Positions 1-62,010 of a stretch of 62,010 nt of DNA are shown piece after piece (within the stretch, counting starts at the first letter, position 1; each line of letters opens with the position of its first letter). The stretch is taken from the IMG/VR virus record IMGVR_UViG_3300044850_000073, positions 1 through 62,010 of that record. One strand, written 5' to 3'. Made by a program: the position numbers and the translations under genes. The DNA comes from a virus. Lineage: Duplodnaviria; Caudoviricetes. The notes below the pieces were generated by a model. It was not told the DNA's origin. It saw nothing but the letters and a program-made list of their open reading frames with translations, and made no database searches.

Positions 1-10
1 ATCACGAATC

Positions 11-66
11 GTAACATAAGGATTGCTGATGTTACGATTTCGTAGCATCAGGATCGCTGATGTCAA
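11..66. repeat. Two 25-bp palindromic sites (GTAACATCAG-N5-CTGATGTTAC type), 31-bp period
   Basis: gtaacataag-gattg-ctgatgttac (11-35); gtagcatcag-gatcg-ctgatgtcaa (42-66). Confidence 0.85.
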
Positions 67-74
67 CTGTAAAG

Positions 75-96
75 AAAAAAAAGGGGCCGAAGCCCC
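75..96 (-). terminator. Intrinsic terminator of cassette A gene
   Basis: Minus strand GGGGC-TTCG-GCCCC-T8, just after the stop at 105. Confidence 0.9.
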
Positions 97-104
97 CGTT
101 GTGA

Positions 105-395
105 TCAGTCCCACTCGCTTTCGGCCAGCAGGTTCATCTCCCGGATCAGCACGCCGATGGCGCCTTCTCTCAGGAATTCGAACCACTGGGTTTTATAGAC
201 GTATTCCGCCTGCCCCATAAGGCCTGGCAGTTCGCCTAGATCGGCCAGCAGCAGGGCCGGCACGCCGGCCTTGTGGCTGGCGTACAGGGCATCCTGCCGG
301 AGATCCTCGACGGCCCAGAACAGGGCGGTCAGGAAGGACCGATCCTCGTCGCGGGCGTGCTTGAAAGCCCACTGAACGGTGGTTGCGATGGTCAT
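105..395 (-). CDS. Hypothetical protein, cassette A cargo (paralogue of 767..1057)
   Basis: 96 aa with own leader (GGAG) and terminator; about 40% identical by manual alignment to 767..1057 (AGVPxLLL, AEYVxKTQW, REMN). Confidence 0.85.
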   Translation of the reverse strand: MTIATTVQWAFKHARDEDRSFLTALFWAVEDLRQDALYASHKAGVPALLLADLGELPGLMGQAEYVYKTQWFEFLREGAIGVLIREMNLLAESEWD

Positions 396-453
396 TTAGG
401 ATTGCTCCATTGTCGAGGTACGGGCTCGGGGATCTCTCCCCTCGCTTGCCCGT

Positions 454-503
454 ATCCTAGCCACGGCCAGGGGGCGATCGAGGCCATTGTGAAGGATTGC
501 AAC
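454..503 (-). promoter_or_regulatory. Putative early promoter: -10 TAGGAT plus upstream 8-bp direct repeat (HLR1-like)
   Basis: TAGGAT at 459-454; GTTGCAAT-CC-TTCACAAT at 503-486; same spacing in cassette B. Confidence 0.6.
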
Positions 504-553
504 AATGATCTTTGCTTATCAGTGGCCGATGGATCGATAAGTGCAGCTTATGA

Positions 554-599
554 GTGAGTGTGAGCGGGCACACAGCGAAGCAGGGTCGTTCACACTCAC
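554..599. other. Imperfect hairpin with GCGAAGC apex
   Basis: gtgagtgtgagcg...cgttcacactcac; counterpart at 1218-1251. Confidence 0.75.
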
Positions 600-640
600 C
601 AGTTACCTGTTACCCGCCCACCACCCCACTATCACAATTC

Positions 641-727
641 GTAATATAAGGATCGCTGATGTTACAATCTTGTGACATTAGAATCGCTAATGTTACAATC
701 TTGTGACATCAGGATCGCTGATGTCAA
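641..727. repeat. Three 25-bp palindromic sites, 31-bp period
   Basis: Copies at 641-665, 672-696, 703-727. Confidence 0.85.
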
Positions 728-735
728 CTGTAAAG

Positions 736-760
736 AAAAGAAAAGGGGGCCGAAGCCCCC
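736..760 (-). terminator. Intrinsic terminator of cassette B gene
   Basis: Minus strand GGGGGC-TTCG-GCCCCC-TTTTCTTTT. Confidence 0.9.
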
Positions 761-766
761 CGTTGC

Positions 767-1057
767 TCATTCGAAGTCGGTGCCCATTACGGCTTCCCGG
801 TTCATCTCCCTGAGCATCGAGGCGATGTCTTGGAGATTGCGCAGCTCGTGCCATTGCGTCTTCAGGACGTACTCAGCCCGACCCAGGCAGTCTGGCAGGC
901 CTTGCACGTCGATCAGCAGCAGGGGCGGCACTCCGGCATCGAACAGGACCTGATCGAACTCCATTCGGAGATCGTCGATGGCCCAGGCGATGGCGGTGGC
1001 AAAGGACTGCTCCTGGAACCGGGCGGCCTTGAAGGCCGACTTGATGGTGCGGATCAT
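767..1057 (-). CDS. Hypothetical protein, cassette B cargo (paralogue of 105..395)
   Basis: 96 aa; same leader and terminator architecture. Confidence 0.85.
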   Translation of the reverse strand: MIRTIKSAFKAARFQEQSFATAIAWAIDDLRMEFDQVLFDAGVPPLLLIDVQGLPDCLGRAEYVLKTQWHELRNLQDIASMLREMNREAVMGTDFE

Positions 1058-1114
1058 TTGGGATTACTCCGTTGTCGAGGTGCATGCGCGGGTGTCTCTC
1101 CCTCGCATGCCATT

Positions 1115-1164
1115 ATCATAGCGCACCATGGTGGCCGGTGGGGGATTCTGTAACATCCCGTAAC
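1115..1164 (-). promoter_or_regulatory. Putative early promoter: -10 TATGAT plus upstream direct repeat (HLR1-like)
   Basis: TATGAT at 1120-1115; GTTACGGG-AT-GTTACAGA at 1164-1147. Confidence 0.6.
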
Positions 1165-1211
1165 ATCAGGATTGCTGATGTTACAAGTGCGTAACATAAG
1201 CATCGCTTATC
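1160..1211. repeat. Perfect palindromic site plus a partial copy 31 bp on
   Basis: GTAACATCAG-GATTG-CTGATGTTAC (1160-1184); gtaacataag-catcg-cttatc (1191-1211). Confidence 0.85.
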
Positions 1212-1217
1212 GGTGAG

Positions 1218-1251
1218 CGTGAACGGGCACCCACGAAGTGGGTCGTTCACG
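1218..1251. other. Bulged hairpin with C-GAA-G apex
   Basis: cgtgaacg-ggca-cccac-GAA-gtggg-t-cgttcacg. Confidence 0.75.
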
Positions 1252-1563
1252 ATCAAGTGAAGAGCGAAAGATGAATCGTTAATTGGAATAATGTGTACAT
1301 GTAATTCGCAAGAGCTCATTCCATCTCGACTTCAACCGGCCAGGGAAAGTCCACAGCGAACCAAGGAATCAGCAGAGAATGAACGTACCCCCACCCCGCT
1401 CTGGGAAGACCGACTCCCAGCCAACCCCTTCAGAAAATCCCACAAATTTTCCAGGATCGGTCTACAGTGCGACATGTTTGCGGTGTAACAAGTCAGTAGA
1501 TGTAAATATTATGTATCGGAAGTATGTTGGGGATATTATTTCTAGTTGTCGAGAGTGTCGATC

Positions 1564-1629
1564 ACTAGTGCCACCTAGTGCCACCTAGTGACGGCCACCA
1601 CCAGGTAACCTAGGTAGGTACCACCTAGT
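1564..1629. repeat. Short CCACCTAGTG repeats around the first late promoter
   Basis: ccacctagtg at 1571 and 1581, ccacctagt at 1621, actagtg at 1564. Confidence 0.7.
1604..1612 (+). promoter_or_regulatory. Putative late promoter box GGTAACCTA
   Basis: Member of the GGnAnaCTA motif family. Confidence 0.7.
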
Positions 1630-1635
1630 TTAAAT

Positions 1636-2166
1636 ATGACTACGGGATCACCACTATTACCATATGCGAATGCATATCTAGTTGTTACTGCGGGATCCAG
1701 CAGGGTACCAACACTAGTGGGATCACGTATCGAATATCTTAGCGAGGAGCCAAGCCCCTCTAGTATAATATTCAGGGCATATTTAAAATTAGATGATTCC
1801 AGGACAAATTATTTAATCAACACACCACTAGCAAACAACGGGACAATTGATTCAAGGTACAAGGGATACATACTGCAGTACCTTAGGATAAATAGCACGA
1901 ATTATCCTGTAAATTCCATGGGATTTAATAATATTAGCGAACCTCTGGGGGATGATATTATTGACAATGGCTTATCCCTCAGGGTATCATTTTCAGAGAC
2001 GATACCAGGGTATAATTCTAGTAAATGGCAGAATGCATTTATTGAGATATGTGAAGGGAAATTCAGATCAAATGGAATTGACAGGACGATATATGAATCT
2101 ATCAATGGCATACCGATCACCTTAACAGTTGGTGAATTCAGCAATTCAAAGATGTTAAATTTATAA
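1636..2166 (+). CDS. Putative virion protein (possible head-tail joining protein)
   Basis: 176 aa; late promoter; coupled to the neck gene; function inferred from context only. Confidence 0.45.
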   Translation: MTTGSPLLPYANAYLVVTAGSSRVPTLVGSRIEYLSEEPSPSSIIFRAYLKLDDSRTNYLINTPLANNGTIDSRYKGYILQYLRINSTNYPVNSMGFNNISEPLGDDIIDNGLSLRVSFSETIPGYNSSKWQNAFIEICEGKFRSNGIDRTIYESINGIPITLTVGEFSNSKMLNL

Positions 2167-2678
2167 TGGCTACCCAGAAATTTTTCAACAAGAATTTCTT
2201 CAGGGATTTAGTGAGTGATATTGTGGACGAAGTAGATGGCACCAGTTACTCTAGGAAATTACTAGTGCCACTACCTGGTCTCACTGTGGCAATAAATGGA
2301 ACCAAGGAATTCATAGAATATATCAGCACTCAGATTGAGGGGAAATTTTTACAGATTGTCAGGCAGGAATTACCAATTCTTCTGGATACTGCGTTCAATG
2401 TAAACTGGCCTGATACGTCTAGTGATTTAGTGGATACTGGTGCCCTCAGGAATTCCCTTGAGATCAACATAACAAATGGATCTCTCAGTATCAGGTATAC
2501 AGCACCGTATGCGGGTATTGTACATTATGGTGGATATATTGTACCATATGGCAACAAGAATGCGGAGCGTGTATATATACCTCCCAGGCCATTCTTGGAG
2601 TATGCAATAAATGGAGGCGGACCGTTTCCTGCGTATGATTTCAAGGATGCCCTAGACCGCGCCATTGCCATGATATAA
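2166..2678 (+). CDS. HK97 gp10-like neck / virion morphogenesis protein
   Basis: VDTGALRNSL...YTAPYAGIVHYG...PPRPFL motifs. Confidence 0.75.
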   Translation: MATQKFFNKNFFRDLVSDIVDEVDGTSYSRKLLVPLPGLTVAINGTKEFIEYISTQIEGKFLQIVRQELPILLDTAFNVNWPDTSSDLVDTGALRNSLEINITNGSLSIRYTAPYAGIVHYGGYIVPYGNKNAERVYIPPRPFLEYAINGGGPFPAYDFKDALDRAIAMI

Positions 2679-2685
2679 CTGATTT

Positions 2686-2694
2686 GGCATACTA
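2686..2694 (+). promoter_or_regulatory. Putative late promoter box GGCATACTA
   Basis: Motif 19 nt upstream of ATG 2714. Confidence 0.75.
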
Positions 2695-2713
2695 ACTAGC
2701 TTATTGGATCAAT

Positions 2714-3295
2714 ATGAGTAAATTACCATTTGCTGTATCGCCCAGATTAGCACCTAGGATTGAATTAATTGGCAGTGAGGAATCAGGAAAGGTCCAGATT
2801 GAGCGTCGCGGTTATTTAACAAGTGGTGAAAAGGCATTTGTACAACAAATTTTACAACAGGACAACAGTACGCTGGCATTAATTGATTTAGCCAGGACAG
2901 TTGCCAGGACCAAGGGTTACGGCCTTCAGGAATCGTATAACTATGTAGTGCAGTGTATTACGGGTGAAATCACTGATGAATCCCACAGGGGTACTATAGA
3001 AGAACTAGGGCTTGAATTTTCCAGTCAAATTGACCAAACGTTAAAAGGTTTAACGGTTGCACGTTCACGGGAGAGTATTATTTATGCTGCGTGCATGTTA
3101 ATTCACCGTATAGATGCATCAATGGATGTAAATGATGTAATGGAATTACATCCAGATATTATTGAAGGATTAGCGGCATTATATTCAGACGAGGAGGCCA
3201 AATCAACAGCACGACTAATGGATGCTGAGTCCTCAGAAGCTGAACCTAGTGTGGAGCAAATTGAAAAAAAGCAAAGGGGGACGCGCAGCAAGTAA
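2714..3295 (+). CDS. Tail assembly chaperone (G-like)
   Basis: Helical protein with in-frame A AAA AAG (3265-3271) near its end and an open -1 frame beyond. Confidence 0.75.
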   Translation: MSKLPFAVSPRLAPRIELIGSEESGKVQIERRGYLTSGEKAFVQQILQQDNSTLALIDLARTVARTKGYGLQESYNYVVQCITGEITDESHRGTIEELGLEFSSQIDQTLKGLTVARSRESIIYAACMLIHRIDASMDVNDVMELHPDIIEGLAALYSDEEAKSTARLMDAESSEAEPSVEQIEKKQRGTRSK

Positions 3296-3900
3296 TACCA
3301 TTTGACGAGTATTACTGGCGCCTGAAGTACAGTTTTCCTGGGGACCCAGAATTTCAGCATGACAATTTTTGGCTATTACCATATGAATATGTAATATGTG
3401 CGATATGTGCATTAAACAATGAACGGATGACGGAGTTACATGAATATGAACGACCGATTGCTGTCTTAGCGCTACAGCAAGCGGAGATCAACCGTGACCG
3501 TAAGAAGAAACGCCGTCCGCACACTTTAGAGGAGTTTTATTTATACAATACGGCCCAGGATGAGGATTTACCGCATGGCAAATATGGAGCTAGTGCGCTT
3601 AAGTTAATTGAGCTAGGTAAATTCCCAAGTTGGGCCTTATTTGTGTACAATGATCTAGTGAAGAATGCTGAGGACTATTCGATTCCGAATGAACCTGCAT
3701 TTATTGCGGATAATGCGATTATCTTGGCACCAGAGATTGAGGAAAATATTGGCATTGGGATGTTGATTGCATTACAATCTGCCTCTAATTCTTTAGTCGA
3801 GTTCCGCAATTTAGATGGCGATATAATTAATATATGGTTACCCAAACTGGAGTCACAGGTCAATGCAATCGAGGGATGTGAATTCCGTATTTTATGTTAG
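3271..3900 (+). CDS. Tail assembly chaperone frameshift extension (T-like); includes ORF 3427..3900
   Basis: -1 frame is open from 3271 through ATG 3427 to the stop at 3900. Confidence 0.7.
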   Translation, partial: AKGDAQQVIPFDEYYWRLKYSFPGDPEFQHDNFWLLPYEYVICAICALNNERMTELHEYERPIAVLALQQAEINRDRKKKRRPHTLEEFYLYNTAQDEDLPHGKYGASALKLIELGKFPSWALFVYNDLVKNAEDYSIPNEPAFIADNAIILAPEIEENIGIGMLIALQSASNSLVEFRNLDGDIINIWLPKLESQVNAIEGCEFRILC

Positions 3901-4266
3901 CGGTTGACCGTTTAACCATTTACGAATTTGGTGTTCACGTAATTCGCTATAGAATGGCTGCATTTTATACCATTCCAACCAATCTATGGAACCTTTAGAG
4001 TGATTACATTCTAGGCAAGCCGGTGTAACATTACTAGTGCAATCATGACCACCTTTTGATTTTGGTCTGATGTGATCTATTGTTAAGCTAAGGTCATCAA
4101 TTGGAGGTTTACCGCAATAAGCGCAACAATTATTCCATGCTTGTTTAATTGAATCGCGCCATAATTTTTTGGCTTCTTTACGAGTGAGGGCAGACATATC
4201 AAATAAATAATCAGAGATATGCTGATGCAGTGAATTAGATTCACTAACCGAGAAATCGGTCATCAC
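3892..4266 (-). CDS. HNH endonuclease
   Basis: CAYCG...TIDHIRPKSKGG...NVTPACLECNHSKG. Confidence 0.92.
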   Translation of the reverse strand: MMTDFSVSESNSLHQHISDYLFDMSALTRKEAKKLWRDSIKQAWNNCCAYCGKPPIDDLSLTIDHIRPKSKGGHDCTSNVTPACLECNHSKGSIDWLEWYKMQPFYSELREHQIRKWLNGQPLT

Positions 4267-4381
4267 CGACTGATCATTTAAATGATATTAAGAAATAATT
4301 AATAATACCAAGGTAACGGTCAAGTAATTTCTGCATAATTACCCTGGCTGGCATCAATATATGATGCCTACGACGTCGGCT

Positions 4382-4390
4382 GGCACCCTA
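4382..4390 (+). promoter_or_regulatory. Putative late promoter box GGCACCCTA
   Basis: Motif variant upstream of 4414. Confidence 0.6.
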
Positions 4391-4413
4391 GTACCAGATG
4401 GATCGCATTCCTA

Positions 4414-4860
4414 GTGTCTCAAGCATTAACTATTTCACCTGATGTAATTTTTGATACATTAACAGGCGACACTCAGTTTATGAGCTATGTTGGGACATAT
4501 ACCTTCCTGGATTCAACAGAGCTGGATGCCATCAGTGTACTAACACCAGGTTCTAGTATAAAATCATTATCCAATGTAACAGGTCTAGAGGTAATCATAC
4601 ATGACGTTGGTCCCGTGGATAGCATATCGTATATTGATGGGCCATCTGATGCCATCGTAACATGGAATGTTTATCTGGTATTATGGCCACCCGAGAATGG
4701 TGACGATTTAACAAATGCGATCAAAAGGATGATATATTTATTTAGTGGAGCAAAATCGATTAACACTTTAGTATATAAAGTAGCAGGCATTGGTACTAGT
4801 GCTGGTGCTTACACACAGGCTTTAGTGACGATACCGCAAACATCAGTTATCAATACATGA
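4414..4860 (+). CDS. Putative tail terminator / tail completion protein
   Basis: 148 aa directly upstream of the tail tube gene; size and alpha/beta pattern fit. Confidence 0.55.
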   Translation: MSQALTISPDVIFDTLTGDTQFMSYVGTYTFLDSTELDAISVLTPGSSIKSLSNVTGLEVIIHDVGPVDSISYIDGPSDAIVTWNVYLVLWPPENGDDLTNAIKRMIYLFSGAKSINTLVYKVAGIGTSAGAYTQALVTIPQTSVINT

Positions 4861-4930
4861 ACCGATTATATCAGTAAATTCTCATAGTGTACCATTATTT
4901 TATAATCCTAAGGGGATGCTAAATATTTTC

Positions 4931-4939
4931 GGAACTCTA
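4931..4939 (+). promoter_or_regulatory. Putative late promoter box GGAACTCTA
   Basis: Motif upstream of the tail tube gene. Confidence 0.65.
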
Positions 4940-5005
4940 GGGTGACGGGGTCAAAGAATACCCCGGAATTGTCCCTTCGCCCGGATGATCTCCGGCTTGG
5001 ACCCA

Positions 5006-5617
5006 TTGGCTAATTACAGTGCGGCATTTGGGTACGACGTGTATATCGTGCCTGTCGGCGTCAACTCGGTTGACACTAATTTCACGGGTGTCACAACCGG
5101 CGTTGGTGCCTCTGGTGGTTTCATTAACTTGGGCGCCAGTAACGCTAATGTGCTGGCTTCCGATAGCACGGTTGCGTATTCGGCTGGTGTTTTCACGGTT
5201 GAAGGTAGTCCTTTCCTCATGGACGGCACTGACGACATCGCTCGTCTGTACGGCTTGACGAATGCCAGTCTGGAGACGGACACCAACTCCGAGGACGTGG
5301 TGACGTATGATTCTGAGACCAAGGGTTTCAATGTCAGCATCCCTACTTCCAAGACTTGGAGTATTTCGCTTTCTGGTGTGGCTGACTTCAAGGATGCTGG
5401 CTACCAGATATTAAGGCTGACTGAGCAGAATACGGTTGCCGATGCACTGCGCGTCAAATTCGTGCGTGTGGGCCCCACTGGCACGGATGAAACCGTGTAT
5501 GGCTATGGTACCCTGGTGGGCTATACGGAATCGATTGAAGCCGGTTCTATCGTGTCCTGGGAGGCTACTGTCCAGGGCTATGGCCCGTATCGTATTGACG
5601 TCGACGCCAACGCCTGA
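5006..5617 (+). CDS. Major tail (tube) protein; probable TTG start at 5006 (ORF track start 4985)
   Basis: TSKTWSISLSG and ESIEAGSIVSWEATVQGYG tube-protein pattern; GC-rich codon usage; precedes tape measure. Confidence 0.85.
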   Translation: MANYSAAFGYDVYIVPVGVNSVDTNFTGVTTGVGASGGFINLGASNANVLASDSTVAYSAGVFTVEGSPFLMDGTDDIARLYGLTNASLETDTNSEDVVTYDSETKGFNVSIPTSKTWSISLSGVADFKDAGYQILRLTEQNTVADALRVKFVRVGPTGTDETVYGYGTLVGYTESIEAGSIVSWEATVQGYGPYRIDVDANA

Positions 5618-5638
5618 CGCTAGGTTACAATTCAATAC

Positions 5639-5664
5639 CAACCCCATATTATATGGGGTTTTTT
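5639..5664 (+). terminator. Intrinsic terminator after tail tube gene
   Basis: aaccccatat/atatggggtt plus T tract. Confidence 0.85.
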
Positions 5665-5684
5665 GTTGTCACAATGATATCTTC

Positions 5685-5693
5685 GGCAACCTT
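5685..5693 (+). promoter_or_regulatory. Putative late promoter box GGCAACCTT
   Basis: Variant motif upstream of tape measure gene. Confidence 0.55.
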
Positions 5694-5720
5694 TATCTAG
5701 GACGATTCACTAGCTCTTAG

Positions 5721-8700
5721 ATGGCGAAGAATTACATTGAATTTGAACTACGTCCTAATGTAGCCATTGGTGAATTTACCAGAAAATTCAATGCATTAGA
5801 AGGTGAAGCTCAAAGGGCGTTTCTTGATGCAAGTACTGTACAGCCGAAACCTGTTACTCAGAAGGTAACATTACAAGCTGAGCTAAATGAGACTGGCTTT
5901 AAAAGTGCTGTTGCGTTAACTGATGGCATAAAAAAGAATTCAGAACAGCTTTCAACATTTATTAACCAAGCGAATAAATTACAGGATGGCAGTGTAGCCA
6001 AATTAAAGCAACAACTAGCACAGGCCACGCAGGTCAGAAATGAAATTGCCCGTTATGAAACCAGTATAGGCGGTGTTGCCGCCATTGTTCGGTCTGTAAA
6101 TCCACTTTGGACAGAACAAAACAATCGCGTCAAGCTATTACGAGAAGAACTAAATAAAGCTAGTGCTTCCAGTTTCTGGGATCGGTTAAAAGTCGACCTT
6201 AATTTTGGTGCTTTTGAAAAATTTGGTGGTGTTGTTAACGGTTTAGTCAACACATTTCAAAGCCTTGGGATTATTTTTGGTCAAATTATTGCACCAATTA
6301 ATGATGTAATCGACACCCTAGGGAAATTACAAGGTATTGATCTAACATTCCGTGCTATTGGACAAGGTCCAGCGGATGTTGCTACAATTTTTCAGGCTTC
6401 AACAGATATTGCGACAAAATACGGCGTCAGTTTAAACGCTGTACGTGAAGGCTTTGTTAAATTGTCGCCCACAGTGCTTGCCGCTGGAGGCAATCTAGGA
6501 CAGGTGGAGGGTGTGGTCTCTGCTCTGTCCAGCAGATTTGCCGCATTTGGCCTAAGCGCAGACCAAGCAAACCGAGTGTTAAATGGTATCATCCAGGCAT
6601 TTGGTAAAGGCAAGCTGCAGGCAGAAGAGCTCAATCAGCAAATTTCGGAAGCGGACCCTGCATTCCGTGTTGATTTCGCTGAAGCCTTACAAAAAGCAGG
6701 AAAAGAGTTAGGCATACTTGGCGGAAAAGCTGATGGTACAGTTGCTAATCTGAATGAATTAGTCAAAAATGGTGAAATTACTGCTGATGTGCTGTTAGCA
6801 GTATTACCGTATACAGAAAAACTTAGCTCAGCATTCGGGGCATTGGGGCCAACTGCTCAATCTGCTCTGCAGGCATTTGCCAAAGGCCAAGCGACAGTTA
6901 AACAAGTTACAACTCAAATTCAGAACCTGAATCAACTGAATTTTGAAACGTTAGCGAAATCAGTTCAACCGCTTATTCAATCTTTTATACAACTACAGGC
7001 CATTGCGACTGATACGTTTGCAGTATTTTTAAAATCAGAAGCATTTAAACTGCTATCAACCGTACTGTCTGACCTGGTTGGCGGTATTGTTTTTATAGTT
7101 ACTGCCTTAGTCAAACTTGGCACAGCATTTGCTGCTATTCTGGATCCTGTGCTAGGTGCTTTAAATGCTATCAATTCTGTTATTCCAGTAACCAAGCTTC
7201 TTGGTGTTGCGCTCGGTGTGTTTCTAGCCGGGTCAGTAATCAAACTGGCTACATCTGCGATACCTTTACTGATTGGTAGCACTAGGGCACTAATTGCCGC
7301 CAATCAGGCATGGCTTGCAAGTACACTTGCCAGCTCTGCCCCTATCGGCAAGCTTGCGAGCACCATAAAATCAAATGTTATTCCTAGTTTACTAGCATTT
7401 GGCGCTAATCTTAAGGGCAAAACTCTATCTGGTTTAGCCTCATTAATTGTATCCACAAAGACAGCGACTACTGCTTTGGATAGAATCAAGGGAGTAACGG
7501 GTGCTGCCGGTGGTTCTTTTGGCATACTTGCGCCAACTATTAGCGCACTGGCATCTAGATTTACCTCAACGGCTGCTAGTTCTAAGGCCGCCGGCAAGGC
7601 TATACAAACGACGGGCGCAACTGCCGCCAATGCTGCTGGGGATTTACTGGGGACAGCCGCTGCGACAGCAGCCGGGGAGATTGCAGCAGATCTTGCTGCC
7701 AAGTCTTTCGGTAAGTACCAGGCTGCCAGCAAGGCCGCAGGAGGGGCCGCAAAAGCAGCTTCTGGCTCATTCAAAATTACAGGTGATGTACTCGAAGGCG
7801 TCAATGCTGGGACAGCAGCAGCAGGCATAAATTGGGGCAAGTTCCTAGCGGTCCTTAGGGTAACAGCTCTTCCAGTGGCGGTTGCTGCTACTGCTTTTGC
7901 AGCATTAAACACTGCAACAAATACATCTAGCGCAGCAGCTAAGAGCTTCGAAGAAGCATTCAAGTCTATTAAAACAGAGCTCCAGAACACCAAAGCTACG
8001 CTTAAGTCAGCAACGTCAGAATTTCAGTCATTTATTAATGTAGTAAATCAAATCAGAAGAGAGCAAGGAGCAAAAATTCCCCAGTTCCTGGAGGGCCTAG
8101 ATGTCTCTAGAGCTTCGGAGGGTTTACAAAAAGGCAAGGCTGAAATTGAAGAAACCTTTGCAGATTTAACTAAAGAAATAGATAAATATGATAGAGCAAC
8201 GGCAAGCGATCGCTCTACTGAAAACATAAAAGCTGGAGTAAAAGCTAAAATCCAATCTTACGATGCTTTAATCCAGGCAAATATTGCAGCCAGAAATGAA
8301 TTTGCTAAAAAATGGAAAGATTCTGGCGCAAGTCCTCAGAATATTGCTGCTCTTAAGAAGTATGCAGCGGAAATAGAGCAACTAAGGAGGGATCGACAGA
8401 AATTTGTCAATGAAGCAGCCGCTAAAGGTATTACTTTTAATGCTGAAGTAAGTACAGAAGAATTCAACGGCTCTATAGAATTTTTAAAAGCTGAGATAAA
8501 ATCCCTTGGAGAAGACTCTGCTAGTATTAAAATAGGCTTAAATGAACCATACAGACAGAAGTTAAATCAAGAAATAATTGGCATCAAGCAAGTCCTTCAA
8601 CTACTAGAAAACGACCCAGTTTTAATTAAAGCCGAAGTTCAATTTAAGGCGCAAATATCTGAACTAAAAGCTGCTGTTGATCTTGGAAAAGCATATGCAG

Positions 8701-10448
8701 ACAAGATAAAAGCTAGTCTTGACCTAGATCAGTCTACTTTTACTTTAGCCAAGGCTAATGTTGACTACAAAATAAGTGGTGCCGAAAGAGAACTAGAAGC
8801 ACTTAAGGATAGAAATGCATCAGAATCTGAAATAAAAGCAAAAGAACTTGAGATAAAAGACCTAAAAGAACAACAAGCTGGTATTGAAAAAGAAGCTTCG
8901 ATAGCAAAATTAAATGGACTTGCTGCAACACAGAAGGCAGAACGTCAAAGCTTAGAACAAACGCAAAGAATGCGTCAACTTGAGCTTGAAATAGCTATCA
9001 TTAGAGCACGAGCTGATCAAAATGCTGCCAAGGCAGCACTTACCAGATATGAACAAAAACGAAAAGAAGCACAAATTGATGCCTTCAAAGACGGAAAAGT
9101 TACAGATGAGGAACTGGAAAGGATAAATTATTTCGACGAGCTGGTGAATCTTAGTAAGCAAAATGTTAGCTTAAGAAATCAAGAGGTAGCTGCTCTTGAA
9201 AAAAGCAAAAAATCAGTACAAGAGCAAAATCAGGTTGAAAAAGATACACTAGGTATCAGACAGCAAACGGAAGTAAATACAGCACAAGCAGCAGTTAATT
9301 CACAGAATATTACAGCATCAGCGACTGCTGCGGCTCGTGCCACCTTGGGGATAGCAACAGCAGCCAAACAAGTTTCCTATGGACTTATTCAAGCAGGAGG
9401 CAAGGTTATAGAACTGACTAGTGCTGCGAGTGGTACCAACAGTGCTTTTGCTCAGGTTGGAAGAAGTGCCGCCGCCGCTGGCGGGCAAATATCCGCTGGT
9501 CTTGATGGGGCAGCGTCTTCTGTAGAAAGTATTGCAACCGCCGCTAAAGAGGCAACTGGTCAGATAGTAACTTCAGTGCAAGAACTAGGCAACGTAGGCG
9601 GACAGGCCGCAGACAACCTGCAGGGTATTGCAAGCCCCTTGCAGGGCCTTAAAGGCTCTTTTGACGAGGTTACAACTGCCGCGAATAATATCGCGACACC
9701 TATCGAAGGTGCCCAAGATTCCATTAGTCCCTTGAATGACGCTACAGGTACGCTTGCTACCAATTTTGGCGGCGCAGCAGAAGCAGCCTCTGGTCTCAGC
9801 TCTTCAGTGTCTGGTGTTGCTACTAGTGCTGCATCTGCAGGAGTAAACTCGCGTGAATTGCCAGAGAACCTAGGAGAAGCAGAAACCAAAGCGCAATCTA
9901 TTTCTGATAAATTAAATAGTCTAGATGGCACAAGGATAAGTGTAGAAGTATCTTATAGTGGAGGTCTGCCTGGATTCTGGACGGGCGGTCCTGTTAATGC
10001 AGGCAAATTAATTCGTGTAAACGAACTAGGAAAAGAATCATTCTTGTCCAATAGTGGCAAGCTTTCGATGATTAATAAGCCCAGAAATGCTACATTCCGT
10101 CCGCCCACCAGTGGTACAATCATCCCTGCTCATATTACTAAGATGATGAATATACCGCGTAGTGGCGTCAAAGTAAGCCGCAACGCCAGTTCCAAGATCT
10201 CCAGGACATCAACTGGCAATTCTTCTATTGCAGCCATGACTAGAGCTATTGCTGGGGCTCTTAATGAGATTAAGCAGCCTAGTAATATCAAACAAGATTA
10301 TGGGCAGGCAGAAGCTGCGCAAGCAGCGCAACTTGGTCGTCTACATAATGCGATCAATCGCTTATCTGAGAAGAACTGGAATGTTAATGTCAACCTACGG
10401 AATACTGGTAGTACAGGTTATCTTGATGCGTTAAATCGCAGTCTGTAA
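5721..10448 (+). CDS. Tail tape measure protein
   Basis: 1575 aa, Ala/Gly-rich helical; QAFGKGKLQAEELNQQISE tape-measure motif; C-terminal GGPVNAG..VNELGKE motif. Confidence 0.93.
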   Translation: MAKNYIEFELRPNVAIGEFTRKFNALEGEAQRAFLDASTVQPKPVTQKVTLQAELNETGFKSAVALTDGIKKNSEQLSTFINQANKLQDGSVAKLKQQLAQATQVRNEIARYETSIGGVAAIVRSVNPLWTEQNNRVKLLREELNKASASSFWDRLKVDLNFGAFEKFGGVVNGLVNTFQSLGIIFGQIIAPINDVIDTLGKLQGIDLTFRAIGQGPADVATIFQASTDIATKYGVSLNAVREGFVKLSPTVLAAGGNLGQVEGVVSALSSRFAAFGLSADQANRVLNGIIQAFGKGKLQAEELNQQISEADPAFRVDFAEALQKAGKELGILGGKADGTVANLNELVKNGEITADVLLAVLPYTEKLSSAFGALGPTAQSALQAFAKGQATVKQVTTQIQNLNQLNFETLAKSVQPLIQSFIQLQAIATDTFAVFLKSEAFKLLSTVLSDLVGGIVFIVTALVKLGTAFAAILDPVLGALNAINSVIPVTKLLGVALGVFLAGSVIKLATSAIPLLIGSTRALIAANQAWLASTLASSAPIGKLASTIKSNVIPSLLAFGANLKGKTLSGLASLIVSTKTATTALDRIKGVTGAAGGSFGILAPTISALASRFTSTAASSKAAGKAIQTTGATAANAAGDLLGTAAATAAGEIAADLAAKSFGKYQAASKAAGGAAKAASGSFKITGDVLEGVNAGTAAAGINWGKFLAVLRVTALPVAVAATAFAALNTATNTSSAAAKSFEEAFKSIKTELQNTKATLKSATSEFQSFINVVNQIRREQGAKIPQFLEGLDVSRASEGLQKGKAEIEETFADLTKEIDKYDRATASDRSTENIKAGVKAKIQSYDALIQANIAARNEFAKKWKDSGASPQNIAALKKYAAEIEQLRRDRQKFVNEAAAKGITFNAEVSTEEFNGSIEFLKAEIKSLGEDSASIKIGLNEPYRQKLNQEIIGIKQVLQLLENDPVLIKAEVQFKAQISELKAAVDLGKAYADKIKASLDLDQSTFTLAKANVDYKISGAERELEALKDRNASESEIKAKELEIKDLKEQQAGIEKEASIAKLNGLAATQKAERQSLEQTQRMRQLELEIAIIRARADQNAAKAALTRYEQKRKEAQIDAFKDGKVTDEELERINYFDELVNLSKQNVSLRNQEVAALEKSKKSVQEQNQVEKDTLGIRQQTEVNTAQAAVNSQNITASATAAARATLGIATAAKQVSYGLIQAGGKVIELTSAASGTNSAFAQVGRSAAAAGGQISAGLDGAASSVESIATAAKEATGQIVTSVQELGNVGGQAADNLQGIASPLQGLKGSFDEVTTAANNIATPIEGAQDSISPLNDATGTLATNFGGAAEAASGLSSSVSGVATSAASAGVNSRELPENLGEAETKAQSISDKLNSLDGTRISVEVSYSGGLPGFWTGGPVNAGKLIRVNELGKESFLSNSGKLSMINKPRNATFRPPTSGTIIPAHITKMMNIPRSGVKVSRNASSKISRTSTGNSSIAAMTRAIAGALNEIKQPSNIKQDYGQAEAAQAAQLGRLHNAINRLSEKNWNVNVNLRNTGSTGYLDALNRSL

Positions 10449-11209
10449 TGGCAGTTACTCTTGATAGTACTACCTTCGATAGTTTATATTTAAGAGATCA
10501 GCCTGTTGGCTATGAATCTAATAACGTAATACGTGGCAGGACGGCAAGAAGTTGGACAATTTCTGGCCTTGTTTCGCCAAGTGATTGGTATGCATTGCTT
10601 GGTATTTATGACACATGGCGCGATGCGCGAATCCTGGAGGAAGCTCCGACTGCAACTTCTACTGTCGGTTCAACTGTTAGCTTATCAGTTGATGGGCCTG
10701 GAAATTATTCTTGGAACAATGTTGATTGTTGGTTTTCAAGTGCCCCAGCGGCATCACAAAATGGCAGCTACCTAGAGATTGAATTCAGTCTAGTCGATGC
10801 TGCACAGCAGCTTCAGATTTATATTCTTGAAATAGAAGATCCTACAGGCGGCGGTGGTACCACAGAAGAGCCTGACCTTGGTACATATACAATTGGCAGT
10901 ACCGTCTTAACATTACGTAAACCAATTGATACTTTTGCCAATGGTCCGGCCCTAGAATTAACAGCGGGTGGTACCCATTACATTACTGGTCCACTTGTCG
11001 CTTTTAAAATCAAAGACATTGAGGGTGAAACTGATGCTGCTGGGTGGGCTGGGGTTCTATCTTGGTATGAGTCTCAAATTATCGCTACACCAAGCCCCGG
11101 TAGTTACTTTCCAGTAACAGCACCAACCGCATCTGCGGAACGCCGTCTAGTGGGAGGTGTTCCAACCGATATTTACACTGTATCGATACAACTTGGTCTT
11201 GTGATCTGA
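10448..11209 (+). CDS. Putative distal tail / tail-tip protein with internal duplication
   Basis: Coupled to tape measure; two similar ~125-aa halves. Confidence 0.55.
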   Translation: MAVTLDSTTFDSLYLRDQPVGYESNNVIRGRTARSWTISGLVSPSDWYALLGIYDTWRDARILEEAPTATSTVGSTVSLSVDGPGNYSWNNVDCWFSSAPAASQNGSYLEIEFSLVDAAQQLQIYILEIEDPTGGGGTTEEPDLGTYTIGSTVLTLRKPIDTFANGPALELTAGGTHYITGPLVAFKIKDIEGETDAAGWAGVLSWYESQIIATPSPGSYFPVTAPTASAERRLVGGVPTDIYTVSIQLGLVI

Positions 11210-11224
11210 TAAATATATTTGATT

Positions 11225-11233
11225 GGCATACTA
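11225..11233 (+). promoter_or_regulatory. Putative late promoter box GGCATACTA
   Basis: Motif upstream of scaffold gene. Confidence 0.75.
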
Positions 11234-11242
11234 CAACGCCCC

Positions 11243-11259
11243 TTAGGCGTGATGCCTGG
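11243..11259 (+). promoter_or_regulatory. GNGAY pentaloop leader hairpin (scaffold)
   Basis: ttaggc-GTGAT-gcctgg, 1 nt before ATG 11261. Confidence 0.7.
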
Positions 11260-11260
11260 T

Positions 11261-11995
11261 ATGTCCGACGAAAATCAACAGGTGCTTGAGACAAGCGCTA
11301 GTGGAAGTGATCAAACTGGTGACGATTCAGATAATCGACGGAACTATTCCGAAGAAGAAGTTCAGAACCTGCTAAAAGCACTCAAATCTGAGCGTGAAGC
11401 ACGTAAAGTATACGAAAAGGAGGTCAAAGAAAAAGCGGCATTACTTGAAAAGTTTGCTGACATTAATCCGAATGAATACCGCCAACTTCAAGAAGAAGTT
11501 GCTGTTGCTGCCCGAGAGAAGGCAGCAGTTGAAGAACGAACTGCATTGCTTGAAGAAAAATACGGCACGCAAGCAGCGGAAGCATCTAAGATGCGTGACA
11601 ATGCAATGCGTGAATTGCTTGAATTCCGTAAACGCTATGCCCTAGAGAAAGTATTTTTCTCTGCAGGCGGCCGGACTGACTCGGCTGATAATGTATCATT
11701 TTTTGATATGCTGGCCAACCAAATTGGTGGTCAGTTTCGCCTAGAAAATGATGGTAGCATTACTGTTATCGATGCTGCAGGTGATCCCGTACTCGACAAG
11801 GAGTCCGGTCGTCGCGTTAATCCAGAGGACTTCTTGGCGCAATACAAAACGCATCCGATCTACGGTACTTTCTTTAAAGGAAACAAAGGATCTGGCGCTG
11901 GTATTGGCTATGGTGGAACTGACGCGAACGGGGTTACGTCCGAAGACCTTCATGGTCTAAGTGTAGACGAACTATTCCAGCGTGCTTTCGGGTAG
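11261..11995 (+). CDS. Head scaffolding protein (start 11261; ORF track start 11219)
   Basis: Acidic N-terminus, coiled coil (ALKSERE), KGSGAG C-terminal motif, directly upstream of major capsid gene. Confidence 0.85.
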   Translation: MSDENQQVLETSASGSDQTGDDSDNRRNYSEEEVQNLLKALKSEREARKVYEKEVKEKAALLEKFADINPNEYRQLQEEVAVAAREKAAVEERTALLEEKYGTQAAEASKMRDNAMRELLEFRKRYALEKVFFSAGGRTDSADNVSFFDMLANQIGGQFRLENDGSITVIDAAGDPVLDKESGRRVNPEDFLAQYKTHPIYGTFFKGNKGSGAGIGYGGTDANGVTSEDLHGLSVDELFQRAFG

Positions 11996-12025
11996 TCCAC
12001 GCGTTATAACGCTTTGACATTTAAC

Positions 12026-12049
12026 ACCGGTCAAATGATCGGTTTTTTT
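12026..12049 (+). terminator. Intrinsic terminator after scaffold gene
   Basis: accggtca-aa-tgatcggt plus T tract. Confidence 0.8.
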
Positions 12050-12078
12050 ATGAAAATTAATATTTTGTATTTTATTTG

Positions 12079-12087
12079 GGTACTCTA
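12079..12087 (+). promoter_or_regulatory. Putative late promoter box GGTACTCTA
   Basis: Motif, inside inverted repeat 12077-12100. Confidence 0.7.
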
Positions 12088-12095
12088 AGGTGAGT

Positions 12096-12167
12096 ACCCA
12101 GCCCTGAGTTGGTTGTGATGACCTATCAGGGAGGGTCTAGCGTTAATGGATGAGACATCCTGAGGCG
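12096..12167 (+). promoter_or_regulatory. Structured major capsid leader with two GNGAY pentaloop hairpins
   Basis: ccctga..ggtt-GTGAT-gacc..tcaggg; cgtt..ggat-GAGAC-atcc..ggcg. Confidence 0.7.
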
Positions 12168-12209
12168 ATTTACCTTTCCTGTCAAAGCACACTTTAACCG
12201 CTTAGGAAC

Positions 12210-13109
12210 ATGGCATTAACTCTGATTGAGGCTAAAAAGCACTCTTCCAACCCTCAAGAGCTGGCAATTATCACCGAACTGGCTGCCGGCCCTCTGCTTC
12301 AAAATCTGCCTTTCCGCGAAGTTCAAGGCAATGGCCTGTTCTGGAAGCGTGAGGAATCCCTCGGCGATGTGGGCTTCCGTACGTTCAACAGTGGCTATGC
12401 CGAGAGCTATGCCACCGTCAAACAGCACAGCGAAGCGCTGAAGCTGTTCGGTGGTGATATCAAGGTCGACCGCGCTATCGTTGACCTGGAGGGTCCCGAA
12501 GCTCGCGCCTATCAAATTCAGGCCAAGACCCGCGCAATGCGCCTGGCTTTCGAGGCTCTGTTCATCAACGGTGACTCGAACACCAGCGGCGCCGAGTTCG
12601 ACGGCCTGGCAAATCGCCTGCCCTCTAGCTCTTCTCAGTATATTGAGAATGCTGCTACCCCCGGCGCACTTGATCTGGGTGCTCTGGATGAGGTTATCGA
12701 TGCAGTGGATGCCCAGGGCGGCCAGAAGTATCTGGTGATGTCGAAGTCTGCCCGTCGTCATCTGAGCAAAGTGGCTCGCGCCTCTTCTCAGATCGATATC
12801 GAGCGCAACGATTTCGGTTATCAGCAACTGTTCTACGGCGGCATCCCCGTCCTGGAGCTTGATCGCGACCATCAGAACGTGGCGATCCTGGATAGCGATC
12901 CGAGTGATCAATCCATCTATGTGGTGGCCTTCGGCAATGATCTGCTGACTGGTCTGCAGAACGGTGGTCCTCAGGTGCGTGACCTGGGTGAAGCGACCGA
13001 TTCGCCGGTGCTTGTGACTCGCGTTGAATGGTATTGCGGGATGGCGCTGATCAACGGTCGTGCCGCTGCTCGCCTTGCGAACGTCGATGCTACGGCTGCT
13101 ATTGCCTGA
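12210..13109 (+). CDS. Major capsid protein (HK97 fold)
   Basis: MALTLIEA..LLQNLPF..GGDIKVD..ALFINGD..EFDGL..RVEWYCGMA pattern; strong codon bias; followed by terminator. Confidence 0.92.
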   Translation: MALTLIEAKKHSSNPQELAIITELAAGPLLQNLPFREVQGNGLFWKREESLGDVGFRTFNSGYAESYATVKQHSEALKLFGGDIKVDRAIVDLEGPEARAYQIQAKTRAMRLAFEALFINGDSNTSGAEFDGLANRLPSSSSQYIENAATPGALDLGALDEVIDAVDAQGGQKYLVMSKSARRHLSKVARASSQIDIERNDFGYQQLFYGGIPVLELDRDHQNVAILDSDPSDQSIYVVAFGNDLLTGLQNGGPQVRDLGEATDSPVLVTRVEWYCGMALINGRAAARLANVDATAAIA

Positions 13110-13126
13110 GTTTAGCTTAGATTATT

Positions 13127-13150
13127 GGCCCCAGAAATGGGGCCTTTTTT
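13127..13150 (+). terminator. Intrinsic terminator after capsid gene
   Basis: ggcccc-agaaat-ggggcc-T6. Confidence 0.9.
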
Positions 13151-13164
13151 ATTGCCTGACACTA

Positions 13165-13173
13165 GGTAAACTA
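13165..13173 (+). promoter_or_regulatory. Putative late promoter box GGTAAACTA
   Basis: Motif upstream of 13194. Confidence 0.75.
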
Positions 13174-13193
13174 ATCTAGTCGAATTACTAGCA

Positions 13194-13523
13194 GTGGTTC
13201 CTGGAAGGTACGACATTAAAATATACCAGCGAGCTACGTTCAAACAGGAAGTCACGCTGCCAATCGACCTGAGTGGACATCAAGTATTCGCCCAAATATG
13301 GGACAGTAAGCGCAGAAATAAAGTCCTAGATATGGAAGTAGAAATGATAGACGAATCTCTTGGCAAGTTCAACTTAATTGTTGATTGGCCGGAAACTACA
13401 CCACTTAAAAAAGCAGCAGAATGGGACTTGATGGTTGAGTATGCAAACGGAGATCGTGATTATTGGCTTGAAGGTTTAGTGACAATTGATCCTGGATTTA
13501 CCGCACCAGAGGACGCAGACTGA
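13194..13523 (+). CDS. BppU N-terminal-like fibre-anchoring structural protein
   Basis: [25 protein letters not shown] pattern; coupled to fibre gene. Confidence 0.6.
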
Positions 13524-16500
13524 TGCCAGATTTAATTGTTGAAATCGTTACTAACGTTGCGGCTGTTGAATTAGGTGCAACCCCAATTGTTGAGACCGTA
13601 ACTGTCGCAACAGTAGGCCCCCAGGGTCCTCAAGGGGCTACTGGCGTAGCCGGCGAGGCCGGCACTGATGGCGCAACTGGAGTTACTGGAGCTACTGGCC
13701 CGATTGGCGCTACTGGCGTTACTGGAGCAACTGGCCCTCAAGGTGATCCTGGTGGTGCAACAGGCGCTACCGGTGCCACTGGGGCTGGCGTAACTGGTGC
13801 TACTGGTGTCCAAGGCGAAGTTGGGGTAACTGGATCGACAGGCCCTACAGGTCCGCAAGGCGCTGATGCATTATGGAATTTTGTTGGCGAATACAATAAT
13901 GGAGCCGACTATTATCCTGGCGATGTTGTAACATTTGCCGGCGGCACTTATTACAGAATTGGTGAACCCAATCCTGGGTATTACCCGACTGATCCTAATT
14001 ATTGGACTGCCGTTGCATTACCGGGTGCTGTCGGAGCTACTGGTGCTGATGGTATCACTGGTGCAACTGGTGCAACTGGTGACGTCGGTATTACCGGCGC
14101 TACTGGTATCGATGGTCCGACAGGTGTCACGGGAGCTTCTGGCGCCACTGGTGTTACTGGCGCCACTGGTGTTGTCGGCCAAAGCGGTCCAACTGGTCCC
14201 AGCGGATTAATTGGTATTACTGGAGCAACTGGTGTCGTTGGCGTAAGTGGTGCAACTGGTGTTGCTGGCGCCACTGGTGTTACTGGCGCAACTGGCGAGA
14301 CTGGTGCAGTTGGCCCTGAACCTTCTTCTACCACATACACAGTTGATCTGGTCTCAACTGTTAATCCGCAAGCTTCCGGTATTACCAGCACCCAGCTACA
14401 GATCACTGGAACTGCCGGCGAATTTCAGTATACATACGAAACCTTAAGTGGCGTAGAAATTACCGGGACTGATGGTGAGTTTTCTTGTAACGCTGTTAGC
14501 GGGGAATTATTGGCCGACTGGACTATGGTTGTCCAGATTGCTGGCACTTTAACGGGTACTGGTTCTATTACCGGTTACACCAGCGGTAAGGTTTACACAG
14601 TTAAGCAAACCAATGGTTCTACAACTTTCCAATTGGTTGAACTGGTTACATCAAGTGGCCTAACGCCAGTTGTTACTACTCCTGGCAGTGTAACTGGCCT
14701 TACCTTTTATCTTGGATACCGTATAGCGCAGCGTCAGCGCCTGTTGATTAGTGGAACGAACTCAGGCACTGGCAGTATTTCCGGTTACAGCAGCGGAACC
14801 CTTTATAAGATTAAAGACACCACGGTAGTCGGACCTACAAATGGTGTCGTTACATTCGCATTGAATGACAATAACGATGTTGGTATCGCAACTACCGCCG
14901 GAACGACAACAGGCCTAGTCTGTTACATGGTGTATGGTAACTATATAAACGGTGATGTCACTGATGTCCAGATGTTTGGCGACTATGGCGCTGGTGATTT
15001 CTATGATATAAATGACCAAGGCGGGCTGTATCCAGGATTTATATTGTATTTCACGTTTAATGGTGTAAATAATTTAAATCAGATTGATTTAAATCTTAAC
15101 TATATAAACACATCAACTCATACTATTTTACTGCAGATTTACGATTTTGCTGCAGGGCAGTGGATCGAAGTAACCAGATATCAAGGTCTTTCTTCTTGGA
15201 CTCAGTTCCAGCCTGGACTTATTTCCGGAACACCGTATATCAACGGTTTAAATGAAACCTATATCAGGCTTTATCACCAATCCTCTGGTGCTAGCAGTCA
15301 TTATTCTTATATTGACTATGTTGCAGTAGTTGATTCTATCTCCGGTGGACAGGGACCCAGAGGTGCTACTGGCCCTCAGGGTGCAACTGGGGTTACTGGG
15401 GTAACTGGCGCTACGGGCATTGCTGGCATTTCTGCTAGCGGTCGTATCTGGTATTTTGCCCAGGCTGCATCTGACATCAGTGGATATGAAACACTGCAGC
15501 CCGACTCTCCAGATAGTGCCCCTCAGGATGACATGACTGCTGTCACCACTAGCTCTAGTGGTGAAGTCTTGATTAATGAATTTGTCACCGAGGTTGGTGA
15601 TCCTGGTATTAATGAGATACCGACCGGTGAGTATGAGATACGCTTCTGGAGCTATGTCTCCAGTAACGACGGAGATACCAGGCTGGTGTTCCGCGTCTAT
15701 ACGCGTGCAACCAACGGTACTGAAACCCCATTGTTCTATTTGAATTCTCCAGAGATTAATGCAACTACCGCCAGTTATTACAGTCAAATACTGGTAAATA
15801 CTCAGGTAAATCCAATCGATCCAACAGATCGGATTGTAACAAAAGTATACGCAAAAACTACTAGTACTAACAATATTACCGCTCATTTTGTTCATTCTGG
15901 TAATACGCCTAGCTCCTGGAAGACTGCTATTACTCTGGGCTATGTCGGTCCTCAGGGCGCAACTGGTGCCACTGGCGTAGAAGGGCCAACTGGCGCAATT
16001 GGCGTTACGGGCGCGACCGGCCCTCAGGGGTTTACTGGGGAGACTGGTCCTACTGGCGCCACGGGGACACAAGGAGCAACTGGCGCAACTGGCGCAACTG
16101 GCGTAACTGGCTCAACGGGTGTTACTGGTGCTACTGGCGTGAGCGGCGTAGGTGGCGCTACAGGAGCCACTGGTGTTAATGGTGTAACGGGTGCTACTGG
16201 TGTTGTTGGCGTCAGTGGCGCTACGGGTGTCGAAGGACCGACTGGCGTTACCGGTGCAACAGGCGTAGGTGGCGCCACTGGCGCGACTGGTGCTGTTGGC
16301 ATATCTGGCGCTACTGGAGTGATCGGCGTCTCTGGTGCAACTGGCGCCACTGGTGTTGGTATTACCGGTGCCACTGGTATCCAAGGAGCCACAGGGATCC
16401 AGGGCGCGACCGGTGCCACCGGAGTTAATGGTATTACCGGCGCTACTGGCGTCAAGGGAGACGCAGGCGATGCTGGCGCTACTGGTGCAACTGGCGTTGG

Positions 16501-17278
16501 CATTACTGGTGCCACTGGTGTAACTGGAGGTCCTGGGACAACTGGTGCTACTGGTGCCACTGGCGTAACAGGAGCTACTGGAGTAGGAACCCCTGGAAGC
16601 GATGGAGCAACTGGGGCAACCGGCGCGACTGGCGCAACTGGAGTTACTGGAGCCACTGGTGTTGACGGTATCACGGGTGCTACTGGTGTTATTGGTGTTT
16701 CTGGCGCGACTGGTGTTACCGGTGCTACTGGTGTTAATGGTGTAACGGGTGCTACTGGTGTTGTTGGTGTTACTGGGGCAACTGGCGTTGCTGGGGCAAC
16801 TGGCGTAACTGGAGCCACCGGAGTAGGGACCCCTGGAATTGACGGAGCGACAGGCGCGACTGGTGTGGTTGGTGTAACTGGCGCGACTGGTGTAACTGGC
16901 GCGACTGGGGTAATTGGCGTATCTGGCGCGACTGGTGTAACAGGACCCGCTGCACCGAAATCAATTACTATTCTGAATCCAACTACATCAGAAAAGGTTC
17001 CACTTTTTTATACAACAACTGGCTTAACTTTTGCTGCTATTCGGTCCTTAGTAGCCGGCACTTCGCCTAGTGTTACCTTTTCCATAAGGCATGGAAGTGA
17101 CTTCAGCGCCGCCGGAACTGAGGTGGTGAATTCTGGTACTACTGTAACGAGCACTACTACAGGCCTTGCGACAACGACATTTAATAATGCTACTGTTTCC
17201 GCAAATAGCTTTGTTTGGCTGACCACATCAGCTACATCAGGAACCGTTGACCAACTTCACGTGTCATTGTTCTTCTAA
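13523..17278 (+). CDS. Collagen-like fibre protein 1
   Basis: Long Gly-X-Thr tracts (GAT/GVT/GPT) separated by globular domains. Confidence 0.9.
15945..16950 (+). repeat. Degenerate 9-nt coding repeats (ggN gcN acN)
   Basis: Encode about 1 kb of near-continuous Gly-X-Y triplets. Confidence 0.9.
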
Positions 17279-17280
17279 TT

Positions 17281-18006
17281 ATGACTGTTTGGAGCCTGGT
17301 TGCAATTGGTGCTGTCGCGACATCAGCACAGGCTGGTGGCAACTTGGCCATCACCGTTCCAGCAGGAGGCCAGAAAGGCGATCTTTATGTTGCAGTAATT
17401 GCCTACAGAAATATTAATACTTTTACCGCCCCTGCTGGCTGGGCGATTCATGAGCAACAATCACTTGGCAATACCAGCACTACAACAACCTCCTCTATTG
17501 GTTCAGGTTTAATTGCATCTATTGTCCGTGGGGATACAGAGCCTGGTGGTACCTTTACGCGAACCGGTGGTGATGTTGGCTATGGTCGAATATTAATTTA
17601 CAGGGCAACTGCCGGAACTCCCAGGTTCGGTACATCTTCTTCTAGTACAGCGGCAGCGAATGCGACTGCTCTGTCTACAGCAGGCTTAAATGTTACCGAT
17701 AGAAATACTTTGATTGTTGCTGGTTTTTGTGGTGCGGATAATACAACTGTTAGCGCTTTTGACGTTGGTGCGACGGTACAAAGTGGTGCTACGAATACTA
17801 CATCACCGCCAACCGTTGACACATGGTATGAACGTGCTGACACCAGTACGACAACTGGCGCCGATACTGCCCTCGGTATTGCGGATGTGGTTATAGGTAC
17901 TATAGGAACCACTGCCAGTATTATCTGTACTGCGGGTAACTCTTCTCGTCATGTAATGGTTAGTGCTGCCTTCTATGTCCCTAAAAGATATGTTCTGGTG
18001 ACATAA
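17281..18006 (+). CDS. Thr/Ala/Gly-rich virion-associated protein
   Basis: 241 aa beta-rich; PAGGQKGDL..TAPAGW pattern; follows fibre gene. Confidence 0.55.
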   Translation: MTVWSLVAIGAVATSAQAGGNLAITVPAGGQKGDLYVAVIAYRNINTFTAPAGWAIHEQQSLGNTSTTTTSSIGSGLIASIVRGDTEPGGTFTRTGGDVGYGRILIYRATAGTPRFGTSSSSTAAANATALSTAGLNVTDRNTLIVAGFCGADNTTVSAFDVGATVQSGATNTTSPPTVDTWYERADTSTTTGADTALGIADVVIGTIGTTASIICTAGNSSRHVMVSAAFYVPKRYVLVT

Positions 18007-18040
18007 TCTCGTTATACTGATTGTAGCGTCAAAAGCATGC

Positions 18041-19639
18041 ATGCGTCTCCATTTGGTGGGAATATTCCATACGCAACACAAGGCATCCTTTAGTCACTGC
18101 GCGTTCACAGGCAAGGCGCTGCGCTTTCCTAAGATGATGCAGAAGTATGGGTATCATGTAATTGAGTACAGTAACGAAGGATCTGAAAGCACAGCAGACG
18201 AAAAGGTCGTAATATTGACAAATCAAGAATATGAAGACTTATACGGTAATCGGAAAAAATCCGATTTTTATGGCGATAATGCAACAATAGGAAGTGAAGG
18301 TCATAGATTGTTTGAAGGCAAATTGATTGGCGAAATGTCTTTGCGTGTCAAACCTGGGGATATTATATGTCATCCGTTCGGGCACGCACATCAGGCTCTG
18401 ATGTCAATCTTTCCAAACAACAGGCATGTTGAAACCGGCATTGGCTATCCGACATTGATGCCCGATAGCTTCAGGATCTTCGAGAGTTACGCCTGGATGC
18501 ACTACCATCAGGGCAAAGAAAATCGCAACGGGCGCAACTATGAATGGGTTGTTCCGAACTATTATGACCTGGATGACTGGGAGCCGAGCTACGAAACTGG
18601 AGAGTATTTGGCTTTCCTTGGGCGCATAACGCCTCTCAAGGGAATGGATACAATCAGGGCGATCGCTGATTACACAGAGTATCCAATCATTCTTCACGGG
18701 CAGGGTGACGCCTCACAATGGAATCACCCGATGATTGAATATCGCGGCCCGATTAGCGGAAGGAAGCGCAGCGAGTTCCTGAGAGGCGCCCGTGCGTTGC
18801 TGGCACCCACTGTATTCACTGAGCCATTCTGCGGGATGGCCGTAGAGGCCATGTTGTGCGGCACACCGGTAATCTCCGTAAACTACGGGGCTATGACCGA
18901 GACTATTGGGCCTGGTATGGGCTATCGCTGCCATACACTACAGGATTGGCTCGATGCAATCGACCTTGTTGGTAGGCTCGATCGCCGCTTTATTTCCGAG
19001 ACAGCACGAGCAGCCTACAGCCTGGAGTCATGCGGCGCCAAATACGACAGAATCTTCCGTAAGCTCGCAGACCTTGACAAGCGCGGATGGTACGAAGTGA
19101 ACCGAATCAACTTTTACGAGATTGAGACTGAAGAGGGTCCTTTTGCAGCTAGGCTGGCTGAATGGTTAGATGAAACATTTGAGCCAATGACTGCTTTGGA
19201 CATTGGGTGTGGCCCTGGTATTTATGTGAGTGCATTGCAGAATCAAGGCATTGCGGCAATCGGTATTGACATAGATCCACGAGTAAAAAACAAAAAAGGT
19301 ATATATCAAGAGTCATTGTTTGATACCACTAGACAATCGGAGCTTGTGCTGTGTTTGGAAGTGGCTGAGCACATTGAATATGACTTGTCTGATGATGTAG
19401 TGAAATCTATTGTAAATGCGATCAAATCGGATGGCATCCTAATTTGGTCAGCAGCAAAACCTGGACAAGGTGGAATTGATCATATTAACTGCCAACCGAA
19501 AGAGTTCTGGGAGGATAAGTTTTTAAGTCAAGGCCTGATCAGGTATGAATCACTAGAGGAGACGATGGTAAACCACATTAAGAATGGATACCATATGGGA
19601 TGGTTTATTCAAAATGCTATGATATTCAAAAAGCCTTGA
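18041..19639 (+). CDS. Glycosyltransferase (GT4-like) fused to class I SAM-dependent methyltransferase
   Basis: FLGRITPLKG and EPFCGMAVEAMLCGTPVI (EX7E); C-terminal ALDIGCGPG, CLEVAEHI, PGQGGIDHIN. Confidence 0.9.
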   Translation: MRLHLVGIFHTQHKASFSHCAFTGKALRFPKMMQKYGYHVIEYSNEGSESTADEKVVILTNQEYEDLYGNRKKSDFYGDNATIGSEGHRLFEGKLIGEMSLRVKPGDIICHPFGHAHQALMSIFPNNRHVETGIGYPTLMPDSFRIFESYAWMHYHQGKENRNGRNYEWVVPNYYDLDDWEPSYETGEYLAFLGRITPLKGMDTIRAIADYTEYPIILHGQGDASQWNHPMIEYRGPISGRKRSEFLRGARALLAPTVFTEPFCGMAVEAMLCGTPVISVNYGAMTETIGPGMGYRCHTLQDWLDAIDLVGRLDRRFISETARAAYSLESCGAKYDRIFRKLADLDKRGWYEVNRINFYEIETEEGPFAARLAEWLDETFEPMTALDIGCGPGIYVSALQNQGIAAIGIDIDPRVKNKKGIYQESLFDTTRQSELVLCLEVAEHIEYDLSDDVVKSIVNAIKSDGILIWSAAKPGQGGIDHINCQPKEFWEDKFLSQGLIRYESLEETMVNHIKNGYHMGWFIQNAMIFKKP

Positions 19640-19648
19640 ACTGATCTA

Positions 19649-19657
19649 GGAAACCTA
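19649..19657 (+). promoter_or_regulatory. Putative late promoter box GGAAACCTA
   Basis: Motif upstream of 19677. Confidence 0.75.
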
Positions 19658-19676
19658 GCAAGATGCTGGCGCCGCA

Positions 19677-22600
19677 GTGATCTTATCTTCTTCTGACATT
19701 TATTCTCTGCTGACCAGGGATCCTATTGTTAGCGCGATTGCTGCTGTTAGGATAGTGAAGGACAGACCCGCGCTGGAGGCGGGTAGTGGTGTTCACATTT
19801 ATATTCAAGAATATCCGAATGTCCAGGAATTTACGGCGACCTGGCCGATGTGGATCGTTGATTATGATGAAGAGCCACTGGATGTTGTTTTAAGTCAACT
19901 CAAAAAACTGGTACCAAATTTCCAGATAATAAAAAATGGTGCGTTAATACATGCAAGTACTACTGATCTTAAGATAGACAAAACAGAAGTTAAGCCTATA
20001 GAGAAGCAACCAGAAATATCGACTGCTGATATAGAAGCAAAATTCAAAGACCTACAGCAATCAATAGAAGACCGAATGCTGCTAGTGGGCCCCGGTCGCC
20101 CCGGCAGAGATGGTGCAAGAGGTATCCCTGGTAAGGATGGGCGCGATGGTGTCGATGGCAAGGATCTACAGGCCACTGATGTTGAACTCGGTGATCTAAA
20201 AGATGTCTTCGTTTCTGATGCCAAAAATCGTCAATTTTTAATGTATGACGGATCATCTTGGATCCCAAGTTTTGTACCGCAAATAATAAAAGCAGGAACA
20301 GGTGGTGGAAATGGTAGCAATATAGACGCCGACATGGTTCGGCAGATATGTGGTATTGACCAAACTGGCGAGCCGATGGGTCACGCCAATAAATTGGATA
20401 GCACGATTACGTTTAATAATATCACTAGAACTTTTACTATAGCTCCTGTAGCGTCAAGTTTTGATGTATGGGTCAGGGGAATTAAATTTACATATACGCA
20501 AGCGCAAAGTATACAGATTCCGGATGTATCTGACCTGTATTATATCTTTTTTGATTCTAATGGAGACATTGGCTATCAGACATCGTTCTTTGTTTGGGAT
20601 AGTCAGGCATTTACTTCTTACATTTACTGGAATGCATCTGAAGGGGTCGCAACATATTTTGGCGATGAGCGACATGGTATTGTTCTTGACTGGCAGACTC
20701 ACGAATACTTGCACAGAACACGCGGAGCATCGCTTGCTAGTGGTTTCGGCATCCAGAATTACACTGTAATTGGTGATGGATCACTTGATACCCATGCTCA
20801 GATTGATATTTTAAATGGCACTTTCTTTGACGAAGATCAGCAGATTGATATTACACATTCCGAAACTCCGACGCCTCAGACATGGGAGCAGCACTTGATT
20901 GGCCCAGCCAAAATACCTGCTTCATATCATACAAATAACGGATGGACTGTTAATACAGCCAATAATTTTCCAATTAAGACCGTTTCCGGTCAGCCTGTTT
21001 ATAACTTAAATACCTCTGGTTCGTGGAGTCTTGTCAATGTAGATGAGAATAAGTATTTCCATGTTTTTATTGTTGCTACGCATAATCTTGGAAATCCTGT
21101 TATTTCTGTATTAGGTCAACGGCAAGATACAAACATCGGCAATGCTCGTAGTTATACCTGGAGCGACCTAGATTTACAAGATTTCCCTTCACTTGAATTC
21201 AGGCCACTTTATCATCTGATTTATCAACATGGTGTGTATGGCAATAGCGTTAATGCTAGATTGCGAGAAGTTGTTGACATCAGATATTCCGCTATTGGTG
21301 CATTTGCATCAGGATTGGTTGGTGAAATTGGCGCGACTGGTGCTACTGGTGTCCAAGGTGACGTAGGCGCTACTGGTCCGAAAGGTGACACTGGTGACAT
21401 TGGAGCTACCGGCCCTCAAGGTGATGCATTTGACTTGAACTATCAAGGTGCATGGAATAGTGCAACCGCTTATGTCGCTTATCAAAGCGTGAGTTATGAT
21501 AACAGTATTTGGATATCTACCAGATCTACTACAAATGAACAACCTGGCACTAATGATGCATGGGTCACTATTGCAGCGCAAGGAGCACAGGGAGCAACTG
21601 GTCCGCAGGGCCCAATTGGCTTTGATGGTGCCACTGGTCCGCAAGGTGTTGGAGAGATTGGAGCAACTGGCGCTGTTGGTCCCGTTGGTGAACAGGGCCC
21701 CCAGGGACCGGCTGGTGCAGATGGACAAGACGGAACTCAGGGGCCTCCTGGTCCCAATATTACATTCCAAGGTTCTGTAGCTAATGTCGCCGATTTACCA
21801 TCTGGTGCCAATGTAAGTGATGCTTATACGGTTATCAACGAAGGATACGCTATTTTTATCTGGAACGGTTCCGCTTGGGTTGATGGCGGTCCTCTTCAAG
21901 GTCCGCAAGGAATACAAGGTCCCGCTGGCCCGCTGGGCCCGCAAGGCCCCGCTGGGGCTACTGGTGCCACAGGTGCTGCAGGCCCCCAAGGCAACGTTGG
22001 CCCCGCTGGAGGAAGCTTCCTGTCTGCCAGACTGTCTGCGACTATAAATTCAAGTGTGACAACATGCACTGTTGCCGCGACACAGGAGTGGCCATTAATA
22101 CCAGCTAACGTCGCTCAGTATCGGATATTAATAGATAATGAAATAATGAATGTCACAGCAACATCTGGGACATATGGCAGTCTGCAATTAACGATAACAA
22201 GAGCACAACTCGGAACTACTGCCGCTACTCATAATAAGAATGGTCTGGTATATCTTCGACAGATTATACCACTGCCTGGTGCAACCGGCATTCAGGGTGC
22301 AACCGGTGTGGGTGTTACCGGCGCTACTGGCCCTCAAGGCGCAACTGGTGCAGGCGTCACAGGCGCTACTGGCCCTCAAGGCGCCACTGGTGTTGGCCTG
22401 TCTACCGGCTTACAGGTACTGCTGGACGACATAAGTCCCGGTTTCGATAGTGCAGAAGTCTCATTTCCATTAACTTATGCAACCACAGCTATACAACCAG
22501 CAGAAGTTCAAAATCTTCTTGTTGTACTAGATGGCAATGTACTTGAACCCATCCAGGACTACACAGTTAGTGGTAGTACTATAACTTTTGCTATAGCACC

Positions 22601-23414
22601 AAGTGGAACATCCGAAGCATTCTTAATAGTCAATTCGTACAGACCAGCACCTGTCGGTATTAGTGACCTTGCTGATGTTTCAGCAAGTGGCTCTGCGATA
22701 CAAGGGCAAGCATTGGTCTGGAATGGCTTTGCGTGGGCTCCTGGGTCTGTAGCTGGTAGCGGTCAGCGTCGGATACTTGATACCCTGGTCTTTCCGCCTG
22801 GTGGCAATCCAAATCCTCCTTTTAACCTCATGATAGGCGGACAACTGTATACACCAGTAAGTGATTTGTACCTTGATGTATATAAAAACAAAGTAAAGCA
22901 AATACCTGGAATCGACTATACTGTTAATTCATATCAGATTATCTTTACTGATCCGATTTCTCCCTCGGAAATTGTGATCATTGCCACTGAAGCAGCTTCT
23001 GGGTCTGGTCTTGGCATGGATCCGGATAAAATAAGACGACACGACTATGTTGCACCATATAGTTACACGGGTACGGCAAACGAAGGAACATTAGAAAGTG
23101 ATCCAGACTGGGTGCTTACCCGTATACAAGTACTGGAGAATGGTGACGCGGTGAACTATTATGCAATTGGCAGTTGGACTAACAGGAGTAGTGCCGATTA
23201 TACCCTGCAGCCATTACTAGCACCACTACCAAAGGCAGCTAGAAGATTCTCGTTTGAAGGTAATTACAGTTATGCCGGTACCAATAATTATGGCAGTGAT
23301 CCAACTTTAGCAAACTGGCAACTAACCAGAATTGAAACATTAGCAAATGGTGAAGCTGTCACGCTCACGGCGACCGATAGTTGGTATAATAGGATTGCCG
23401 CCTCCTATAGCTAA
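19677..23414 (+). CDS. Collagen-like multidomain fibre protein 2
   Basis: Several Gly-X-Y tracts, two DYTV fibre-type repeats, duplicated ~57-aa C-terminal module. Confidence 0.85.
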
Positions 23415-23689
23415 TGTTTACCTTGCAGGACAAAGACGGGCAGCCAATCGAAGCCAGCATGCACTTATACAAAACGCCCACTGGTCATACTGTTAGGTTG
23501 CGTGTATTTGGTCAGCAATTGCCACCGATTATTCAAACATTAGAAGATGGTAGCACGCAAGAAATAGATGGCGGCAAGGAATCATTACTATTCCTTGGTG
23601 GCGGTGCCGAATTTGACGCGCTGGAACAAGCATTTGAAGCTGCTGTTGCTGACGCCTTAAATACATTGCTGGCTGTTAAAGGTATCTGA
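23414..23689 (+). CDS. Hypothetical protein in fibre operon
   Basis: Start/stop overlaps on both sides. Confidence 0.6.
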   Translation: MFTLQDKDGQPIEASMHLYKTPTGHTVRLRVFGQQLPPIIQTLEDGSTQEIDGGKESLLFLGGGAEFDALEQAFEAAVADALNTLLAVKGI

Positions 23690-25428
23690 TGGCTACTATT
23701 ACTTCCGTAAATAATACGACAGTTGGCTTAACTTATAACATCCATGATCCAGCGACATGGATTGGCGGTGTTGTGCCTGGGCCAGGTGATACGGTTGTAT
23801 TTCAATCTGCTACTGCTACAACTTGGTATTTAACGCAAAGTTGGACGATAGGTACAATTACATGGAGTGTAAGTCTAAATAGATCAGAATCAGGCATAGA
23901 GATCCCGAGCACACTGGCTAGCGATATTACCTTTACCCAGTTGTCTGGCAACTGGGTTGGGACCGGCCCGATGGTATCGACATCGTCAGAGCTACGAGCT
24001 AAGCCATTCTTGAAAGTATTAAATCCAGCCGGAACAACTGTAACCATAAATTTACCTGGGGCAGTTTATTATACTATGAGCGTCTCAAGTATGCCTGCCG
24101 TCACGGATACTAGCCTGATAACACTTAGCAGTGCAGGAAATTGCTATTTAAACATAAATGGCTACGTTGGCGGGTTTGTATGGGCTGACAATACTGCCGC
24201 TTTCCGCAACAGGACTACGATTAGAATACATGATATATCTGGATATACGGAAGTAAATTGCACTTATATAACCGCCGGTTATAGCAGCAGCAATGGAGGG
24301 AACGCGAACGGACAGGGATTTAGTGCTTTTTGGGTGACCGGTATACTTAGTGGCGGGGAGGCAAGAGTAAATGGCACGTATATACCAAACTCGACAGGCA
24401 CCTCCGCTGTAGCCGCTCAATGGGGTACAACTATACGTACCAATAACTCACTGCTAGGCAATGGAGTTACTTTTAACTTAAGTGACTACATTGGGTACAA
24501 TACTGCGTTGTCAGGCATTGGTAATATCTGGGCGGCACATACTTCTGGAACGCTTACCCTTATAGCTCCGCAAATAAACGCAGGCCAGGAATTGTGGACA
24601 CAAGGATACAATGATAACTGGGAAGGCTCTACCACTAAGCGCAGGGTCTATTATTGCAGTGCTGATAACGTCAACAGTGTCACGGTGTTTGATGCTGATA
24701 TATATGGGCCAAACAATACAAACAATACGCTTTCAAGTAATAATTACATGCTTGTAACTAATGGCGCTGTAACTCATAAAATTTACGGGAATATATATAC
24801 CTCAACTTTGAATCGTTATCAGGTCCCTTTTTACTATGATAGCGACTCGACATACTGGTATCACATGGAAGGAACTGCGTACAACTCTATATCTAGTGTG
24901 GTATGGAGCACCAGAGTTCAATACATTGGTTTTTATGGCGGCTTCTATCATGCCAATGTTGTTCAATCAAACGATCCAGTAAACCTTTATGCAGCAAATA
25001 GGGCGCCTTTCATTGTTCCACTGCTTGGCCCAAACCCTAACTATAGTGGCGGCAATCAATTGTCTTGGGTTTATATTAAAGGCCCGGATAATAGAGCTCA
25101 AACTACTACGATGATTAACGCAAACTATACTGGATTTACGCCAGCCCCAGCCGATGTACGCTCTGGTGTAGTGTATGGCAATGGCGCATTTACAGGCACT
25201 TGCGCTGTACCGCAACCGTTCCAAGTTGCTTTTGGCGTTCCTGTTGATGCAACAGTTGGAACATGGACTGGAGAGACTAATGTGCTAAGTACTAGTGCAA
25301 TTGCTGAGTCCGTATGGAATTACGACCTAAATGATATTACAAATACAACTAATGGCAGTGGTCAGCGTTTACTGAATAATGCTACCATTGAATCTACGGG
25401 TGCGCAAATTGCTGCATTAGGCGTGTAA
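23689..25428 (+). CDS. Putative receptor-binding / beta-rich structural protein
   Basis: 579 aa Asn/Thr/Gly/Tyr-rich; N-terminal DPATWIGGVVPGPGD; C-terminal PAPADVRSGVVYG. Confidence 0.6.
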   Translation: MATITSVNNTTVGLTYNIHDPATWIGGVVPGPGDTVVFQSATATTWYLTQSWTIGTITWSVSLNRSESGIEIPSTLASDITFTQLSGNWVGTGPMVSTSSELRAKPFLKVLNPAGTTVTINLPGAVYYTMSVSSMPAVTDTSLITLSSAGNCYLNINGYVGGFVWADNTAAFRNRTTIRIHDISGYTEVNCTYITAGYSSSNGGNANGQGFSAFWVTGILSGGEARVNGTYIPNSTGTSAVAAQWGTTIRTNNSLLGNGVTFNLSDYIGYNTALSGIGNIWAAHTSGTLTLIAPQINAGQELWTQGYNDNWEGSTTKRRVYYCSADNVNSVTVFDADIYGPNNTNNTLSSNNYMLVTNGAVTHKIYGNIYTSTLNRYQVPFYYDSDSTYWYHMEGTAYNSISSVVWSTRVQYIGFYGGFYHANVVQSNDPVNLYAANRAPFIVPLLGPNPNYSGGNQLSWVYIKGPDNRAQTTTMINANYTGFTPAPADVRSGVVYGNGAFTGTCAVPQPFQVAFGVPVDATVGTWTGETNVLSTSAIAESVWNYDLNDITNTTNGSGQRLLNNATIESTGAQIAALGV

Positions 25429-25432
25429 ATTA

Positions 25433-25441
25433 GGAATACTG
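25433..25441 (+). promoter_or_regulatory. Putative late promoter box GGAATACTG
   Basis: Motif upstream of 25508. Confidence 0.7.
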
Positions 25442-25507
25442 ATAGTGGAATCGCGCTACTACTCTACGGGGCGGATTCTATAAACCTAGCCAATTTGGAG
25501 ATTTAAA

Positions 25508-25858
25508 ATGGCTGCTCGTTCTACTGGTGTGTTTCCTCGGGAGAAATTCGATCTCGACAACGCCCTTGCCGTTACCGCTACCCCGACCGCTGCTGCTATC
25601 GATCTGAAGAGCATCCGCACCATTCGTGTGGTTGTGATTGGTGCTGCTGGCATCGACAACGCCGGCACTAACAAGATTACCGTCAATGTCGGCGGTGAGA
25701 CTGTGGTGTTCAATGCCAATGACCTGGATACCAACGGCGTGGGTATCGCCCACCTGCGCGGCTCCCTGTGTGATGCCAACAACAACGTTGACTATGATCT
25801 TGGCGGCACCGCCACTCTGGTGGGTTGCTACATTGATGCAGTCGAAAACGTCGGCTGA
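25508..25858 (+). CDS. Abundant small structural protein (probable capsid decoration / cement)
   Basis: GGAG RBS, capsid-like codon bias, own promoter and terminator, beta-rich. Confidence 0.6.
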   Translation: MAARSTGVFPREKFDLDNALAVTATPTAAAIDLKSIRTIRVVVIGAAGIDNAGTNKITVNVGGETVVFNANDLDTNGVGIAHLRGSLCDANNNVDYDLGGTATLVGCYIDAVENVG

Positions 25859-25880
25859 TCCAACTAGTCGGAATAATAAT

Positions 25881-25905
25881 GGGGTGACATCGTCGCCCCC
25901 TTTTT
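25881..25905 (+). terminator. Intrinsic terminator
   Basis: ggggtgac-atc-gtcgcccc plus T5. Confidence 0.85.
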
Positions 25906-25908
25906 ATT

Positions 25909-26262
25909 ATGTATTTAGATCAATCTCCCGTATATTTCACTAAAGACGGTCGTCGTAAAGCGGTATATCACACTGTCCTTGCCCGCGAACTTCTTGCAAC
26001 TGGTTGGCAGCAGGAAGGTGTAGCTGCGCCCGAAACACCTCCGCAACCCATTGTTCCCATTGTAGAAGAGGTTGCGCAACCTGAGGCTCCCGCAGAGGCT
26101 GCGGATGCCGAAGAGGAGCCCGAGCCAGGGGAGTATTTTGACCTCGATTCGATGACCAAAGTGCAACTCGTCAGTTTTGCTGAGGCTCATGACATAGAAT
26201 TTAAATCTTCTATGTCCAAAGCAGAATTATTGGAAATCTGCAAAGAGGTAGTCAGTGGTTGA
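25909..26262 (+). CDS. Hypothetical protein with C-terminal HeH / Rho-N-like domain
   Basis: LDSMTKVQLVSFAE..SMSKAELLE. Confidence 0.6.
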   Translation: MYLDQSPVYFTKDGRRKAVYHTVLARELLATGWQQEGVAAPETPPQPIVPIVEEVAQPEAPAEAADAEEEPEPGEYFDLDSMTKVQLVSFAEAHDIEFKSSMSKAELLEICKEVVSG

Positions 26263-26440
26263 GTTTGAATATGGAACAGGGCCCAGGATCCTTGAAGACG
26301 GGACTAATCTGGATGTTGATATTATCGCGGTTCATCCGCGAATTCAACGTCGCGGCATTGTTGATCCTGTCAGCGACGGTAGTCTGGGCTCTCCGGGGTA
26401 TCAGCCAGGACAGAAAAACCTTGATGGAACTGACTTATAA
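26255..26440 (+). CDS. Hypothetical protein
   Basis: 61 aa, overlaps upstream stop. Confidence 0.55.
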   Translation: MVEFEYGTGPRILEDGTNLDVDIIAVHPRIQRRGIVDPVSDGSLGSPGYQPGQKNLDGTDL

Positions 26441-26455
26441 ATTGCATAAAGTTCA

Positions 26456-26464
26456 GGAAACCTA
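26456..26464 (+). promoter_or_regulatory. Putative late promoter box GGAAACCTA
   Basis: Motif upstream of ATG 26483. Confidence 0.75.
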
Positions 26465-26482
26465 GTAAAACGATTTACTGCC

Positions 26483-26578
26483 ATGGCACTGCCACTGATT
26501 ATCGCCAAGCAGATTGGTGGCAAGAAGTCAACTAAAAAAGGCGGCAAATCAAAACCCAAGGGATCCGGTAAGCGCTAA
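26483..26578 (+). CDS. 31-aa Lys/Gly-rich microprotein (not in ORF track)
   Basis: MALPLIIAKQIGGKKSTKKGGKSKPKGSGKR; late box upstream; TAATG overlap with next gene. Confidence 0.7.
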   Translation: MALPLIIAKQIGGKKSTKKGGKSKPKGSGKR

Positions 26579-26874
26579 TGGCCGCCAAAAAACGCAGCAC
26601 TGCTGAATTCTATGCCAACAATCCGGAGGCATATAAAAAGAAGCTGGCCTACGACAAAAAGCTCAATGCCAGACCAGATCGAAAGAATTATCGCGCTGAA
26701 TTGGCGCGTGAACGCCGTGCTCGCGGGATCATGGGCAAAGGAGGGCCAGACGTCAGTCATACATCTGATGGCAAGTTCAAGCTAGAAAATCCTAAGACGA
26801 ATCGTGCCAGAAATGGGCATGGCGACAACAAACGCCTTGCTCCTGGTAAAGGTACTAAGAAGTCAAAACGCTAG
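26578..26874 (+). CDS. Basic protein with HNH-like remnant
   Basis: Lys/Arg-rich; DVSH...NRARNG pattern. Confidence 0.7.
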   Translation: MAAKKRSTAEFYANNPEAYKKKLAYDKKLNARPDRKNYRAELARERRARGIMGKGGPDVSHTSDGKFKLENPKTNRARNGHGDNKRLAPGKGTKKSKR

Positions 26875-26880
26875 TAGCTA

Positions 26881-27045
26881 ATGGCAAGGCGTCCTGGGCT
26901 ATATGAAAACATCCGTCGTAAGCGCGAACGGATTCAGGCGGGTAGCGATGAATACATGAGGAAGCCTGGCAGTAAGGGCGCTCCTTCTGCAGCAGACTTC
27001 CGCGATGCTGCAAAGACTGCTAAAAAGAAGAAAAAGGTAAACTAA
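26881..27045 (+). CDS. 54-aa basic microprotein (not in ORF track)
   Basis: MARRPGLYENIRRKRERIQAGSDEYMRKPGSKGAPSAADFRDAAKTAKKKKKVN. Confidence 0.75.
   Translation: MARRPGLYENIRRKRERIQAGSDEYMRKPGSKGAPSAADFRDAAKTAKKKKKVN
27036..27044 (+). promoter_or_regulatory. Putative late promoter box GGTAAACTA
   Basis: Motif upstream of 27071. Confidence 0.65.
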
Positions 27046-27070
27046 TATATTCGCTATTTGGAAATAGCTA

Positions 27071-27265
27071 ATGGCTGCCAAGAAAAAGTGGATTCAAGAT
27101 GCCATAAAGAATCCAGACGCTTTACGCGAAGCAATGGGAGCTAAGAAAGGTAAGAATATCCCAAAAGGTAAACTTGCAGAAGCAGCTAAAAAGAAAGGAG
27201 TCACGGGTCAACGTGCTCGCCTAGCCGAAACACTGATGTCTTTCAACAAAAAGAAAAAGAAATAA
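27071..27265 (+). CDS. 64-aa basic microprotein
   Basis: KKWIQDAIKNP.AL...GQRARLAETL; poly-Lys tail. Confidence 0.75.
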   Translation: MAAKKKWIQDAIKNPDALREAMGAKKGKNIPKGKLAEAAKKKGVTGQRARLAETLMSFNKKKKK

Positions 27266-27267
27266 CT

Positions 27268-27276
27268 GGCAAACTA
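27268..27276 (+). promoter_or_regulatory. Putative late promoter box GGCAAACTA
   Basis: Motif upstream of 27297. Confidence 0.75.
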
Positions 27277-27296
27277 ACCTAGAGTTAGATAGTCAG

Positions 27297-27485
27297 ATGG
27301 CTGAGATTATTGCTTTCATTGTAGCAAATGGCCCGGAGATTCTGGGCGTGTTGTTTGCTATCCACGCTGCCGCATTAGCAATTGTTAACTTGACCCCAAC
27401 GCCGAAGGATAACGAGGTTGTCGCTAAATATTATCGTATTTTAGAAATACTGGCTGGTGTCGTGACGCGACTGTCAAAGGATTAA
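27297..27485 (+). CDS. Putative holin
   Basis: Hydrophobic helix then LTPTPKD; upstream of endolysin. Confidence 0.7.
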   Translation: MAEIIAFIVANGPEILGVLFAIHAAALAIVNLTPTPKDNEVVAKYYRILEILAGVVTRLSKD

Positions 27486-27550
27486 GCCGATCCGATGAAC
27501 GTTGGCTGCTGCGTTTTTCGACGCGCAGCGAACGGGAGGAAGTTGAGCGT

Positions 27551-27778
27551 TTGATTGCAAAAGCTGCTTTTTATCGAACTCTTAGTTCGCGCATGGCGGT
27601 TGAAATCGCCAGAGTAAAAGCAGAAATGGAGGCGATGGAACTGCAGGAAAAGCCAGTAATAAAGGATCACCCTATTGACGGCAATCTACAAACAGGTGAG
27701 TCCAGGCTTCTTGGCGGTGGTCTTAGTATTCATGCGCCTTATAGGAAAACTGATACTATGGCAGATCCATGGCAATGA
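27551..27778 (+). CDS. Hypothetical lysis-cassette protein (possibly a -1 extension of the holin)
   Basis: Frame open from 27428 with no start codon before TTG 27551. Confidence 0.5.
   Translation: MIAKAAFYRTLSSRMAVEIARVKAEMEAMELQEKPVIKDHPIDGNLQTGESRLLGGGLSIHAPYRKTDTMADPWQ
27744..27752 (+). promoter_or_regulatory. Putative late promoter box GGAAAACTG
   Basis: Motif upstream of 27769/27775. Confidence 0.65.
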
Positions 27779-28056
27779 GCCCTCAAGAGTCACCGGTATC
27801 GCATGTGGAAATTTACCACAAACTGGGAACTCTTGAAGGTAAGCTGGATGCACTTATCACCAGGACGGCAGAATACAGAACAGATCTGCAGAATGCGTTT
27901 GATCGCTTAGCTGTAATTGAAAAGCGATTAGCTTGGGTAATGGGTGCTGCTGTCGTCATTAGTGCGCTAGTACCGATTTTAATTAATACTATTGGGAGTA
28001 ACTTTCACATGAAAATTGAGCAGCGCCCAGGAGACACTCAAGCGGAAGTAAGGTAA
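27769..28056 (+). CDS. Coiled-coil plus transmembrane protein (XhlA-like lysis accessory)
   Basis: LGTLEGKLD..RLAVIEKRLAWVMGAAVVI. Confidence 0.55.
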   Translation: MAMSPQESPVSHVEIYHKLGTLEGKLDALITRTAEYRTDLQNAFDRLAVIEKRLAWVMGAAVVISALVPILINTIGSNFHMKIEQRPGDTQAEVR

Positions 28057-28064
28057 TAATTTAA

Positions 28065-28073
28065 GGTACACTA
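28065..28073 (+). promoter_or_regulatory. Putative late promoter box GGTACACTA
   Basis: Motif upstream of endolysin. Confidence 0.75.
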
Positions 28074-28092
28074 AGCAGCATTAAATTACAAT

Positions 28093-29238
28093 ATGTCATA
28101 CTTGACGTGGGGAGAAGTATGCCGACTTGCTGCTAATATTGGCAGCAAGTATCCAGAGTTAGTAGCAGCGCAGTGGGCACTTGAAAGCGCATGGGGGTCA
28201 GCATTGAGTGGTAGAAACAATTTCTTTGGCATTAAAGGCAAAGGCACCGTTAAGCCTACTGTTGAATATGTTAATGGTAAGCCAGTGCAGGTAGAAGCAG
28301 AATTCATGGATTTTGCAACACCTGAAGAATGTATAAAATACTTAGTTGAACGCTGGTACAAAGATTACAAAGACTACAAGGGAGTGAACAATGCCACCGA
28401 TCGTAACAAGGCTGCATATATGTTGGTTTCCGAGCATTATGCAACTGATCCTGAGTATGCAAATAAATTGATTGGATTAATGGACAAGAATACCCCTCCA
28501 ATGTTTGGTGAGCCCGCTAAAGTTAATCCCATTAATCTTAAGGATGCTGCTAGATGGTTCGCTGGTCACCCGCATCAAAACCTGGCATGGGATAGATTGC
28601 AAGAGAAATTATCTGTTGATGTGTTAAATCAATTTGCAATTGACTATCGATCAAGTGCAAGTCAACCCAACAAGGCTCCTGTTAGTAGCCAAAAGTTTCC
28701 CTTAGATGTTCCATATTTTTATCAGCGTGACAGCAAGACCGGTCACGGAGAACGGTCCTGCCAGTCGTCGGCGTTGGCGATGATTGTTGAATATATAAAT
28801 CCTGGATTGATCGACGATGACGATGATTATCTGAATATTGTATTTAGATACGGTGATACAATCTCTCAGTCCGCTCAGACCAAAGCTCTTGATAGTCTTG
28901 GTTTAAAAAACAATTTTTCACAAAATGGATCCGAAGCAGATTTACTGAAAATTCTAGATGCCGGCTGCCCTGTCGCTGTTGGTATTCTCCATAAGGATAA
29001 TATCAGCAATCCTTCAGGTGGTGGACATTGGGTTACTGTAATTGGATATGATCAGGAGTATTACCATGTCCATGATCCATTCGGCGAGCTTGACTTAATA
29101 AACGGAGGGTATCCAAAGAATAGCCCGACTGATGGTAAGAATCAGCGTTATTCCAGAAAGAACCTTAATAAGAGATGGTTGATTGCAAATGACCATGATG
29201 GCTGGTTCTGGGATTTAAGCGGCAATAAAAAACAATGA
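28093..29238 (+). CDS. Endolysin: GH73 glucosaminidase plus C39-like peptidase
   Basis: AAQWALESAWG..NNFFGIK..YATDPEY; VPYFYQ..SCQSS..GGHW..VHDP. Confidence 0.88.
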   Translation: MSYLTWGEVCRLAANIGSKYPELVAAQWALESAWGSALSGRNNFFGIKGKGTVKPTVEYVNGKPVQVEAEFMDFATPEECIKYLVERWYKDYKDYKGVNNATDRNKAAYMLVSEHYATDPEYANKLIGLMDKNTPPMFGEPAKVNPINLKDAARWFAGHPHQNLAWDRLQEKLSVDVLNQFAIDYRSSASQPNKAPVSSQKFPLDVPYFYQRDSKTGHGERSCQSSALAMIVEYINPGLIDDDDDYLNIVFRYGDTISQSAQTKALDSLGLKNNFSQNGSEADLLKILDAGCPVAVGILHKDNISNPSGGGHWVTVIGYDQEYYHVHDPFGELDLINGGYPKNSPTDGKNQRYSRKNLNKRWLIANDHDGWFWDLSGNKKQ

Positions 29239-29456
29239 AAAAACAAGTAATATTACCATTCTTGCCTGGCTACATGTTTAATGGGCGCACTGTATTGTCT
29301 ACGGGAGTTGCAATACCTCCCACTCAGTTCATTGATCAGAACACCGGAGAGACTATTTATTACGTAAGGCCAATTTTTGAATGTGGAGGTGTTTTTGTCG
29401 GAATGTACATCAAGCACTCTGGCATTGTTAATTGGATTAACTCATCGCAAGATTAA
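29235..29456 (+). CDS. Hypothetical protein
   Basis: ATGA overlap with endolysin. Confidence 0.55.
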   Translation: MKKQVILPFLPGYMFNGRTVLSTGVAIPPTQFIDQNTGETIYYVRPIFECGGVFVGMYIKHSGIVNWINSSQD

Positions 29457-29911
29457 TCATTCCCGATCTCGATAGCGTCACTATCATCATCTTCATCGCC
29501 AACAATATAAGTTAGCCCAGGGATGCTTTCAACGATATTTTTTATATAGCCGTGAATTTTATCTTCATCCCAGTTACAATTATCATATAATTGTTGGCTG
29601 AGTTCTGTCAATGTAGCGGTGTGGTAGTTGGTCCATTTCTTCTTAGAAAGAGCATCCTCTTTGATTTTAGAAACGGCCATTAATATTTCAAGTTCAGTTG
29701 ACAGGTATTCTTGTGACATCACCAGCTCAGCATGTTCTACTCTACTGCGATCGATTAACCATAAAATTGCTTTAAAAATATATGTCAAAAATAATAACAA
29801 TCGATTGCCTATCTCAACCTGAACAGTTAGGCACAAGTTAATCAACCATTGAATGGAACTAAGCACTAGGTCCATTACGGTGCCAGTCAGGTTGTATACG
29901 GCAGTTTTCAT
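29453..29911 (-). CDS. Hypothetical protein
   Basis: ATGA-coupled to helicase. Confidence 0.65.
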   Translation of the reverse strand: MKTAVYNLTGTVMDLVLSSIQWLINLCLTVQVEIGNRLLLFLTYIFKAILWLIDRSRVEHAELVMSQEYLSTELEILMAVSKIKEDALSKKKWTNYHTATLTELSQQLYDNCNWDEDKIHGYIKNIVESIPGLTYIVGDEDDDSDAIEIGND

Positions 29912-31680
29912 GTTCTGAAGCGCGAGCTTTTGACTACATCTATATTCTGCATTGTATCATCATTCTTCAGGCTTTGGGTCTGGTAGTCCAGTTGTATTTT
30001 TGACATCTGCACTTCCCCTTTTACAGCAACCAATCTTTCATCTGGATGTTTGCCTTCCCAGAATTGCTGACCGTTTCTTACGGCGCTATGCCAGACCTCT
30101 AGCTTCCTTTCTGTTGGTTCTCCATCGACTGGCTTATGTTTCCTAATTATCCATACAGCATGTGAGACATGAGCCAAGGCGTCCGTACCTCTGATCTGAT
30201 CAAGTTCTGGTTCTTTTGGAACTGATTTCATGTTATTCTGCTCGATTTTCAGTCCAACTTGGTTCATTTGAGCAAAAACAAATATATCTATATCCAGCTC
30301 CTTTGCGGCAGTTATCAATTTATATGCTCGCTCTTCAAGCATAGAAGGATTATCGCGTGGCGCATTTTTATGCCTTGCCAAGGCATGGAAGTGATCAAGA
30401 ATCACGCATCTAAGTTCTGGATTTTTAGCTTTCATCGAACGCATTGAATTAACGACAGTGTCAACGCAAGCGCCCCATGGAGCTTCAATTAGCAACTTGC
30501 CATTCGTTTCTTGTAAATGAAACGCCAAAGTTCCCATTAGATTCATCAAACAATCTTTATCTTCTTCTGCTGGGTTTTCTAGCTCGCTTACTGTAACATA
30601 GCCAATCTTATCTTCCGTAGCTCTCCAGTGATAACCTTGACGTGACAGCAACTTGCGACTCAGGCTAGCCATTAGTCTGGCCTCAATTGAAGCATAGTCA
30701 AGTTCCACTGATATAAAGCCAACCGTCAACCCCTTGGATGATAGCGATGATGCAATCTCACATCCGATAGACGTTTTACCAACTTTCGTCCTGGCTGCAA
30801 TTGTCATCAGACGGCCGCCAAAAAGCCTATGGGGCTCAGGAAAATTAACACCACCGCCAATATCTAAATCAAAAGCTGGGATACCGGTAGAGGCAGGGCG
30901 TCGCTGCTTTGTTTTTGAATTAAACCTGTCAATCCAGTTTTGCCTATTGCCTCCAGGGTTTCCTATGATCGACTCCACAAGAGTGACGGCCTGCCCTTGA
31001 TTGCCTATACTGCCACGCATCATTCCAACGCCTTCCATAGCCCGCTGCTGTATGTATTCAAGAGCTTCCTCAAGCTTGATATCGGCTTTAATATTTTGCT
31101 TTGCGTTATGAAGCGTCTCTATATATAAGGCCCTTACCCGTACTTGCTTTAATACGTCGAGAGCTGTCTGCCATTCGGTTTTTGCGTCGCCGTAACAGTT
31201 GAGCAGCTCTGGGTCCGCCAATTCATTAATAGTTTGGTTGAAAGTAATAATTGGTATGATTCTGGAAGAATTGCTTAGATTTGAATAGCCGGCAATCAGC
31301 GATTCCATGGAAAGGATTTGACCGCTTCTGTCTCCTATAAATGTCAAATCAATCTCTTTTGCAATCGCTTTAAATCTGTCGTCTGACCACAAGCTGAGTG
31401 GGATTAGCTGACCATGACCTATGCCAAAACCTGTCCTGAGTTCACCCCATAATTCACGGGCTATTCCAGGAGGGCATGAAAGCACTTTACTTAATATAAT
31501 AGCTTCTTGGTTAGTTGTATCTTCTCGGTCTTGCACGGATGTCGGCTGTAATTTATCTACAATGCGAGCTACCTCAACAGCTTTATCAATGAACGTTGAA
31601 TTACATCCAATTATCTTACCTTCTTCTTGGTGCAATAGACCAAGGTCAACTGCTTTTTGTAAGTAGAATGGTAATTCCAT
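29908..31680 (-). CDS. dnaB: DnaB-like (SF4) replicative helicase; start probably 31680 or 31698
   Basis: STGIPAFD; Walker A AARTKVGKT; FISVEL; Walker B VILDH; AQMN. Confidence 0.85.
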   Translation of the reverse strand: MELPFYLQKAVDLGLLHQEEGKIIGCNSTFIDKAVEVARIVDKLQPTSVQDREDTTNQEAIILSKVLSCPPGIARELWGELRTGFGIGHGQLIPLSLWSDDRFKAIAKEIDLTFIGDRSGQILSMESLIAGYSNLSNSSRIIPIITFNQTINELADPELLNCYGDAKTEWQTALDVLKQVRVRALYIETLHNAKQNIKADIKLEEALEYIQQRAMEGVGMMRGSIGNQGQAVTLVESIIGNPGGNRQNWIDRFNSKTKQRRPASTGIPAFDLDIGGGVNFPEPHRLFGGRLMTIAARTKVGKTSIGCEIASSLSSKGLTVGFISVELDYASIEARLMASLSRKLLSRQGYHWRATEDKIGYVTVSELENPAEEDKDCLMNLMGTLAFHLQETNGKLLIEAPWGACVDTVVNSMRSMKAKNPELRCVILDHFHALARHKNAPRDNPSMLEERAYKLITAAKELDIDIFVFAQMNQVGLKIEQNNMKSVPKEPELDQIRGTDALAHVSHAVWIIRKHKPVDGEPTERKLEVWHSAVRNGQQFWEGKHPDERLVAVKGEVQMSKIQLDYQTQSLKNDDTMQNIDVVKSSRFRT

Positions 31681-31681
31681 A

Positions 31682-32695
31682 TCACTTCTCGTCGTCATAG
31701 CGCCAGAACTGTTCTCTAGGTTCCCTTGGTTCTGGGACATCGCTCGGCCAGGAAGGCAGTCTAAACATCAGTCTGAATCTAGCCGGATCCAGGCCCTCTT
31801 CCCGGAATGCTTGTTCTATCTTAAGAATTCTAGGCGTCAGTATGTCTATATTATCAGGATCATCTCTAAGCAGATTACAATACATCATATGGAGTTCATC
31901 ATAATCATCGATCAATCTTCTGTGCTTTGCCTTAAGAACCAACTCATCCTTTCTGTCTTGTTCCAAAACAGCCTCTGCTTTGTCGTAATTCAAGCCATCG
32001 TTATATAGCGTATAAACGTTTTGATATTTCTTGCTTTGAGGTGATCCAATTCCAACGATACTTTGCAAGGTCTTTGATGAATTGTCTTTTGACCAAAAAG
32101 TGGAGTGCTCGATGCCGTTTTTCAGGACAGAGAAGAAATCTGCATAAGCATGTGGCTTTAACTTTAAAGCCATGATATGAGCGTCGATTGATCTAAGAAG
32201 CTGAGAACTTAGTCGATTTATTTTGCTATAATTTGCTGGCCTGAAAGAATTCCAAGCATCAGTAGCCTGCTGGAAATAGTCATTCTCCTTTGGCTTTAGC
32301 TCTTGCTTGCTTGACTTGTCTGTTCTAATATCAGTTTCTTGTTCAGCATTAGCCTTATCTAATAAATTCTTTATTTCCGCCCTAGCGTTATAGCTTACGT
32401 CTATCATTCTTCTGAGCACAGGTATCGGATCAACCAAGACTATTTTATCTTCTGTTCCTTCAATAAGTCCGTATTCTTTCAATTCTTTAATACATCTTAT
32501 TCTGGTTGATCTATGTATTCCTATCATTTTATCTAGGACTGATTTGTCAATCGGGCCAAATCTTACTTGATTAGCTAATACAATCCATAGCAATTTGCTA
32601 TTGGGGTGGAGATCTTCGCAGAGCAGAAGTTCTAGTGGAGCCTTAGCAAACGTATGTATATCCCAGCTTGACTTCTTTGAGACGGAGACCTTCAT
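31682..32695 (-). CDS. Putative replication initiator (N-terminal winged HTH)
   Basis: LHPNSKLLWIVL..MIGIHRSTRIRCIKELKEYGLI; upstream of helicase; next to iteron array. Confidence 0.7.
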   Translation of the reverse strand: MKVSVSKKSSWDIHTFAKAPLELLLCEDLHPNSKLLWIVLANQVRFGPIDKSVLDKMIGIHRSTRIRCIKELKEYGLIEGTEDKIVLVDPIPVLRRMIDVSYNARAEIKNLLDKANAEQETDIRTDKSSKQELKPKENDYFQQATDAWNSFRPANYSKINRLSSQLLRSIDAHIMALKLKPHAYADFFSVLKNGIEHSTFWSKDNSSKTLQSIVGIGSPQSKKYQNVYTLYNDGLNYDKAEAVLEQDRKDELVLKAKHRRLIDDYDELHMMYCNLLRDDPDNIDILTPRILKIEQAFREEGLDPARFRLMFRLPSWPSDVPEPREPREQFWRYDDEK

Positions 32696-32799
32696 AAACC
32701 ATGTGGAGCTGAGCACAGGATACGCGATACTCGGGACGTGTCCAAAAATACCATAATTGCGTCGCAAGCATTAAATGATCTTTAATCTTTGGGATCTCG

Positions 32800-32994
32800 C
32801 GTTGCAAAGCGCAACGCCAGGCGTTGTAAAATACAACACATACGTTGCACGACGCAACGTTTTACGTTGCAAAATGCGCGTTATCAAGAAATGTTACGAA
32901 AACCGCGTCGCGTTATGCAACATTTTCTGTTGCACGATGCAACGCAAACGTTGCAGGACGCAACGCAATGGCAAAAACGTTGCAGGATGCAACG
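32800..32994. repeat. Palindromic iteron array, putative replication origin
   Basis: CGTTGC-N5-GCAACG type copies at 32800, 32822, 32843, 32865 (half), 32928, 32949, 32978; A-rich tract follows. Confidence 0.8.
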
Positions 32995-33079
32995 CTTATA
33001 AAGAGTTCTAAGAAAAAGAAAAAAGAAATAGAAGAAGTAAGAAGAGCAGCCAACGCTTCGCGTTCGGTAAGCTGATGAC

Positions 33080-33496
33080 ATGGAGAAAAAGCGCCCAAGG
33101 CTGACGCTCGAACAGAAGGAGCTGATCGAGTCCACCTATCAGGAGATAGGTGAATCAATCGCGGCCAACATTGTCAATGGAAATAAAACAATTAAATGGG
33201 CATGGGATCTAATAGGTTCCATAGGAATATATGAGCAGTGGATGATAGAACGTTGGATTACGAAGTATAAATTTGAAAAACGTGGCTATGTTTACAATAT
33301 GAAGAATTCAAAAAGAAAAAGGGGTCCTCGAAGCAACCCTAATGGCCTGATCAAAAGAAAGCAGGACATCGTAGAAGCTTTAAAAATTATGAAGCTCGGC
33401 TTGGATCCGTTAGAATACCTTCAGCAAAAGAACAACCCCAAAACCGATGGCAGAAGTACCCAACCTGGCAGGAGTAGCGACCAAGGATCTGGTTGA
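33080..33496 (+). CDS. Hypothetical basic protein
   Basis: 138 aa; first gene of rightward unit. Confidence 0.6.
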   Translation: MEKKRPRLTLEQKELIESTYQEIGESIAANIVNGNKTIKWAWDLIGSIGIYEQWMIERWITKYKFEKRGYVYNMKNSKRKRGPRSNPNGLIKRKQDIVEALKIMKLGLDPLEYLQQKNNPKTDGRSTQPGRSSDQGSG

Positions 33497-34163
33497 GACT
33501 ATTGGTACTGGCAGTTTCAAGGCCAGCTATATCAATTGGGCTCGCACAATGAATCTGCTGCATGAACATGCGCCTGGGTGGTCTCCTGAATTACTTCCGA
33601 CTCATGATGGCAATTGGGTACATGCTGCACCGGGCTCTGGAGGATTTTTAATGATCCGATTTGTGCATACAGATGGCTCCGTTAGGCCTGCTTATCCACA
33701 AAGCATCATGGATCACAGGAATAATGCTATTCCACTTGATAAGATTACTGCTCGCGATGTTACAGACACCCATCGCCGGGGAGCCTGCATGGCGGCTGCA
33801 ATGGAATTTAGCTTAGGCTATGAACTCTGGGCGAAAATGCCTCTAGAGAGTGGCTACTCTACCGAGGACCAGGCAAATGAAGGGGTTAGCAAGGCAGTCG
33901 CTACGGAGCCTACCCCAAGCGGCTTCCAGGCCCGTGAACAGCCTACTCAGCAGGATTTTCTGGAAGCTTGCTTGAGCAAGGGTCTAACTACCATGGCAGC
34001 CGATAACCTGCTTGAATTGGTGGCTGGTAATTTTGCTGGTGGGCTGAAGACTTTGTCCAGCAAGACGGCAGAGTGGGTTGCCGAGCAGAATGCAAAGGCT
34101 GAACCTAAAGCCTCTCGGGGTGCAAAAAAGTCGTCGAGCAAGCCTGCTCCAGAGGATTATTAA
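33447..34163 (+). CDS. Single-strand annealing recombinase (Sak3 / DUF1071-like)
   Basis: ASYINWA..IMDHRNNAI..ITARDVTDTHRR..AM..LG.ELW pattern; near SSB and exonuclease. Confidence 0.75.
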   Translation: MAEVPNLAGVATKDLVETIGTGSFKASYINWARTMNLLHEHAPGWSPELLPTHDGNWVHAAPGSGGFLMIRFVHTDGSVRPAYPQSIMDHRNNAIPLDKITARDVTDTHRRGACMAAAMEFSLGYELWAKMPLESGYSTEDQANEGVSKAVATEPTPSGFQAREQPTQQDFLEACLSKGLTTMAADNLLELVAGNFAGGLKTLSSKTAEWVAEQNAKAEPKASRGAKKSSSKPAPEDY

Positions 34164-34276
34164 GTGAATACCCTGTGTTAGCGGAACCTGAATTAGGCGT
34201 ACCTCAATTTTCGATTGACTGGGCTGCTAATCAGCTCGCATCTGAATTTGACGGCGTAGTCATAAAAGATTATTAA
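34130..34276 (+). CDS. -1 frame extension of the recombinase (48 codons; not in ORF track)
   Basis: A AAA AAG at 34124-34130; frame open to TAA 34274-34276; terminator follows. Confidence 0.6.
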   Translation, partial: VVEQACSRGLLSEYPVLAEPELGVPQFSIDWAANQLASEFDGVVIKDY

Positions 34277-34301
34277 GACCCAGTCCATGGGTCTTTTTTT
34301 T
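34275..34301 (+). terminator. Intrinsic terminator
   Basis: aagaccca-gtcca-tgggtctt plus T tract. Confidence 0.85.
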
Positions 34302-34332
34302 GCTATGCTTATTGCGAGTCCCAATTCGCTCC

Positions 34333-35148
34333 ATGACGGCAGTTAAAGACGGTATAACGACTTGGTATAACTATGCTGGTCGGTACCGTGTTTTGGATCA
34401 ATACGAATTTGATGTATTGATCAAGCAAATGAAGCAGCATGAGCCAGGAACAAAGGAATATACAGATATTCTAAATAAGCTGACGATGCATAACTTAAAA
34501 TTAGTCATCAAGTTTGTTTCTAACTTTGTTAGAGCAAATGTTCAAAACAAGATGGGTACTATGGATATGCTTGACTATCTTCAGGTCGGGACTATCGGTT
34601 TGCGTCGCGCCATTGAATGCTATGATCCTGCAAAAGGTTACAAGTTTTCCACCTATGCAGTACCCTGGATAAGGTCTCTTGTCTCAAGGTATAACTTAAA
34701 AGTTTCTAGTGTTTTTCACATTACTGAAAACGCTCTTCTTGATGCATGGCAATACAAGACTTACGGTGAGATCAGAAGCAAATCTTCAAAAAATAAAACG
34801 GCCGAAGAATGCGTCGATCTGGTAAAAAGGATACAGGCGATGCAAAACCCGATAAGTGTGGATGCCGATGTTTGCGGACCCGGCGAAACAGAAGGCACAG
34901 AGCTGGTCAAACGCCTTGAAAGTCACTACAAGATGTATGACAGCAGTCTGGATTTCAATATGGAAATGGAAGACCTGGTAAACTCTGCTGGTCTCACTAA
35001 AATGCAGATAAAAATTATTAAAGCGTCATTTATCCAAGAGTTGACGACGCATCAGATAAAAGAACTGTATGGCATTAGCGTGCCCGAGATTAAGAGATCA
35101 AAACAAAAAGCCTTGGCTAAGCTCAAAGACGCTCTTAGTCAGTTATAA
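34333..35148 (+). CDS. RNA polymerase sigma-70 family factor (RpoD-like)
   Basis: HNLKLV..DYLQVGTIGLRRAIECYDPAKGYKFSTYAVPWIR; region 4 KQKALAKLK. Confidence 0.92.
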   Translation: MTAVKDGITTWYNYAGRYRVLDQYEFDVLIKQMKQHEPGTKEYTDILNKLTMHNLKLVIKFVSNFVRANVQNKMGTMDMLDYLQVGTIGLRRAIECYDPAKGYKFSTYAVPWIRSLVSRYNLKVSSVFHITENALLDAWQYKTYGEIRSKSSKNKTAEECVDLVKRIQAMQNPISVDADVCGPGETEGTELVKRLESHYKMYDSSLDFNMEMEDLVNSAGLTKMQIKIIKASFIQELTTHQIKELYGISVPEIKRSKQKALAKLKDALSQL

Positions 35149-35175
35149 TGATGTGTAAGATATCCCTGATGGGAA

Positions 35176-35535
35176 ATGGCTGCTATCTCTATTGCTGGAA
35201 CCGTCACCGGCCGCTCCGGCGAACCTCCTGTTACTCTTAAAACATTTCAAGGCAAAGATGGTACTCAGACCGTCGCAAGCTTTAGTGTTGCCGACCTTGA
35301 GTATATCTTTACCAAAAAAGACGAAGAACGCCAAGGTCAATTCTATAACTGCGAAGTCCGAGGCAAATCGGCAGAGTTATGCGCTGAACGCATTCAGCGT
35401 GGCGATAAGATTGCTGTAACCGGGCAACTTGTACAGCGAATGTATAACGAAAAGATGTATATTACTATTAAAAACGCCTCTGTCACTTACCTTGAAAAGC
35501 GAAAAGATGTTGGTGAAGCAGAAATGCCTTTCTGA
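35176..35535 (+). CDS. ssb: Single-stranded DNA-binding protein
   Basis: OB fold (VASFSVA, GKSAE, GDKIAVTGQL); C-terminal EMPF. Confidence 0.92.
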   Translation: MAAISIAGTVTGRSGEPPVTLKTFQGKDGTQTVASFSVADLEYIFTKKDEERQGQFYNCEVRGKSAELCAERIQRGDKIAVTGQLVQRMYNEKMYITIKNASVTYLEKRKDVGEAEMPF

Positions 35536-35584
35536 TTGCTAATTAATCAATGCGGCCAGGAAACTGGCCGTTCTTTTTGCTTGT

Positions 35585-36031
35585 ATGGAATCTTTCAATT
35601 TTACCGACTTACCGCCTGGCGCGTACATGGATGAATTGCCGTTACTCACGACGGCTCATATCAAGCCTTATATTGTTGCTATATTATTGCATCGAGGAGC
35701 GGTCAGGGACTTTGAGATTATCAATAGCTTGACTCCTCATTGCCAAACAAGTGATTTGAAAATCGGTGGTTGGGATCCCTTGGAGGAAGAATGGTGTGAA
35801 GGCACTCGCCTAGAGAAGCTTATAGATGAAGCTTTGGGCGAATTCGTAGCGGAGGGCGTACTGCGTTACAATGAATCCAGAAATCTATGGGTTTTAACCG
35901 CTAACGACATATCGGTTGTGATTTCATGGGTAGCTTCTCTTGGAGCAAAGATACCACAACATTTACTGTTAGAATTATCTAGGGAACAATTAATTCGCAT
36001 CCCAAATTATATTCCTTTGGACCATGAGTAA
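35585..36031 (+). CDS. Hypothetical protein
   Basis: 148 aa ORF in operon. Confidence 0.65.
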   Translation: MESFNFTDLPPGAYMDELPLLTTAHIKPYIVAILLHRGAVRDFEIINSLTPHCQTSDLKIGGWDPLEEEWCEGTRLEKLIDEALGEFVAEGVLRYNESRNLWVLTANDISVVISWVASLGAKIPQHLLLELSREQLIRIPNYIPLDHE

Positions 36032-36251
36032 AAAGACAGTAACTGAAAGCATGAGATTGCAGCAACCTGCATTTCCTATGCCAAGATACAGGAGAGGAAC
36101 TCCTGTACAGGTTTACATGGGAGCTGGGTGGTCCGCAGGATCTGTTGTCGAAAGTTTTCAAGATAAGTGCTCAGTTAGACTTAATTTTGGCAACAAGTTA
36201 ATTACAGTGTTTGATGCAAGATCAATTCGTTCAACCGAGGAGAACAAGTGA
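36024..36251 (+). CDS. Hypothetical protein (small beta-barrel-like)
   Basis: Overlap-coupled ORF. Confidence 0.6.
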   Translation: MSKKTVTESMRLQQPAFPMPRYRRGTPVQVYMGAGWSAGSVVESFQDKCSVRLNFGNKLITVFDARSIRSTEENK

Positions 36252-36553
36252 TGACTTACACCCAGAGTCTGATTGCACAACAATGTGACGCTATCAAACA
36301 GTTACTTCTTGCTAAGAATAAGAAGTACGGCGATTCTGCGTTGAATCCAACAAGGATTTTCTCTAAATCGGATGAAGTCGAACAACTTAATGTTCGAATA
36401 GACGACAAACTGTCAAGAATCCTAAGAGGAGCTGGATTAGTTGATAGCGACGAAGACGTCATTCAAGACTTGATTGGATACTTGATCCTGTTGAAAATTG
36501 CTATCAATAGACAGAAGCAAGACAAATGGGATGGTACTGATATAAATACCTAG
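36248..36553 (+). CDS. Nucleotide modification-associated domain 1 (DUF1599-like) protein
   Basis: KNKKYGDS..VRIDDKLSRI..EDVIQDLIGYLIL. Confidence 0.75.
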   Translation: MMTYTQSLIAQQCDAIKQLLLAKNKKYGDSALNPTRIFSKSDEVEQLNVRIDDKLSRILRGAGLVDSDEDVIQDLIGYLILLKIAINRQKQDKWDGTDINT

Positions 36554-36554
36554 T

Positions 36555-36563
36555 GGAATACTA
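36555..36563 (+). promoter_or_regulatory. Putative late promoter box GGAATACTA
   Basis: Motif upstream of rusA. Confidence 0.7.
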
Positions 36564-36583
36564 AAGCTAATTTAGCTGTATAA

Positions 36584-36964
36584 ATGGAAATATCTAACGA
36601 TGATCAGAATGAGTTTAAATTCATAATCAAGCAGCCATTGTTCTCCAAGGCTAGACCTCGACTAACAAGGTGTGGGAAGGCGTACATGCCTGCCGCATAC
36701 AAGGATGCACAAAGCAGACTTAAGCAGGAGTTAGTCAAACAATGGTCCCAGCCTCCCCTGGAAGGCCCTGTATGGCTTGATATAGTCGTTCAGGGAGAAG
36801 GACGCGGAGACCTGGATAACATCGCTGGAGCCTTTATGGACGCAGCTCAGAGCATACTGTTCACCGACGATAGGGTTAGCGTAATTAGTCGACTAACTAT
36901 TGAGTGGGCGAAATCCAGCAAGGCTGACTCACAGTGGATTGTGCGGATAATTCCGTTAAGATGA
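36584..36964 (+). CDS. rusA: RusA-like Holliday junction resolvase
   Basis: KARPR..PLEGPV..GDLDNI..D..DD. Confidence 0.88.
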   Translation: MEISNDDQNEFKFIIKQPLFSKARPRLTRCGKAYMPAAYKDAQSRLKQELVKQWSQPPLEGPVWLDIVVQGEGRGDLDNIAGAFMDAAQSILFTDDRVSVISRLTIEWAKSSKADSQWIVRIIPLR

Positions 36965-36988
36965 ATGCATGCGTAAACCACGTAGACA

Positions 36989-37828
36989 ATGGTACAGATT
37001 GCTTATCGTCAGCCTGATGCAGAATATAGGCGCGAGCTTGGCGAAAACCAAAGTTATTTAAAAAATATTCTCATCAGCCCGGCTCATTATAAAGCAGCAA
37101 AGACAAGAAGGTTTCCTGTTACTGTCAACATGGAAATTGGATCTGCCTTGCATTGCAGAGTCCTGGAAGGGAAAGAAGAGTTTGAATCAAGGTTTCTATT
37201 AAAACCTGATGGAGTAGCTTTTAATACGAAAGAAGGTAAGGAATGGAAACTGGCAAACAAAGGCAAGACAATACTTGCTAAAAGTGATTATGATAATGTC
37301 TTAGGGATGGCCGATTCGCTATTTGCGATGGACTGGTTTAATCCTGACCAGAATGATTACAGAAAATACAACGAATTATCTGTTTATTGGGATGTTGATG
37401 GTATCCCGTGCAAAGGCAGGCTTGACAGGCTTGTGGACATGGGAGACCACCTTCTTGTTCTTGATCTAAAGACGACAGACTCAGTTGAATATTCAACTTT
37501 CCTTAAAAAAGTGACCGGAGGGCTGAATTATGTGTTTCAAGCAGCTTGGTACGCAGAGGCGGCAAGCGTTGCATTTGATAAGCCGGCAAAGTTTATTTTC
37601 ATAGGTATAGAAAGAAGTGAGCCATGGGCCACAGGGATCTTTGAGGTATCAACCGAAATGATGGCCGAGGGCGTAGCACAGATAAATAAAGCCCGGAAAC
37701 TGTTAAAAAAATGTTTGAGCACCAAGCAGTGGCCAAAGCCTGAGGTAGAATATAGTGTCATGAATCTTCCGCCATGGTACAAGTCTATGGCTGATCAGTA
37801 TCTCGAAGTTGACGAGGTTTTATTTTAA
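36989..37828 (+). CDS. RecE / exonuclease VIII-like PD-(D/E)XK nuclease
   Basis: SPAHY..GSALHC.VLE..CKGRLD..DLKTT..QAAWY. Confidence 0.88.
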   Translation: MVQIAYRQPDAEYRRELGENQSYLKNILISPAHYKAAKTRRFPVTVNMEIGSALHCRVLEGKEEFESRFLLKPDGVAFNTKEGKEWKLANKGKTILAKSDYDNVLGMADSLFAMDWFNPDQNDYRKYNELSVYWDVDGIPCKGRLDRLVDMGDHLLVLDLKTTDSVEYSTFLKKVTGGLNYVFQAAWYAEAASVAFDKPAKFIFIGIERSEPWATGIFEVSTEMMAEGVAQINKARKLLKKCLSTKQWPKPEVEYSVMNLPPWYKSMADQYLEVDEVLF

Positions 37829-38037
37829 TGTCTGATCAACAAAAAAAGGTGGAGGTAAGGACCGGATTCCTTGCCTGGCTGGGCTTATTATTTATCGGAT
37901 TAAAACTGACAGGTTATATTTCATGGCCGTGGGTCTGGGTCCTGTCTCCATTGTGGATACCTTTTTCAGTGGCAATTGTCTTGTTTACGATGGTTGGAAT
38001 CGTTTATGCAATCACAATGGCGATGACAAAGAAATGA
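37828..38037 (+). CDS. Small membrane protein
   Basis: LFIGLKLTGYISWPWVWVLSPLW; two hydrophobic helices. Confidence 0.8.
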   Translation: MSDQQKKVEVRTGFLAWLGLLFIGLKLTGYISWPWVWVLSPLWIPFSVAIVLFTMVGIVYAITMAMTKK

Positions 38038-38786
38038 AACCAATAAAAGCGAACGATCTTCTTGAATTAGACAGGAATCTGCAGGTTGTAATGCTGCAGT
38101 GCTACGCATTACCAGAGCAGGTCATTTATCAAGCCGGAAAGAATGACTATTCTGAAGAACCGATTCATGAGCAACGAATTCCATCTCCGTCAAAATGTGG
38201 GGAATGGATAGTCGAGAGACTCCTTTCTAATGAAAAAGGTCACTGGGGGCCGCTGGAGCATCCCGGCATAACCTTTTCGGTGTCTGGCTATGTCCATAAT
38301 GTCATGGTTCAAGCCAGGACTCATAGAGTTGGTGTAACTTTTGATGTGCAATCACAAAGATACACAGGGAAAAGAGTCGTAAAGGTTGCAAATGGCGAGC
38401 TTTGCCCGGAGGATGTTTTTTACGTAAGACCTGCCGGATTTTACGTTAACAGATATGGCAAAAAATATACTTGGAGCGAAGATGACTACCAAGATGAGTT
38501 GTCTTGGATCCTTGAGGGATGCAAAAGATATGCTTTAAAATACGAAAAGGGGATGTGCGAGGAGCACATCAGAGATTATCTTGCTCAAGCAATTAGGCAA
38601 AACTTTGTCGTATCTTTTAACCTTAGATCAGTGCTACATCTGATGGATTTAAGAGCGAAGATGGATGCACAGCTTGAGATCCAGGCAATGTGCGAGCAAC
38701 TGGCGCCACAGATAAAAAAATGGGCTCCGAATGTATGGAACTACTATGAAGAGAAAAGATTACACAAAGCTCGTCTTTCGCCTTGA
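38034..38786 (+). CDS. thyX: FAD-dependent thymidylate synthase (start 38034)
   Basis: GHWGPLEH..QARTHRVGVTFDVQSQRY..FNLRS.LH..DLR...AQLEI (cyanobacterial type). Confidence 0.93.
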   Translation: MKPIKANDLLELDRNLQVVMLQCYALPEQVIYQAGKNDYSEEPIHEQRIPSPSKCGEWIVERLLSNEKGHWGPLEHPGITFSVSGYVHNVMVQARTHRVGVTFDVQSQRYTGKRVVKVANGELCPEDVFYVRPAGFYVNRYGKKYTWSEDDYQDELSWILEGCKRYALKYEKGMCEEHIRDYLAQAIRQNFVVSFNLRSVLHLMDLRAKMDAQLEIQAMCEQLAPQIKKWAPNVWNYYEEKRLHKARLSP

Positions 38787-38791
38787 GAATG

Positions 38792-38800
38792 GGAATAATA
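38792..38800 (+). promoter_or_regulatory. Putative late promoter box GGAATAATA
   Basis: Variant motif upstream of terS. Confidence 0.6.
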
Positions 38801-38808
38801 ACACACGC

Positions 38809-38823
38809 TTAGCGAGATGCTGG
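38809..38823 (+). promoter_or_regulatory. GNGAY pentaloop leader hairpin (terS)
   Basis: ttagc-GAGAT-gctgg, 2 nt before in-frame GTG 38826. Confidence 0.6.
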
Positions 38824-39452
38824 TAGTGTCGTCATCAGAGTGGAAAGAAGCAAAGCCTTGCAAGCGTGAATCTGGGCCTATCTATAAATTCAGAAGAGGC
38901 TACAGCTTAGGCGACACTGGTCGACATGAAACTGCCGACCAGTATGTTTGTTTTCAGAAGTATTTAATGCTACAGGGGTCGAGATCTACGGGGGCGCTAT
39001 GTGAGCTTACTGGTCATAGTTTTAAAACGATCTCAGATTGGAGTAATGCTTTCAATTGGCAGAATCGTGCAGCCGCTTATGACAAGGATCAGATGGCAAT
39101 AGTTTGGAAGGAAGTCGAAAAGTATAATCGCAATACTCACAAGGATGCGATTATCGAATTTCGTGAATCGTCAGAACGTCAAGCCAGGATGATGGCCAAA
39201 GTAGCCGAGGATCTTCTTAGGGTGCTTGGGAAGAGAGTCATGAAAGCAGAAGAAGAGGGGGAGGAAGTCCCAATGACTCTAGTCTCTGGTTTGCTCCGTG
39301 CTACCGCTAGTATCAGTGAGCAATCTAGGCAGTCATGGGCAAATGCGTTGGGCGTCAATGAAATGCTGGAAATGGTTGAAACAGAAATGAATAGAGCAGA
39401 AGTCGCAGATGTGACTGATGTAGACGCTTATGAAATTCCAGTTGAGGAATGA
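38817..39452 (+). CDS. terS: Terminase small subunit (start may be GTG 38826)
   Basis: N-terminal HTH (WSNAFNWQNRAAAYD), helical body; upstream of terL. Confidence 0.7.
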   Translation: MLVVSSSEWKEAKPCKRESGPIYKFRRGYSLGDTGRHETADQYVCFQKYLMLQGSRSTGALCELTGHSFKTISDWSNAFNWQNRAAAYDKDQMAIVWKEVEKYNRNTHKDAIIEFRESSERQARMMAKVAEDLLRVLGKRVMKAEEEGEEVPMTLVSGLLRATASISEQSRQSWANALGVNEMLEMVETEMNRAEVADVTDVDAYEIPVEE

Positions 39453-39453
39453 T

Positions 39454-39657
39454 ATGGATACCGATTTCCCTCTGAATGTCATAGAAAATGAGGACGGTTC
39501 ACTAACTATCGAATGGGACGAAAATCATCCTAGAACCTCAATGTTTAACAACTTTACAGAACAAGATTTCTTGCGTTTACTACAAGATGAGTGCTTGCGT
39601 ATCCTGGGACAGCAAGAATATGATAGAATAAAACAACAACAACATACTGAAGATTGA
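39454..39657 (+). CDS. Hypothetical protein
   Basis: VIENEDGSLTIEWD motif; coupled to terL. Confidence 0.6.
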   Translation: MDTDFPLNVIENEDGSLTIEWDENHPRTSMFNNFTEQDFLRLLQDECLRILGQQEYDRIKQQQHTED

Positions 39658-41177
39658 TGGCGACAAGAGTCGGTAAAAATTTTCTGGAACGAGCCGGCTC
39701 TGACAGGGAAATGGTGCGTGCGCTTAGGCGCATTAAGACGCAAAAGAAAGAAGACGGCCAACAAGTAATACTGCATCAGTTTATCAGAAAAGTTGCCCCA
39801 AATTATAAGTTTTATAAAGTTCATGCGGAATTAACAAAGCAGCTACAAAGAGTAATTGATGGGAAATGTAAAAGATTGATCATACAAGTACCTCCTCGCA
39901 GTGGAAAGTCTTATATCTCATCAAAGCTGCTGCCCGCTGCTTATTTGATGGCACATCCTGATCGCTATGTAGGAATTGTCTCCTATAGCGCCGAGCTGGC
40001 TGAAGGCTTTTCAAGGTCAGCTCGTGAGTACTACCAACAAGCAGGGGGGATAATGGATCCTGTAAAGAAAGCCGTTAACGATTGGGGTACGCAGGGCGGC
40101 GGCGGATTATGGGCGGCGGGTGTCGGTGGCGCCATAACCGGTCGATCTGGTCATCTTTTGATCGTAGATGACCCGGTCAAGAATAGGGAAGACGCTGACA
40201 GTCCAAGAGTCATGGAAAAACTTTGGGACTGGTATACGTCGACTTTGTACACAAGACTTGAGCCAAATGTAGGATCAATTGTCGTCATCCAGACGAGGTG
40301 GAGCGAAAATGATCTTATTGGACGATTAATTGAATCTGAGATGAACGTCTCGGAAAAAGGCAGAGAAAATTGGACCATACTGGATCTTCCTGCAATTTCT
40401 GAAGATCCAAATTCCAGGCCGCCATTGCCAGCGCATTGTGAAGTAGTTCCTGACTGGAGAGAAGAACCAGGATTGGCTTTATGTCCGCAAAGATATGGCA
40501 TCGAAGAATATGAGCGTATTCGCGAAGCAATTGGCACACGAGATTTTGCTGCATTATTTCAACAAAGACCAGCTCCGGAAGGTGGCAATATGTTTGATCC
40601 GAGCTGGTGGCAGTATTATGATGCTGCTACTGTTCTTCCTGAATTCCAGCGTGTAATGCTAAGTGTAGACTGTACATTTACCAATGCAGGGACAAGCGAT
40701 TATGTAGTTGGTACTGTGATTGGCCAATCTGGTGTTAACTATTACGTCCTAGATATGGCTAGAGAGCGTCTCGATATCATGGGGACAATTGCAATGATAT
40801 CTAGGATGCACAATAGGCACGCTTTAAGCGGAACAATTATTGAATTAGCGGCTTCGGGCTATGCCGCTTACCAGATGTTAAGCAAAAAGATACCTGGACT
40901 AATTGGATTTAAACCAGAGAAATCAAAAGTAGCAAGAGCAGCCGGTATTGTCCCAGTCGTTGAAGCTGGCAATGTATTTATACCGGCAAGTGCAAGCTGG
41001 CTTGATATATTCATAAATGAGTTCAGCCTGTTTCCGGCCGCCAAAAACGATGATATCATTGATTCTGTATCCATGGCTATCAATTACATGTCTCAGAGGT
41101 CTGCTCCTGCGTTAACTGAAGTCATGTGGGGGCGTGGCATCACGCTGCCTGATTCTTACCGTTTACGTACTGACTAA
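39657..41177 (+). CDS. terL: Terminase large subunit
   Basis: Walker A PPRSGKS; Walker B LIVDDP; QTRW; nuclease SVD...NDDIID. Confidence 0.95.
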   Translation: MATRVGKNFLERAGSDREMVRALRRIKTQKKEDGQQVILHQFIRKVAPNYKFYKVHAELTKQLQRVIDGKCKRLIIQVPPRSGKSYISSKLLPAAYLMAHPDRYVGIVSYSAELAEGFSRSAREYYQQAGGIMDPVKKAVNDWGTQGGGGLWAAGVGGAITGRSGHLLIVDDPVKNREDADSPRVMEKLWDWYTSTLYTRLEPNVGSIVVIQTRWSENDLIGRLIESEMNVSEKGRENWTILDLPAISEDPNSRPPLPAHCEVVPDWREEPGLALCPQRYGIEEYERIREAIGTRDFAALFQQRPAPEGGNMFDPSWWQYYDAATVLPEFQRVMLSVDCTFTNAGTSDYVVGTVIGQSGVNYYVLDMARERLDIMGTIAMISRMHNRHALSGTIIELAASGYAAYQMLSKKIPGLIGFKPEKSKVARAAGIVPVVEAGNVFIPASASWLDIFINEFSLFPAAKNDDIIDSVSMAINYMSQRSAPALTEVMWGRGITLPDSYRLRTD

Positions 41178-41178
41178 A

Positions 41179-41808
41179 ATGGCCAGAAAGTCTCTTGATT
41201 TCAAGTTGTCTCCTGAGCAGCAAAAAATGGCCATGGAAAATATTAATTTAGCCAGGCGAGAGGCGTGGCGAATTCAAAGAACAACTGGCATAGAATATTC
41301 CGTCTTAGAAGGTGCAGCATTCCTTGGCTTGTGCAAAGCTTGTAATCGCTATGATCCAAGCTCCGGATATAAATTTTCTAGCTTAGCTACGCCAACTATA
41401 AGAGGTGAATTACTGCATTGGGTAAGAGATAGGACTTACGCAATGCGTTTATCGCATAAAATGAGAGAAAATTGGATTAAAGGACGCCGATTAATGTATG
41501 ATGGCTCCACTGACATCCAGATAGCTAAAGCCTTGGGTCTTTCTCTTGGCGATTGGCAGGAAGTGAGATCGGCCTGTTCGGGCCCACCACTTGAGTTAAA
41601 AGATCAAGCCATGCCTTCGGCTCCGTTAGAGCCAGAGGAGTTTGATTTTAAAAATGACTACAGAGATAAAGCGACTGAGATTATCGAAGCGATATCCGAG
41701 AAAGAGCGAGACATCTTGATGAATTATTACAAAGGTGACGTATCAAAGGCGCCCGTAAGACAGTTTAACTTAACATTAAGCTTTCTCAAATTTAAAGAAA
41801 TCCTTTAA
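41179..41808 (+). CDS. Group 3 (SigF/SigB-like) sigma factor
   Basis: GLCKACNRYDPSSGYKFSSLATPTIRGELLHWVRD; region 3 IAKALGLS. Confidence 0.9.
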   Translation: MARKSLDFKLSPEQQKMAMENINLARREAWRIQRTTGIEYSVLEGAAFLGLCKACNRYDPSSGYKFSSLATPTIRGELLHWVRDRTYAMRLSHKMRENWIKGRRLMYDGSTDIQIAKALGLSLGDWQEVRSACSGPPLELKDQAMPSAPLEPEEFDFKNDYRDKATEIIEAISEKERDILMNYYKGDVSKAPVRQFNLTLSFLKFKEIL

Positions 41809-41863
41809 GCCAGAGACTGGGTTCCATCAGGCCCTAGAATCTCTTGGACAAGGAGGATGGCAC

Positions 41864-43450
41864 ATGATCAAGGCAATGATTAGCGATTATACGATAAAAG
41901 CAGTAAAAGAGCTACCGATAACATCGATTCTAGAGAAAGAGCAAATACCTTTCAAAAGGGTGGGACGAGAAGCCATTACTGTATGCCCTTGGCATAATGA
42001 TAAAAATCCGTCATTAACCATTAGTGATGAGAAAGGATTCTGTTATTGTTTCGTCTGCCAGTCAGGCAAAGATGGCATAGGATTTGTTGAACAGAAGCTG
42101 GGCCTTGGATTTGCTGATGCTGTTGAAAGAATTGCCAGACTTCATGCAATTGAGGTATGTTACGAGAACATAGATCCTGAGCTAGCCGCAAAGGAAGTTA
42201 TCCGCAGAAATCAATTTAATGACCAGCTAAAAAGACAACACCTTGAATTCAGGGGCGCGATAAGGCACGTAAGGGCTCAGCGCATTAGAGATTTTTTGGA
42301 TTGCAGAAAGATACTACCTGCAACATCTAAATATTTTGAACTAGGCTATGCCGTGTCTGGATTTTTTGCGGACCGCATCACGGTTCCAATTCATGACCAT
42401 CTTGGCAATTTGATTGGGTTTACTGGCAGAGCAACAAAAAATGAAGTAAAGCCAAAATACAAGAACACCGAGAGCAATGAATATTTCGACAAGTCAAAGA
42501 TTGTATTCAATGAACATCGTGCCTTTGATTACATCAAGGAAGCTGATTCGATTATTTTTGTCGAAGGTCATTTTGATGTTATCAGTCTATGGCAGTATGG
42601 CATACGAAATGTTGTCGCAATGCAAGGAACAGCAGCTCCTAGTATGGCTATTTTGCATAGGCTGTCCAGGAGAACCAAACGCTTTATATTATGCTATGAC
42701 GCAGATGAAGGTGGTAACAAGGCGATTGAACAATTTGTCAAGGTAGCAGGGCCGATGGCATGCAAAGGCGAAATATCTATTTCTATAGCAAGATTGCCTG
42801 CCGGCACTGACCCTGATCAATGTATACGTGAAAACATTATAGATATGTTTGCGGCCATAGAGAATTCAAGCCCATGGCTAGACTGGCAACTTGAAGTATG
42901 GCTTGCATCCGTAGACAGAAGTAATACCGCGCTGTTTACTAATATCGAGTGCCGCATCAAAGAGCTGATTGATTCTATTGCTAGTCCCGTCCTTAGACAG
43001 CACTATATTGACAAGGCGTCTAAATTATTAGCATTAGATTCTACTGGTGCAAGTAGAATAGCGAAAGAATGGAATCAGAATGCTTCCAAAAGTGGATATA
43101 AGCGTACCTGGGTAAAACCAACGCCAGCTCAAACCAGGATCACCGTAGAGCGTAGGCTTTTAAGGATGTACATACATTTCAAGGAACAGCGTGAGAATTG
43201 CAAGGTATTCATGGATGAACTAGAGTCTCCGAGCCACCGCTGGCTGTGGCAGCGAATACAGGAAATAGAGAGACACGGAAATGACGTTGAACTTAAATGC
43301 GCCTTGGTTGCTGTTTTACTGGTTGCTGAGCCGTATTATATCAGGCAGTTGAGATCACTTACTAATCCGACGATCAAGTTATCTTATACTCAGGGTATAA
43401 TGAGTCATATAGCCAATGTGCTTTCACAGAAATTGGTTACAAATTCATGA
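41864..43450 (+). CDS. dnaG: DnaG-type primase
   Basis: CPWH..C..C zinc finger; GFTGR; PKYKN; VEGHFD; YDADEGG; DPD. Confidence 0.95.
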   Translation: MIKAMISDYTIKAVKELPITSILEKEQIPFKRVGREAITVCPWHNDKNPSLTISDEKGFCYCFVCQSGKDGIGFVEQKLGLGFADAVERIARLHAIEVCYENIDPELAAKEVIRRNQFNDQLKRQHLEFRGAIRHVRAQRIRDFLDCRKILPATSKYFELGYAVSGFFADRITVPIHDHLGNLIGFTGRATKNEVKPKYKNTESNEYFDKSKIVFNEHRAFDYIKEADSIIFVEGHFDVISLWQYGIRNVVAMQGTAAPSMAILHRLSRRTKRFILCYDADEGGNKAIEQFVKVAGPMACKGEISISIARLPAGTDPDQCIRENIIDMFAAIENSSPWLDWQLEVWLASVDRSNTALFTNIECRIKELIDSIASPVLRQHYIDKASKLLALDSTGASRIAKEWNQNASKSGYKRTWVKPTPAQTRITVERRLLRMYIHFKEQRENCKVFMDELESPSHRWLWQRIQEIERHGNDVELKCALVAVLLVAEPYYIRQLRSLTNPTIKLSYTQGIMSHIANVLSQKLVTNS

Positions 43451-43677
43451 ATAACACTATGCCAAAATACATCGTATACACGATGAATGGTTGCTCGTTT
43501 TGCAATCAGGCAAAAGCCTTACTTGAATACTATGGCGTTGATTACGAACTGATTTACGATAAGTCCCCGGACTGGGAAACATATCCTTGTATATACAAAT
43601 CAACCGAGAACGGCGAGCTTCAACTGATTGGAGGATTTCAAGAATTGGCCAATTATTCGCACCTAAACGGATTGTAA
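43447..43677 (+). CDS. Glutaredoxin
   Basis: CSFC..TYP..IGGF. Confidence 0.88.
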   Translation: MNNTMPKYIVYTMNGCSFCNQAKALLEYYGVDYELIYDKSPDWETYPCIYKSTENGELQLIGGFQELANYSHLNGL

Positions 43678-43680
43678 TCA

Positions 43681-43920
43681 ATGACTTCCTCTACTCAGTT
43701 TTATTGTTTTTTTCTGGTATTGCTTGTGGCGCTGTGGCCACAGGACTGCCTTAATGTTAGCCGATTTACTTGGCTTTGGGTGCTAACCAGGATTCTTAAT
43801 TACTATTTAATGATTCAGGCCTACATGATGTATAGACGCCTTAGGTCTGACTTTGGTAAAATGGGCTTGCCGATGCCGGCATTTAAATTTATCCCGATCT
43901 GGGAGCGAAATGGCAACTAA
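43681..43920 (+). CDS. Hypothetical membrane protein
   Basis: Hydrophobic N-terminus. Confidence 0.55.
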   Translation: MTSSTQFYCFFLVLLVALWPQDCLNVSRFTWLWVLTRILNYYLMIQAYMMYRRLRSDFGKMGLPMPAFKFIPIWERNGN

Positions 43921-44056
43921 AAGGATCCTTAACAAGAAAAGCCTTTCCGGCGGCCTCGGCCCTACTGATCGACTTGGTAAAAAGACCACCCAGGGGAATG
44001 GCCTTAGGTCCAAGCCAAAGCGTAATAAAAAGAAATATAAAGGCCAGGGCCGCTAA
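43910..44056 (+). CDS. Small basic protein
   Basis: KKTTQGNG..KKYKGQG pattern. Confidence 0.7.
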   Translation: MATKRILNKKSLSGGLGPTDRLGKKTTQGNGLRSKPKRNKKKYKGQGR

Positions 44057-44326
44057 ATGTTTTCACCAAAAAGCTCTAGGCCAGATTTGGATGCTTTGTA
44101 TATAGCTCAACTGGTATCAGAGGGCAAGCAATATGAAGCTGCACATTTTCTATTTGGATTACACAAAGAGAACGTATTGCTTTGGGCAAAGATAAAAGAC
44201 TATTTGTTTACTATTGCTTACACTAATAGTCTTCTGAATACTTACGCAACATTAGTCGAGATCTCTTCCTGTGACTGCTTCGAGCAAAAGGCATATCTTT
44301 TACCCGGAAGCTCAGAAGCTAACTGA
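44057..44326 (+). CDS. Hypothetical protein
   Basis: Abuts upstream stop. Confidence 0.55.
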   Translation: MFSPKSSRPDLDALYIAQLVSEGKQYEAAHFLFGLHKENVLLWAKIKDYLFTIAYTNSLLNTYATLVEISSCDCFEQKAYLLPGSSEAN

Positions 44327-44334
44327 TTTCAACT

Positions 44335-44343
44335 GGTAGACTA
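44335..44343 (+). promoter_or_regulatory. Putative late promoter box GGTAGACTA
   Basis: Motif upstream of nrdJ. Confidence 0.7.
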
Positions 44344-44363
44344 CTCCTACATTCTTAAGTTAA

Positions 44364-46682
44364 ATGTCCGAATTTCGACCAACCGCCCCATCGGCTCCTG
44401 CTGTTTTCTATCGTTCTTACAGCCGTCGCAAGCCAGATGGCTCTAGAGAAAATTATCAGGAGGCAGTGTCCAGAACTATTGCTGCTATTGCTGAAGTTGG
44501 TCAGTTCAATGAGCAACAGAAGAGCCTTGTGATGGATATGGCCCTAAAGCAGCATTGCTTGCCAAGCGGTCGTGCATTATGGGTAGCTGGTACAGAGTGG
44601 TCCAAAAAGCCGGAGAATTTTCCCGGTTACTACAATTGCTGCTCTATGCATGTAGACGACCCATCGATGTTTGGTCTACTTATGGAGCTAGCAATGATGG
44701 GTACCGGTACCGGCGGTGTACTGGAGTCAGATGTAGTCAGTAATCTGCCTAAGATTGTCAGGGCTGTTAACATCGTTGGTGTAGTTGAAAACCATCAAAC
44801 AAAAGGTGGACTGCCGGATACCGAAATCGCATTGGACAAAGAAGATAATGTTATCTATTTAGTAGTAGGCGATTCTCGTCAGGGGTGGGCTAGTGCTTAC
44901 TGCGGCCTGATTCAGCTTGCGATGGGCACTAGAGCCCTAGGGGAAACTGAAGATACTGAAGCGTGTGACGCCAGAATTGTACTGGACCTGAGTGAGGTAC
45001 GCCAAGCCGGCGAACTGCTTAAAGGTTTCGGCGGTACGGCGAATCCTGTTCGGCTGCAGGAGACCTTTGAGAGGGCCGCCAAGCTGCTGTCAAAGGCAAA
45101 AGGACGTAAACTGACTTCCGTTGAATGTTGTCTATTGATTGACGAAGCAGCTAGTGCGGTTGTGGCTGGTAATATCCGCCGCAGTGCCGGCATGCGCCAA
45201 TTTTCGTCTGATGATGAAGATGCTGCCTCAGCCAAAGATGGCTTGTACAAACAGGATGAAGACGGCAACTGGAGCGTAGATCCAGAGAAGGAAGCACTCA
45301 GGATGGCCAACCACACCCGTTGTTTCCATACTAAACCTGATTACGAAACAATCAAAGCTAGTATTCAAAAGCAATTCTGGTCTGGTGAGGGTGCAGTCAT
45401 GTATGTACCCGAATCGATCGCCAGGGCAAATGCTGATCTGCTGAATACAGAGGAATTAAAGCAGCGGTTCTTGGGTTTGTATGTACGCAATCAGGATGAT
45501 GCACGGCAGATGCTGGTAGAGCTGGCAGAAAAAGCCGGCGAACCGGCTGATGAGCGTATCATTCAGCATCGGATGGATCGGTATGGGCTTAACCCCTGCG
45601 GAGAGATAATCATGCGGGACAATTTATGTAATCTTTCAGAGATTCATCTGAACACACTAGATCCGGCCAACCAGGAACTACAGCATCAGGCATTCTATGC
45701 CGGCGGCTTGCAAGTTGCTGCACTGCTTCAACATAAATTTGTCCCCGAACGCCTGGCTTATAGTCGTGAAAATGATCCAATTGTTGGTGTCAGTTTTACT
45801 GGCCTGTTTGACTTTTTTGTACATGCTTTCGGTGCTTCCTGGTTAGAATGGATGATGAAAGGTCGTCCAACTGGTGCTGAATACAAAAAGTATGACACAA
45901 AGGAGAAGAAATTTCTAAAATCATGGCGTCTTAGCGCCGAGCAAGGTGTTAAGGATTACTGTACAGAGCACGGACTGCGTCTTCCTTCCAGGTTTACCAC
46001 TGTCCAGCCTGCTGGTTCTAAGAGCTTGCTGACAGGGGCATCATCCGGTTGGCATCCACCGAAAGCACAACGCTTCATCCGTCGAATCACCTTTGGCGTT
46101 AATGATCCTTTGGTTAGCGCCCTTAGGGATTACGGATATAACGTGATTCCTGCTCAAAGCGCAAGAGATGAGCAGGGTAACCTGCTCGATGATATCACTG
46201 ATTCCAGGGTTCGTGAAGTACTGGTCGAAATTCCCACGGAAGTTTCGTGGGCAAATATACCTGGCTGTGATGAATTCGACCTGAGTAAACTGCCAGTGTC
46301 CGCCCAATGGGGACTGTATATGCAAGTACAAAATCATTATACTACTCACAACACCTCGGCAACCCTAGAGTTTCGTGAAAACGAGATCGACCAACTGGCC
46401 GATTTAATGCACGATAATATCAATGCTAATGGCGGCTACATTTCGGCCGCGCTGTTAGCCAGATTTGATGCGAACGAGACGTTCCCTAGATTGCCGTTTG
46501 AGCCCATTGATAAGCAAACTTTTGAGCGACGCAATGCTGTTTGCAATGTTCTCAGAAATTTACTTCCCAAAGAAACGACCATTTTAGATCTTTTGAATAA
46601 ATATGATAGCCCTGATTATGAATTGAAGGGAGCTGCTGGTTGCGATTCTGATAAATGTTTATCAGAAGAAAAACGGAACTAA
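44364..46682 (+). CDS. nrdJ: Class II (cobalamin-dependent, monomeric RTPR-type) ribonucleotide reductase
   Basis: PSGRALW; YNC; VAGNIRRSA; NPCGEI..CNL; TTVQPAGSKS; C-terminal CDSDKC. Confidence 0.95.
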   Translation: MSEFRPTAPSAPAVFYRSYSRRKPDGSRENYQEAVSRTIAAIAEVGQFNEQQKSLVMDMALKQHCLPSGRALWVAGTEWSKKPENFPGYYNCCSMHVDDPSMFGLLMELAMMGTGTGGVLESDVVSNLPKIVRAVNIVGVVENHQTKGGLPDTEIALDKEDNVIYLVVGDSRQGWASAYCGLIQLAMGTRALGETEDTEACDARIVLDLSEVRQAGELLKGFGGTANPVRLQETFERAAKLLSKAKGRKLTSVECCLLIDEAASAVVAGNIRRSAGMRQFSSDDEDAASAKDGLYKQDEDGNWSVDPEKEALRMANHTRCFHTKPDYETIKASIQKQFWSGEGAVMYVPESIARANADLLNTEELKQRFLGLYVRNQDDARQMLVELAEKAGEPADERIIQHRMDRYGLNPCGEIIMRDNLCNLSEIHLNTLDPANQELQHQAFYAGGLQVAALLQHKFVPERLAYSRENDPIVGVSFTGLFDFFVHAFGASWLEWMMKGRPTGAEYKKYDTKEKKFLKSWRLSAEQGVKDYCTEHGLRLPSRFTTVQPAGSKSLLTGASSGWHPPKAQRFIRRITFGVNDPLVSALRDYGYNVIPAQSARDEQGNLLDDITDSRVREVLVEIPTEVSWANIPGCDEFDLSKLPVSAQWGLYMQVQNHYTTHNTSATLEFRENEIDQLADLMHDNINANGGYISAALLARFDANETFPRLPFEPIDKQTFERRNAVCNVLRNLLPKETTILDLLNKYDSPDYELKGAAGCDSDKCLSEEKRN

Positions 46683-46691
46683 TTATTACTA

Positions 46692-46957
46692 TGGCAGTTT
46701 CTCGTCGACACCAGAATCATGACCATTATGGTCCTGGTGTCAAGACAGCCTTGTCTGCATTTGTTGATGCCTTTAATTCTTATGCAATTATTACAGGCAC
46801 AACCATGAAATACAGTTCTTTTCGCCTCGATCCCGTTCAAGATTGTTGGGATTTGCTTGTCCAAGAACGGAAGAAAGAGACTGGCACCGGTTTTTACTTA
46901 ACTCCACAGGAATACGAAAATGTCAACATTAGTGGATCATCAAATCGAAAAGTTTAA
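46692..46957 (+). CDS. Hypothetical protein
   Basis: Fills the gap between nrdJ and dcd. Confidence 0.5.
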
Positions 46958-47444
46958 TCGTTTTCACAGGGAACTGATTAGACCGTTTAACCCATCTCAA
47001 GTTAATCCAGCATCTTATGATGTTAGGCTAGCTAAAGATCTGCTTATTGAATCACCTTGTGGTAAATGGCTTAAGGCTACTACTCCTTATATGATGGAGC
47101 CTGGCGAATTTTTACTTGGTGTAACGCAAGAGAAATTTAGACTTCCCTCAAACATTGAAGCAATCTTTATGTTAAAATCGTCAAGAGGTAGGGAAGGTTA
47201 CGAACATGTCTTGAGCGGATATATCGATCCAGGCTATACTGGAAATATCACCCTAGAGCTGGTTAATGTTAACAGATTTCGAAAACTTCCACTAGAAGAA
47301 GGAATGCTAATCGGTCAAATCAGATTTATGTTTACTGATTCAAATTCATCTAGACCATACGACAAGACTGGTCACTACCAGAACGATACAACTGTCAAGC
47401 CATCAATGGTTGATATTTTTGGTAGATCTATGACATCCCATTGA
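46920..47444 (+). CDS. dcd: dCTP deaminase
   Basis: NPASYDVRL..KSSRGREG..IDPGYTGNITLEL..IGQ. Confidence 0.93.
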   Translation: MSTLVDHQIEKFNRFHRELIRPFNPSQVNPASYDVRLAKDLLIESPCGKWLKATTPYMMEPGEFLLGVTQEKFRLPSNIEAIFMLKSSRGREGYEHVLSGYIDPGYTGNITLELVNVNRFRKLPLEEGMLIGQIRFMFTDSNSSRPYDKTGHYQNDTTVKPSMVDIFGRSMTSH

Positions 47445-47457
47445 TGGATAGCTACTT

Positions 47458-47466
47458 GGAAGACTA
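47458..47466 (+). promoter_or_regulatory. Putative late promoter box GGAAGACTA
   Basis: Motif upstream of portal. Confidence 0.75.
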
Positions 47467-47475
47467 AGTATGCCA

Positions 47476-47510
47476 TTGGCGTGACGCCGGCAGTCCCTAG
47501 GCGCGATGCC
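47476..47510 (+). promoter_or_regulatory. Two GNGAY pentaloop leader hairpins (portal)
   Basis: ttggc-GTGAC-gccgg; ggc-GCGAT-gcc, 2 nt before ATG 47513. Confidence 0.7.
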
Positions 47511-47512
47511 CC

Positions 47513-49021
47513 ATGCAAGTTGTTCATCCAACAAATAATCCAGCATTAGTTAGCTACCATAGACCCGAGCTAGTTAGCTTACTACCTAGCCTAGAGCTGG
47601 CTCTAGACTGTTGGAACTTATTGGATACAGATGGCAGGGGCTCTGCTAAGTCCAAGTACTTAGTCCAAGAACCTGCCGAGCCGAAAAAGGCTTTCATATC
47701 ACGTCTTGGGCGATCTACTTATGCGCCGATATATCGGGATTCAATCAAAGCTTACGCTGGCTTATTGAATCGGTTTCAATTACGCGATTCTCCTCCAAGT
47801 CTTGATGAATGGCAATCGAACGTAGATTTACAGGGTTCTAGCATACAAAGTTTTTGGAATAGATGCGATGAATACGTCATCAGAGATGGTGGTGTATTCG
47901 TCATGGTTGACATGATGCCAGAAAACGATGACGTCAGCAACTTCCTTGACCAGCAGACAGATGGTCGCCATCCTTACAAGATTTTAGTTGAGAGAAAAGA
48001 CGTAATTAACTGGTCGGTTGAATACAAAGGTGGTAGGGAGTTCATCCAGCATGCTACTATTAGACAGATAAAATCCATCCCAATTGCATCTGGGTATGGC
48101 GTCACACTGGAACCAGTATATTATGTATTGAAGCCAAGATTAATTGAAGAATATCGCCTAGAGCGCAAGGACAATAGATGGACTCAAGTAAAGACTGCTG
48201 AATATCAGACTACATTACCGATTGTTCCTTTGATCTGGTATGGAGCATCTACAAGTAGATTCGCTCAAGGCGATCTGCCATTGAACGGATTGGCTGAATT
48301 AAGTATCCAGCATTTTCAGAGTCGTTCCGATTTAACAGAACTGCTCCATAAGTGTGCCATGCCAGTACCTGTGAGGAAAGGCGTAGGCGTGGGCCCTGAC
48401 GGCAGAACTCCTCCATTAGTGTTAGGACCGAATACTGCCGTTGATCTACCGGGCGAAGGAAGTGACTTTAGTTTTGCTGAGCCTACTGGCAGGAGTCTAG
48501 AAAGACACCAAGCTGAGATCAGTCATATTGAAGAGTTGATGGATCGCTCTGGTCTCAATTTTTTATATGGAGCTAATATCAAAACTGCTACTGAAGCGTC
48601 CCTGAGAGCGTCGCAAGTCGCTTCTCAAGTAGCTGCGCTTGTCAGGAACAAGACGAGCGCATTTAATACGGTAATGAAGTTATGGGCTGCCTACGCTGGA
48701 GAGCTTGATACTCTCACAAGGGAATCTGGCATCGTATTGAATGACAGTCTGATCAACAGGCCGCTTGATCCAAGTGGTATTGCTCAATTAATTAATCTGC
48801 GTAATTCAAACATTCTTAGCACTCAAACCGTACAAAAAGAGTTGCAACGCGGAGGTATACTTGACCCAGACTTGGTTCTTGAGGAGGAACTAACCAGGGT
48901 AACAGAGCAAGAGCAGTCTGGGATGGTTGAAATGGCCAAACCAGCCAACAGTAAGGGGAATCCGAATCCGGGCGGCAAAGGAACCGAACCTTTAGCGGTT
49001 AACCCGTTGGCAAAACAATGA
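47513..49021 (+). CDS. Portal protein (DUF4055-like)
   Basis: YL.QEPAE..RL..NVDLQG..VINW..PL.GLAELSIQHFQ..KTATE pattern; 502 aa. Confidence 0.88.
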   Translation: MQVVHPTNNPALVSYHRPELVSLLPSLELALDCWNLLDTDGRGSAKSKYLVQEPAEPKKAFISRLGRSTYAPIYRDSIKAYAGLLNRFQLRDSPPSLDEWQSNVDLQGSSIQSFWNRCDEYVIRDGGVFVMVDMMPENDDVSNFLDQQTDGRHPYKILVERKDVINWSVEYKGGREFIQHATIRQIKSIPIASGYGVTLEPVYYVLKPRLIEEYRLERKDNRWTQVKTAEYQTTLPIVPLIWYGASTSRFAQGDLPLNGLAELSIQHFQSRSDLTELLHKCAMPVPVRKGVGVGPDGRTPPLVLGPNTAVDLPGEGSDFSFAEPTGRSLERHQAEISHIEELMDRSGLNFLYGANIKTATEASLRASQVASQVAALVRNKTSAFNTVMKLWAAYAGELDTLTRESGIVLNDSLINRPLDPSGIAQLINLRNSNILSTQTVQKELQRGGILDPDLVLEEELTRVTEQEQSGMVEMAKPANSKGNPNPGGKGTEPLAVNPLAKQ

Positions 49022-49076
49022 TGTGAACTCTTTTGCTAATGCGCTCTTGTTATACTGGACAAAAGGACCTCAGGCT

Positions 49077-49283
49077 ATGATTATAGCTCGCATCGAGTTT
49101 AAACCTGAATACGCTTGTGATTTTATCGATTCCGAGCATGGAACCCAGACTATTATTCAGGTAGCTTATGCTTCGCCTGAGGACATGATCAAAGAGATCA
49201 AGCAGATCGAGCCTTACATCAAGGATTGTATCGCGGTTGTCAACGGTAGAATGTTATGTCTTAGCTCTTTCACGGCCAAGTGA
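49077..49283 (+). CDS. Hypothetical protein
   Basis: ATG 49077 after TATACT; coupled downstream. Confidence 0.55.
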   Translation: MIIARIEFKPEYACDFIDSEHGTQTIIQVAYASPEDMIKEIKQIEPYIKDCIAVVNGRMLCLSSFTAK

Positions 49284-49642
49284 GCCACCCTCTACCGGAA
49301 GGCAAATGGATTAGGTCGCCTGGCGGCAATTTTGCCTATTGCGTCAAGGGCCCCTGCTGTCGCCTGTTTGATCGCGAGGAGCTGCCCTGGCCCTGCTGCC
49401 GCCTGGCCTGGCGCAGCAAGGAGCCTAGCTGGAATCGTGTTGGCAGGCGTTTCGTGCCTGATATAGCCGCTTCCAGGTGCCCTAGCTATGCTGTTGATGC
49501 TTGCGACCAATGGGGAGGCCAGTGGTGCCAGATTCTAACGTTATACAACATTCGATTGACGGAATCTTTAAAGCAATGGTGGGTGACCAAGAAGCCCTTG
49601 ACCAAGGGTTACCCGATACTGGATTCAGCGGTCGCGGACTGA
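49280..49642 (+). CDS. Hypothetical Cys/Trp-rich protein
   Basis: GTGA overlap; 120 aa. Confidence 0.6.
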   Translation: MSHPLPEGKWIRSPGGNFAYCVKGPCCRLFDREELPWPCCRLAWRSKEPSWNRVGRRFVPDIAASRCPSYAVDACDQWGGQWCQILTLYNIRLTESLKQWWVTKKPLTKGYPILDSAVAD

Positions 49643-49780
49643 ATTGGACTAAAATCTTAAAAGAACATAATCTAGAGACGCCTGGATACCACGAGGTTAT
49701 TGCGGAAATGAAAAAACTGGGAAGAATCAAGACCAAATCGTCAAGTCTCGGGTAAGATATAGATAACCATTAATGGTTAA

Positions 49781-50008
49781 ATGGAAAAGGATCACCTGTC
49801 TCGTCTTAAGCGTGCATCGAAGCTTATCGATGGAATGCTGCATTCCCCAAGCTCTGGTATGCTGCGTCGAGCCGAGGACTGCGGATGCCTTGAAGAATTT
49901 GAATTTCTGTGCGAAGAGGCACGGATCTGCCTGGATGACGATGACTGGCTTGAGGAAATAGCCTGGGAAAAGGCTAATGCTAAGTTTTGTAACAAAATCT
50001 CGGCTTAG
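49781..50008 (+). CDS. Hypothetical protein
   Basis: 75 aa ORF. Confidence 0.55.
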   Translation: MEKDHLSRLKRASKLIDGMLHSPSSGMLRRAEDCGCLEEFEFLCEEARICLDDDDWLEEIAWEKANAKFCNKISA

Positions 50009-50066
50009 GGCATCCAGGTAGACCGGTCACCTATAGTAGGTTATTGTTCACGAGGGAAAACCCCCG

Positions 50067-50576
50067 ATGACTATCCCCCTTTCAGGTGCCCCATCGCGTC
50101 GATCCAATCGACCTTTGACACAATTTGCTTGCCGGCTGCTTGATCAGTTTATGTCAAATCGCCTAGATGATGGGCAGTATAACAATCACAACACTTATGT
50201 GAAGTGCGAATCAAGTCAAAAAGACCGAACGCTTTGCGTCAACTTGTATGAAACAGAACTGTTAAATCTAGTAATCAACAATAGTAACGACAAGCCAATT
50301 TACGTTAAGCTATCAATTGGTGATCGCTTTCCCTACAATGGCATACCCTCCAGGGTTGTAATTGAGCGGATGAATGGATTGCTTGATGGCTTGGGGATTC
50401 ATGGAATAATTCCCGAGGGTGTCAGAATATTCAAGGACAAAGATCAAGGCATTTTTTATTTTGGTAAAAACGATTACAAGGTAGCGGTTGGTCGAAACTT
50501 TGCAAGGAATATTATCATTAATTTAGACGCAAGCGATTTGTTCATTGAATCAACTGATATCCTATTTAACTCATGA
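50067..50576 (+). CDS. Hypothetical protein
   Basis: 169 aa with GAGG RBS. Confidence 0.65.
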   Translation: MTIPLSGAPSRRSNRPLTQFACRLLDQFMSNRLDDGQYNNHNTYVKCESSQKDRTLCVNLYETELLNLVINNSNDKPIYVKLSIGDRFPYNGIPSRVVIERMNGLLDGLGIHGIIPEGVRIFKDKDQGIFYFGKNDYKVAVGRNFARNIIINLDASDLFIESTDILFNS

Positions 50577-50809
50577 GCCGATACCCTAATTGGGTCTGCG
50601 ACAGTTGCGGGATCAAGAATGGTTCATGGTATACAGACGGAGTATACCATGGCCCTTCTTCCTGGTGCGCAACTTATCACCTAGGTAATTGCGATATTTG
50701 TCGCAATAAAAACATTCCAGTAACCGAACCTAGAGATTACGGACATTTGTTAAACTGGGACCAGAATGATATAAAAAATGTTCGCAAGAAACATAGGAAG
50801 ACTGGGTAA
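50573..50809 (+). CDS. Small zinc-finger protein
   Basis: CDSC..CDIC..VTEPRDYGHL. Confidence 0.7.
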   Translation: MSRYPNWVCDSCGIKNGSWYTDGVYHGPSSWCATYHLGNCDICRNKNIPVTEPRDYGHLLNWDQNDIKNVRKKHRKTG

Positions 50810-50995
50810 CAGAGCGATTATCGACCTGTCTGCAGCAAGACTTAACAAAAGATATTACAATGATTGCATTCTAGATATTTGCATATCAGGCAAACAAGGG
50901 ATTGGTGCTTGCATCGAAACGCCATTTTTCAGGGCTTCGATTAATTTCTTCATACTTCTTAAAGAGACAAATGTTTGGACGCTGGGTGACCGTTG

Positions 50996-51181
50996 ATGAA
51001 AAAGCGTATCAACTATCCTGAGTCGCTGCATCGTTATCTTATTTATTACAAAGATGGTGGAACAAGAGTTGTAACAGCTTGCGGAGCAACTAATGCGCAT
51101 TATATTGCCAGCAATCTGGATCCCAGTAAAGAAATAAACCTTTGTAAAGTTTTGGATGATTCGTGGAAGTTCAATGACTAG
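50996..51181 (+). CDS. Hypothetical protein
   Basis: Short ORF in co-oriented run. Confidence 0.5.
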   Translation: MKKRINYPESLHRYLIYYKDGGTRVVTACGATNAHYIASNLDPSKEINLCKVLDDSWKFND

Positions 51182-51332
51182 TTTCTCTCAGTCTTTTTTT
51201 GCAAACATTGTGCCCATTGGTATATCAATGAGCTTAAGCTATGTATTCTTACTTTTTATTGTTAACAAAGGCAAACATCCTAGGTCTCACAATGACACAT
51301 AATAAGCTACCTTGTCAGCGTCTCAACACATA

Positions 51333-51341
51333 GGTAGACTA
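51333..51341 (+). promoter_or_regulatory. Putative late promoter box GGTAGACTA
   Basis: Motif ~100 nt upstream of rlpA. Confidence 0.7.
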
Positions 51342-51443
51342 AGCGGATGTTTTGCTTTAGCATCTCATTAACCAGTTATTTTAATGACTCCCAGCAGGGG
51401 CCTGGTCACTAGGCGGTAGTGATGTTGAATTCTGTTAAGACTA

Positions 51444-51821
51444 TTGCCGAAAAACTTCTTTTGCGCCAGTGCGGTCCTTTCTTCCCTTTTTTCTGCATTG
51501 ATGGCTCCAGCACCAGCCTTTGCATATCAGCGATGCACTATTGCTTCTCATTACGGAGTAGGTGATGGATACCATGGACGAATGACCGCAAATGGCGAAC
51601 GATTTAATGCTTACGACCTGACTGCCGCCCATCCTTCTCTCCCTTTTGGCTCGAAATTGGTTATAACGAACCAGAGGAACGGTAAGTCAATTAAAGTACG
51701 CATCAACGACCGTGGACCGTACTATGGAGGTCGTGGCCTAGACCTTAGCTATTTGGCTTTTCGCTCTATCGATAACCCATCTAAGGGCGAAGTCAGTATT
51801 TGTTACTCGGTAGTTGCCTGA
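51444..51821 (+). CDS. rlpA: RlpA-like (DPBB) lytic transglycosylase with signal peptide
   Basis: [35 protein letters not shown]. Confidence 0.93.
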
Positions 51822-51843
51822 CCCGGCAAGGGCATCTAAGATA

Positions 51844-51868
51844 GGGGGGCTCCAGGCCCCCCGTTTTT
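51844..51868 (+). terminator. Intrinsic terminator
   Basis: ggggggc-tccag-gcccccc plus T5. Confidence 0.85.
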
Positions 51869-52387
51869 ATGGTCGAAGTCACCTTTACTCCATCGCAACG
51901 CGTCAAGGCGATACTAGAAGGCACTAGAAGGCAGAAGACCAACGAGGCTAGCTCTTTAAGGGGGCGGAACAACGCACCATCTCACGGGCAGGAAGCGCTG
52001 AATATGCACTTGCTGGGCGCTGCAGCCGAGATGGCTGTAGCTTCCTATCTTGATCTTGAGCAATATGTTTTTGCTGACAAAAATCCCGTACGAGGCTCCA
52101 GTGATCTTCCTGGTTATATCGACGTGAAATGTCGCTCCAAACATTGCTACGATTTATTGATTCAACTAGATGATGATCCATCTAAGAAATTTGTTTTAGT
52201 TACTATCCAAGACCGTAGGATTCGTATCCATGGATGGACTTGCGGACACGATGCGATGCAGGTAAACTGGATACGTGAATTAGTGCCTGGTCGACCTGCT
52301 TATGTCGTCCCCAGGGAATTCCTTAAACCTATCCAGGAGCTAAAATGTCTAGTGGATGCTGCATTGAACGAGAAGACATTTGGCTGA
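51869..52387 (+). CDS. PD-(D/E)XK-like nuclease-fold protein
   Basis: GAAAEMAVA..SD..IDVK. Confidence 0.6.
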   Translation: MVEVTFTPSQRVKAILEGTRRQKTNEASSLRGRNNAPSHGQEALNMHLLGAAAEMAVASYLDLEQYVFADKNPVRGSSDLPGYIDVKCRSKHCYDLLIQLDDDPSKKFVLVTIQDRRIRIHGWTCGHDAMQVNWIRELVPGRPAYVVPREFLKPIQELKCLVDAALNEKTFG

Positions 52388-52539
52388 CCTGGGAAGACCA
52401 GGATGGAGAAGAATTTGCAATGCTTAATTTCTCAAAAGAAATACTAGATACTCTTGGATGGCAAGAAGGAGACGATTTGATCTTTCTTGACCAAGAAGAT
52501 GGTTCAGTCCTGATTAAAAAAGCAGACGAAAACCAGTGA
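52345..52539 (+). CDS. AbrB/SpoVT-like DNA-binding protein
   Basis: EILDTLGWQEGDDL..DGSVLIKK. Confidence 0.7.
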   Translation: MSSGCCIEREDIWLTWEDQDGEEFAMLNFSKEILDTLGWQEGDDLIFLDQEDGSVLIKKADENQ

Positions 52540-52555
52540 GCTTTATTGTTGGGCC

Positions 52556-52702
52556 ATGAAAGACGAAGAGATTCTAAAATTAATTCAGATTAAGATTCGT
52601 GACCACGAGATCCGCGTAGCCATTATCTCCGCTATTCTTGGTATCTCAATCATAGGAGGACTTTTCCATGCAATCCACCTTAACCACGTCCTATTATCTT
52701 GA
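52556..52702 (+). CDS. 48-aa membrane microprotein (not in ORF track)
   Basis: MKDEEILKLIQIKIRDHEIRVAIISAILGISIIGGLFHAIHLNHVLLS. Confidence 0.6.
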   Translation: MKDEEILKLIQIKIRDHEIRVAIISAILGISIIGGLFHAIHLNHVLLS

Positions 52703-52853
52703 TGGTTTGACAAAGGATGAATGGGACGAGCTGATTGTCTTGAAAAACGCAATCAGTTACTCGCCAAGTACTGTCCATCCTGCTAAGATGGAACGGTTCA
52801 CTCAGCTCTTTGCCAAAAGCTTAAAAGGTAAAGGAGACCCGGTTTTTCAGTGA
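52668..52853 (+). CDS. Hypothetical protein
   Basis: 61 aa, coupled downstream. Confidence 0.65.
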   Translation: MQSTLTTSYYLDGLTKDEWDELIVLKNAISYSPSTVHPAKMERFTQLFAKSLKGKGDPVFQ

Positions 52854-53071
52854 CTCACCCCAATGTTGATGATTATCCTGCCTACCCAAAGAATGGAATT
52901 TCCATCCGGTACACCAGTGGCAGTTTTGACTATTCTTTACGTTTCGATGACACGGATTGTATTGCTACTATTGAATATATTGCTAATTTCATGCTTGGGT
53001 GCGGATTCACTCGTCCAGCTATCATTGCAGGACTCAAGCAGGTAACGGATACGCTGGAGGCTTCTCCTTAG
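52850..53071 (+). CDS. Hypothetical protein
   Basis: GTGA overlap; terminator follows. Confidence 0.6.
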   Translation: MTHPNVDDYPAYPKNGISIRYTSGSFDYSLRFDDTDCIATIEYIANFMLGCGFTRPAIIAGLKQVTDTLEASP

Positions 53072-53091
53072 GATCCTAGCAAGTCCAGGAC

Positions 53092-53121
53092 AGAAGGCCC
53101 TCCACTGCGGAGGGCTTTCTT
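53092..53121 (+). terminator. Intrinsic terminator
   Basis: agaaggccctcc-actgc-ggagggctttct. Confidence 0.75.
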
Positions 53122-53162
53122 GTGAACCGCATCAGTCGAATTGTAAACAAATCCCAATGGTC

Positions 53163-53192
53163 TTGACACGGTGACAAGGTGGAGTCTATGGT
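53163..53192 (+). promoter_or_regulatory. Sigma70-type promoter candidate
   Basis: TTGACA-N18-TATGGT. Confidence 0.5.
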
Positions 53193-53251
53193 TAAGACAC
53201 AGGCAGACGCCTGTTACCACGCAGCCCAGTCCCCATTGCTGTCACCAAGTT

Positions 53252-53641
53252 ATGGAACGAGTCTTTGATTTCTCTAATGTAACTAACTACGATTTCAGGC
53301 TAGTGGGATCAAACATAATTCTGAAATTATTTCAAGGTGATATTATAACGAAAATTTGCATAGAAACAGACAAGACTAATTCCATGGCGGATGAAGCACA
53401 CAAAAAAATTTCTACTGCAACTATTCATCGGAATAAAGAAAAACAAATTACAAAGCGCAAGCGTGTACCACTGACGCGCCTTAATGAATTCCAAGTCAAA
53501 GAAATTCGTAACGACTGGGACGCAACTGTTAAGGCGTGCGGCTCTAGAAATGCTGCAGCCGAGCAGCTTGCCACGATTTACAATTGTAGTGCAAAAAATA
53601 TCTACGCAATTATTTACCGTTATTCATGGGTCAATGTCTGA
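53252..53641 (+). CDS. Hypothetical protein with C-terminal HTH
   Basis: RLNEFQVKEIR..QLATIYNCSAKNIYAIIYRYSW. Confidence 0.6.
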   Translation: MERVFDFSNVTNYDFRLVGSNIILKLFQGDIITKICIETDKTNSMADEAHKKISTATIHRNKEKQITKRKRVPLTRLNEFQVKEIRNDWDATVKACGSRNAAAEQLATIYNCSAKNIYAIIYRYSWVNV

Positions 53642-53733
53642 AAACGTCCGTTAGACTGGTGGCACGGCACCACCTGTTGCCGCGTGTGAGGAGAACCGCT
53701 AGAATGGCGCTGGCACCCAACCAGCGCTTTTTC

Positions 53734-54102
53734 ATGTCTAGCAAATCCGAAGAACAGCTTTCTCTTGTTATCACGCTTGATGAATACAAATTTAAACTTA
53801 CAGATGTAAACGAATCGAGCGGTTTTGTCGAGTACAAAGGCAAAATGGAGGTTTCTTACGATGGAGAATTCCTTGGAATAGATACGTGGGAGTCGCCTAT
53901 TGGTGATGATTTTAGTGAGGCACCAATTCAACAGGTCACTCTAGTTGGAGCAGATCAGGCTAATCTGCTTGTTGGCGCTATCCTTGCATTATTGGAATCG
54001 TATGGTGAGTCTAGTTTATATAATGACAAGGACACACAGAAAGACTGCAAACAATTGGTTCAGGCGACCAAAGACTCTTATGCTGAAAAAGCATTTGAGT
54101 GA
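53734..54102 (+). CDS. Hypothetical acidic protein
   Basis: Internal ATG (MSSKSEE) of ORF 53626..54102. Confidence 0.55.
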   Translation: MSSKSEEQLSLVITLDEYKFKLTDVNESSGFVEYKGKMEVSYDGEFLGIDTWESPIGDDFSEAPIQQVTLVGADQANLLVGAILALLESYGESSLYNDKDTQKDCKQLVQATKDSYAEKAFE

Positions 54103-54262
54103 ATACTTGATGATCTCAAAAACAAACGACTATCCTTTTGCAAAAATAAATAGAGTTAAACATATGAATCCGCCAAGCGATTGGGATGATATTCCTATTG
54201 CAGCAAGAAAGGAATCATATATCATAAAAAACCAGCAGCGCCGTTAGATACAGATAGCCTTC

Positions 54263-54499
54263 ATGGATAGCTGTAAGCGAACATGGAATACGCACATCCG
54301 TGAATCATGGAATGTGCGTATTTTTTATTTACTTAAATCCATTGATGCTCACACTGATCTATATTTTAAGACCGGTGATCAATGGCATTTGGTTCAAGCT
54401 GATTACCTAAGGTGCTATGTCACGAAGTTAAAAGATTGGATAAAAGATCATGAATCAAGAATCATTCAAGCGCCTGAAATACCTAACTCCACTGATTAA
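54263..54499 (+). CDS. Hypothetical protein
   Basis: KRTWNTHIRESWN..LKSIDAH pattern. Confidence 0.65.
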   Translation: MDSCKRTWNTHIRESWNVRIFYLLKSIDAHTDLYFKTGDQWHLVQADYLRCYVTKLKDWIKDHESRIIQAPEIPNSTD

Positions 54500-54709
54500 A
54501 TCATACGTTTCTTGTGTTGGATTCTCTGAGTCTTGTCTATAAATAATTAAATCATGCCTGATAGATCCATCAGAAAACTCAACTCGATAGTTTTGCTTCT
54601 TTGCCAGATCGATTAACTCTTTTACGGTCCCATTAGATCTAAGTCTTTTGTGGATTCTTACAATAGGCCTGGAATTGTAAATACTGTCGTACGCGCTATA
54701 GTCGGTCAT
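54455..54709 (-). CDS. Hypothetical protein
   Basis: 84 aa ORF filling a gap. Confidence 0.5.
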   Translation of the reverse strand: MTDYSAYDSIYNSRPIVRIHKRLRSNGTVKELIDLAKKQNYRVEFSDGSIRHDLIIYRQDSENPTQETYDLISGVRYFRRLNDS

Positions 54710-54813
54710 CGGTTTTACGAGTAAGTTACGTTTACCTGTATTCCTGATATTCTACCCATGAAACACTAAGATTTGAGCAGTGCAACACTAGTTCTGAAAA
54801 TGGACTTCCAAAT

Positions 54814-54822
54814 GGAATACTG
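54814..54822 (+). promoter_or_regulatory. Putative late promoter box GGAATACTG
   Basis: Motif upstream of 54844. Confidence 0.65.
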
Positions 54823-54843
54823 TTACGCGAGTAATAATTTGAT

Positions 54844-55161
54844 ATGCTGTCAACACCGATGCGTCTTAGAGTTCAATTTATATGTGAACGTATCGGTGCA
54901 GGGGCTCCAGTTGAATTAAATGATATAACATGGATCCAGAAATTGGCAGACAGGAACCCAACGATTGCTGCAGTACTCAGAAAGGCACGCCGAGCAGCCA
55001 TGACAAAAGGTGCTCCTCAAGACGGGTTAGATGCCTTCATGGCTGACCTAGATATTGGCGACCCGGACCCAAGCAATCATCTGGTTGGACCTCAGGACCC
55101 TGTTACACTTGCTGAATGGTTCAGTAATCGACAAGCCTGGTTCAGAGGTCGGATTGACTAA
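54844..55161 (+). CDS. Hypothetical protein
   Basis: MLST..RLR..ICERI..W.QKL..DIGDPDP pattern. Confidence 0.75.
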   Translation: MLSTPMRLRVQFICERIGAGAPVELNDITWIQKLADRNPTIAAVLRKARRAAMTKGAPQDGLDAFMADLDIGDPDPSNHLVGPQDPVTLAEWFSNRQAWFRGRID

Positions 55162-55175
55162 TTTGTCATTATTGA

Positions 55176-55313
55176 TTATTTTTTCTTTTTAGGCTTCTTG
55201 CCTGCTTTGTTGAGGGCAATCGCTTGAGCTTGCTTCGGATCACGGCCTTCGTTAATTAGAGTGCGAATATTACGACCGATTGTCTTCTGACTGCTGCCTT
55301 TCTTTAGTGGCAT
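55176..55313 (-). CDS. 45-aa basic microprotein (not in ORF track)
   Basis: MPLKKGSSQKTIGRNIRTLINEGRDPKQAQAIALNKAGKKPKKKK. Confidence 0.75.
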   Translation of the reverse strand: MPLKKGSSQKTIGRNIRTLINEGRDPKQAQAIALNKAGKKPKKKK

Positions 55314-55419
55314 CTTTTGTCTCCAGGTAATCTAGCATTAGGACCCACACGACAAAAGCGCCTGTTCCCAATAATACAATTCCAATACCAATGGAAATAT
55401 CCCACGGAAAATCGGTCAT
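55270..55419 (-). CDS. 49-aa single-pass membrane microprotein (not in ORF track)
   Basis: MTDFPWDISIGIGIVLLGTGAFVVWVLMLDY... Confidence 0.55.
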   Translation of the reverse strand: MTDFPWDISIGIGIVLLGTGAFVVWVLMLDYLETKDATKERQQSEDNRS

Positions 55420-55479
55420 TTCTGCGGCTCCTGTCCTAGTTCTTGGATTAAATACTGACGAGGTGCTCTGTGACCGTAC

Positions 55480-55767
55480 TCACCACTTAACCCGGTCGCT
55501 CCAGTAAGCCGCGCTCATCTTACCTTTAGCAATATTTTTGGCATGTCTTGCCTTAAAAGACTCGCGTTTTGCCTTATCGGCAGCAGATTCACCCGCTCTG
55601 GGTGGCTTTGTATCGGCACCCTGCTCGCCAAACCGAATCAATTTCACATTGTCACCCTCTTTCGCTACAACAACATGGCTTTTGGTCGGATGATTTGGCG
55701 TTCTTTTTGGTTTGTTGTAGCCATCAACACCAGCTCTTTCTAGGCGAGGATCTTTTTTTGCTGCCAT
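55480..55767 (-). CDS. Basic conserved-type phage protein
   Basis: GYNKPKRTPNHPTKSHVV..IRFG..SFKARH..SAAYWS..KW. Confidence 0.8.
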   Translation of the reverse strand: MAAKKDPRLERAGVDGYNKPKRTPNHPTKSHVVVAKEGDNVKLIRFGEQGADTKPPRAGESAADKAKRESFKARHAKNIAKGKMSAAYWSDRVKW

Positions 55768-55834
55768 TGGATTAGGCTTAACGATTTCTTATATTTCCTG
55801 AATATTGTTATATTGATCTAGATGTGATTTAAAT

Positions 55835-56185
55835 GTGCCATACAAAGACCCCGAAAGAAATAGAGAATACCAAAGAGAATGGTCCAGGAGAAATCGTCGC
55901 GCTAAAAGTTGTTTACCTTATTTCAAAGCGAAAAAACAAATAATACTAGAGGCAAAAAGTCATCCATGCGCAATCTGTAAGCAGACATTTCCGCCAGCCG
56001 CTATGGATCTACATCATTTCGATCCATCTATTAAGGAATTTACAGTATCAAAGGCTCTGAGAAAAGTTGGCTACGAGCGATTAGTAGCGGAAATTAATAA
56101 GTGTGTAGCGCTGTGTGCCGTATGTCACAGGTTGTTACACGTTGGACTGGTGGAGCTGGAATGCCCGATGTCAGATTCGAACTGA
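55835..56185 (+). CDS. HNH-family endonuclease
   Basis: CAIC..MDLHH.DP..EINKCVALCAVCHRLLH. Confidence 0.8.
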   Translation: MPYKDPERNREYQREWSRRNRRAKSCLPYFKAKKQIILEAKSHPCAICKQTFPPAAMDLHHFDPSIKEFTVSKALRKVGYERLVAEINKCVALCAVCHRLLHVGLVELECPMSDSN

Positions 56186-56235
56186 CACTGAACGAGGCTT
56201 AAACTCGTCGCCTCTGCCAATTGGGCTAATCGGGC
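56162..56235 (-). tRNA. trnL: tRNA-Leu(TAA), short variable loop
   Basis: GCCCGAT/ATCGGGC acceptor; ACGAG-TTTAAGC-CTCGT; GTCAG-TTCGAAT-CTGAC; A73. Confidence 0.9.
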
Positions 56236-56256
56236 TTGATTCCAGTATATCACCAA

Positions 56257-56329
56257 TGCTCCCTGCGTGGATCGAACACGCCTGAGCCGAATTATGAGTT
56301 CGGAGCATTCACCAGATTGCTAAGGGAGC
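56257..56329 (-). tRNA. tRNA with CAT anticodon (likely Ile2; elongator Met possible)
   Basis: GCTCCCT/AGGGAGC; CCGAA-CTCATAA-TTCGG; C4-G69 and C5-G68 pairs as in TilS substrates. Confidence 0.88.
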
Positions 56330-56444
56330 AGCAACAGGCACAGTCTAGCGGTCGAGGTCCGACTTGGCAATGTGCTGACCCGGAGACTTTAGGTAGACAG
56401 GCTGGAGAGGGCGCCTAACATCAGTGCGAGGCCCGTACCTTACA

Positions 56445-56819
56445 ATGCCCCGCCGTATCAAGCCACACGCCAGCCGCCGCCGCCTGCAAGGGCAGCGCCT
56501 CCTGAGTTTTGCATCGACCTACAACATCGACAGTCATGGCGCTATCGGTGTCACAGCAGCCAGAAGGTTCGCTGCCGACAACAAGATTCACTGCCCAGCA
56601 GTAATCCGCGTTCGCCGAAACACCAACACGATTGACAGCTTTTTCCTGGCTGAAAAAGGAATGTTTGGTCTGGCTTATGTTGAATTCAACTGGATGCTAT
56701 TTCCGTGTTTAAATCAATTGGTCGAAAAAATTGGTCCAAGAGAGTTGTTCACTGACTTGGACCAATATGACTGGGCTTTTGAGGAAGAATCCTACAAGGT
56801 TGAATACGCTTTCATTTAA
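56445..56819 (+). CDS. Hypothetical protein
   Basis: ATG 56445; Arg-rich N-terminus. Confidence 0.6.
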   Translation: MPRRIKPHASRRRLQGQRLLSFASTYNIDSHGAIGVTAARRFAADNKIHCPAVIRVRRNTNTIDSFFLAEKGMFGLAYVEFNWMLFPCLNQLVEKIGPRELFTDLDQYDWAFEEESYKVEYAFI

Positions 56820-57214
56820 GCTGCCCCGGTCAGGCGATTACTGAAGTTGAATTTATAGCCCTCGATGGTGTCATCCTGACAGGGCTCAACATACGTCCTA
56901 TGGCAGCATATCTTGCTGATTGACGTATTATCCATGCCAAATTCTTTGGCTAGAGAACCTTGCTTTTCTCCTAGTTTGTACCTCAAGCGAATGTCGCAGA
57001 TTTGACGGTCGCTAAGAAAACCAGCCCTGCGACCACGCTTGATCGGATCCTGGGACAGCGGCGGCCGGCGCCGAACGCGCCTAATGACACGCCCTGGCGT
57101 TGTCACGCAGACATTGGTGATCCGTGCGATGCTGTCATAGTCGTACCCTTGGCACCTAAGATCCCAGATCCGGTCCTCCTTGGGAATAGATACGTTCCTT
57201 CTGCGCCTGGCCAT
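56816..57214 (-). CDS. Double HTH DNA-binding protein
   Basis: GYDYDSIARITNV and QGSLAKEFGMDNTSISKI. Confidence 0.7.
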   Translation of the reverse strand: MARRRRNVSIPKEDRIWDLRCQGYDYDSIARITNVCVTTPGRVIRRVRRRPPLSQDPIKRGRRAGFLSDRQICDIRLRYKLGEKQGSLAKEFGMDNTSISKICCHRTYVEPCQDDTIEGYKFNFSNRLTGAA

Positions 57215-57412
57215 GGGATTGACAAATACCCTCGTGCCCCTCTAGCTTAGACGGGCATTTGCAGTTGTCAACATGATCAAGGAGAAAGCGGCGACCATTG
57301 GCCTTGCGTTGGCTATCGCTGGGTTGTTTGCTTATGCAGAGGTGGCCCGCCGCGAACGCGAAATCCAGTTAAAGCAGCACGAATATCAAAAAATTGTTAG
57401 GAATCTTTATTA

Positions 57413-57513
57413 GCACCCAGGCAGGAATCGAACCTGCATCGCGCTAACTGTTTATAGTGCCGCGTCCGACACATCAACAGGCGCCGTCTTTTCCAATTAG
57501 CTCGGACTGGGTG
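57413..57513 (-). ncRNA. Atypical tRNA-like RNA (101 nt)
   Basis: Perfect CACCCAG/CTGGGTG acceptor and GCAGG-TTCGATT-CCTGC T arm; long variable arm; extended anticodon arm with 9-nt loop. Confidence 0.65.
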
Positions 57514-57514
57514 A

Positions 57515-57588
<74 letters not shown>

Positions 57589-57594
57589 ATTGCA

Positions 57595-57660
57595 GGCATC
57601 TTACCGTATCGAACGGTATCTCATGGCTATGTGCCATGCGTGTTCCTTACACCAAGATGC
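57595..57660 (-). ncRNA. Miniaturised tRNA-like RNA (66 nt)
   Basis: GCATCTT/AAGATGC; CATGG-CACATAG-CCATG; ACCG-TTCGATA-CGGT; no U33. Confidence 0.6.
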
Positions 57661-57693
57661 AGGGACCCTCCTGTTTGAGCATCATCCCTGGAA

Positions 57694-57721
57694 ACCATTT
57701 TGTTGGCGCCAACAAAATGGT
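57694..57721. repeat. Perfect 28-bp palindrome
   Basis: ACCATTTTGTTGGC-GCCAACAAAATGGT. Confidence 0.9.
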
Positions 57722-57788
57722 CATCGTTCAGGAGCTAAGCTTGGAGGGTGTTCTTATGTGTCGCCAATAGCCCCTCTTACTTCCCTGA

Positions 57789-57878
57789 CGGAAAGTGCAG
57801 GCATCGAACCTGCAATGGCCGGTCCCAAGGAACCGCCGGGAATTCCACCCGGAACAAACCCATTATACCAAATTCTTC
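57789..57878 (-). pseudogene. Degenerate tRNA-Ser-like element
   Basis: Intact T arm, ACTTTCC-G 3' end, long variable arm, CCGGG-TGGAATT-CCCGG; 5' strand mismatched and overlapping the upstream CDS end. Confidence 0.55.
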
Positions 57879-58411
57879 AGTCTGGCGCGTACCTGCTCCC
57901 ATTCGATCGGTTTGTAGTTCGTATGTTCTACGCATACGCATAGATATCTAGGGTCTATGTCGTTGTCATCTGTCAGTACGCGTCTGTAATGTAGGTGACC
58001 ATGAATATTTGCAGTATAACGCGTTAAATTACAAGGATGTACGGGTATATGCGTCAAAATATAATTATCTAGATAATGGCAGCCGCGTATGTCATAAAAA
58101 TATTTAGTATAATCATTCATCCGAAAGCAGTCGTGGTTGCCACGAACCAGTACTTTCCTGCCATTTAGTTGCTCCAGGCACTTAAGTCCGCGCCTTGGGA
58201 TAGCTACATCGCCCAGATGATATACCTTATCTTTTGGACCGACAACACTGTTCCAGTTATCAATTAATGCCTGATCCATTTTATCCACATCATCCCATGG
58301 CCTGAGCTTAGAGCCATCGTCCCTGGTGAATTGACACATGCCATGATGACCGAAATGTGTATCAGAGATTAAGAAGGTTCTGGTCACAACAAGAATTGTG
58401 GCATCCATCAC
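57863..58411 (-). CDS. Calcineurin-like metallophosphoesterase
   Basis: SDTHFGH, LGD, GNHD, THIP, HGHLH. Confidence 0.92.
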   Translation of the reverse strand: MMDATILVVTRTFLISDTHFGHHGMCQFTRDDGSKLRPWDDVDKMDQALIDNWNSVVGPKDKVYHLGDVAIPRRGLKCLEQLNGRKVLVRGNHDCFRMNDYTKYFYDIRGCHYLDNYILTHIPVHPCNLTRYTANIHGHLHYRRVLTDDNDIDPRYLCVCVEHTNYKPIEWEQVRARLKNLV

Positions 58412-58472
58412 AGCTTACCTTGACGAGGCCGAACAGTCGTCTAGTTTGTCGTGGTTCCCTGGTAAGACGACA

Positions 58473-58664
58473 ATGACGGCCTCACTGACCCCAGTAGAAG
58501 TCCTACCTGCAGAACCCGGTCGCAACTATCAAGCCCGGTTTTGCGTCGATGGCGATGTTCACCAACTTCGGGTCAACGCTGCAAGTTACTACGAAGTGTG
58601 GCTAATTGTAAAGCGCAACTATCCAATGGCATCAGTCGTCGCCATCCTGTTAGTGGTCGCCTGA
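58473..58664 (+). CDS. Hypothetical protein
   Basis: ATG 58473 within ORF 58398..58664. Confidence 0.5.
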   Translation: MTASLTPVEVLPAEPGRNYQARFCVDGDVHQLRVNAASYYEVWLIVKRNYPMASVVAILLVVA

Positions 58665-58695
58665 CTATGGTTCTAATACACACAGCCACCTTCCA

Positions 58696-58896
58696 ATGAA
58701 CGATTTAGTTGAGGTAACAGCATTCCTGATCGAATCAGGCAACCGTAGCCCACAAGCTACAAGTATCGCAATCCTGAAAGCACTATCAGCAACCCTTAGG
58801 AATTCTTTAGATTCTAAAGGCTGTAGTCTGTCAGACTGCGCGGACTGGATTGACCTCCAGCTTGACAGCCACAAACAATCAAACCATGAATCCTAA
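58696..58896 (+). CDS. Hypothetical protein
   Basis: Co-oriented small ORF. Confidence 0.5.
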   Translation: MNDLVEVTAFLIESGNRSPQATSIAILKALSATLRNSLDSKGCSLSDCADWIDLQLDSHKQSNHES

Positions 58897-59248
58897 CGCT
58901 ATCATTGCCGCTGATTTTGCAAACGAACTAGCTGAAATAGTGGAACTCAAATTGTTGGGGACTGATTCAGTCGGCGAGCAATCATGGAATGACTACGCTT
59001 ATCAAGTATTAGCTAATTATCACAAAGCAGTAAATCAAACTGTTACGCCTTACAGACCTCTGTGGCGTTCACTTCACGAAGCTTACAGTTCCATTGATAA
59101 ATCAAATCCTCCGTATTTTATCTTTTCGCGTATGATTACTGCTTTTTGTGATCGAATCGAGACAGATTTTCCTGTAAACGAAATTGACCGTGATATACTG
59201 CTTGGGTATCTACGTGATGAAGCCGAAAAGGCTTTAACCTGCGAATGA
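58886..59248 (+). CDS. Hypothetical protein
   Basis: ATG 58886 within ORF 58850..59248. Confidence 0.55.
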   Translation: MNPNAIIAADFANELAEIVELKLLGTDSVGEQSWNDYAYQVLANYHKAVNQTVTPYRPLWRSLHEAYSSIDKSNPPYFIFSRMITAFCDRIETDFPVNEIDRDILLGYLRDEAEKALTCE

Positions 59249-59399
59249 CCTTAGAGCAGTTTTTGTTTTTTACCATGGGTTATGTAGCTGTTTGTCTGTT
59301 GTTTATTTGTATCGCAAAATCAATTCTTCCCTGATGCCAATCAGCTAAAATGCATAACGCATTAGTGCTAAAAGATTATTAGCCCTAAGACTATTTTAA

Positions 59400-59585
59400 A
59401 TGACATCCAATGACACAAAGCGAAAAGTGATTGATGCAATCGCTTCTTCTCGTTTCATGACACGACTAGCGACTTCACTTCGAACTACTGACGTACAATC
59501 AATTACACCAAATGACCTTGACCAAATGGCAAGAATCCTTATCCAAAAAGCAAAAGAGTTACGATTCTCTACTCAGGATGGCTAA
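59400..59585 (+). CDS. Hypothetical protein
   Basis: 61 aa. Confidence 0.55.
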   Translation: MTSNDTKRKVIDAIASSRFMTRLATSLRTTDVQSITPNDLDQMARILIQKAKELRFSTQDG

Positions 59586-59775
59586 TCACAACTTGGAGCC
59601 CGTCGCTACTCCTGCGTGCTGTTCTGCATGGAAGGACATGCGTTCTAACTTTACTTGGTATGCATTTATGGAGTATCCTGATTACGTTTGCATGCCATGC
59701 ATTGGTACATGGCGAGTGAACAACTGTCCTTCATGTGGCGCTGATGTTCGTATGTCTGTTTGGAGGCCGTTTTGA
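59578..59775 (+). CDS. Small Cys-rich zinc-binding protein
   Basis: CC..NNCPSCG. Confidence 0.6.
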   Translation: MANHNLEPVATPACCSAWKDMRSNFTWYAFMEYPDYVCMPCIGTWRVNNCPSCGADVRMSVWRPF

Positions 59776-60059
59776 CTACTAAGCGTCAGTTTACACCGCC
59801 ACCGAAAGAGTTAGTAGAGCGGTGGGTTGAAGAATCAAAATCTAAGCCAACAATACATGCAGCATACGGTTACATCACCTACAAGGCCGCTGAATGGGCC
59901 CATAACGCGGCCCTGGACCCAGACCCCAATAGCTTGAAGCAACAGGCTCTCAGGGGCTTGGAGCGCATACAGAACATCGATGTCGTATCCGTATGGACCG
60001 GCAGGGATGTATTTGATGTGATCCGCCAGGCCTTGGATCGTTTACCTGATGGGATATAA
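59760..60059 (+). CDS. Hypothetical protein (paralogue of 61541..61858)
   Basis: TPPP.EL...W..KAA.W..SLK.QAL..IR.AL..L.D shared. Confidence 0.7.
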   Translation: MEAVLTTKRQFTPPPKELVERWVEESKSKPTIHAAYGYITYKAAEWAHNAALDPDPNSLKQQALRGLERIQNIDVVSVWTGRDVFDVIRQALDRLPDGI

Positions 60060-60081
60060 AAAATACTAATCATTCAGGGGG

Positions 60082-60110
60082 TTGACCTGGTGATGTCTGA
60101 GGGCTACCTT
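60082..60110 (+). promoter_or_regulatory. Sigma70-type promoter candidate
   Basis: TTGACC-N17-TACCTT upstream of ligase. Confidence 0.5.
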
Positions 60111-60143
60111 AGTCATGTCCTTAGACATCACAGGCTTTTAGCC

Positions 60144-61040
60144 ATGCCTCAAATCACTAAGCCCATGCTCGCCGGGAGCTACGACGCCACCAAGGCTCTG
60201 TTTCCCTATGCAGCAACACCCAAGATCGACGGTATCCGCTTCGTCATGGTTAATGGCATTGCCCTGAGCCGTTCTTTCAAGCCTATCCGCAACGCCCACG
60301 TCCAGGCCACACTGCGTCAATGGCTGCCGGACGGCACTGATGGCGAATTGACCTGCGGTGACACGTTCCAGTCGTCATCTTCAGCGATTATGTCCGCCGA
60401 TGGTACACCTGATTTCCATTGCTGGGTATTTGATTTCGTTCACCCCAATGTGGGGTGCATTCACCCCTATTTGGAGCGGATCAATGATCCAATGCTGGCA
60501 AGCCTGGAGGCTAAGCATGCCCAAAACCCTGCTTTTGGTTTGACCATCCTAAGGCCTGAAATGGTCAATAATGAATCCGAACTGCGCGTAATCGAAGAGC
60601 AGTACCTGGATGCAGGTTTCGAAGGTGTTATGGTGCGTGACCCAAATGGCACTTACAAGTTCGGTCGTTCAACCACCAAAGAAAACACCCTGCTCAAGGT
60701 TAAGCGTTTCCTGGATGACGAGGCGATCCTGATTGATGTGCTGGAGAAGCGGCACAATATGAATGAAGCCACCCAAGATGCCTTTGGTCGTACCAAGCGT
60801 TCTACTTGCCAGGATGGCAAGATTGGCGCTGATACCGCTGGCACCTTGGTTGTACGCACCGCAGACGGTATTGAGTTTGGTATCGGTACCGGCCTAGATG
60901 ATGCAATGCGTACTAAAATCTGGGCTGATACCAGCCAATACATTGGCATGATGGTCAAGTACAAGTATTTCCCCGTCAGCATCAAAGAAAAGCCTCGGCA
61001 TCCCGTGTTCCTGGGCTTCCGTCATGCGGAGGATCTGTGA
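60144..61040 (+). CDS. lig: ATP-dependent DNA ligase (start 60144)
   Basis: KPMLA; KIDGIR; DGEL; VFD; FEGVMVR; LLKVKRF; PRHPVFLGFR. Confidence 0.95.
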   Translation: MPQITKPMLAGSYDATKALFPYAATPKIDGIRFVMVNGIALSRSFKPIRNAHVQATLRQWLPDGTDGELTCGDTFQSSSSAIMSADGTPDFHCWVFDFVHPNVGCIHPYLERINDPMLASLEAKHAQNPAFGLTILRPEMVNNESELRVIEEQYLDAGFEGVMVRDPNGTYKFGRSTTKENTLLKVKRFLDDEAILIDVLEKRHNMNEATQDAFGRTKRSTCQDGKIGADTAGTLVVRTADGIEFGIGTGLDDAMRTKIWADTSQYIGMMVKYKYFPVSIKEKPRHPVFLGFRHAEDL

Positions 61041-61339
61041 TGACTAATCCCGATCAGGAATTTTTAATTGATCACATCATTGATGAATTCGATTTCGACA
61101 GGGTTCATGAGGTGATGAAGCTATTGGATTGGCAATGGCTTACTGTTCGCGATGATGGCATGGAATTGCCATCTAAGGAGCGATTAATTGCCGCTGCTCG
61201 TCATCGGTTACGCAGTTCTGTTAAAAGCGGTTACTGTGCATCCGGTGGTCTGGTGGCACGCTACCATCCTGCAACTAAAAAAGATCGGGAATGGTTCAGT
61301 CTGGAATTTGTCCTTTGCTCCGCTGATAACTATGATTGA
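61040..61339 (+). CDS. Hypothetical protein
   Basis: IIDEFDFDRVHEVM..LDWQW pattern. Confidence 0.7.
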   Translation: MTNPDQEFLIDHIIDEFDFDRVHEVMKLLDWQWLTVRDDGMELPSKERLIAAARHRLRSSVKSGYCASGGLVARYHPATKKDREWFSLEFVLCSADNYD

Positions 61340-61544
61340 TCGAATCATGGTAGTAAATGTAATCGGCGGATTTTGTCTTATCGCGCTAATTGGTATTATC
61401 TTCGCTCCAGGACAAGAGCAACCAATTGAACTCAAGTTCAAAGTAGTTGATTCTTATCATGGTTGCGACATCGTTCGCTACACAGATCGAACTAATCTCT
61501 GGCATTACTTCATGGACTGCAAATCATCGACAGGTGTGAAATGA
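61332..61544 (+). CDS. Hypothetical membrane-anchored protein
   Basis: TM helix then FKVVDSYHGCDIVRY. Confidence 0.65.
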   Translation: MIDRIMVVNVIGGFCLIALIGIIFAPGQEQPIELKFKVVDSYHGCDIVRYTDRTNLWHYFMDCKSSTGVK

Positions 61545-61858
61545 CTGAAAACCACCCAATCACTCCACCGCCGGAGCTGATTGCTAAATGGGCAAGCAGC
61601 ATGTGTGGTTACTACAAAGCCGCCCGCTGGGGAGCAGACCAGGAGCTGGAGGCGTGCTGTAAGTGGCTGAGCAGCCGCAGCTCTTTGACCGAGAAACTCC
61701 GCGATGTCCGCCGCCCGAAGCCGCCGAGCTTGAAGGAGCAGGCGCTACAGGCGTTGTACCGCTTTGACGACACCCAAGGACACGAGGGTTTGACGCCTGA
61801 GCAAATCGCCGATGACTTCGTGCTCATCCGCCGCGCCCTGGAGCAACTCGATGACTGA
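61541..61858 (+). CDS. Hypothetical protein (paralogue of 59760..60059)
   Basis: HPITPPPEL..WGADQELEACC..PPSLKEQAL. Confidence 0.75.
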   Translation: MTENHPITPPPELIAKWASSMCGYYKAARWGADQELEACCKWLSSRSSLTEKLRDVRRPKPPSLKEQALQALYRFDDTQGHEGLTPEQIADDFVLIRRALEQLDD

Positions 61859-62010
61859 CCCCACCCCCACCGACTGGCGAGCGCTGTGCGCCCGCATGGC
61901 TGACGAGCTGGATCATTATCGCCAGCTCTTGATGGACGATTGCAGCGAAGCTCATGCGTTGGCGACTGAAGCCCGTGCCTTGCTTGCCCAGCCCGAGCCG
62001 CAGGGGCCGA
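61851..62010 (+). CDS. Hypothetical protein, truncated by window end
   Basis: MTDPTPTDWRALCARMADEL...ARALLAQPEPQGP, open to the end. Confidence 0.65.
   Translation, partial: MTDPTPTDWRALCARMADELDHYRQLLMDDCSEAHALATEARALLAQPEPQGP

Follow-up and report, generated by a model that had tools for sequence, protein, structure and literature searches.

The left end of IMGVR_UViG_3300044850_000073 carries two small, related genes set among rows of evenly phased palindromes, and the question is whether these palindromes serve the exchange of genes or their control. The window analysed here is the whole record, a linear metagenomic fragment of 62,010 nucleotides (~77% complete), and its source is a siphovirus akin to Synechococcus phages S-CBS2 and S-CRES. 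An earlier note had described positions 1–1260 as a platform of shuffleable gene cassettes with sites resembling those of tyrosine recombinases, and had named operator arrays as an alternative. With the balance about level, the region can be read as a locus of variable accessory genes in an S-CBS2-like cyanosiphovirus. For the palindromes, the best-fitting explanation was that alternative: phased regulator-binding arrays controlling moron-like accessory cassettes, to which a probability of roughly one half is given.

Anatomy of the locus

The locus consists of two units on the minus strand, bracketed by palindrome rows. It lies on the strand opposite to the structural genes, where the two main gene blocks of the phage meet. 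The two units of the earlier note were found again, but with a size of ~662 bp rather than ~630 bp, and each was self-contained as described, with its own −10 box, leader, gene and terminator.

Both genes reported for the units, one in each, were present. Gene A (105–395, minus strand) encodes an acidic (pI 4.65), all-helical orphan of 96 aa, and gene B (767–1057, minus strand) its 96-aa paralog with a pI of 4.77. The two proteins match at 40 of 83 residues (48%, E 9e-26) in the local alignment and at 45% in the global one; they are thus divergent as had been proposed, but less so than the earlier figure of ~40%. GC3 was 0.80–0.82 in the cassettes, compared to 0.39 in terL and 0.61 in the capsid gene. 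No Pfam family scored above cut-off for the 96-aa proteins (Mtf2 reached 19 bits, cut-off 27), PHROGs gave no match, and a word-indexed search returned the self-match alone. The profile search recovered 14 small orphans together with one 2,729-aa protein containing weak repeats. The family has a confidently predicted fold (pLDDT 93), and a structure search had been suggested as a check; it produced no fold match, with a best E of 4.7 and no fold named in Foldseek PDB, a best Z of 6.3 covering a helical hairpin only in VIA wide, a best E of 2.4 in BFVD and no match usable by its features in the ESM Atlas. The pI fell between 4.6 and 5.0 in 11 of 13 family members, and such acidic proteins are poor candidates for the site binder. 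Candidate DNA binders encoded elsewhere by the phage include a double-HTH protein of 132 aa at 56816–57214, an AbrB/MazE-like protein of 64 aa at 52345–52539 and a zinc-ribbon protein of 69 aa at 1379–1588. Since a family that is duplicated and fast-evolving has the usual profile of counter-defence or host takeover, the 96-aa proteins are reasonable candidates for screening.

The palindromic sites are confined to this locus. When GTAACATCAGGATYGCTGATGTTAC was searched with up to three mismatches, six matches were obtained, corresponding to sites 11, 42, 641, 703 and 1160 (the last on both strands), compared to none in 100 shuffles, and none was found past position 1184 of the 62,010. Site 672 has four mismatches. 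The half-site CTGATGTTAC, at up to one mismatch, was found 16 times in the window, nine of them in 11–1200, compared to an expectation of 3.8. Array 1 (11–66) contains two 25-bp sites, at 11–35 and 42–66; array 2 (641–727) contains three, at 641, 672 and 703; and array 3 (1160–1215) comprises a perfect site at 1160–1184 and a degenerate one at 1191–1215. A further degenerate site at 532–556 retained only the inner dyad ATAAG-N5-CTTAT. None of these elements is assigned to a strand, and the start-to-start spacing within arrays is 31 bp. The sites listed previously, including the degenerate one near 536, were thereby borne out, as was the difference in copy number of two against three between arrays 1 and 2.

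Thirteen copies from two phages could be aligned. On the gene-sense strand, all 13 have the asymmetric centre C(A/G)AT(C/G/T) in a single orientation, and the inner AT.AG-N5-CT.AT is invariant. Position 8/18 of the site is symmetric in seven copies and asymmetric in six, a pattern consistent with half-site recognition that would allow C or A there. By its sequence, the 25-bp site appears to combine an inner 15-bp dyad, AT(C/A)AG-N5-CT(G/T)AT, with outer GT(A/T)AC units. The junctions of array 2 also carry a plus-strand extended −10, TGTTACAAT, with hexamers at 663–668 and 694–699, and a plus-strand promoter-like element within the arrays, GTGACA-16-TACAAT with TG, matched at 10 of 12 positions. 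Putative plus-strand start sites would lie at ~675 and ~706.

Gene A is followed by an intrinsic terminator (72–97, minus strand) of the form GGGGGC-UUCG-GCCCC (97–82) and a U run, and gene B by one with a UUCG loop (738–761, minus strand; hairpin at 761–744), in agreement with the UUCG terminator previously assigned to each unit. Leader A (396–453, minus strand) has a 5′-proximal stem-loop at 420–453 and a GGAG ribosome-binding site. Leader B (1058–1110, minus strand) begins with a stem-loop at 1083–1110, whose stem is retained through compensating changes relative to unit A. The leaders, already described as conserved, are 78% identical. The terminator-plus-site flank is 88% identical between units compared to 64% for the coding sequence, and so the flanks are indeed far more alike than the genes.

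Promoter A has the −10 box TAGGAT (454–459, minus strand) and no −35 hexamer, with a start site placed by inference at ~447; promoter B has TATGAT (1115–1120, minus strand), with a putative start site at ~1108. The −10 is conserved in both units and in L001, and a block upstream of it is common to the cassette promoters. A sigma-70 scan returned no minus-strand promoter at these boxes, and the −35 is absent. The promoter proposed for each unit is reduced to this conserved −10. A promoter-proximal dyad, CATTG-N13-CAATG (485–507, minus strand), includes in promoter A an HLR1-like box, GTTGCAAT-cc-TTCACAAT (486–503), that matches at 14 of 16 positions and lies at about −56 to −39 from the inferred start. 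A weaker pair in unit B, GTTACGGG-at-GTTACAGA (1148–1165, minus strand), scored 12/16 by hand, below the cut-off of 13/16 used in the HLR1 scan, and is placed as in unit A, at −57 to −40 from the inferred start.

The hairpin noted in each unit was also confirmed, as quasi-palindromic element A (554–600) and element B (1213–1255), neither assigned to a strand. Covariation in this hairpin family is weak, with a double change in one of 12 pairs and a consensus energy of −5.6 kcal/mol. A conserved block, GAATTGTGATAGTGGGGTGGTGGGCGGGTAAC (603–640, minus strand), comes after the downstream array both here and in two other genomes, G001 and G002, and possibly includes an extended −10 promoter, TGTGATAGT.

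The left contig end lies 10 bp past array 1, within a conserved block, GA(A/T)T(T/C)GTGAT. Logan contigs left positions 1–48 uncovered, and none crossed position 1. Both ends of the contig look like assembly breaks at repeats, so further units may well be missing, as had been suspected for the upstream side. By analogy with G001, array 1 would be expected to give way to the AGTGGGG block and then to hairpins and small genes in an array. Repeat rows were found at or near the ends of the record, of a 1,082-nt contig and of a 10.8-kb contig; that such rows fragment metagenomic assemblies is a practical warning. The concern that the duplication itself was an assembly artefact was not upheld, the duplication being real by a check at the level of contigs rather than raw reads.

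Content of the locus in related phages

In a complete 85.7-kb relative (G001; 85,756 positions), the locus was found at the same place with other content. Instead of two paralogs it contains one ortholog, 63% identical to the gene A product, and an unrelated 112-aa ORF. Neck and HNH genes come first, then a hairpin, an array, the conserved −10, the ortholog, a terminator, another array and the conserved block; a small-gene array punctuated by hairpins ends the series. The hairpin family punctuates such arrays in nine copies in this genome and in five in G002. Sites with up to three mismatches occur at three places, all within 13750–14787, and a 26-nt stretch upstream of the −10, including the HLR1-like box of promoter A, is identical to that of the window. 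The 112-aa ORF sits between terminator and array and is therefore not site-to-site cargo. Three further relatives (G002–G004) have a 164-aa fused form. The search for relatives with different cargo was thus successful, and the content of the locus is not a fixed pair of genes. Homology blocks between the window and G001 start and stop near arrays, with no breakpoint placed exactly at a site; it is from this overall pattern that we infer recombination at the arrays.

The two components of the site occur separately. Inner dyads lacking GTAAC arms were found in G002–G004 and in an unrelated fragment, G005, and the outer unit alone forms 10-bp-phased direct repeats in G005 (five overlapping matches compared to none in the reversed control). 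Directly past the last dyad, G002 and G003 have a 15/16 match to HLR1. The inner 15-bp dyad and the outer GTTAC unit are therefore separable motifs.

Outside the window, full 25-bp sites were found in contigs equivalent to G001 only, with a partial pair in G006 (L039), and comparative power is low because the site family is rare. A 16-nt core pattern returned 119 loci, mostly chance matches. At least two site-like 25-mers were present in only five of the 129 loci examined, two of which (L025 and L082) were set aside as chance by appearance. Among 20 metagenome loci and two viral loci, the junction pattern was seen in G001-equivalents only. The syntenic region of S-CBS2 has no such sites, and the locus gave no blastn or tblastn match in the phage collection. 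Related loci were sought with a four-row protein alignment, the 13-row alignment being too divergent. Literature listings on S-CRES1 and on cyanosiphovirus palindromes showed no paper on such arrays.

Proposed operator arrays and competing explanations

The two units may be old tandem paralogs of one moron-like cassette, composed of an activator-type promoter (an HLR1-like box near −47 and a −10, but no −35), a 5′ stem-loop, an acidic helical protein of 96 aa and a terminator. We infer that the 25-bp palindromes would be bound by protein as duplex DNA rather than recombined. A period of 31 bp corresponds to three helical turns, so that all copies of a given motif type would face the same side of the helix, favouring cooperative binding. 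Since promoter-like elements of either strand coincide in part with the rows, these are most likely operator arrays; they would act as switches or insulators for the transcription of the cassettes and, in relatives, of the small-gene array that follows. The same rows, ~60–90 bp long, recur at both ends of each cassette and in this way also provide the homology needed for exchange and unequal crossing-over. The phage encodes a RecE-like exonuclease, a Sak-like annealing protein, RusA and SSB, and the first three could be the agents of such crossing-over. Exchange via the rows would account for the tandem duplication, for the contrast between 88% in the flank and 64% in the gene, and for the varying content in relatives.

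Some features fit less easily with operators. In unit A and G001, the cassette promoter has its arrays 95–200 bp upstream, a distance that simple occlusion would not span. The conserved asymmetric centre would be unnecessary for a simple symmetric dimer. Compensation between the arms would suit a hairpin or cruciform as well.

A specific form of the operator explanation is that the GTTAC(A) units are HLR1-type sites read by the host regulator RpaB, so that the cassettes would be gated by light or redox state while a second factor reads the inner dyad. This is possible but unlikely. The excerpted texts of PMC6525291 and 10.1101/443713 give an HLR1 consensus and an activating position of −66 to −45, and the former also reports HLR1 sites in cyanophage genomes. 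The resemblance lies in octamers akin to (G/T)TTACA(T/A)(T/A) that are paired at a 10-bp distance and lie around −56 to −39 in promoters lacking a −35, a position at which RpaB activates if the inferred start sites hold. The box scored 14/16 both in promoter A and in G001, and the 15/16 matches in G002 and G003 compare with our own estimate of ~0.01 expected per 8-kb locus. The five 10-bp-phased units of G005 point the same way, and a motif set common to fragments without detectable protein similarity to the window would suit a host factor. However, over the whole window 31 matches reached at least 13/16 compared to 23 in shuffles, and two reached 14/16 where ~1.2 were estimated by chance, so the boxes in the window are not significant by score alone. 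Unit B reached only 12/16. The array junctions score 14–15/16, but with a spacer of 3 nt where HLR1 canonically has 2 nt, and RpaB binds direct repeats whereas the palindrome arms are inverted.

Alternatively, the palindromes could act as nucleic-acid structure rather than as duplex binding sites, either as RNA hairpins for processing, stabilization or antitermination in read-through transcripts or as cruciforms or single-stranded DNA hairpins. Arm cells were complementary in 81.5% of cases, compared to a shuffle value of 76.0% (4 of 500 shuffles scored as high), and eight cells had changed on both sides compared to 3.4 in shuffles (reached by 1 of 500). One G001 copy has other outer letters and still forms a dyad. 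Upstream of gene B, a 243-nt region in which the 1160 site forms a 10-bp stem folds far more stably than its shuffles (z = −5.2), and the neighbouring hairpin family indicates that structured repeats are in use in the region. The corresponding region upstream of gene A, however, is not unusually stable (z = −0.9), and position 8/18 is unpaired in six of 13 copies by A–G or C–U mismatches, which are not wobble pairs. Conservation extends to the sequence of the loop or centre, beyond what pairing alone would require. Arrays 1 and 2 come after strong terminators and array 3 is upstream of a promoter, which makes their transcription in the gene sense doubtful. Rfam gave no family match at the sites and one match of E 0.63 elsewhere in the region. 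A structural role is considered improbable.

It was also considered whether the phased repeats could be origin iterons or terminase (pac) sites, bound by an initiator or a small terminase, given that array 3 adjoins an AT-rich segment (1260–1330) and hairpins, that the locus falls where the two main gene blocks adjoin and that cumulative GC skew has its minimum at the start of the record. The skew, however, tracks gene direction, and the start of the record is an assembly break. A triple palindrome, ACGTTGC-N5-GCAACGT, at 32796–32997 lies beside a wHTH gene and a DnaB-like helicase gene, the usual setting of an origin, while the terminase genes are 38 kb away, with terS at 38.8 kb. The sites bracket single small genes and overlap promoter-like elements, and the related motifs of G002–G005 are in promoter-type contexts. 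An origin or packaging function is decidedly improbable.

The least favoured explanation is that the palindromes are tyrosine-recombinase core sites used by host Xer-type enzymes, with cassettes mobile in the manner of the pdif modules known from Acinetobacter plasmids or of integron cassettes. Its geometry is suggestive, with 9-bp arms around a 7-bp centre in one orientation in all 13 copies; cassette content varies between relatives; and the flanks are more similar than the genes. One arm variant, TTATGTTA, is presumably similar to the XerD arm of E. coli dif. In the excerpted text of PMC3025954, dif prediction failed in five of five cyanobacterial genomes, and with cyanobacterial dif sites undefined, mimicry of a host site would still be conceivable. 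As the earlier note had stated, no site-specific recombinase is visible in the window: PF00589 and PF00239 gave no matches in six frames of the window, of complete G001 or of G002, and PF00589 was found in 14 of 14 control genomes. The same six-frame search gave no integrase, and hence no sign of lysogeny. In same-orientation tandem rows of two to four at 31 bp, recombination would remove sites together with the genes that separate them. Known core sites are single and stand at module borders; Xer/pdif sites in particular are 28 bp long (11-6-11), occur singly where modules meet and alternate in orientation, unlike the one orientation and the tandem rows found here. Integron cassettes are promoterless, with a single attC of ~57–141 bp, and require an adjacent IntI-type tyrosine recombinase, which was absent from the window (G000), G001 and G002, whereas these cassettes have a conserved −10 and a terminator and their 25-bp sites stand in rows of two to four. 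The extra ORF of G001 is flanked by a terminator and an array, not by sites. GTAACATNAGNNNNNCTNATGTTAC was found at six places in 185,579 species genomes, none of them cyanobacterial, compared to an estimated ~9 by chance, and inner and outer motifs that occur apart are not expected of a single core site. The integron-like proposal was therefore not sustained, and site-specific recombination is highly improbable.

Comparison with known systems and significance

For operator arrays, the tripartite operators OR and OL of lambda, with 17-bp dyad sites at ~23–24 bp, are a natural comparison. In both systems, two or three similar dyads stand in a row at a constant distance, promoter elements of the two strands lie among them, and such rows are found again at one or more further places, separated by some hundreds of bp. 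The present sites differ in being 25-bp composites with a 31-bp period and a conserved asymmetric centre, and there is no CI/Cro-like gene beside them and, with no integrase found, no sign of lysogeny.

Morons, as reportedly described by Juhala et al. (2000) and by Hendrix, are promoter–gene–terminator inserts of deviating composition between genes of lambdoid phages. They are defined in prophages and expressed from the repressed prophage. The cassettes likewise have their own −10, gene and intrinsic terminator, lie opposite to their neighbours and have a GC3 of 0.80 compared to 0.39–0.61 in core genes. They differ in that lysogeny genes are lacking and that the cassettes stand in tandem as paralogs, with operator-like rows on either side.

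The PeSL cassettes of T4-type phages, invoked in the earlier note, are apt as an analogy, in that shuffling there would be mediated by repeated regulatory DNA. According to PMC2839356 (Arbiol et al. 2010), orphan genes of a hyperplastic region, non-essential ones, have repeated promoter-plus-stem-loop units on their flanks, and homologous recombination between the repeats was proposed, without a dedicated recombinase. The likeness is in small repeated regulatory units that flank orphan genes, with content varying among close relatives. Here, however, phased rows of 25-bp palindromes and a separate hairpin family take the place of the fusion between sigma-70 promoter and terminator, no −35 is present in the cassette promoter and the record has two units only. 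The phage is a cyanosiphovirus rather than a T4-type myovirus.

The CGRE1 site of PlmA (PMM1637) is described in PMC6191309 as a 21–22-nt dyad that starts between −55 and −57, has GTTG...CAAC or GTTA...TAAC as its flanks and contains a GTGA(T)CAC-like core. The promoter A dyad, ATTG-N13-CAAT, shares the 4-13-4 geometry given there for the low-light type, and it is likewise a dyad of ~21 bp that starts ~55–59 nt upstream of the putative start site in a small-gene promoter lacking a −35. Membership was rejected on the ATTG/CAAT flanks and on a centre without a GTGA(T)CAC-like core. The 25-bp array sites are of another geometry altogether.

A composite switch is also conceivable, in which RpaB or a relative would bind GTTAC(A) while another dimeric factor binds the inner dyad on the opposite helix face; this is rather improbable. 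If it were true, acidic accessory proteins, possibly serving counter-defence or takeover, would be gated by the light state of the host, and the use of the same two-motif grammar in fragments without detectable protein similarity would represent a so far undescribed cyanophage regulon.

To our knowledge, how cyanosiphoviruses control their early and accessory genes is almost entirely uncharted. The two-motif grammar, a 15-bp dyad and HLR1-like units in three-turn phasing, supplies concrete probes for naming the regulator. Potentially, these probes could also be used to test whether accessory-gene expression in phages of picocyanobacteria is linked to the light sensing of the host.

Organization of the palindromic sites

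The 25-bp palindromes reported in the earlier note were found to be real and restricted to positions 11-1215 of the window. Matches to the consensus with no more than three mismatches were present at 11, 42, 641, 703 and 1160, compared to none in 100 shuffles, and a site at 672 together with degenerate copies at 1191 and 532 completed the set. Within the three rows (11-66, 641-727 and 1160-1215) the period was 31 bp. The half-site matched 16 times in the window, compared to 3.8 expected, and nine of these matches fell at 11-1200. Across 13 aligned site copies, the inner AT.AG-N5-CT.AT did not vary, and all centres, C(A/G)AT(C/G/T), had the same orientation. Position 8/18 was C-G in four copies, compensated in three and unpaired in six, a mix that suits tolerant half-site reading better than pairing, some compensation notwithstanding.

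On sequence comparison, the 25-bp site is a composite of an inner 15-bp dyad and an outer unit. The dyad, lacking the GTAAC arms, was found in three remoter relatives (G002-G004) and in G005, and the outer unit ATGTTAC(A/G)A was found alone in G005 as 10-bp-phased direct repeats (five overlapping matches versus none for the reversed control). Canonical outer-unit pairs were present in G002 and G003, and a weaker pair in unit B of the window. In translated comparison, G005, a viral fragment of 4.3 kb, showed no similarity to the window, L001, L002 or L160. Besides a dense set of the same inner dyads, its intergenic region of ~450 bp (L163, 2050-2480) contains at least five copies of ATGTTAC(A/G)AA in 10-bp phase, a palindrome that is perfect over 26 bp (AACAATAGTACATTTGTACTATTGTT) and a repeated AGCCGGGTCTT motif.

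In the window rows, successive GT(A/T)AC pentamers were 20, 11, 20 and 11 bp apart, which places them on one helix face; the inner dyads are offset from them by roughly half a helical turn. A plus-strand extended -10 (TGTTACAAT) is located inside the rows with GTGACA 16 nt upstream (10/12), and the minus-strand promoter candidates TATATT and TGTGATAGT were read by eye at the row's end. Judged from these features, the rows look like operator-promoter complexes, loosely comparable to the tripartite operators of lambda.

The compensation counts in the site arms and the folding of the stretch upstream of gene B still lend some support to an action of the sites as RNA or as a cruciform. A replication origin or pac is less likely, since the terminase genes are far from the arrays and a different triple palindrome adjoins winged-helix and helicase genes. 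This unrelated family, three copies of ACGTTGC-N5-GCAACGT in a divergent region (32796-32997), may itself serve as a replication origin or as a set of operators. Its neighbours are the DnaB-like helicase gene and, on the minus strand at 31682-32767, the gene of a 361-aa protein that weakly matches a winged helix. That host Xer enzymes act on the 25-bp sites is conceivable but unlikely: cyanobacterial dif sites are undefined according to the available text of PMC3025954, but the exact-arm pattern gave six genome hits, none cyanobacterial, about the number estimated for chance. The integron-like or tyrosine-recombinase reading proposed earlier was not upheld, as no tyrosine or serine recombinase domain was detected by six-frame scans of the window, the complete relative G001 and G002, nor among the scanned ORFs, the supposed core sites form tandem rows of one orientation around cassettes with their own promoters and terminators, and an extra ORF in G001 does not have sites on both sides.

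Anatomy of the units and their layout in related phages

Both units were read on the gene-sense (minus) strand, with start sites placed from the -10 boxes only. Each begins with a hairpin and then a site row or its remnant. Next come a box of HLR1-like or dyad type, spanning about -57 to -39, and a -10 box that lacks a -35 and reads TAGGAT or TATGAT. A 5' stem-loop, its stem retained between units through compensating changes, then precedes a GGAG ribosome-binding site, the 96-aa gene (A, 105-395; B, 767-1057), a terminator and the next site row. A 38-nt G-rich block separates array 2 from hairpin A. The UUCG-loop terminators, conserved leaders and two hairpins were as first described, and the flanks were indeed more alike than the genes, the terminator-plus-site flank being 88% identical between units versus 64% for the coding sequence.

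Quasi-palindromic elements of ~40 nt, with arms of GTGA(G/T)C hexamers and an inner stem differing among phages, occur in the window at 554-600 and 1213-1255, in G001 as nine copies (L001, 4919-7553) and in G002 as five (L002, 4431-6695). In the latter two phages they separate nearly all small genes of G+C-rich arrays. Covariation in this family was weak, and the elements may be protein sites or signals for RNA processing or stability.

G001, an 85,756-bp genome with direct terminal repeats that is rated complete, has the locus in the same place, adjoining neck, HNH and tail-assembly genes. There a hairpin comes first, then three to four sites, 26 nt shared exactly with the window promoter block, a -10, an ortholog (63% identical) and a terminator. 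After these come a 112-aa ORF that is unrelated and has a terminator to itself, two sites, a G-rich block and nine copies of a 44-nt hairpin element among small G+C-rich genes, the first of which belongs to the Kyano_Gp96 family. In G002-G004 the version is remoter: the homologous domain makes up the C-terminal portion of a 164-aa protein, after whose gene come inner dyads alone, a 15/16 HLR1 match, a G-rich block and a hairpin-punctuated array. From these layouts, the locus appears conserved in place and grammar and variable in content. Relatives thus differ from the window rather than repeating the same two genes in fixed order; the observations of the earlier note were confirmed, and of its interpretation the variable cassettes were retained. 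In the same samples as the window contigs, a relative, seen in contigs at 133-188, 376-419 and 462-520, was 4-8 times deeper in coverage; its gene A homolog and promoter block matched at 90-95%, with different adjoining sequence, so more variants of the locus exist there.

Duplication, the 96-aa proteins and the ends of the record

The duplication is genuine and not an assembly artefact: contigs of three runs, one of which may be the record's source and all of which may be one campaign, gave both units with zero differences. They break only at shared repeat borders (49, 416-445, 710-739 and 1217-1252). Upstream and downstream rows were 72-83% alike, both within and between phages. Gene A was nearer to the G001 gene (75% nt) than to gene B (64%), and a B-like N-terminus was also present in another protein, P0011. 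The sequences would fit either an old duplication or acquisition of gene B from another phage. Unequal crossing-over between similar rows would give the tandem arrangement, and the phage encodes recombination functions of its own that could carry out the exchange. We infer here the same logic as in the PeSL cassettes of T4-type phages (available text of PMC2839356), although the repeat differs.

Proteins A and B, previously estimated at about 40% identity, were measured at 48% over 83 residues. They form an orphan family with 14 hits among 1.84 billion representatives (E <1e-10 for three), acidic in 11 of 13 members (pI 4.6-5.0). The AlphaFold model was confident (pLDDT 93) and all-helical, and structure searches with it in PDB, BFVD and Atlas returned nothing past a helical hairpin. 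Crude dN/dS was high (A versus B, 0.85; A versus G001, 0.48), values inflated by the codon bias of these genes (GC3 0.80). This profile is in keeping with phage accessory proteins, and the proteins are poor candidates for binders of the sites.

The record is a single 62,010-base contig of the linear class, rated 77% complete, and the runs containing its sequence are sediment and freshwater metagenomes. It encodes a siphovirus gene set: tape measure, major head, portal, terminase, two sigma factors, ribonucleotide reductase, primase, DnaB-like helicase, RecE-like exonuclease and ligase. Identity of the large terminase to its counterparts in Synechococcus phages S-CRES1-3 and S-CBS2 is 69-72%. 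The plus strand carries nearly every gene; both 96-aa genes are minus-strand genes within a region of 56% G+C, versus ~44% in the rest. Two tail-fibre-like proteins of ~1,250 aa (13523-17278 and 19677-23414) have long collagen-like Gly-X-Y tracts, which make up the dominant share of the genome's repeats.

At the right end, the last plus-strand ORF (61851-62010, 53 codons) lacks a stop and aligns to residues 2-43 of a 183-aa G001 protein. At the left end, the conserved block GA(A/T)T(T/C)GTGAT|AGTGGGG is severed after its tenth base (1-10). A 1,082-nt metagenome contig of the G001-type locus terminates in both arrays, and a 10.8-kb contig (G006) stops ~37 bases past its pair of sites. Both window ends are therefore most likely assembly breaks. 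Additional units may lie to the left, and by the completeness estimate ~18 kb may be absent, probably including, by analogy with G001, a small-gene array.

Candidate regulators of the locus

According to the available text of two sources (PMC6525291; 10.1101/443713), the HLR1 consensus for RpaB is (G/T)TTACA(T/A)(T/A)-NN-repeat, with activation from a motif 66 to 45 nt upstream. The phased outer-unit repeats fit this consensus. The window scan gave 31 hits at ≥13/16 versus 23 in shuffles, and two at ≥14/16 versus ~1.2 by our own estimate; on score alone, the window boxes are not significant. The HLR1 reading is instead suggested by the right position, by retention of the box in G001 and by clear HLR1-type repeats beside the same inner dyads in G002, G003 and G005. 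For the dyad of promoter A, a CGRE1 (PlmA) identity was rejected: geometry and position resemble the description in the available text of PMC6191309, but flanks and centre differ.

Three phage proteins are candidate binders. The first, of 132 aa (56816-57214), has two weak helix-turn-helix matches, is 75% identical in G001, has 65 relatives and is absent from S-CBS2. The others are an AbrB/MazE-like protein (52345-52539) and a zinc-ribbon-like protein with two CxxC pairs (1379-1588, plus strand; homolog at L001 3334-3516, minus strand), whose gene separates the cassette locus from the structural genes in the window phage and in G001. Near this gene is a conserved GGGGTGGGGGTAC block (1388-1400). 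Three direct repeats of GTGCCACCTAGT (1568-1629, spacing 10 and 40 bp) stand directly upstream of the first structural gene (1636) and may be the control site of a late promoter.

The main yield is a concrete site grammar for this locus, along with a candidate connection to RpaB, a regulator of the host.

Follow-up and report, generated by a model that had tools for sequence, protein, structure and literature searches.

In lambda and P22, the boxB hairpins of the nut sites are read by the arginine-rich motif of the N protein. Hairpins are also the translational operators of the MS2/R17 and PP7 coat proteins, and T4 RegA and gp32 exert translational control as well. The scaffolding gene of P22 is under autogenous post-transcriptional control, for which we know of no defined operator motif, and the hairpins bound by CsrA/RsmA carry GGA in the loop. 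From IMG/VR contigs, candidate cis-regulatory RNAs have been predicted ahead of the capsid and terminase genes of phages, as described in PMC10690425.

The window (the whole 62,010-nucleotide stretch of the IMG/VR record analyzed here) is an S-CBS2-like cyanosiphovirus, in which short hairpins with a G-N-G-A-Y pentaloop stand at the start of four scattered head and packaging genes (Table 1). The six hairpins listed by a first-pass annotation were verified letter for letter, and the genes it had named behind them (scaffold, major head protein, terS, and portal) were borne out by PHROGs. A seventh hairpin, absent from that list, was found at 11281-11299, inside the scaffold gene.

Table 1. Hairpins, promoter-like boxes, genes, and terminators of the head-gene loci, with the two sigma factor genes
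Feature	Position	Strand	Remarks
Promoter-like box GGCATACTA	11225..11233	+	5' of scaffold gene, 9 nt before S1
Hairpin S1, ttaggc-GTGAT-gcctgg	11243..11259	+	Ends 1 nt before scaffold ATG
Scaffolding protein gene	11261..11995	+	PHROGs; ATG 11261 fits relatives' MSxE N-termini
Hairpin S2, ggtgctt-GAGAC-aagcgct	11281..11299	+	Within scaffold codons 8-13
Intrinsic terminator	12026..12050	+	Closes scaffold transcription unit
Promoter-like box GGTACTCTA	12079..12087	+	5' of capsid leader
Capsid-gene leader RNA, structured	12085..12180	+	Model R1, 72.9 bits
Hairpin HP1, ggtt-GTGAT-gacc	12111..12123	+	Extended by CCCTGA/TCAGGG
Hairpin HP2, ggat-GAGAC-atcc	12148..12160	+	
Major capsid protein gene	12210..13109	+	phrog_212, 1e-74
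Intrinsic terminator	13127..13152	+	Closes capsid transcription unit
Phage sigma factor, regions 2 and 4	34300..35148	+	Context, outside hairpin motif
Promoter-like box GGAATAATA	38792..38800	+	5' of terS, 8 nt before hairpin
terS hairpin, ttagc-GAGAT-gctgg	38809..38823	+	Spans ATG 38817; 2 nt before in-frame GTG 38826
Small terminase gene terS	38817..39452	+	PHROGs; 3' of thymidylate synthase gene
67-codon ORF	39454-39657		After terS
terL	39657-41177		After 67-codon ORF
Second phage sigma factor	41134..41808	+	Directly 3' of terL; context
Promoter-like box GGAAGACTA	47458..47466	+	5' of portal, 9 nt before hairpin 1
Portal hairpin 1, ttggc-GTGAC-gccgg	47476..47490	+	
Portal hairpin 2, ggc-GCGAT-gcc	47500..47510	+	Ends 2 nt before ATG
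Portal protein gene	47513..49021	+	phrog_145, 2e-81; 3' of dCTP deaminase gene

Hairpins in the leaders of the head genes

A promoter-like box, GGnAnnCTA, precedes about 20 plus-strand leaders of the window, and the combination of box and GNGAY hairpin occurs in only four of them, those of scaffold, major capsid, terS, and portal. The earlier claim that the hairpins lie downstream of a late promoter box thus holds, with boxes beginning at 11225, 12079, 38792, and 47458. Box and hairpin are 8 to 9 nt apart in three of these leaders; in the fourth the hairpin is nested in a larger fold. We saw no boxA-like element in this spacer, whose one conserved feature is a CGC close to the predicted start. 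The 5' ends given here for the messages are predictions from the promoter-like boxes. One of the two sigma factors coded by the phage (34300..35148) is a possible reader of the boxes. The P-SS2 counterpart of the other is termed group 3 in a passage of PMC2784084.

Distances to the start codon are as short as had been described, with 1 nt for scaffold, 2 nt for portal, and 2 nt for terS if the GTG at 38826 is taken. The scaffold gene has further in-frame starts (TTG 11219, GTG 11249, and ATG 11252), and its start codon lies between two hairpins, S1 and S2. Shine-Dalgarno sequences are rare in this phage; a loose criterion finds them at the starts of 24 of 93 ORFs. The capsid leader is more elaborate, as a basal helix (ACCC/GGGU) spanning about 40 nt surrounds HP1 and is followed by HP2 and by a tract of CACC/ACC-pyrimidine.

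Hairpins were counted on the plus strand of the whole window at minimum stems of 3, 4, 5, and 6 bp, with 300 dinucleotide shuffles as the null. We found 32, 17, 8, and 4 hairpins, respectively, versus 26.3, 10.2, 3.8, and 1.5 in the shuffles, of which 14%, 1.3%, 3%, and 5% reached the observed counts, so the genome-wide excess is only modest. The proposed enrichment is found in their placement, which is far from chance: the four head leaders (456 nt) hold 6 hairpins versus 0.24 expected (Poisson, 2e-7, a post hoc value for the window that was replicated in three other genomes). The absence of the motif from tail, fibre, and lysis leaders was confirmed, and no hairpin was found in the other box-bearing leaders of the window (neck, tail, fibre, lysin, RusA, and RNR). 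When the leaders of scaffold, terS, and portal were folded singly, their minimum energies were unremarkable (z of about 0) and the hairpins were not chosen; the support for them is comparative, not thermodynamic.

Conservation among related phages

Head-leader hairpins are similarly concentrated in S-CBS2 (5 versus 0.26 expected), S-CRES3 (5 versus 0.20), and P-SS2 (4 versus 0.22). Censuses of these three genomes recovered box and hairpin together at scaffold, capsid, and terS, and portal hairpins were seen separately in S-CBS2 and S-CRES3. The P-SS2 portal leader has no hairpin, and this phage has one additional site 5' of gp085. With that exception, the motif is confined to head and packaging leaders in the window and in these three phages, as had been proposed.

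Of 72 evaluable scaffold loci in relatives, 70 have a hairpin homologous to S1, 1 to 10 nt from the start codon. A matching box at a matching spacing is seen in scaffold leaders of relatives. Across 46 distinct sequences the scaffold site is 88.4% paired versus 63.5% after shuffling, with a covariation score of 0.663 versus 0.187 that none of 500 shuffles reached; entry into this alignment required at least 3 pairs beside the loop, a selection bias, and only 2 of the 72 loci failed the filter. Hairpins of the S2 type (GNGAN, located at +17 to +40, with stems of 4 bp or more) were found in 29 of the 46 distinct genes, and both their stems and the residues that they encode differ between genes, a pattern that suggests selection at the RNA level inside the coding region.

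The capsid leader is, together with the scaffold site, the most conserved. Model R1 has a single match each in S-CBS2 and S-CRES3 and is present in all 80 IMG/VR capsid loci, with HP1 and HP2 both present in 78 of them. In 35 sequences, 93.6% of cells are paired versus 76.6% when shuffled, and 89 cells show double changes versus 29.9, neither value being reached in 500 shuffles; a control with slid partners gave 30 to 47% paired. The covariation of stems claimed in the first-pass annotation therefore stands for homologous sites in relatives, but not for the six hairpins of the one genome, whose differences do not amount to covariation proper.

The other two sites are more variable. Homologs of the terS hairpin are found in S-CBS2, S-CRES3, and P-SS2, and in only 8 of 20 distinct IMG/VR terS leaders. 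At the portal, 62 of 76 evaluable loci have at least two hairpins, the proximal one 1 to 4 nt from the start codon, and 12 have none. With the P-SS2 gp085 site, this means that the hairpin set is not fixed among relatives.

Loop specificity

The stems (3 to 9 bp, in hairpins up to 19 to 23 nt long) are free in sequence, while the loop is fixed as G-H-G-A-Y, its first four bases, G-N-G-A, fitting the GNRA pattern. Position 2 of the loop, scored in 210 distinct hairpins from leaders, is T in 92, A in 79, C in 39, and never G, and position 5 is T in 107, C in 64, A in 22, and G in 17. The G at position 3 was imposed by the search pattern; as that pattern was found at 70/72 scaffold sites and in 80/80 capsid leaders, GNAA loops are essentially unused. 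This specificity appears to exceed what stability needs.

Proposed control and alternatives

The element is conserved, covaries at homologous sites, and is restricted to head leaders, and we regard the GNGAY hairpins as almost certainly a real cis-element of the head-gene messages. Because hairpins with a common tip stand at the message starts, the scattered head genes probably share one control. Shared post-transcriptional control, as first proposed, is the most economical reading of a conserved, strand-specific motif restricted to head leaders. We infer that the hairpins act as RNA and that a trans-acting reader exists, which would repress or activate. That they are operators through which a shared putative reader controls translation or stability has, in our judgment, about an even chance of being right. 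The messages of scaffold, major capsid, terS(-terL), and portal would each begin at their own GGnAnnCTA-type promoter, and the first hairpin would therefore form almost at the predicted 5' end, within a few nucleotides of it. In three of the four genes there is also a hairpin that abuts the start codon. A single reader, most likely a phage or host protein, would bind single or paired hairpins next to the start codon, set ribosome access jointly for the genes of the procapsid and of packaging, and probably also set the lifetime of their mRNAs. Most messages carry the hairpins in pairs or triplets, as expected of a multimeric reader. A Pfam scan of 20 window proteins turned up no RNA-binding domain, and the conserved small proteins are only leads as candidate readers.

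The same hairpins might work purely in cis, as fast-folding, stable caps that shield the 5' end from 5'-end-dependent decay and insulate an unstructured stretch around the start codon, without any dedicated reader. This is unlikely, but it keeps some plausibility: the first hairpin is close to the predicted 5' end, scaffold and capsid each form a one-gene transcription unit closed at the 3' end by a terminator hairpin, the scaffold start codon would sit in a single-stranded gap between S1 and S2, translation here is largely independent of Shine-Dalgarno sequences, and a GNRA-like cap, which G-N-G-A matches, could serve folding stability alone. Stability leaves unexplained, however, the invariable G at position 3, the lack of G at position 2 (0/210), and the mostly pyrimidine position 5; the low-copy portal and terS carry the motif, whereas it is missing from the leader of the abundant tail tube (box at 4931) and from other late leaders, and the single-sequence energies give this reading no help. 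If a reader is accepted, the free scaffolding protein could be that reader and repress all head messages, a sub-case in which control would be autogenous, as reported for the P22 scaffold. In its favor, the tightest arrangement is on its own message, with two hairpins around the start codon, and the best conservation is at scaffold and capsid (70/72 and 80/80). No observation marks this protein as the binder, however, and we consider the sub-case decidedly unlikely, as the scaffold N-terminus (MSDENQQ..) is acidic, judging by its visible residues, and the motif is missing in the distant phages Mwe-JY26, Unity, CcrColossus, and DSS3P8, which have the capsid family in common at 36-39% identity, a likeness known for the capsid.

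Sites like nut or put, at which hairpins in the nascent RNA let RNA polymerase read through terminators, either by loading a factor onto it or directly, would account for promoter-proximal hairpins at nearly fixed spacing and for a pentaloop resembling the GNRA-like loops of boxB, and the two sigma factors imply that the phage remodels transcription. Such a role is very unlikely. The scaffold and capsid units have their own boxes and strong intrinsic terminators directly 5' of the next promoter; antitermination needs no copies near the start codon or inside a gene, and the spacer offers the CGC but nothing like boxA. Recognition by an endoribonuclease, with trimming or inactivation of the head-gene messages as the outcome, would agree with a fixed loop on free stems in 5' leaders, and the S-CRES3 homolog of ORF 29453-29911 is annotated as an RNase III endonuclease. 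We find this highly improbable, given that the window ORF has no RNase III domain by Pfam and an N-terminus that looks hydrophobic, and that stems of 3 to 6 bp are short for RNase III. Finally, the signal could be read in DNA, either as an inverted repeat bound by protein or as a fold of the non-template strand that recruits a factor in the transcription bubble, as the fixed spacing to the box and the precedent of RfaH/ops, where a non-template hairpin recruits the factor (PMC5995543), would allow. It is extremely improbable, for variable stems around a fixed center reverse the pattern of a duplex-DNA operator, hairpins of up to 19 to 23 nt and the basal helix of the capsid leader exceed the bubble, and copies lie 25 to 100 nt from the promoter and also inside coding sequence.

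Comparison with known systems

The comparison with Rfam that had been suggested was run and gave no match to the motif. We found no description of it in the literature searched, which covered the text of PMC10690425. That study resembles ours in predicting elements computationally in capsid and terminase upstream regions of viral contigs; as far as its text goes, it differs in having no cyanosiphovirus motif or pentaloop, and its supplementary tables may or may not include the capsid leader.

The likeness to lambda boxB noted in the first-pass annotation is no more than a resemblance, with a free stem, a five-base loop beginning with G and possibly folding like GNRA, a promoter-proximal position in the transcript, and several copies per genome, which in lambda and P22 have one small protein as reader. 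It does not extend to the loop consensus, which is G-H-G-A-Y here and purine-rich GAAAA/GAAGA or GACAA in boxB, nor to the setting, as our sites lie beside or inside start regions, lack the boxA-like element, and, at scaffold and capsid, belong to monocistronic units, each with a terminator of its own. No N-like protein was found.

CsrA/RsmA sites are likewise short hairpins whose loop core is fixed, and a leader often has several, the last near the ribosome-binding site, but their GGA is excluded here by the lack of G at loop position 2. As in MS2/R17, PP7, and T4 RegA/gp32, the hairpin stands at the start codon or next to it; in those systems the repressor is a structural or other phage protein, and several messages may share a reader. 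The MS2/R17 and PP7 loops have another sequence and size, while here four dispersed targets are found in a double-stranded DNA phage. With P22, the likeness would be in the synthesis of head-assembly proteins being controlled after transcription, with the scaffold message as the central target; unlike what is known for P22, the motif here is defined and also covers capsid, portal, and terS.

Head genes, promoter boxes and transcription units

The window (62,010 bases) spans the whole genome record of a cyanosiphovirus akin to the Synechococcus phages S-CBS2 and S-CRES1-3, with the Prochlorococcus phage P-SS2 more distant. The gene names proposed in the first-pass annotation for scaffold, capsid, terS and portal are borne out by PHROGs. 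As terS lies behind a thymidylate synthase gene and the portal gene behind those for ribonucleotide reductase (RNR) and dCTP deaminase, the head genes are scattered among DNA metabolism genes, with as much as 36 kb separating those for scaffold, capsid, portal and terminase in this lineage.

Coordinates of the genes, hairpins and terminators considered in the window
Feature	Position	Strand	Basis or remark
Scaffold gene	11219/11261-11995		PHROGs
Hairpin, scaffold leader	11243-11259
Hairpin within scaffold gene	11281-11299		ggtgctt-GAGAC-aagcgct
Intrinsic terminator, scaffold unit	12026-12050		new promoter box follows
Hairpins HP1 and HP2, capsid leader	12111-12123 and 12148-12160
Major head protein gene	12210-13109		PHROGs
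Intrinsic terminator, capsid unit	13127-13152		new promoter box follows
Four very basic small ORFs	26483-27265		31, 98, 54 and 64 aa
Conserved protein	29453-29911	minus	tblastn; in all four genomes
Sigma factor, phage encoded	34300-35148
Conserved protein	35585-36031		tblastn; in all four genomes
Conserved protein, 75 aa	36024-36251		tblastn; in all four genomes
Hairpin, terS leader	38809-38823
terS	38817-39452		PHROGs; after thymidylate synthase gene
terL	39654-41177		PHROGs
Sigma factor, phage encoded	41134-41808
Hairpins, portal leader	47476-47490 and 47500-47510
Portal gene	47513-49021		PHROGs; after RNR and dCTP deaminase genes
Conserved protein	49280-49642		tblastn; in all four genomes
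tRNA genes (three)	56162-57588	minus	Rfam at gathering threshold

A promoter-like box, GGnAnnCTA, which we take to resemble the -10 element of group-3 sigma factors, is found in some 20 intergenic leaders of the plus strand, 20-30 nt ahead of many plus-strand genes of all classes (sites spanning 1604-54211). Such leaders belong not only to the head genes but also to neck, tail, fibre-region, lysin, RusA and RNR genes. Judged by sequence, the boxes and the two phage sigma factors look like a promoter class specific to the phage. In the scaffold unit as in the capsid unit, a promoter box is followed by a hairpin leader, a single gene and an intrinsic terminator. The spacer between box and hairpin measures 9 nt at scaffold, 8 nt at terS and 9 nt at portal, while in the capsid leader the hairpin behind the box is nested within a longer stem.

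GNGAY hairpins in the head-gene leaders

All six hairpins with a GNGAY loop proposed for these leaders are present, and a seventh, overlooked by the first-pass annotation, covers scaffold codons 8-13, the scaffold start codon thus being placed within a gap of about 20 nt flanked by two hairpins. The claimed closeness to start codons holds at scaffold (1 nt; 1-10 nt in relatives), portal (2 nt) and terS, where the hairpin overlaps the listed ATG (38817) and ends 2 nt before a GTG (38826). This in-frame GTG, three codons past the ATG, is conserved in one close relative, and the true start of terS is uncertain. The capsid hairpins lie 50-100 nt upstream of the capsid start.

On the plus strand, stem-GNGAY-stem hairpins number 32, 17, 8 and 4 for minimum stems of 3, 4, 5 and 6 pairs, versus 26.3, 10.2, 3.8 and 1.5 in dinucleotide shuffles of the window; the minus strand has 10, 3, 3 and 1. 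The genome-wide excess is therefore mild, whereas the enrichment in head leaders, suggested for testing, is strong, with 6 hairpins in the 456 nt of the four leaders versus 0.24 expected at the genome-wide rate. Among the approximately 20 box-bearing leaders, only those of scaffold, capsid, terS and portal carry a GNGAY hairpin behind the box, in agreement with the first-pass annotation, which did not find it in the tail, fibre and lysis leaders that it read. It is the placement of the hairpins, rather than their plain count, that is not due to chance.

Allowing one stem mismatch in the 110 nt upstream of every ORF start added three weak sites, at 3395, 41810 and 50529. The hairpin at 3395-3409 (tatgt-GCGAT-atgtg) lacks a box, is not conserved in S-CBS2 or S-CRES3 and was taken as chance; that at 41810-41820 is likewise weak, boxless and not conserved. 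Matches in coding regions (378, 7805, 17374, 22857, 44915, 46472, 50529, 52019 and 58954) lack a suitably spaced box and are in line with the shuffle expectation. The NACTG "hairpins" that top a count of all pentaloops are collagen-like coding repeats of fibre genes, not RNA structures: long 9-nt repeats, ACT GGY GCN (Gly-X-Thr), fill 13523-17278 and 19677-23414 and generate dozens of such pseudo-hairpins. By eye, the "intergenic" segment 3296-3426 looks as if it encodes a peptide conserved in S-CBS2 and S-CRES3; from its sequence, the following ORF (3427-3900) may have an earlier start or a shifted-frame product, as in tail assembly chaperones.

Conservation in other genomes

In three genomes not used in forming the hypothesis, head-leader hairpins again exceed expectation (S-CBS2, 5 versus 0.26; S-CRES3, 5 versus 0.20; P-SS2, 4 versus 0.22). 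The census of box plus hairpin recovered scaffold, capsid and terS in S-CBS2, where the portal hairpins were found separately; terS, portal, scaffold and capsid in S-CRES3; and scaffold, capsid and one additional site, before gp085, in P-SS2, which has two hairpins at terS and none at portal. The additional site (72524-72534) consists of a box and a tgc-GTGAT-gca hairpin overlapping the annotated start of gp085, annotated as DNA-directed RNA polymerase, and would be an extra target beyond the four head genes.

At the scaffold gene of IMG/VR relatives, 82 loci were examined, 10 of them not evaluable, and a GNGAN hairpin lies within 45 nt upstream of the start in 70 of the remaining 72. All 80 capsid loci have at least one hairpin, and both are found in 70 (GNGAY) or 78 (GNGAN). 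The 76 evaluable portal loci divide into 62 with at least two hairpins, 2 with a single one and 12 with none; the hairpin-free loci include all six evaluable ones at 37-38% portal identity. The weakest member is terS, with a hairpin in only 8 of 20 distinct leaders. The motif is absent in four records with a 36-39% identical capsid, namely, Mwe-JY26 (host Microcystis), Unity (Paenibacillus), CcrColossus (Caulobacter) and DSS3P8 (Roseobacter). Mwe-JY26, CcrColossus and DSS3P8 show GC-rich hairpins with G-rich (GGGG-type) loops ahead of two genes, that of the capsid and its upstream neighbour, which may be chance occurrences.

Covariation and loop consensus

The proposal of an RNA element with covarying stems and a fixed loop is supported in relatives at both the capsid and scaffold sites. 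In an alignment of 35 capsid leaders with a 14-pair structure, 93.6% of the cells form standard pairs, the figure being 76.6% for shuffles and 30-47% when partners are slid, and 89 cells carry double changes versus 29.9 in shuffles; none of 500 shuffles reaches the observed value of either measure. At the scaffold site (46 distinct sequences), pairing is 88.4% versus 63.5% and the covariation score 0.663 versus 0.187 (0/500 shuffles); this alignment was chosen for at least three pairs beside the loop, a filter failed by only 2 of 72 loci. Of 46 distinct scaffold genes, 29 keep the intragenic hairpin, with differing stems and differing encoded residues (e.g., LETS and SEME), which is evidence of selection on the RNA within coding sequence.

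Among 210 distinct leader hairpins, the most frequent loops are GTGAT (52), GAGAT (37), GAGAC (25), GTGAC (23), GCGAT (18) and GCGAC (16), followed by minor GNGAR forms. Position 2 is never G (T, 92; A, 79; C, 39) and position 5 is mostly a pyrimidine (T, 107; C, 64; A, 22; G, 17), so the motif is G-H-G-A-Y, H being any base except G. RNAalifold offers an alternative in which G1 pairs with Y5 (GC in 15, GU in 13 and unpaired in 7 of the 35 capsid leaders), and the sequences are compatible with either a pentaloop or a triloop.

The capsid leader RNA

At about 100 nt, the capsid leader is a larger RNA. R1, a model built from the 35 capsid leader sequences, has one match each in the window, S-CBS2 and S-CRES3 and none elsewhere in 314 kb, and one strong match in each of the 80 IMG/VR capsid loci, 34 of which are in the seed. 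It has no match in P-SS2 at E up to 1, although both P-SS2 capsid leader hairpins are visible by eye. A central GGGUG strand has two possible partners in 33 of 35 leaders: an upstream ACCC, which gives a helix around HP1, and a downstream CACCY-pyrimidine strand, which gives one around HP2. These basal helices are mutually exclusive and have similar mean energies (-14.8 kcal/mol upstream and -16.7 kcal/mol downstream; z relative to shuffled partners, -1.75 and -1.9); the minimum-energy fold of the window leader (12085-12180) takes the downstream option. Such folding predictions suggest that the capsid leader may be an RNA switch. Sequestering of the Shine-Dalgarno (SD) sequence was rejected, as the pyrimidine tract pairs with the SD region no better than in shuffles (mean z, -0.15; 3 of 33 sequences at 5 or fewer of 100 shuffles). 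As a candidate for a new family of structured RNAs, the leader is well supported.

Candidate reader proteins

Pfam gave no RNA-binding domain among 20 window proteins, only sigma, SSB, glutaredoxin and weak matches. Searching the window ORFs by tblastn against S-CBS2, S-CRES3 and P-SS2 revealed four conserved proteins of no known function, which are leads only as proteins that might bind the hairpins in trans. The 75-aa protein has 3 relatives by word-based search and 39 representatives by full HMMER search, some of them repeats within 1000-aa proteins. In the Atlas, it lies near SH3/Tudor-like clusters, with a sub-threshold likeness (0.89) to a cluster of picocyanobacterial hyper-conserved protein, which suggests an SH3/Tudor-like fold; its sequence pattern is KOW/SH3-like. 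We found no link between this protein and the hairpins. Its S-CRES3 counterpart is annotated as an SPT5-like elongation factor. The S-CRES3 homologue of the protein at 29453-29911 is annotated as an RNase III endonuclease, which seems doubtful, as the N terminus of the window protein looks membrane-like and Pfam finds no RNase III domain in it. The four basic ORFs, considered as possible N-like arginine-rich readers, belong to no Pfam family, and nothing ties them to the hairpins; S-CBS2 and S-CRES3, but not P-SS2, share the 98-aa one.

Possible function and significance

The GNGAY hairpins are a real, uncatalogued family of cis-elements that tag the head-gene messages of S-CBS2- and P-SS2-like cyanophages. 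The interpretation offered initially is supported for the conserved, covarying RNA motif on these messages and not for its boxB features, and its mechanism is one that we infer. Because the loop is fixed and the stems free, and because the sites are paired, close to start codons and restricted to head genes, the most economical reading of the sequences would make them operators of one putative trans-acting reader for procapsid and packaging genes. Such a reader, for which free scaffold protein was the candidate put forward initially, would control ribosome access to the scaffold, capsid, terS and portal messages and would perhaps also set their lifetime. A serious rival needs no reader, the hairpins acting as a 5' cap and start-codon insulator. 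A bolder reading, which we consider unlikely, has a head-assembly or small conserved phage protein dock on the paired G-H-G-A-Y hairpins, coupling scaffold, capsid, portal and terminase translation to the state of procapsid assembly, with the capsid leader as a protein-operated RNA switch in which the reader would choose between the two helices sharing GGGUG. If true, a double-stranded DNA phage would here possess a translational regulon that senses assembly.

To our knowledge, how tailed phages proportion scaffold, capsid, portal and terminase is largely unknown beyond a few model phages. A conserved RNA tag of 11-19 nt common to exactly these messages is a concrete handle on their control: it can serve as bait for the reader, be mutated in reporters and be searched for in viromes, where it could mark head-gene starts in unannotated cyanophage contigs. 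As the lineage includes isolates infecting marine Synechococcus and Prochlorococcus (S-CBS2, S-CRES1-3 and P-SS2) and many uncultured relatives, this control may influence how productive abundant ocean viruses are.

Comparison with known systems

The suggested comparison with Rfam (release 15) returned only the three tRNAs for the whole window at gathering thresholds and, for the capsid leader (11990-12215) with the cut-off relaxed to an E of 10, chance-level matches far below gathering scores, so no family matches the hairpins there. Literature searches found no published description of a GNGAY motif in head leaders. The available text of the P-SS2 genome paper covers two sigma factors as well as promoters and terminators and has no hairpin motif, with 0 occurrences of "stem-loop" or "hairpin" (PMC2784084). 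A survey of candidate viral structured RNAs has candidates upstream of capsid and terminase genes, and precedence for the capsid leader may depend on its supplement (PMC10690425).

As to the likeness to lambda boxB noted earlier, the first four loop bases fit the GNRA pattern with R as G throughout (a base set by the search pattern). A GNRA tetraloop is closed directly by a base pair; here a fifth base follows, which may itself pair with G1. The boxB loops are GAAAA/GAAGA in lambda and GACAA in P22, a consensus that the 210 distinct loops do not fit. By eye, CGC(A/C)C is conserved where transcription is predicted to begin in the spacer of relatives, which seems to hold no boxA-like sequence. 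The placement does not suit readthrough, since the scaffold and capsid units end in intrinsic terminators followed by a new promoter box; in loop consensus and in terminator logic, the hairpins thus depart from a nut site. CsrA/RsmA targets present GGA in a hairpin loop, and with G at position 2 in 0 of 210 hairpins, this type of site was discarded too. RfaH recognizes ops, a 12-nt non-template element with a small hairpin in the bubble; the hairpins here, unlike the ops consensus in sequence, measure 11-23 nt, one within a helix spanning about 40 nt, and are too long, and some too far from the promoter, for a bubble hairpin. A role as SD substitute was rejected as well: GUGAU could base-pair with a segment of the 16S 3' tail, but loop positions 2 and 5 vary freely, the capsid copies are distant from the start codon and the phage hardly uses SD sequences. 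In RNA phages, a translational operator hairpin overlapping or abutting the start codon is bound by a phage structural protein, and translation is repressed; the hairpins share this position at scaffold, portal and terS and differ from it at capsid.

Follow-up and report, generated by a model that had tools for sequence, protein, structure and literature searches.

When a gene closes in one reading frame and a second frame stays open past its stop, the question arises of whether one protein or two are made from it. This is the situation at the 3' end of an annealase gene in the DNA studied here, a virus record that stands by itself, is 62,010 bases long and 77% complete, and is called the window in its whole length. 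A reading made from the sequence alone had proposed that a -1 ribosomal frameshift gives this recombinase two C-termini. From the analysis of the window and of its relatives we conclude that the annealase gene very probably undergoes a programmed -1 ribosomal frameshift near its 3' end, with predicted forms of 238 and ~276 aa.

33447 to 34163, + strand: Sak/Rad52-like single-strand annealing protein, the 0-frame gene from the open reading frame list; 238 aa, the short isoform.

According to an AF2 model based on 31 homologues (mean pLDDT 79.8), residues 1-130 of the annealase form a Rad52-like core, predicted with confidence, and are followed by a disordered linker (residues 131-161), a four-helix C-terminal domain, again confident (residues 168-218), and, at residues 219-238, a disordered end rich in Lys and Pro with an acidic-aromatic tip. 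The best Foldseek matches of the model were Sak of phage 80alpha (8qe9, 8pq8) and human RAD52, with E values from 1e-5 to 1e-3 and a probability of 1.00. In Pfam the protein matched PF06378 (SSAP_Sak) with E 2.5e-4 and 21 bits, slightly below the 22.3-bit cut-off; in PHROGs it belongs with PHROG 21418, a family of unknown function (E 1e-66), and shows a weak Sak-like match to phrog_659 (E 0.0016). The modelled N-terminal fold together with the family profile place the annealase in the Rad52/Sak family. Its neighbours constitute a recombination and replication module that includes a DnaB-like helicase (29908-31740) and a DnaD-like loader, a sigma factor (34300-35148), SSB (35176-35535) and a RecE-like PD-(D/E)XK exonuclease (36989-37828), together with a primase, ThyX and a class II RNR. 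The closest cultured relatives are the Synechococcus siphoviruses S-CRES1-3 and S-CBS2 (46-56% identity), and judged from these relatives the host is probably a picocyanobacterium.

The 3' end of the gene carries the following features.

34124 to 34130, + strand: slippery heptamer A AAA AAG (0-frame GCA AAA AAG, 34122-34130, codons 226-228), the proposed -1 shift site.
34131 to 34163, + strand: dual-coding overlap, with the last 10 residues and the stop in the 0 frame and the first 11 extension residues in the -1 frame.
34130 to 34276, + strand: -1-frame extension of 48 codons and a TAA stop (34274-34276), which matches the tail profile with E 8e-13.
34275 to 34303, + strand: intrinsic-terminator-like hairpin (34275-34295) and T run, beginning at the second stop.

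The heptamer sits in the X XXY YYZ register of the annealase frame, and in the AF2 model it falls in the disordered segment beyond the last helix. The 0-frame stop lies at 34161-34163; the -1 frame is closed by a TAA at 34106-34108 and stays open from 34109 through 34273, and codons 1-228 followed by the -1 extension give the predicted long isoform of ~276 aa. The probability of finding a heptamer by chance in the -1-open stretch of the window was ~0.08, given the protein sequence and the codon usage of the gene itself. The 0-frame end, the in-frame A AAA AAG and the 48-codon -1 frame with its peptide were all present as the sequence-only reading had described them, and so were a GGGG upstream of the heptamer and a 5-bp hairpin downstream of it, which are considered below. 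The same reading had placed the terminator directly after the second stop; it begins at 34275, and no terminator-like hairpin was found between the two stops (34163 to 34274). This placement, after the second stop and not after the first, counts for the frameshift reading. In relatives the tail stop is likewise followed by a hairpin-like GC-rich stretch and then by a sigma-factor gene.

A break between two frames could also stem from a lesion or from misassembly, or it could mark the decay of a gene that was once longer; there would then be just one full-length protein, or the tail would be dead. We regard this as extremely improbable. The frame break in the window is not an assembly error: contigs of three sequencing runs agree in every letter, with 0 indels over the covered parts, across the heptamer and the first stop, one contig being of low depth, from another study and covering 34102-34252 (X5), and the other two (X1, X2) possibly coming from the source sample. 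A lesion or decay is further opposed by the related loci, in which the same out-of-frame layout recurs in 56 distinct cases and both frames are conserved past the site, as described in the following paragraphs.

A search for homologues of the annealase gave 2,128. The set of loci comprised 188 related loci and the window's own region, 189 sequences in all, and the E. coli recA region (L189) was fetched besides. Of the 189, 63 were dropped, either for being identical to another locus across the 300 nt that surround the stop or for being too short to contain the whole gene and the 160 nt downstream of it, which left 126 distinct 3' ends. The tail motif was detected with the tail profile (E < 1e-3) in 56 of these 126 loci, always at or directly past the annealase stop. 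Relative to the annealase, the tail is in the -1 frame in 25 loci, the window included, in the +1 frame in 31, and in no case in frame before the stop. The -1 tails matched the tail profile with E values between 1e-7 and 1e-15 in 24 of the 25 loci, and with 9e-4 in the other one (L145). The +1-frame tails are only 18-34 aa long and begin at the stop codon itself. All 56 loci with a tail encode the four-helix C-terminal domain, and none of the 43 loci without that domain has a tail. The domain is present and no significant tail was found in 27 loci; in 20 of them the best match, a weak one, falls in the +1 frame. These were kept in the class without a tail, hence the counts are conservative. 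A scan of genome contigs returned one locus, without a tail.

The conservation of the tail was observed at the level of the protein. Pairwise differences in the tail frame amounted to 0.415, 0.362 and 0.638 per first, second and third codon position, an excess at the third position that is the pattern expected of translated sequence. At the other end, the last residue of the 0 frame is Tyr or Trp in 120 of the 120 homologues listed, mostly as EY, DY or QW. Since this 0-frame end is conserved too, the stretch past the heptamer is dual-coding, and the comparison of homologues indicates that both C-terminal ends are under selection. The frame downstream of the first stop thus is conserved as coding sequence in relatives, as the frameshift proposal demands, and the Y/W end and the coding pattern of the tail are what a lesion or a decaying remnant fails to account for.

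In an alignment of the -1 tails (A1), a [FY]PxL element just past the first stop is followed by ~12 variable residues and then by the core, in which an A, an F and a G are invariant.

34169 to 34180, + strand: conserved tail element [FY]PxL, YPVL in the window, containing GTG 34175 (alignment A1).
34205 to 34273, + strand: conserved tail core, a predicted amphipathic helix, F-x-G and a hydrophobic stretch ending in DY (alignment A1, AF2).

The [FY]PxL element is present in 22 of the 25 -1 tails. AF2 on the tail alignment predicts the core helix at tail residues 15-28, with a pLDDT of ~94 for residues 21-30. Such a helix, set in disordered surroundings, is what docking motifs commonly look like. 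The meaning that had been given to both C-termini in the window ending in DY did not hold up; in most relatives the tail continues past these two residues, mostly as DYEGPV, and the coincidence is incidental.

A conserved tail could also be a separate small gene, read from its own start at GTG 34175 or by termination-reinitiation, which would yield a free micro-protein of 33-45 aa. The GTG exists in the window, and in four of the -1 loci, each with a short form ending in QW, a GTG lies 4 nt before the stop, where re-initiation is conceivable; gene callers have placed ORFs of 25-76 aa over such tails, and a fusion of annealase and tail in one frame was never found. Against this, there is no ATG, GTG or TTG between the opening of the frame and the core in 11 of the 25 -1 tail frames, nor at or before the [FY]PxL element in 12 of the 22 tails that have it. 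The only candidate start in the window, GTG 34175, has no SD-like sequence upstream and encodes the V of YPVL, a position taken by R, D or Q in 19 of the 21 other loci with the element; the independent start that could have undone the proposed frameshift is therefore not conserved. A separate gene would moreover leave unexplained why a slippery heptamer is kept in the annealase frame of 25 out of 25 loci, and why the +1 tails, short as they are, start at the stop codon itself. In view of this evidence we consider a separate gene unlikely.

The strongest evidence for the programmed -1 frameshift comes from the heptamers themselves. An in-frame X XXY YYZ sequence is present in all 25 distinct -1 loci, inside the overlap that is open in the -1 frame and 9-60 nt before the stop, and in several of these loci the -1 frame opens just 1-4 nt upstream of it. 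Across the 25 loci there are 13 occurrences of C CCA AAG, 11 of A AAA AAG, two of C CCT TTT and one of G GGA AAG; loci that lack a heptamer at one position carry one at another, and 11 configurations of type and position can be told apart. When the protein sequence was fixed and codons were redrawn from each gene's own usage, a heptamer was expected in 4.5 of 25 loci, against 25 of 25 observed (per-locus P 0.06-0.44); the 25 loci are related and hence not 25 independent trials, and the 11 configurations are the better count. Any heptamer in the last 60 nt of the gene was found in 0 of the 31 +1 loci and in 3 of the 70 other loci, that is, in 3 of the 101 loci without a -1 tail. The association of heptamer and -1 tail (Fisher P = 2e-23) is uncorrected for relatedness and partly confounded by composition, given that Lys/Pro-rich ends favour such heptamers, for which the resampling null allows and the Fisher test does not. 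Taken together, these comparisons indicate that the slippery site is kept in homologues beyond what the protein sequence requires. With the heptamer in every -1 locus and the tail conserved as protein, the central proposal of the sequence-only reading, namely two C-termini by way of a -1 shift on A AAA AAG, is supported by the homologues.

The identity of the heptamers also bears on whether the shift takes place in the ribosome or in the RNA polymerase. A long isoform could arise by transcriptional slippage if the polymerase added an A within the run of six; the site in the window does consist of six consecutive A, and this mechanism is used by dnaX of Thermus, as described in the Atkins 2016 review (PMC5009743, cited from excerpts throughout). 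This explanation is weakened by 16 of the 27 heptamer occurrences, which are C CCA AAG, G GGA AAG or C CCT TTT and contain runs of 3-4 bases only. Six A residues are, besides, a short run for productive transcriptional slippage. Because most of the -1 sites are not homopolymers, slippage is taken to be ribosomal and not transcriptional, and we deem a transcriptional origin of the long form very unlikely.

Elements that could stimulate a ribosomal shift were analyzed in the window and in its relatives.

34136 to 34149, + strand: small hairpin of 5 bp with a 4-nt loop, 5 nt 3' of the heptamer; present, and not shown to matter.

Compared with shuffled sequences, the fold of 77 nt had z = -0.61 and that of the 55 nt downstream z = 0.01. 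Among 17 heptamer contexts of relatives there was no common structure, and z fell below -1.9 in two only. The hairpin was rejected as a conserved 3' element, having no counterpart in these 17 contexts and being no more stable than shuffles. The GGGG at 34117-34120, 3 nt upstream of the heptamer, is absent from the relatives; across them no conserved SD-like element was found upstream of the heptamer, and no Rfam family matched the frameshift site at E <= 1. A 3' stimulatory structure is not obligatory for low-level -1 shifts. Since neither a stimulatory structure nor an SD-like element is supported, the efficiency of the shift may be low. Of the heptamers assayed in E. coli, A AAA AAG, which is that of dnaX, proved the most prone to shifting, and the shiftiness of A AAG depends on the tRNA-Lys set of the host, about half of bacteria having a single tRNA-Lys (PMC5009743). 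A host with only one tRNA-Lys would agree with a readily shifting A AAG. The window encodes 5 tRNAs, with tRNA-Lys not among them.

These results allow the site to be compared with that of dnaX, after which it had been named in the sequence-only reading. In E. coli dnaX, the SD-like stimulator lies ~10 nt upstream of the heptamer. The heptamer is identical, and as in the case of tau and gamma two products would be obtained from one gene of DNA metabolism (PMC5009743). The comparison fails in the remaining points: the SD-like element and the strong stem-loop of dnaX have no supported counterpart at the annealase site, where the hairpin does not exceed shuffled sequences in stability, the GGGG is misplaced and unconserved and Rfam offers no match; and the shift, which ends the protein early in E. 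coli dnaX, lengthens the annealase here, as in lambda G/GT.

It had also been suggested that the tail resembles the C-terminal motif of DnaX, with a link to the replisome. The tail profile, run against 1.84 billion representative proteins, gave 8 matches, six of which are the 25-76 aa ORFs over such tails and two are unrelated repeat proteins; neither an in-frame fusion of annealase and tail nor any other motif-bearing protein was present in that set. A word-based search among longer proteins did not find the tail motif, Pfam (PF12362 included) gave no match on 14 tails at E <= 10, and PHROGs gave none on the tail. The closest named cluster in the Atlas was PF12362 DUF3646, with a score of 0.80, which is within reach of shuffled sequences. 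A DnaX relation was rejected on the grounds that the profile, long-protein and Pfam searches were empty, searches which a motif of 13 aa could all escape. When the tail was run by tblastn on 50,697 phage records, the single match was due to chance (E 6), a PDB sequence search with the tail profile returned two chance matches only, and in the six-frame translation of the window there was no second copy of the motif, that at 34130-34276 being the sole one. The tail core is also reminiscent of the helix-strand motif at the N-terminus of RecA, which serves in polymerisation. Mimicry of RecA was rejected: hhalign of the alignment A1 against residues 1-60 of E. coli RecA took the corresponding register with E 0.46 and a probability of 0.1%, and against the whole of RecA it chose a different match of 7 aa (E 0.38). 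Complex prediction of the tail with RECA_SYNPW, run twice without controls, gave no answer (score 0.00) and weighs neither for nor against mimicry.

With regard to the course of events at the site, we propose that most ribosomes would continue to the stop at 34161-34163 and give the 238-aa protein with its conserved acidic-aromatic tip, and that a fraction would slip back one base on A AAA AAG (34124-34130). The slipped ribosomes would forgo the last 10 residues together with the tip and gain 48 residues of the -1 frame, which would bring in [FY]PxL and the conserved helix-F-x-G-hydrophobic motif; the long form would then end at 34274-34276, directly before the terminator. The tail may act as a docking peptide, in which case a minority of the subunits in the annealase ring would bind a partner other than that of the short form. 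We infer that the long form is truly made and that its tail has this docking role, the latter because of the analogy with lambda G/GT and because annealase C-termini are known as places where partners dock.

Programmed frameshifts in tailed phages are textbook knowledge for tail chaperones and for some capsid and tail decorations. Among G/GT systems, related lineages differ in the direction of the shift and still arrive at one extension; related annealase lineages would likewise reach theirs by -1 or by +1. The shift proposed here resembles lambda gpG/gpGT and other tail-assembly-chaperone frameshifts in being a -1 shift on a heptamer near the 3' end of a phage gene. In lambda G/GT a low-level -1 shift near the 3' end fixes the ratio of two products that share an N-terminal body, the -1 frame adding a partner-binding domain (PMC5009743). 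The differences from gpG/gpGT are that the gene encodes a recombination protein and not a virion-assembly chaperone, that the annealase extension has only ~40 aa, and that the short form ends in its own conserved tip, absent from the long form.

In the IS3 family, an entire catalytic domain is read from the downstream frame, and the shift is aided by complex RNA structures; in contrast, the downstream frame of the annealase encodes a short peptide and no structure is supported. What the two have in common is a -1 shift that fuses the downstream -1 frame to the upstream ORF, in OrfA/OrfAB (e.g. IS911) on heptamers of the A AAA AAG type (PMC5009743). As for the annealases, the fold of residues 1-130 matches that of Sak from phages 80alpha and ul36 and of the N-terminal domain of human RAD52, and the presence of a RecE-like exonuclease and an SSB in the gene's module is a further likeness; unlike in these proteins, there is a four-helix C-terminal domain, which together with both tails is specific to the lineage that resembles S-CBS2 and S-CRES, and no frameshift was reported for Sak in the literature searched. 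The C-terminal domain of Red-beta docks lambda Exo and host SSB, and the C-terminus of the annealase may similarly be a place for docking partners. It would differ from Red-beta in offering two alternative C-termini by recoding.

A broader reading joins the -1 and +1 loci, and we advance it tentatively, as slightly short of evenly balanced: the two C-termini would be kept at all costs, sister lineages would arrive at one helical tail through different kinds of recoding, and the whole would be a stoichiometric device of the recombination machine, similar to G/GT. In the window and 24 other loci the route would be the -1 slip on X XXA AAG. Another would be a +1 shift near or at the stop, in 31 loci; an in-frame TTT C is the candidate site in 19 of these, with tRNA-Phe slipping from UUU to UUC. 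Readthrough of a TGA in one locus (L124) might be a third. In a few subunits of each Rad52-type ring, the long ones, a helix would stand in place of the acidic-aromatic tip and recruit another partner, for which the nuclease, SSB, the helicase and the host RecA are candidates. Assembly of the ring would in this way be tied to the machinery of replication or repair.

The sequence-only reading knew of no frameshifted phage annealase. Consistent with this, no frameshifted annealase or recombination protein was found in a full-text search that covered the main texts of papers outside subscription journals. In the excerpts of the Atkins 2016 review (PMC5009743) the words "recombinase" and "Rad52" are absent and "annealing" is used once, in another sense; excerpts of a further paper (PMC4759559) describe a +1 shift in a tail protein. 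The mechanism is of a known kind; what is new, as far as the literature searched shows, is the gene family and the pairing of -1 with +1 shifts for a single tail.

In S-CBS2 and S-CRES2/3, which are in culture, the tail carries no annotation. If the long isoform is real, the annotation of a widespread lineage of freshwater and estuarine viruses similar to cyanophages would be missing a conserved protein end. The two ends would then mark two docking functions of the annealase, which could be mapped and might be exploited when recombineering systems are moved between hosts. In addition, a family with -1, +1 and perhaps readthrough would constitute a natural test set for the evolution of recoding sites, and for the shiftiness of A AAG in cyanobacteria.

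The short reading frame of the annealase closes on TGA in 29 of the 31 loci with a +1-frame tail, whereas the short-form stops of the -1-tail loci are mixed (TAA, TGA and TAG). In the +1 tails the GA of this stop forms part of the codon of the conserved first tail residue, Asp or Glu: TAT TGA T becomes ATT GAT, and TGG TGA T becomes GGT GAT. The +1 tail therefore starts on the stop codon itself.

Just past the opening of the +1 frame, within the final 18-30 nt of the annealase gene, 19 of these 31 related annealase loci carry an in-frame TTT followed by C (L006, L011-L013, L050, L052, L056-L057, L060, L062, L073-L074, L080, L165, L167-L168 and L173-L175). Judged from the sequence, TTT C is a candidate +1 slip site, at which tRNA-Phe would move from UUU to UUC. 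The sequence reads AAA TTT C in 13 of the 19, and 10 of these 13 genes prefer AAG over AAA as lysine codon despite the AAA at the site. No candidate slip site was identified in the remaining 12 +1-tail loci, most of which are GC-rich and have a long open +1 frame.

Among cultured relatives, Synechococcus phages S-CRES2, S-CRES3 and S-CBS2 (L106-L108) have the +1-frame tail in a shorter form that scores weakly and sits in an unannotated gap of ~105-130 nt between the recombinase and a sigma-factor gene; the recombinase annotation of S-CRES2 is split into two CDS, gp7 and gp8. In the window, a sigma-70-family gene lies 3' of the tail and the terminator, the same position as in the relatives inspected, and the next gene encodes an SSB that ends in an acidic ...MPF tip. 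The sigma-70-family gene and other features of the window are as follows.

33080-33496, 138-aa ORF with no family match and a 50-nt overlap (33447-33496) with the start of the annealase gene
34300-35148, sigma-70-family gene
41134-41808, second sigma-like ORF
56162-57879, stretch containing five tRNA genes called by ARAGORN: Leu-taa, Met-cat (two), Arg-tct and Phe-gaa

One of the Met tRNA calls (57595-57660) is just 66 nt long, and tRNA-Lys is absent among the five ARAGORN calls.

A second, related phage of the same sample diverges from the window at 34105, seen as a loose end in sequencing run X1; it has GCC CCA AAG, in which the slippery site takes the form C CCA AAG.

A different layout was observed in one related locus, L124: a tail-like motif (1936-1992; profile E 0.016) lies in the annealase's own frame, immediately 3' of its TGA stop. 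This layout could reflect either readthrough of the stop codon, which would give a third way of reaching the tail, or an indel.
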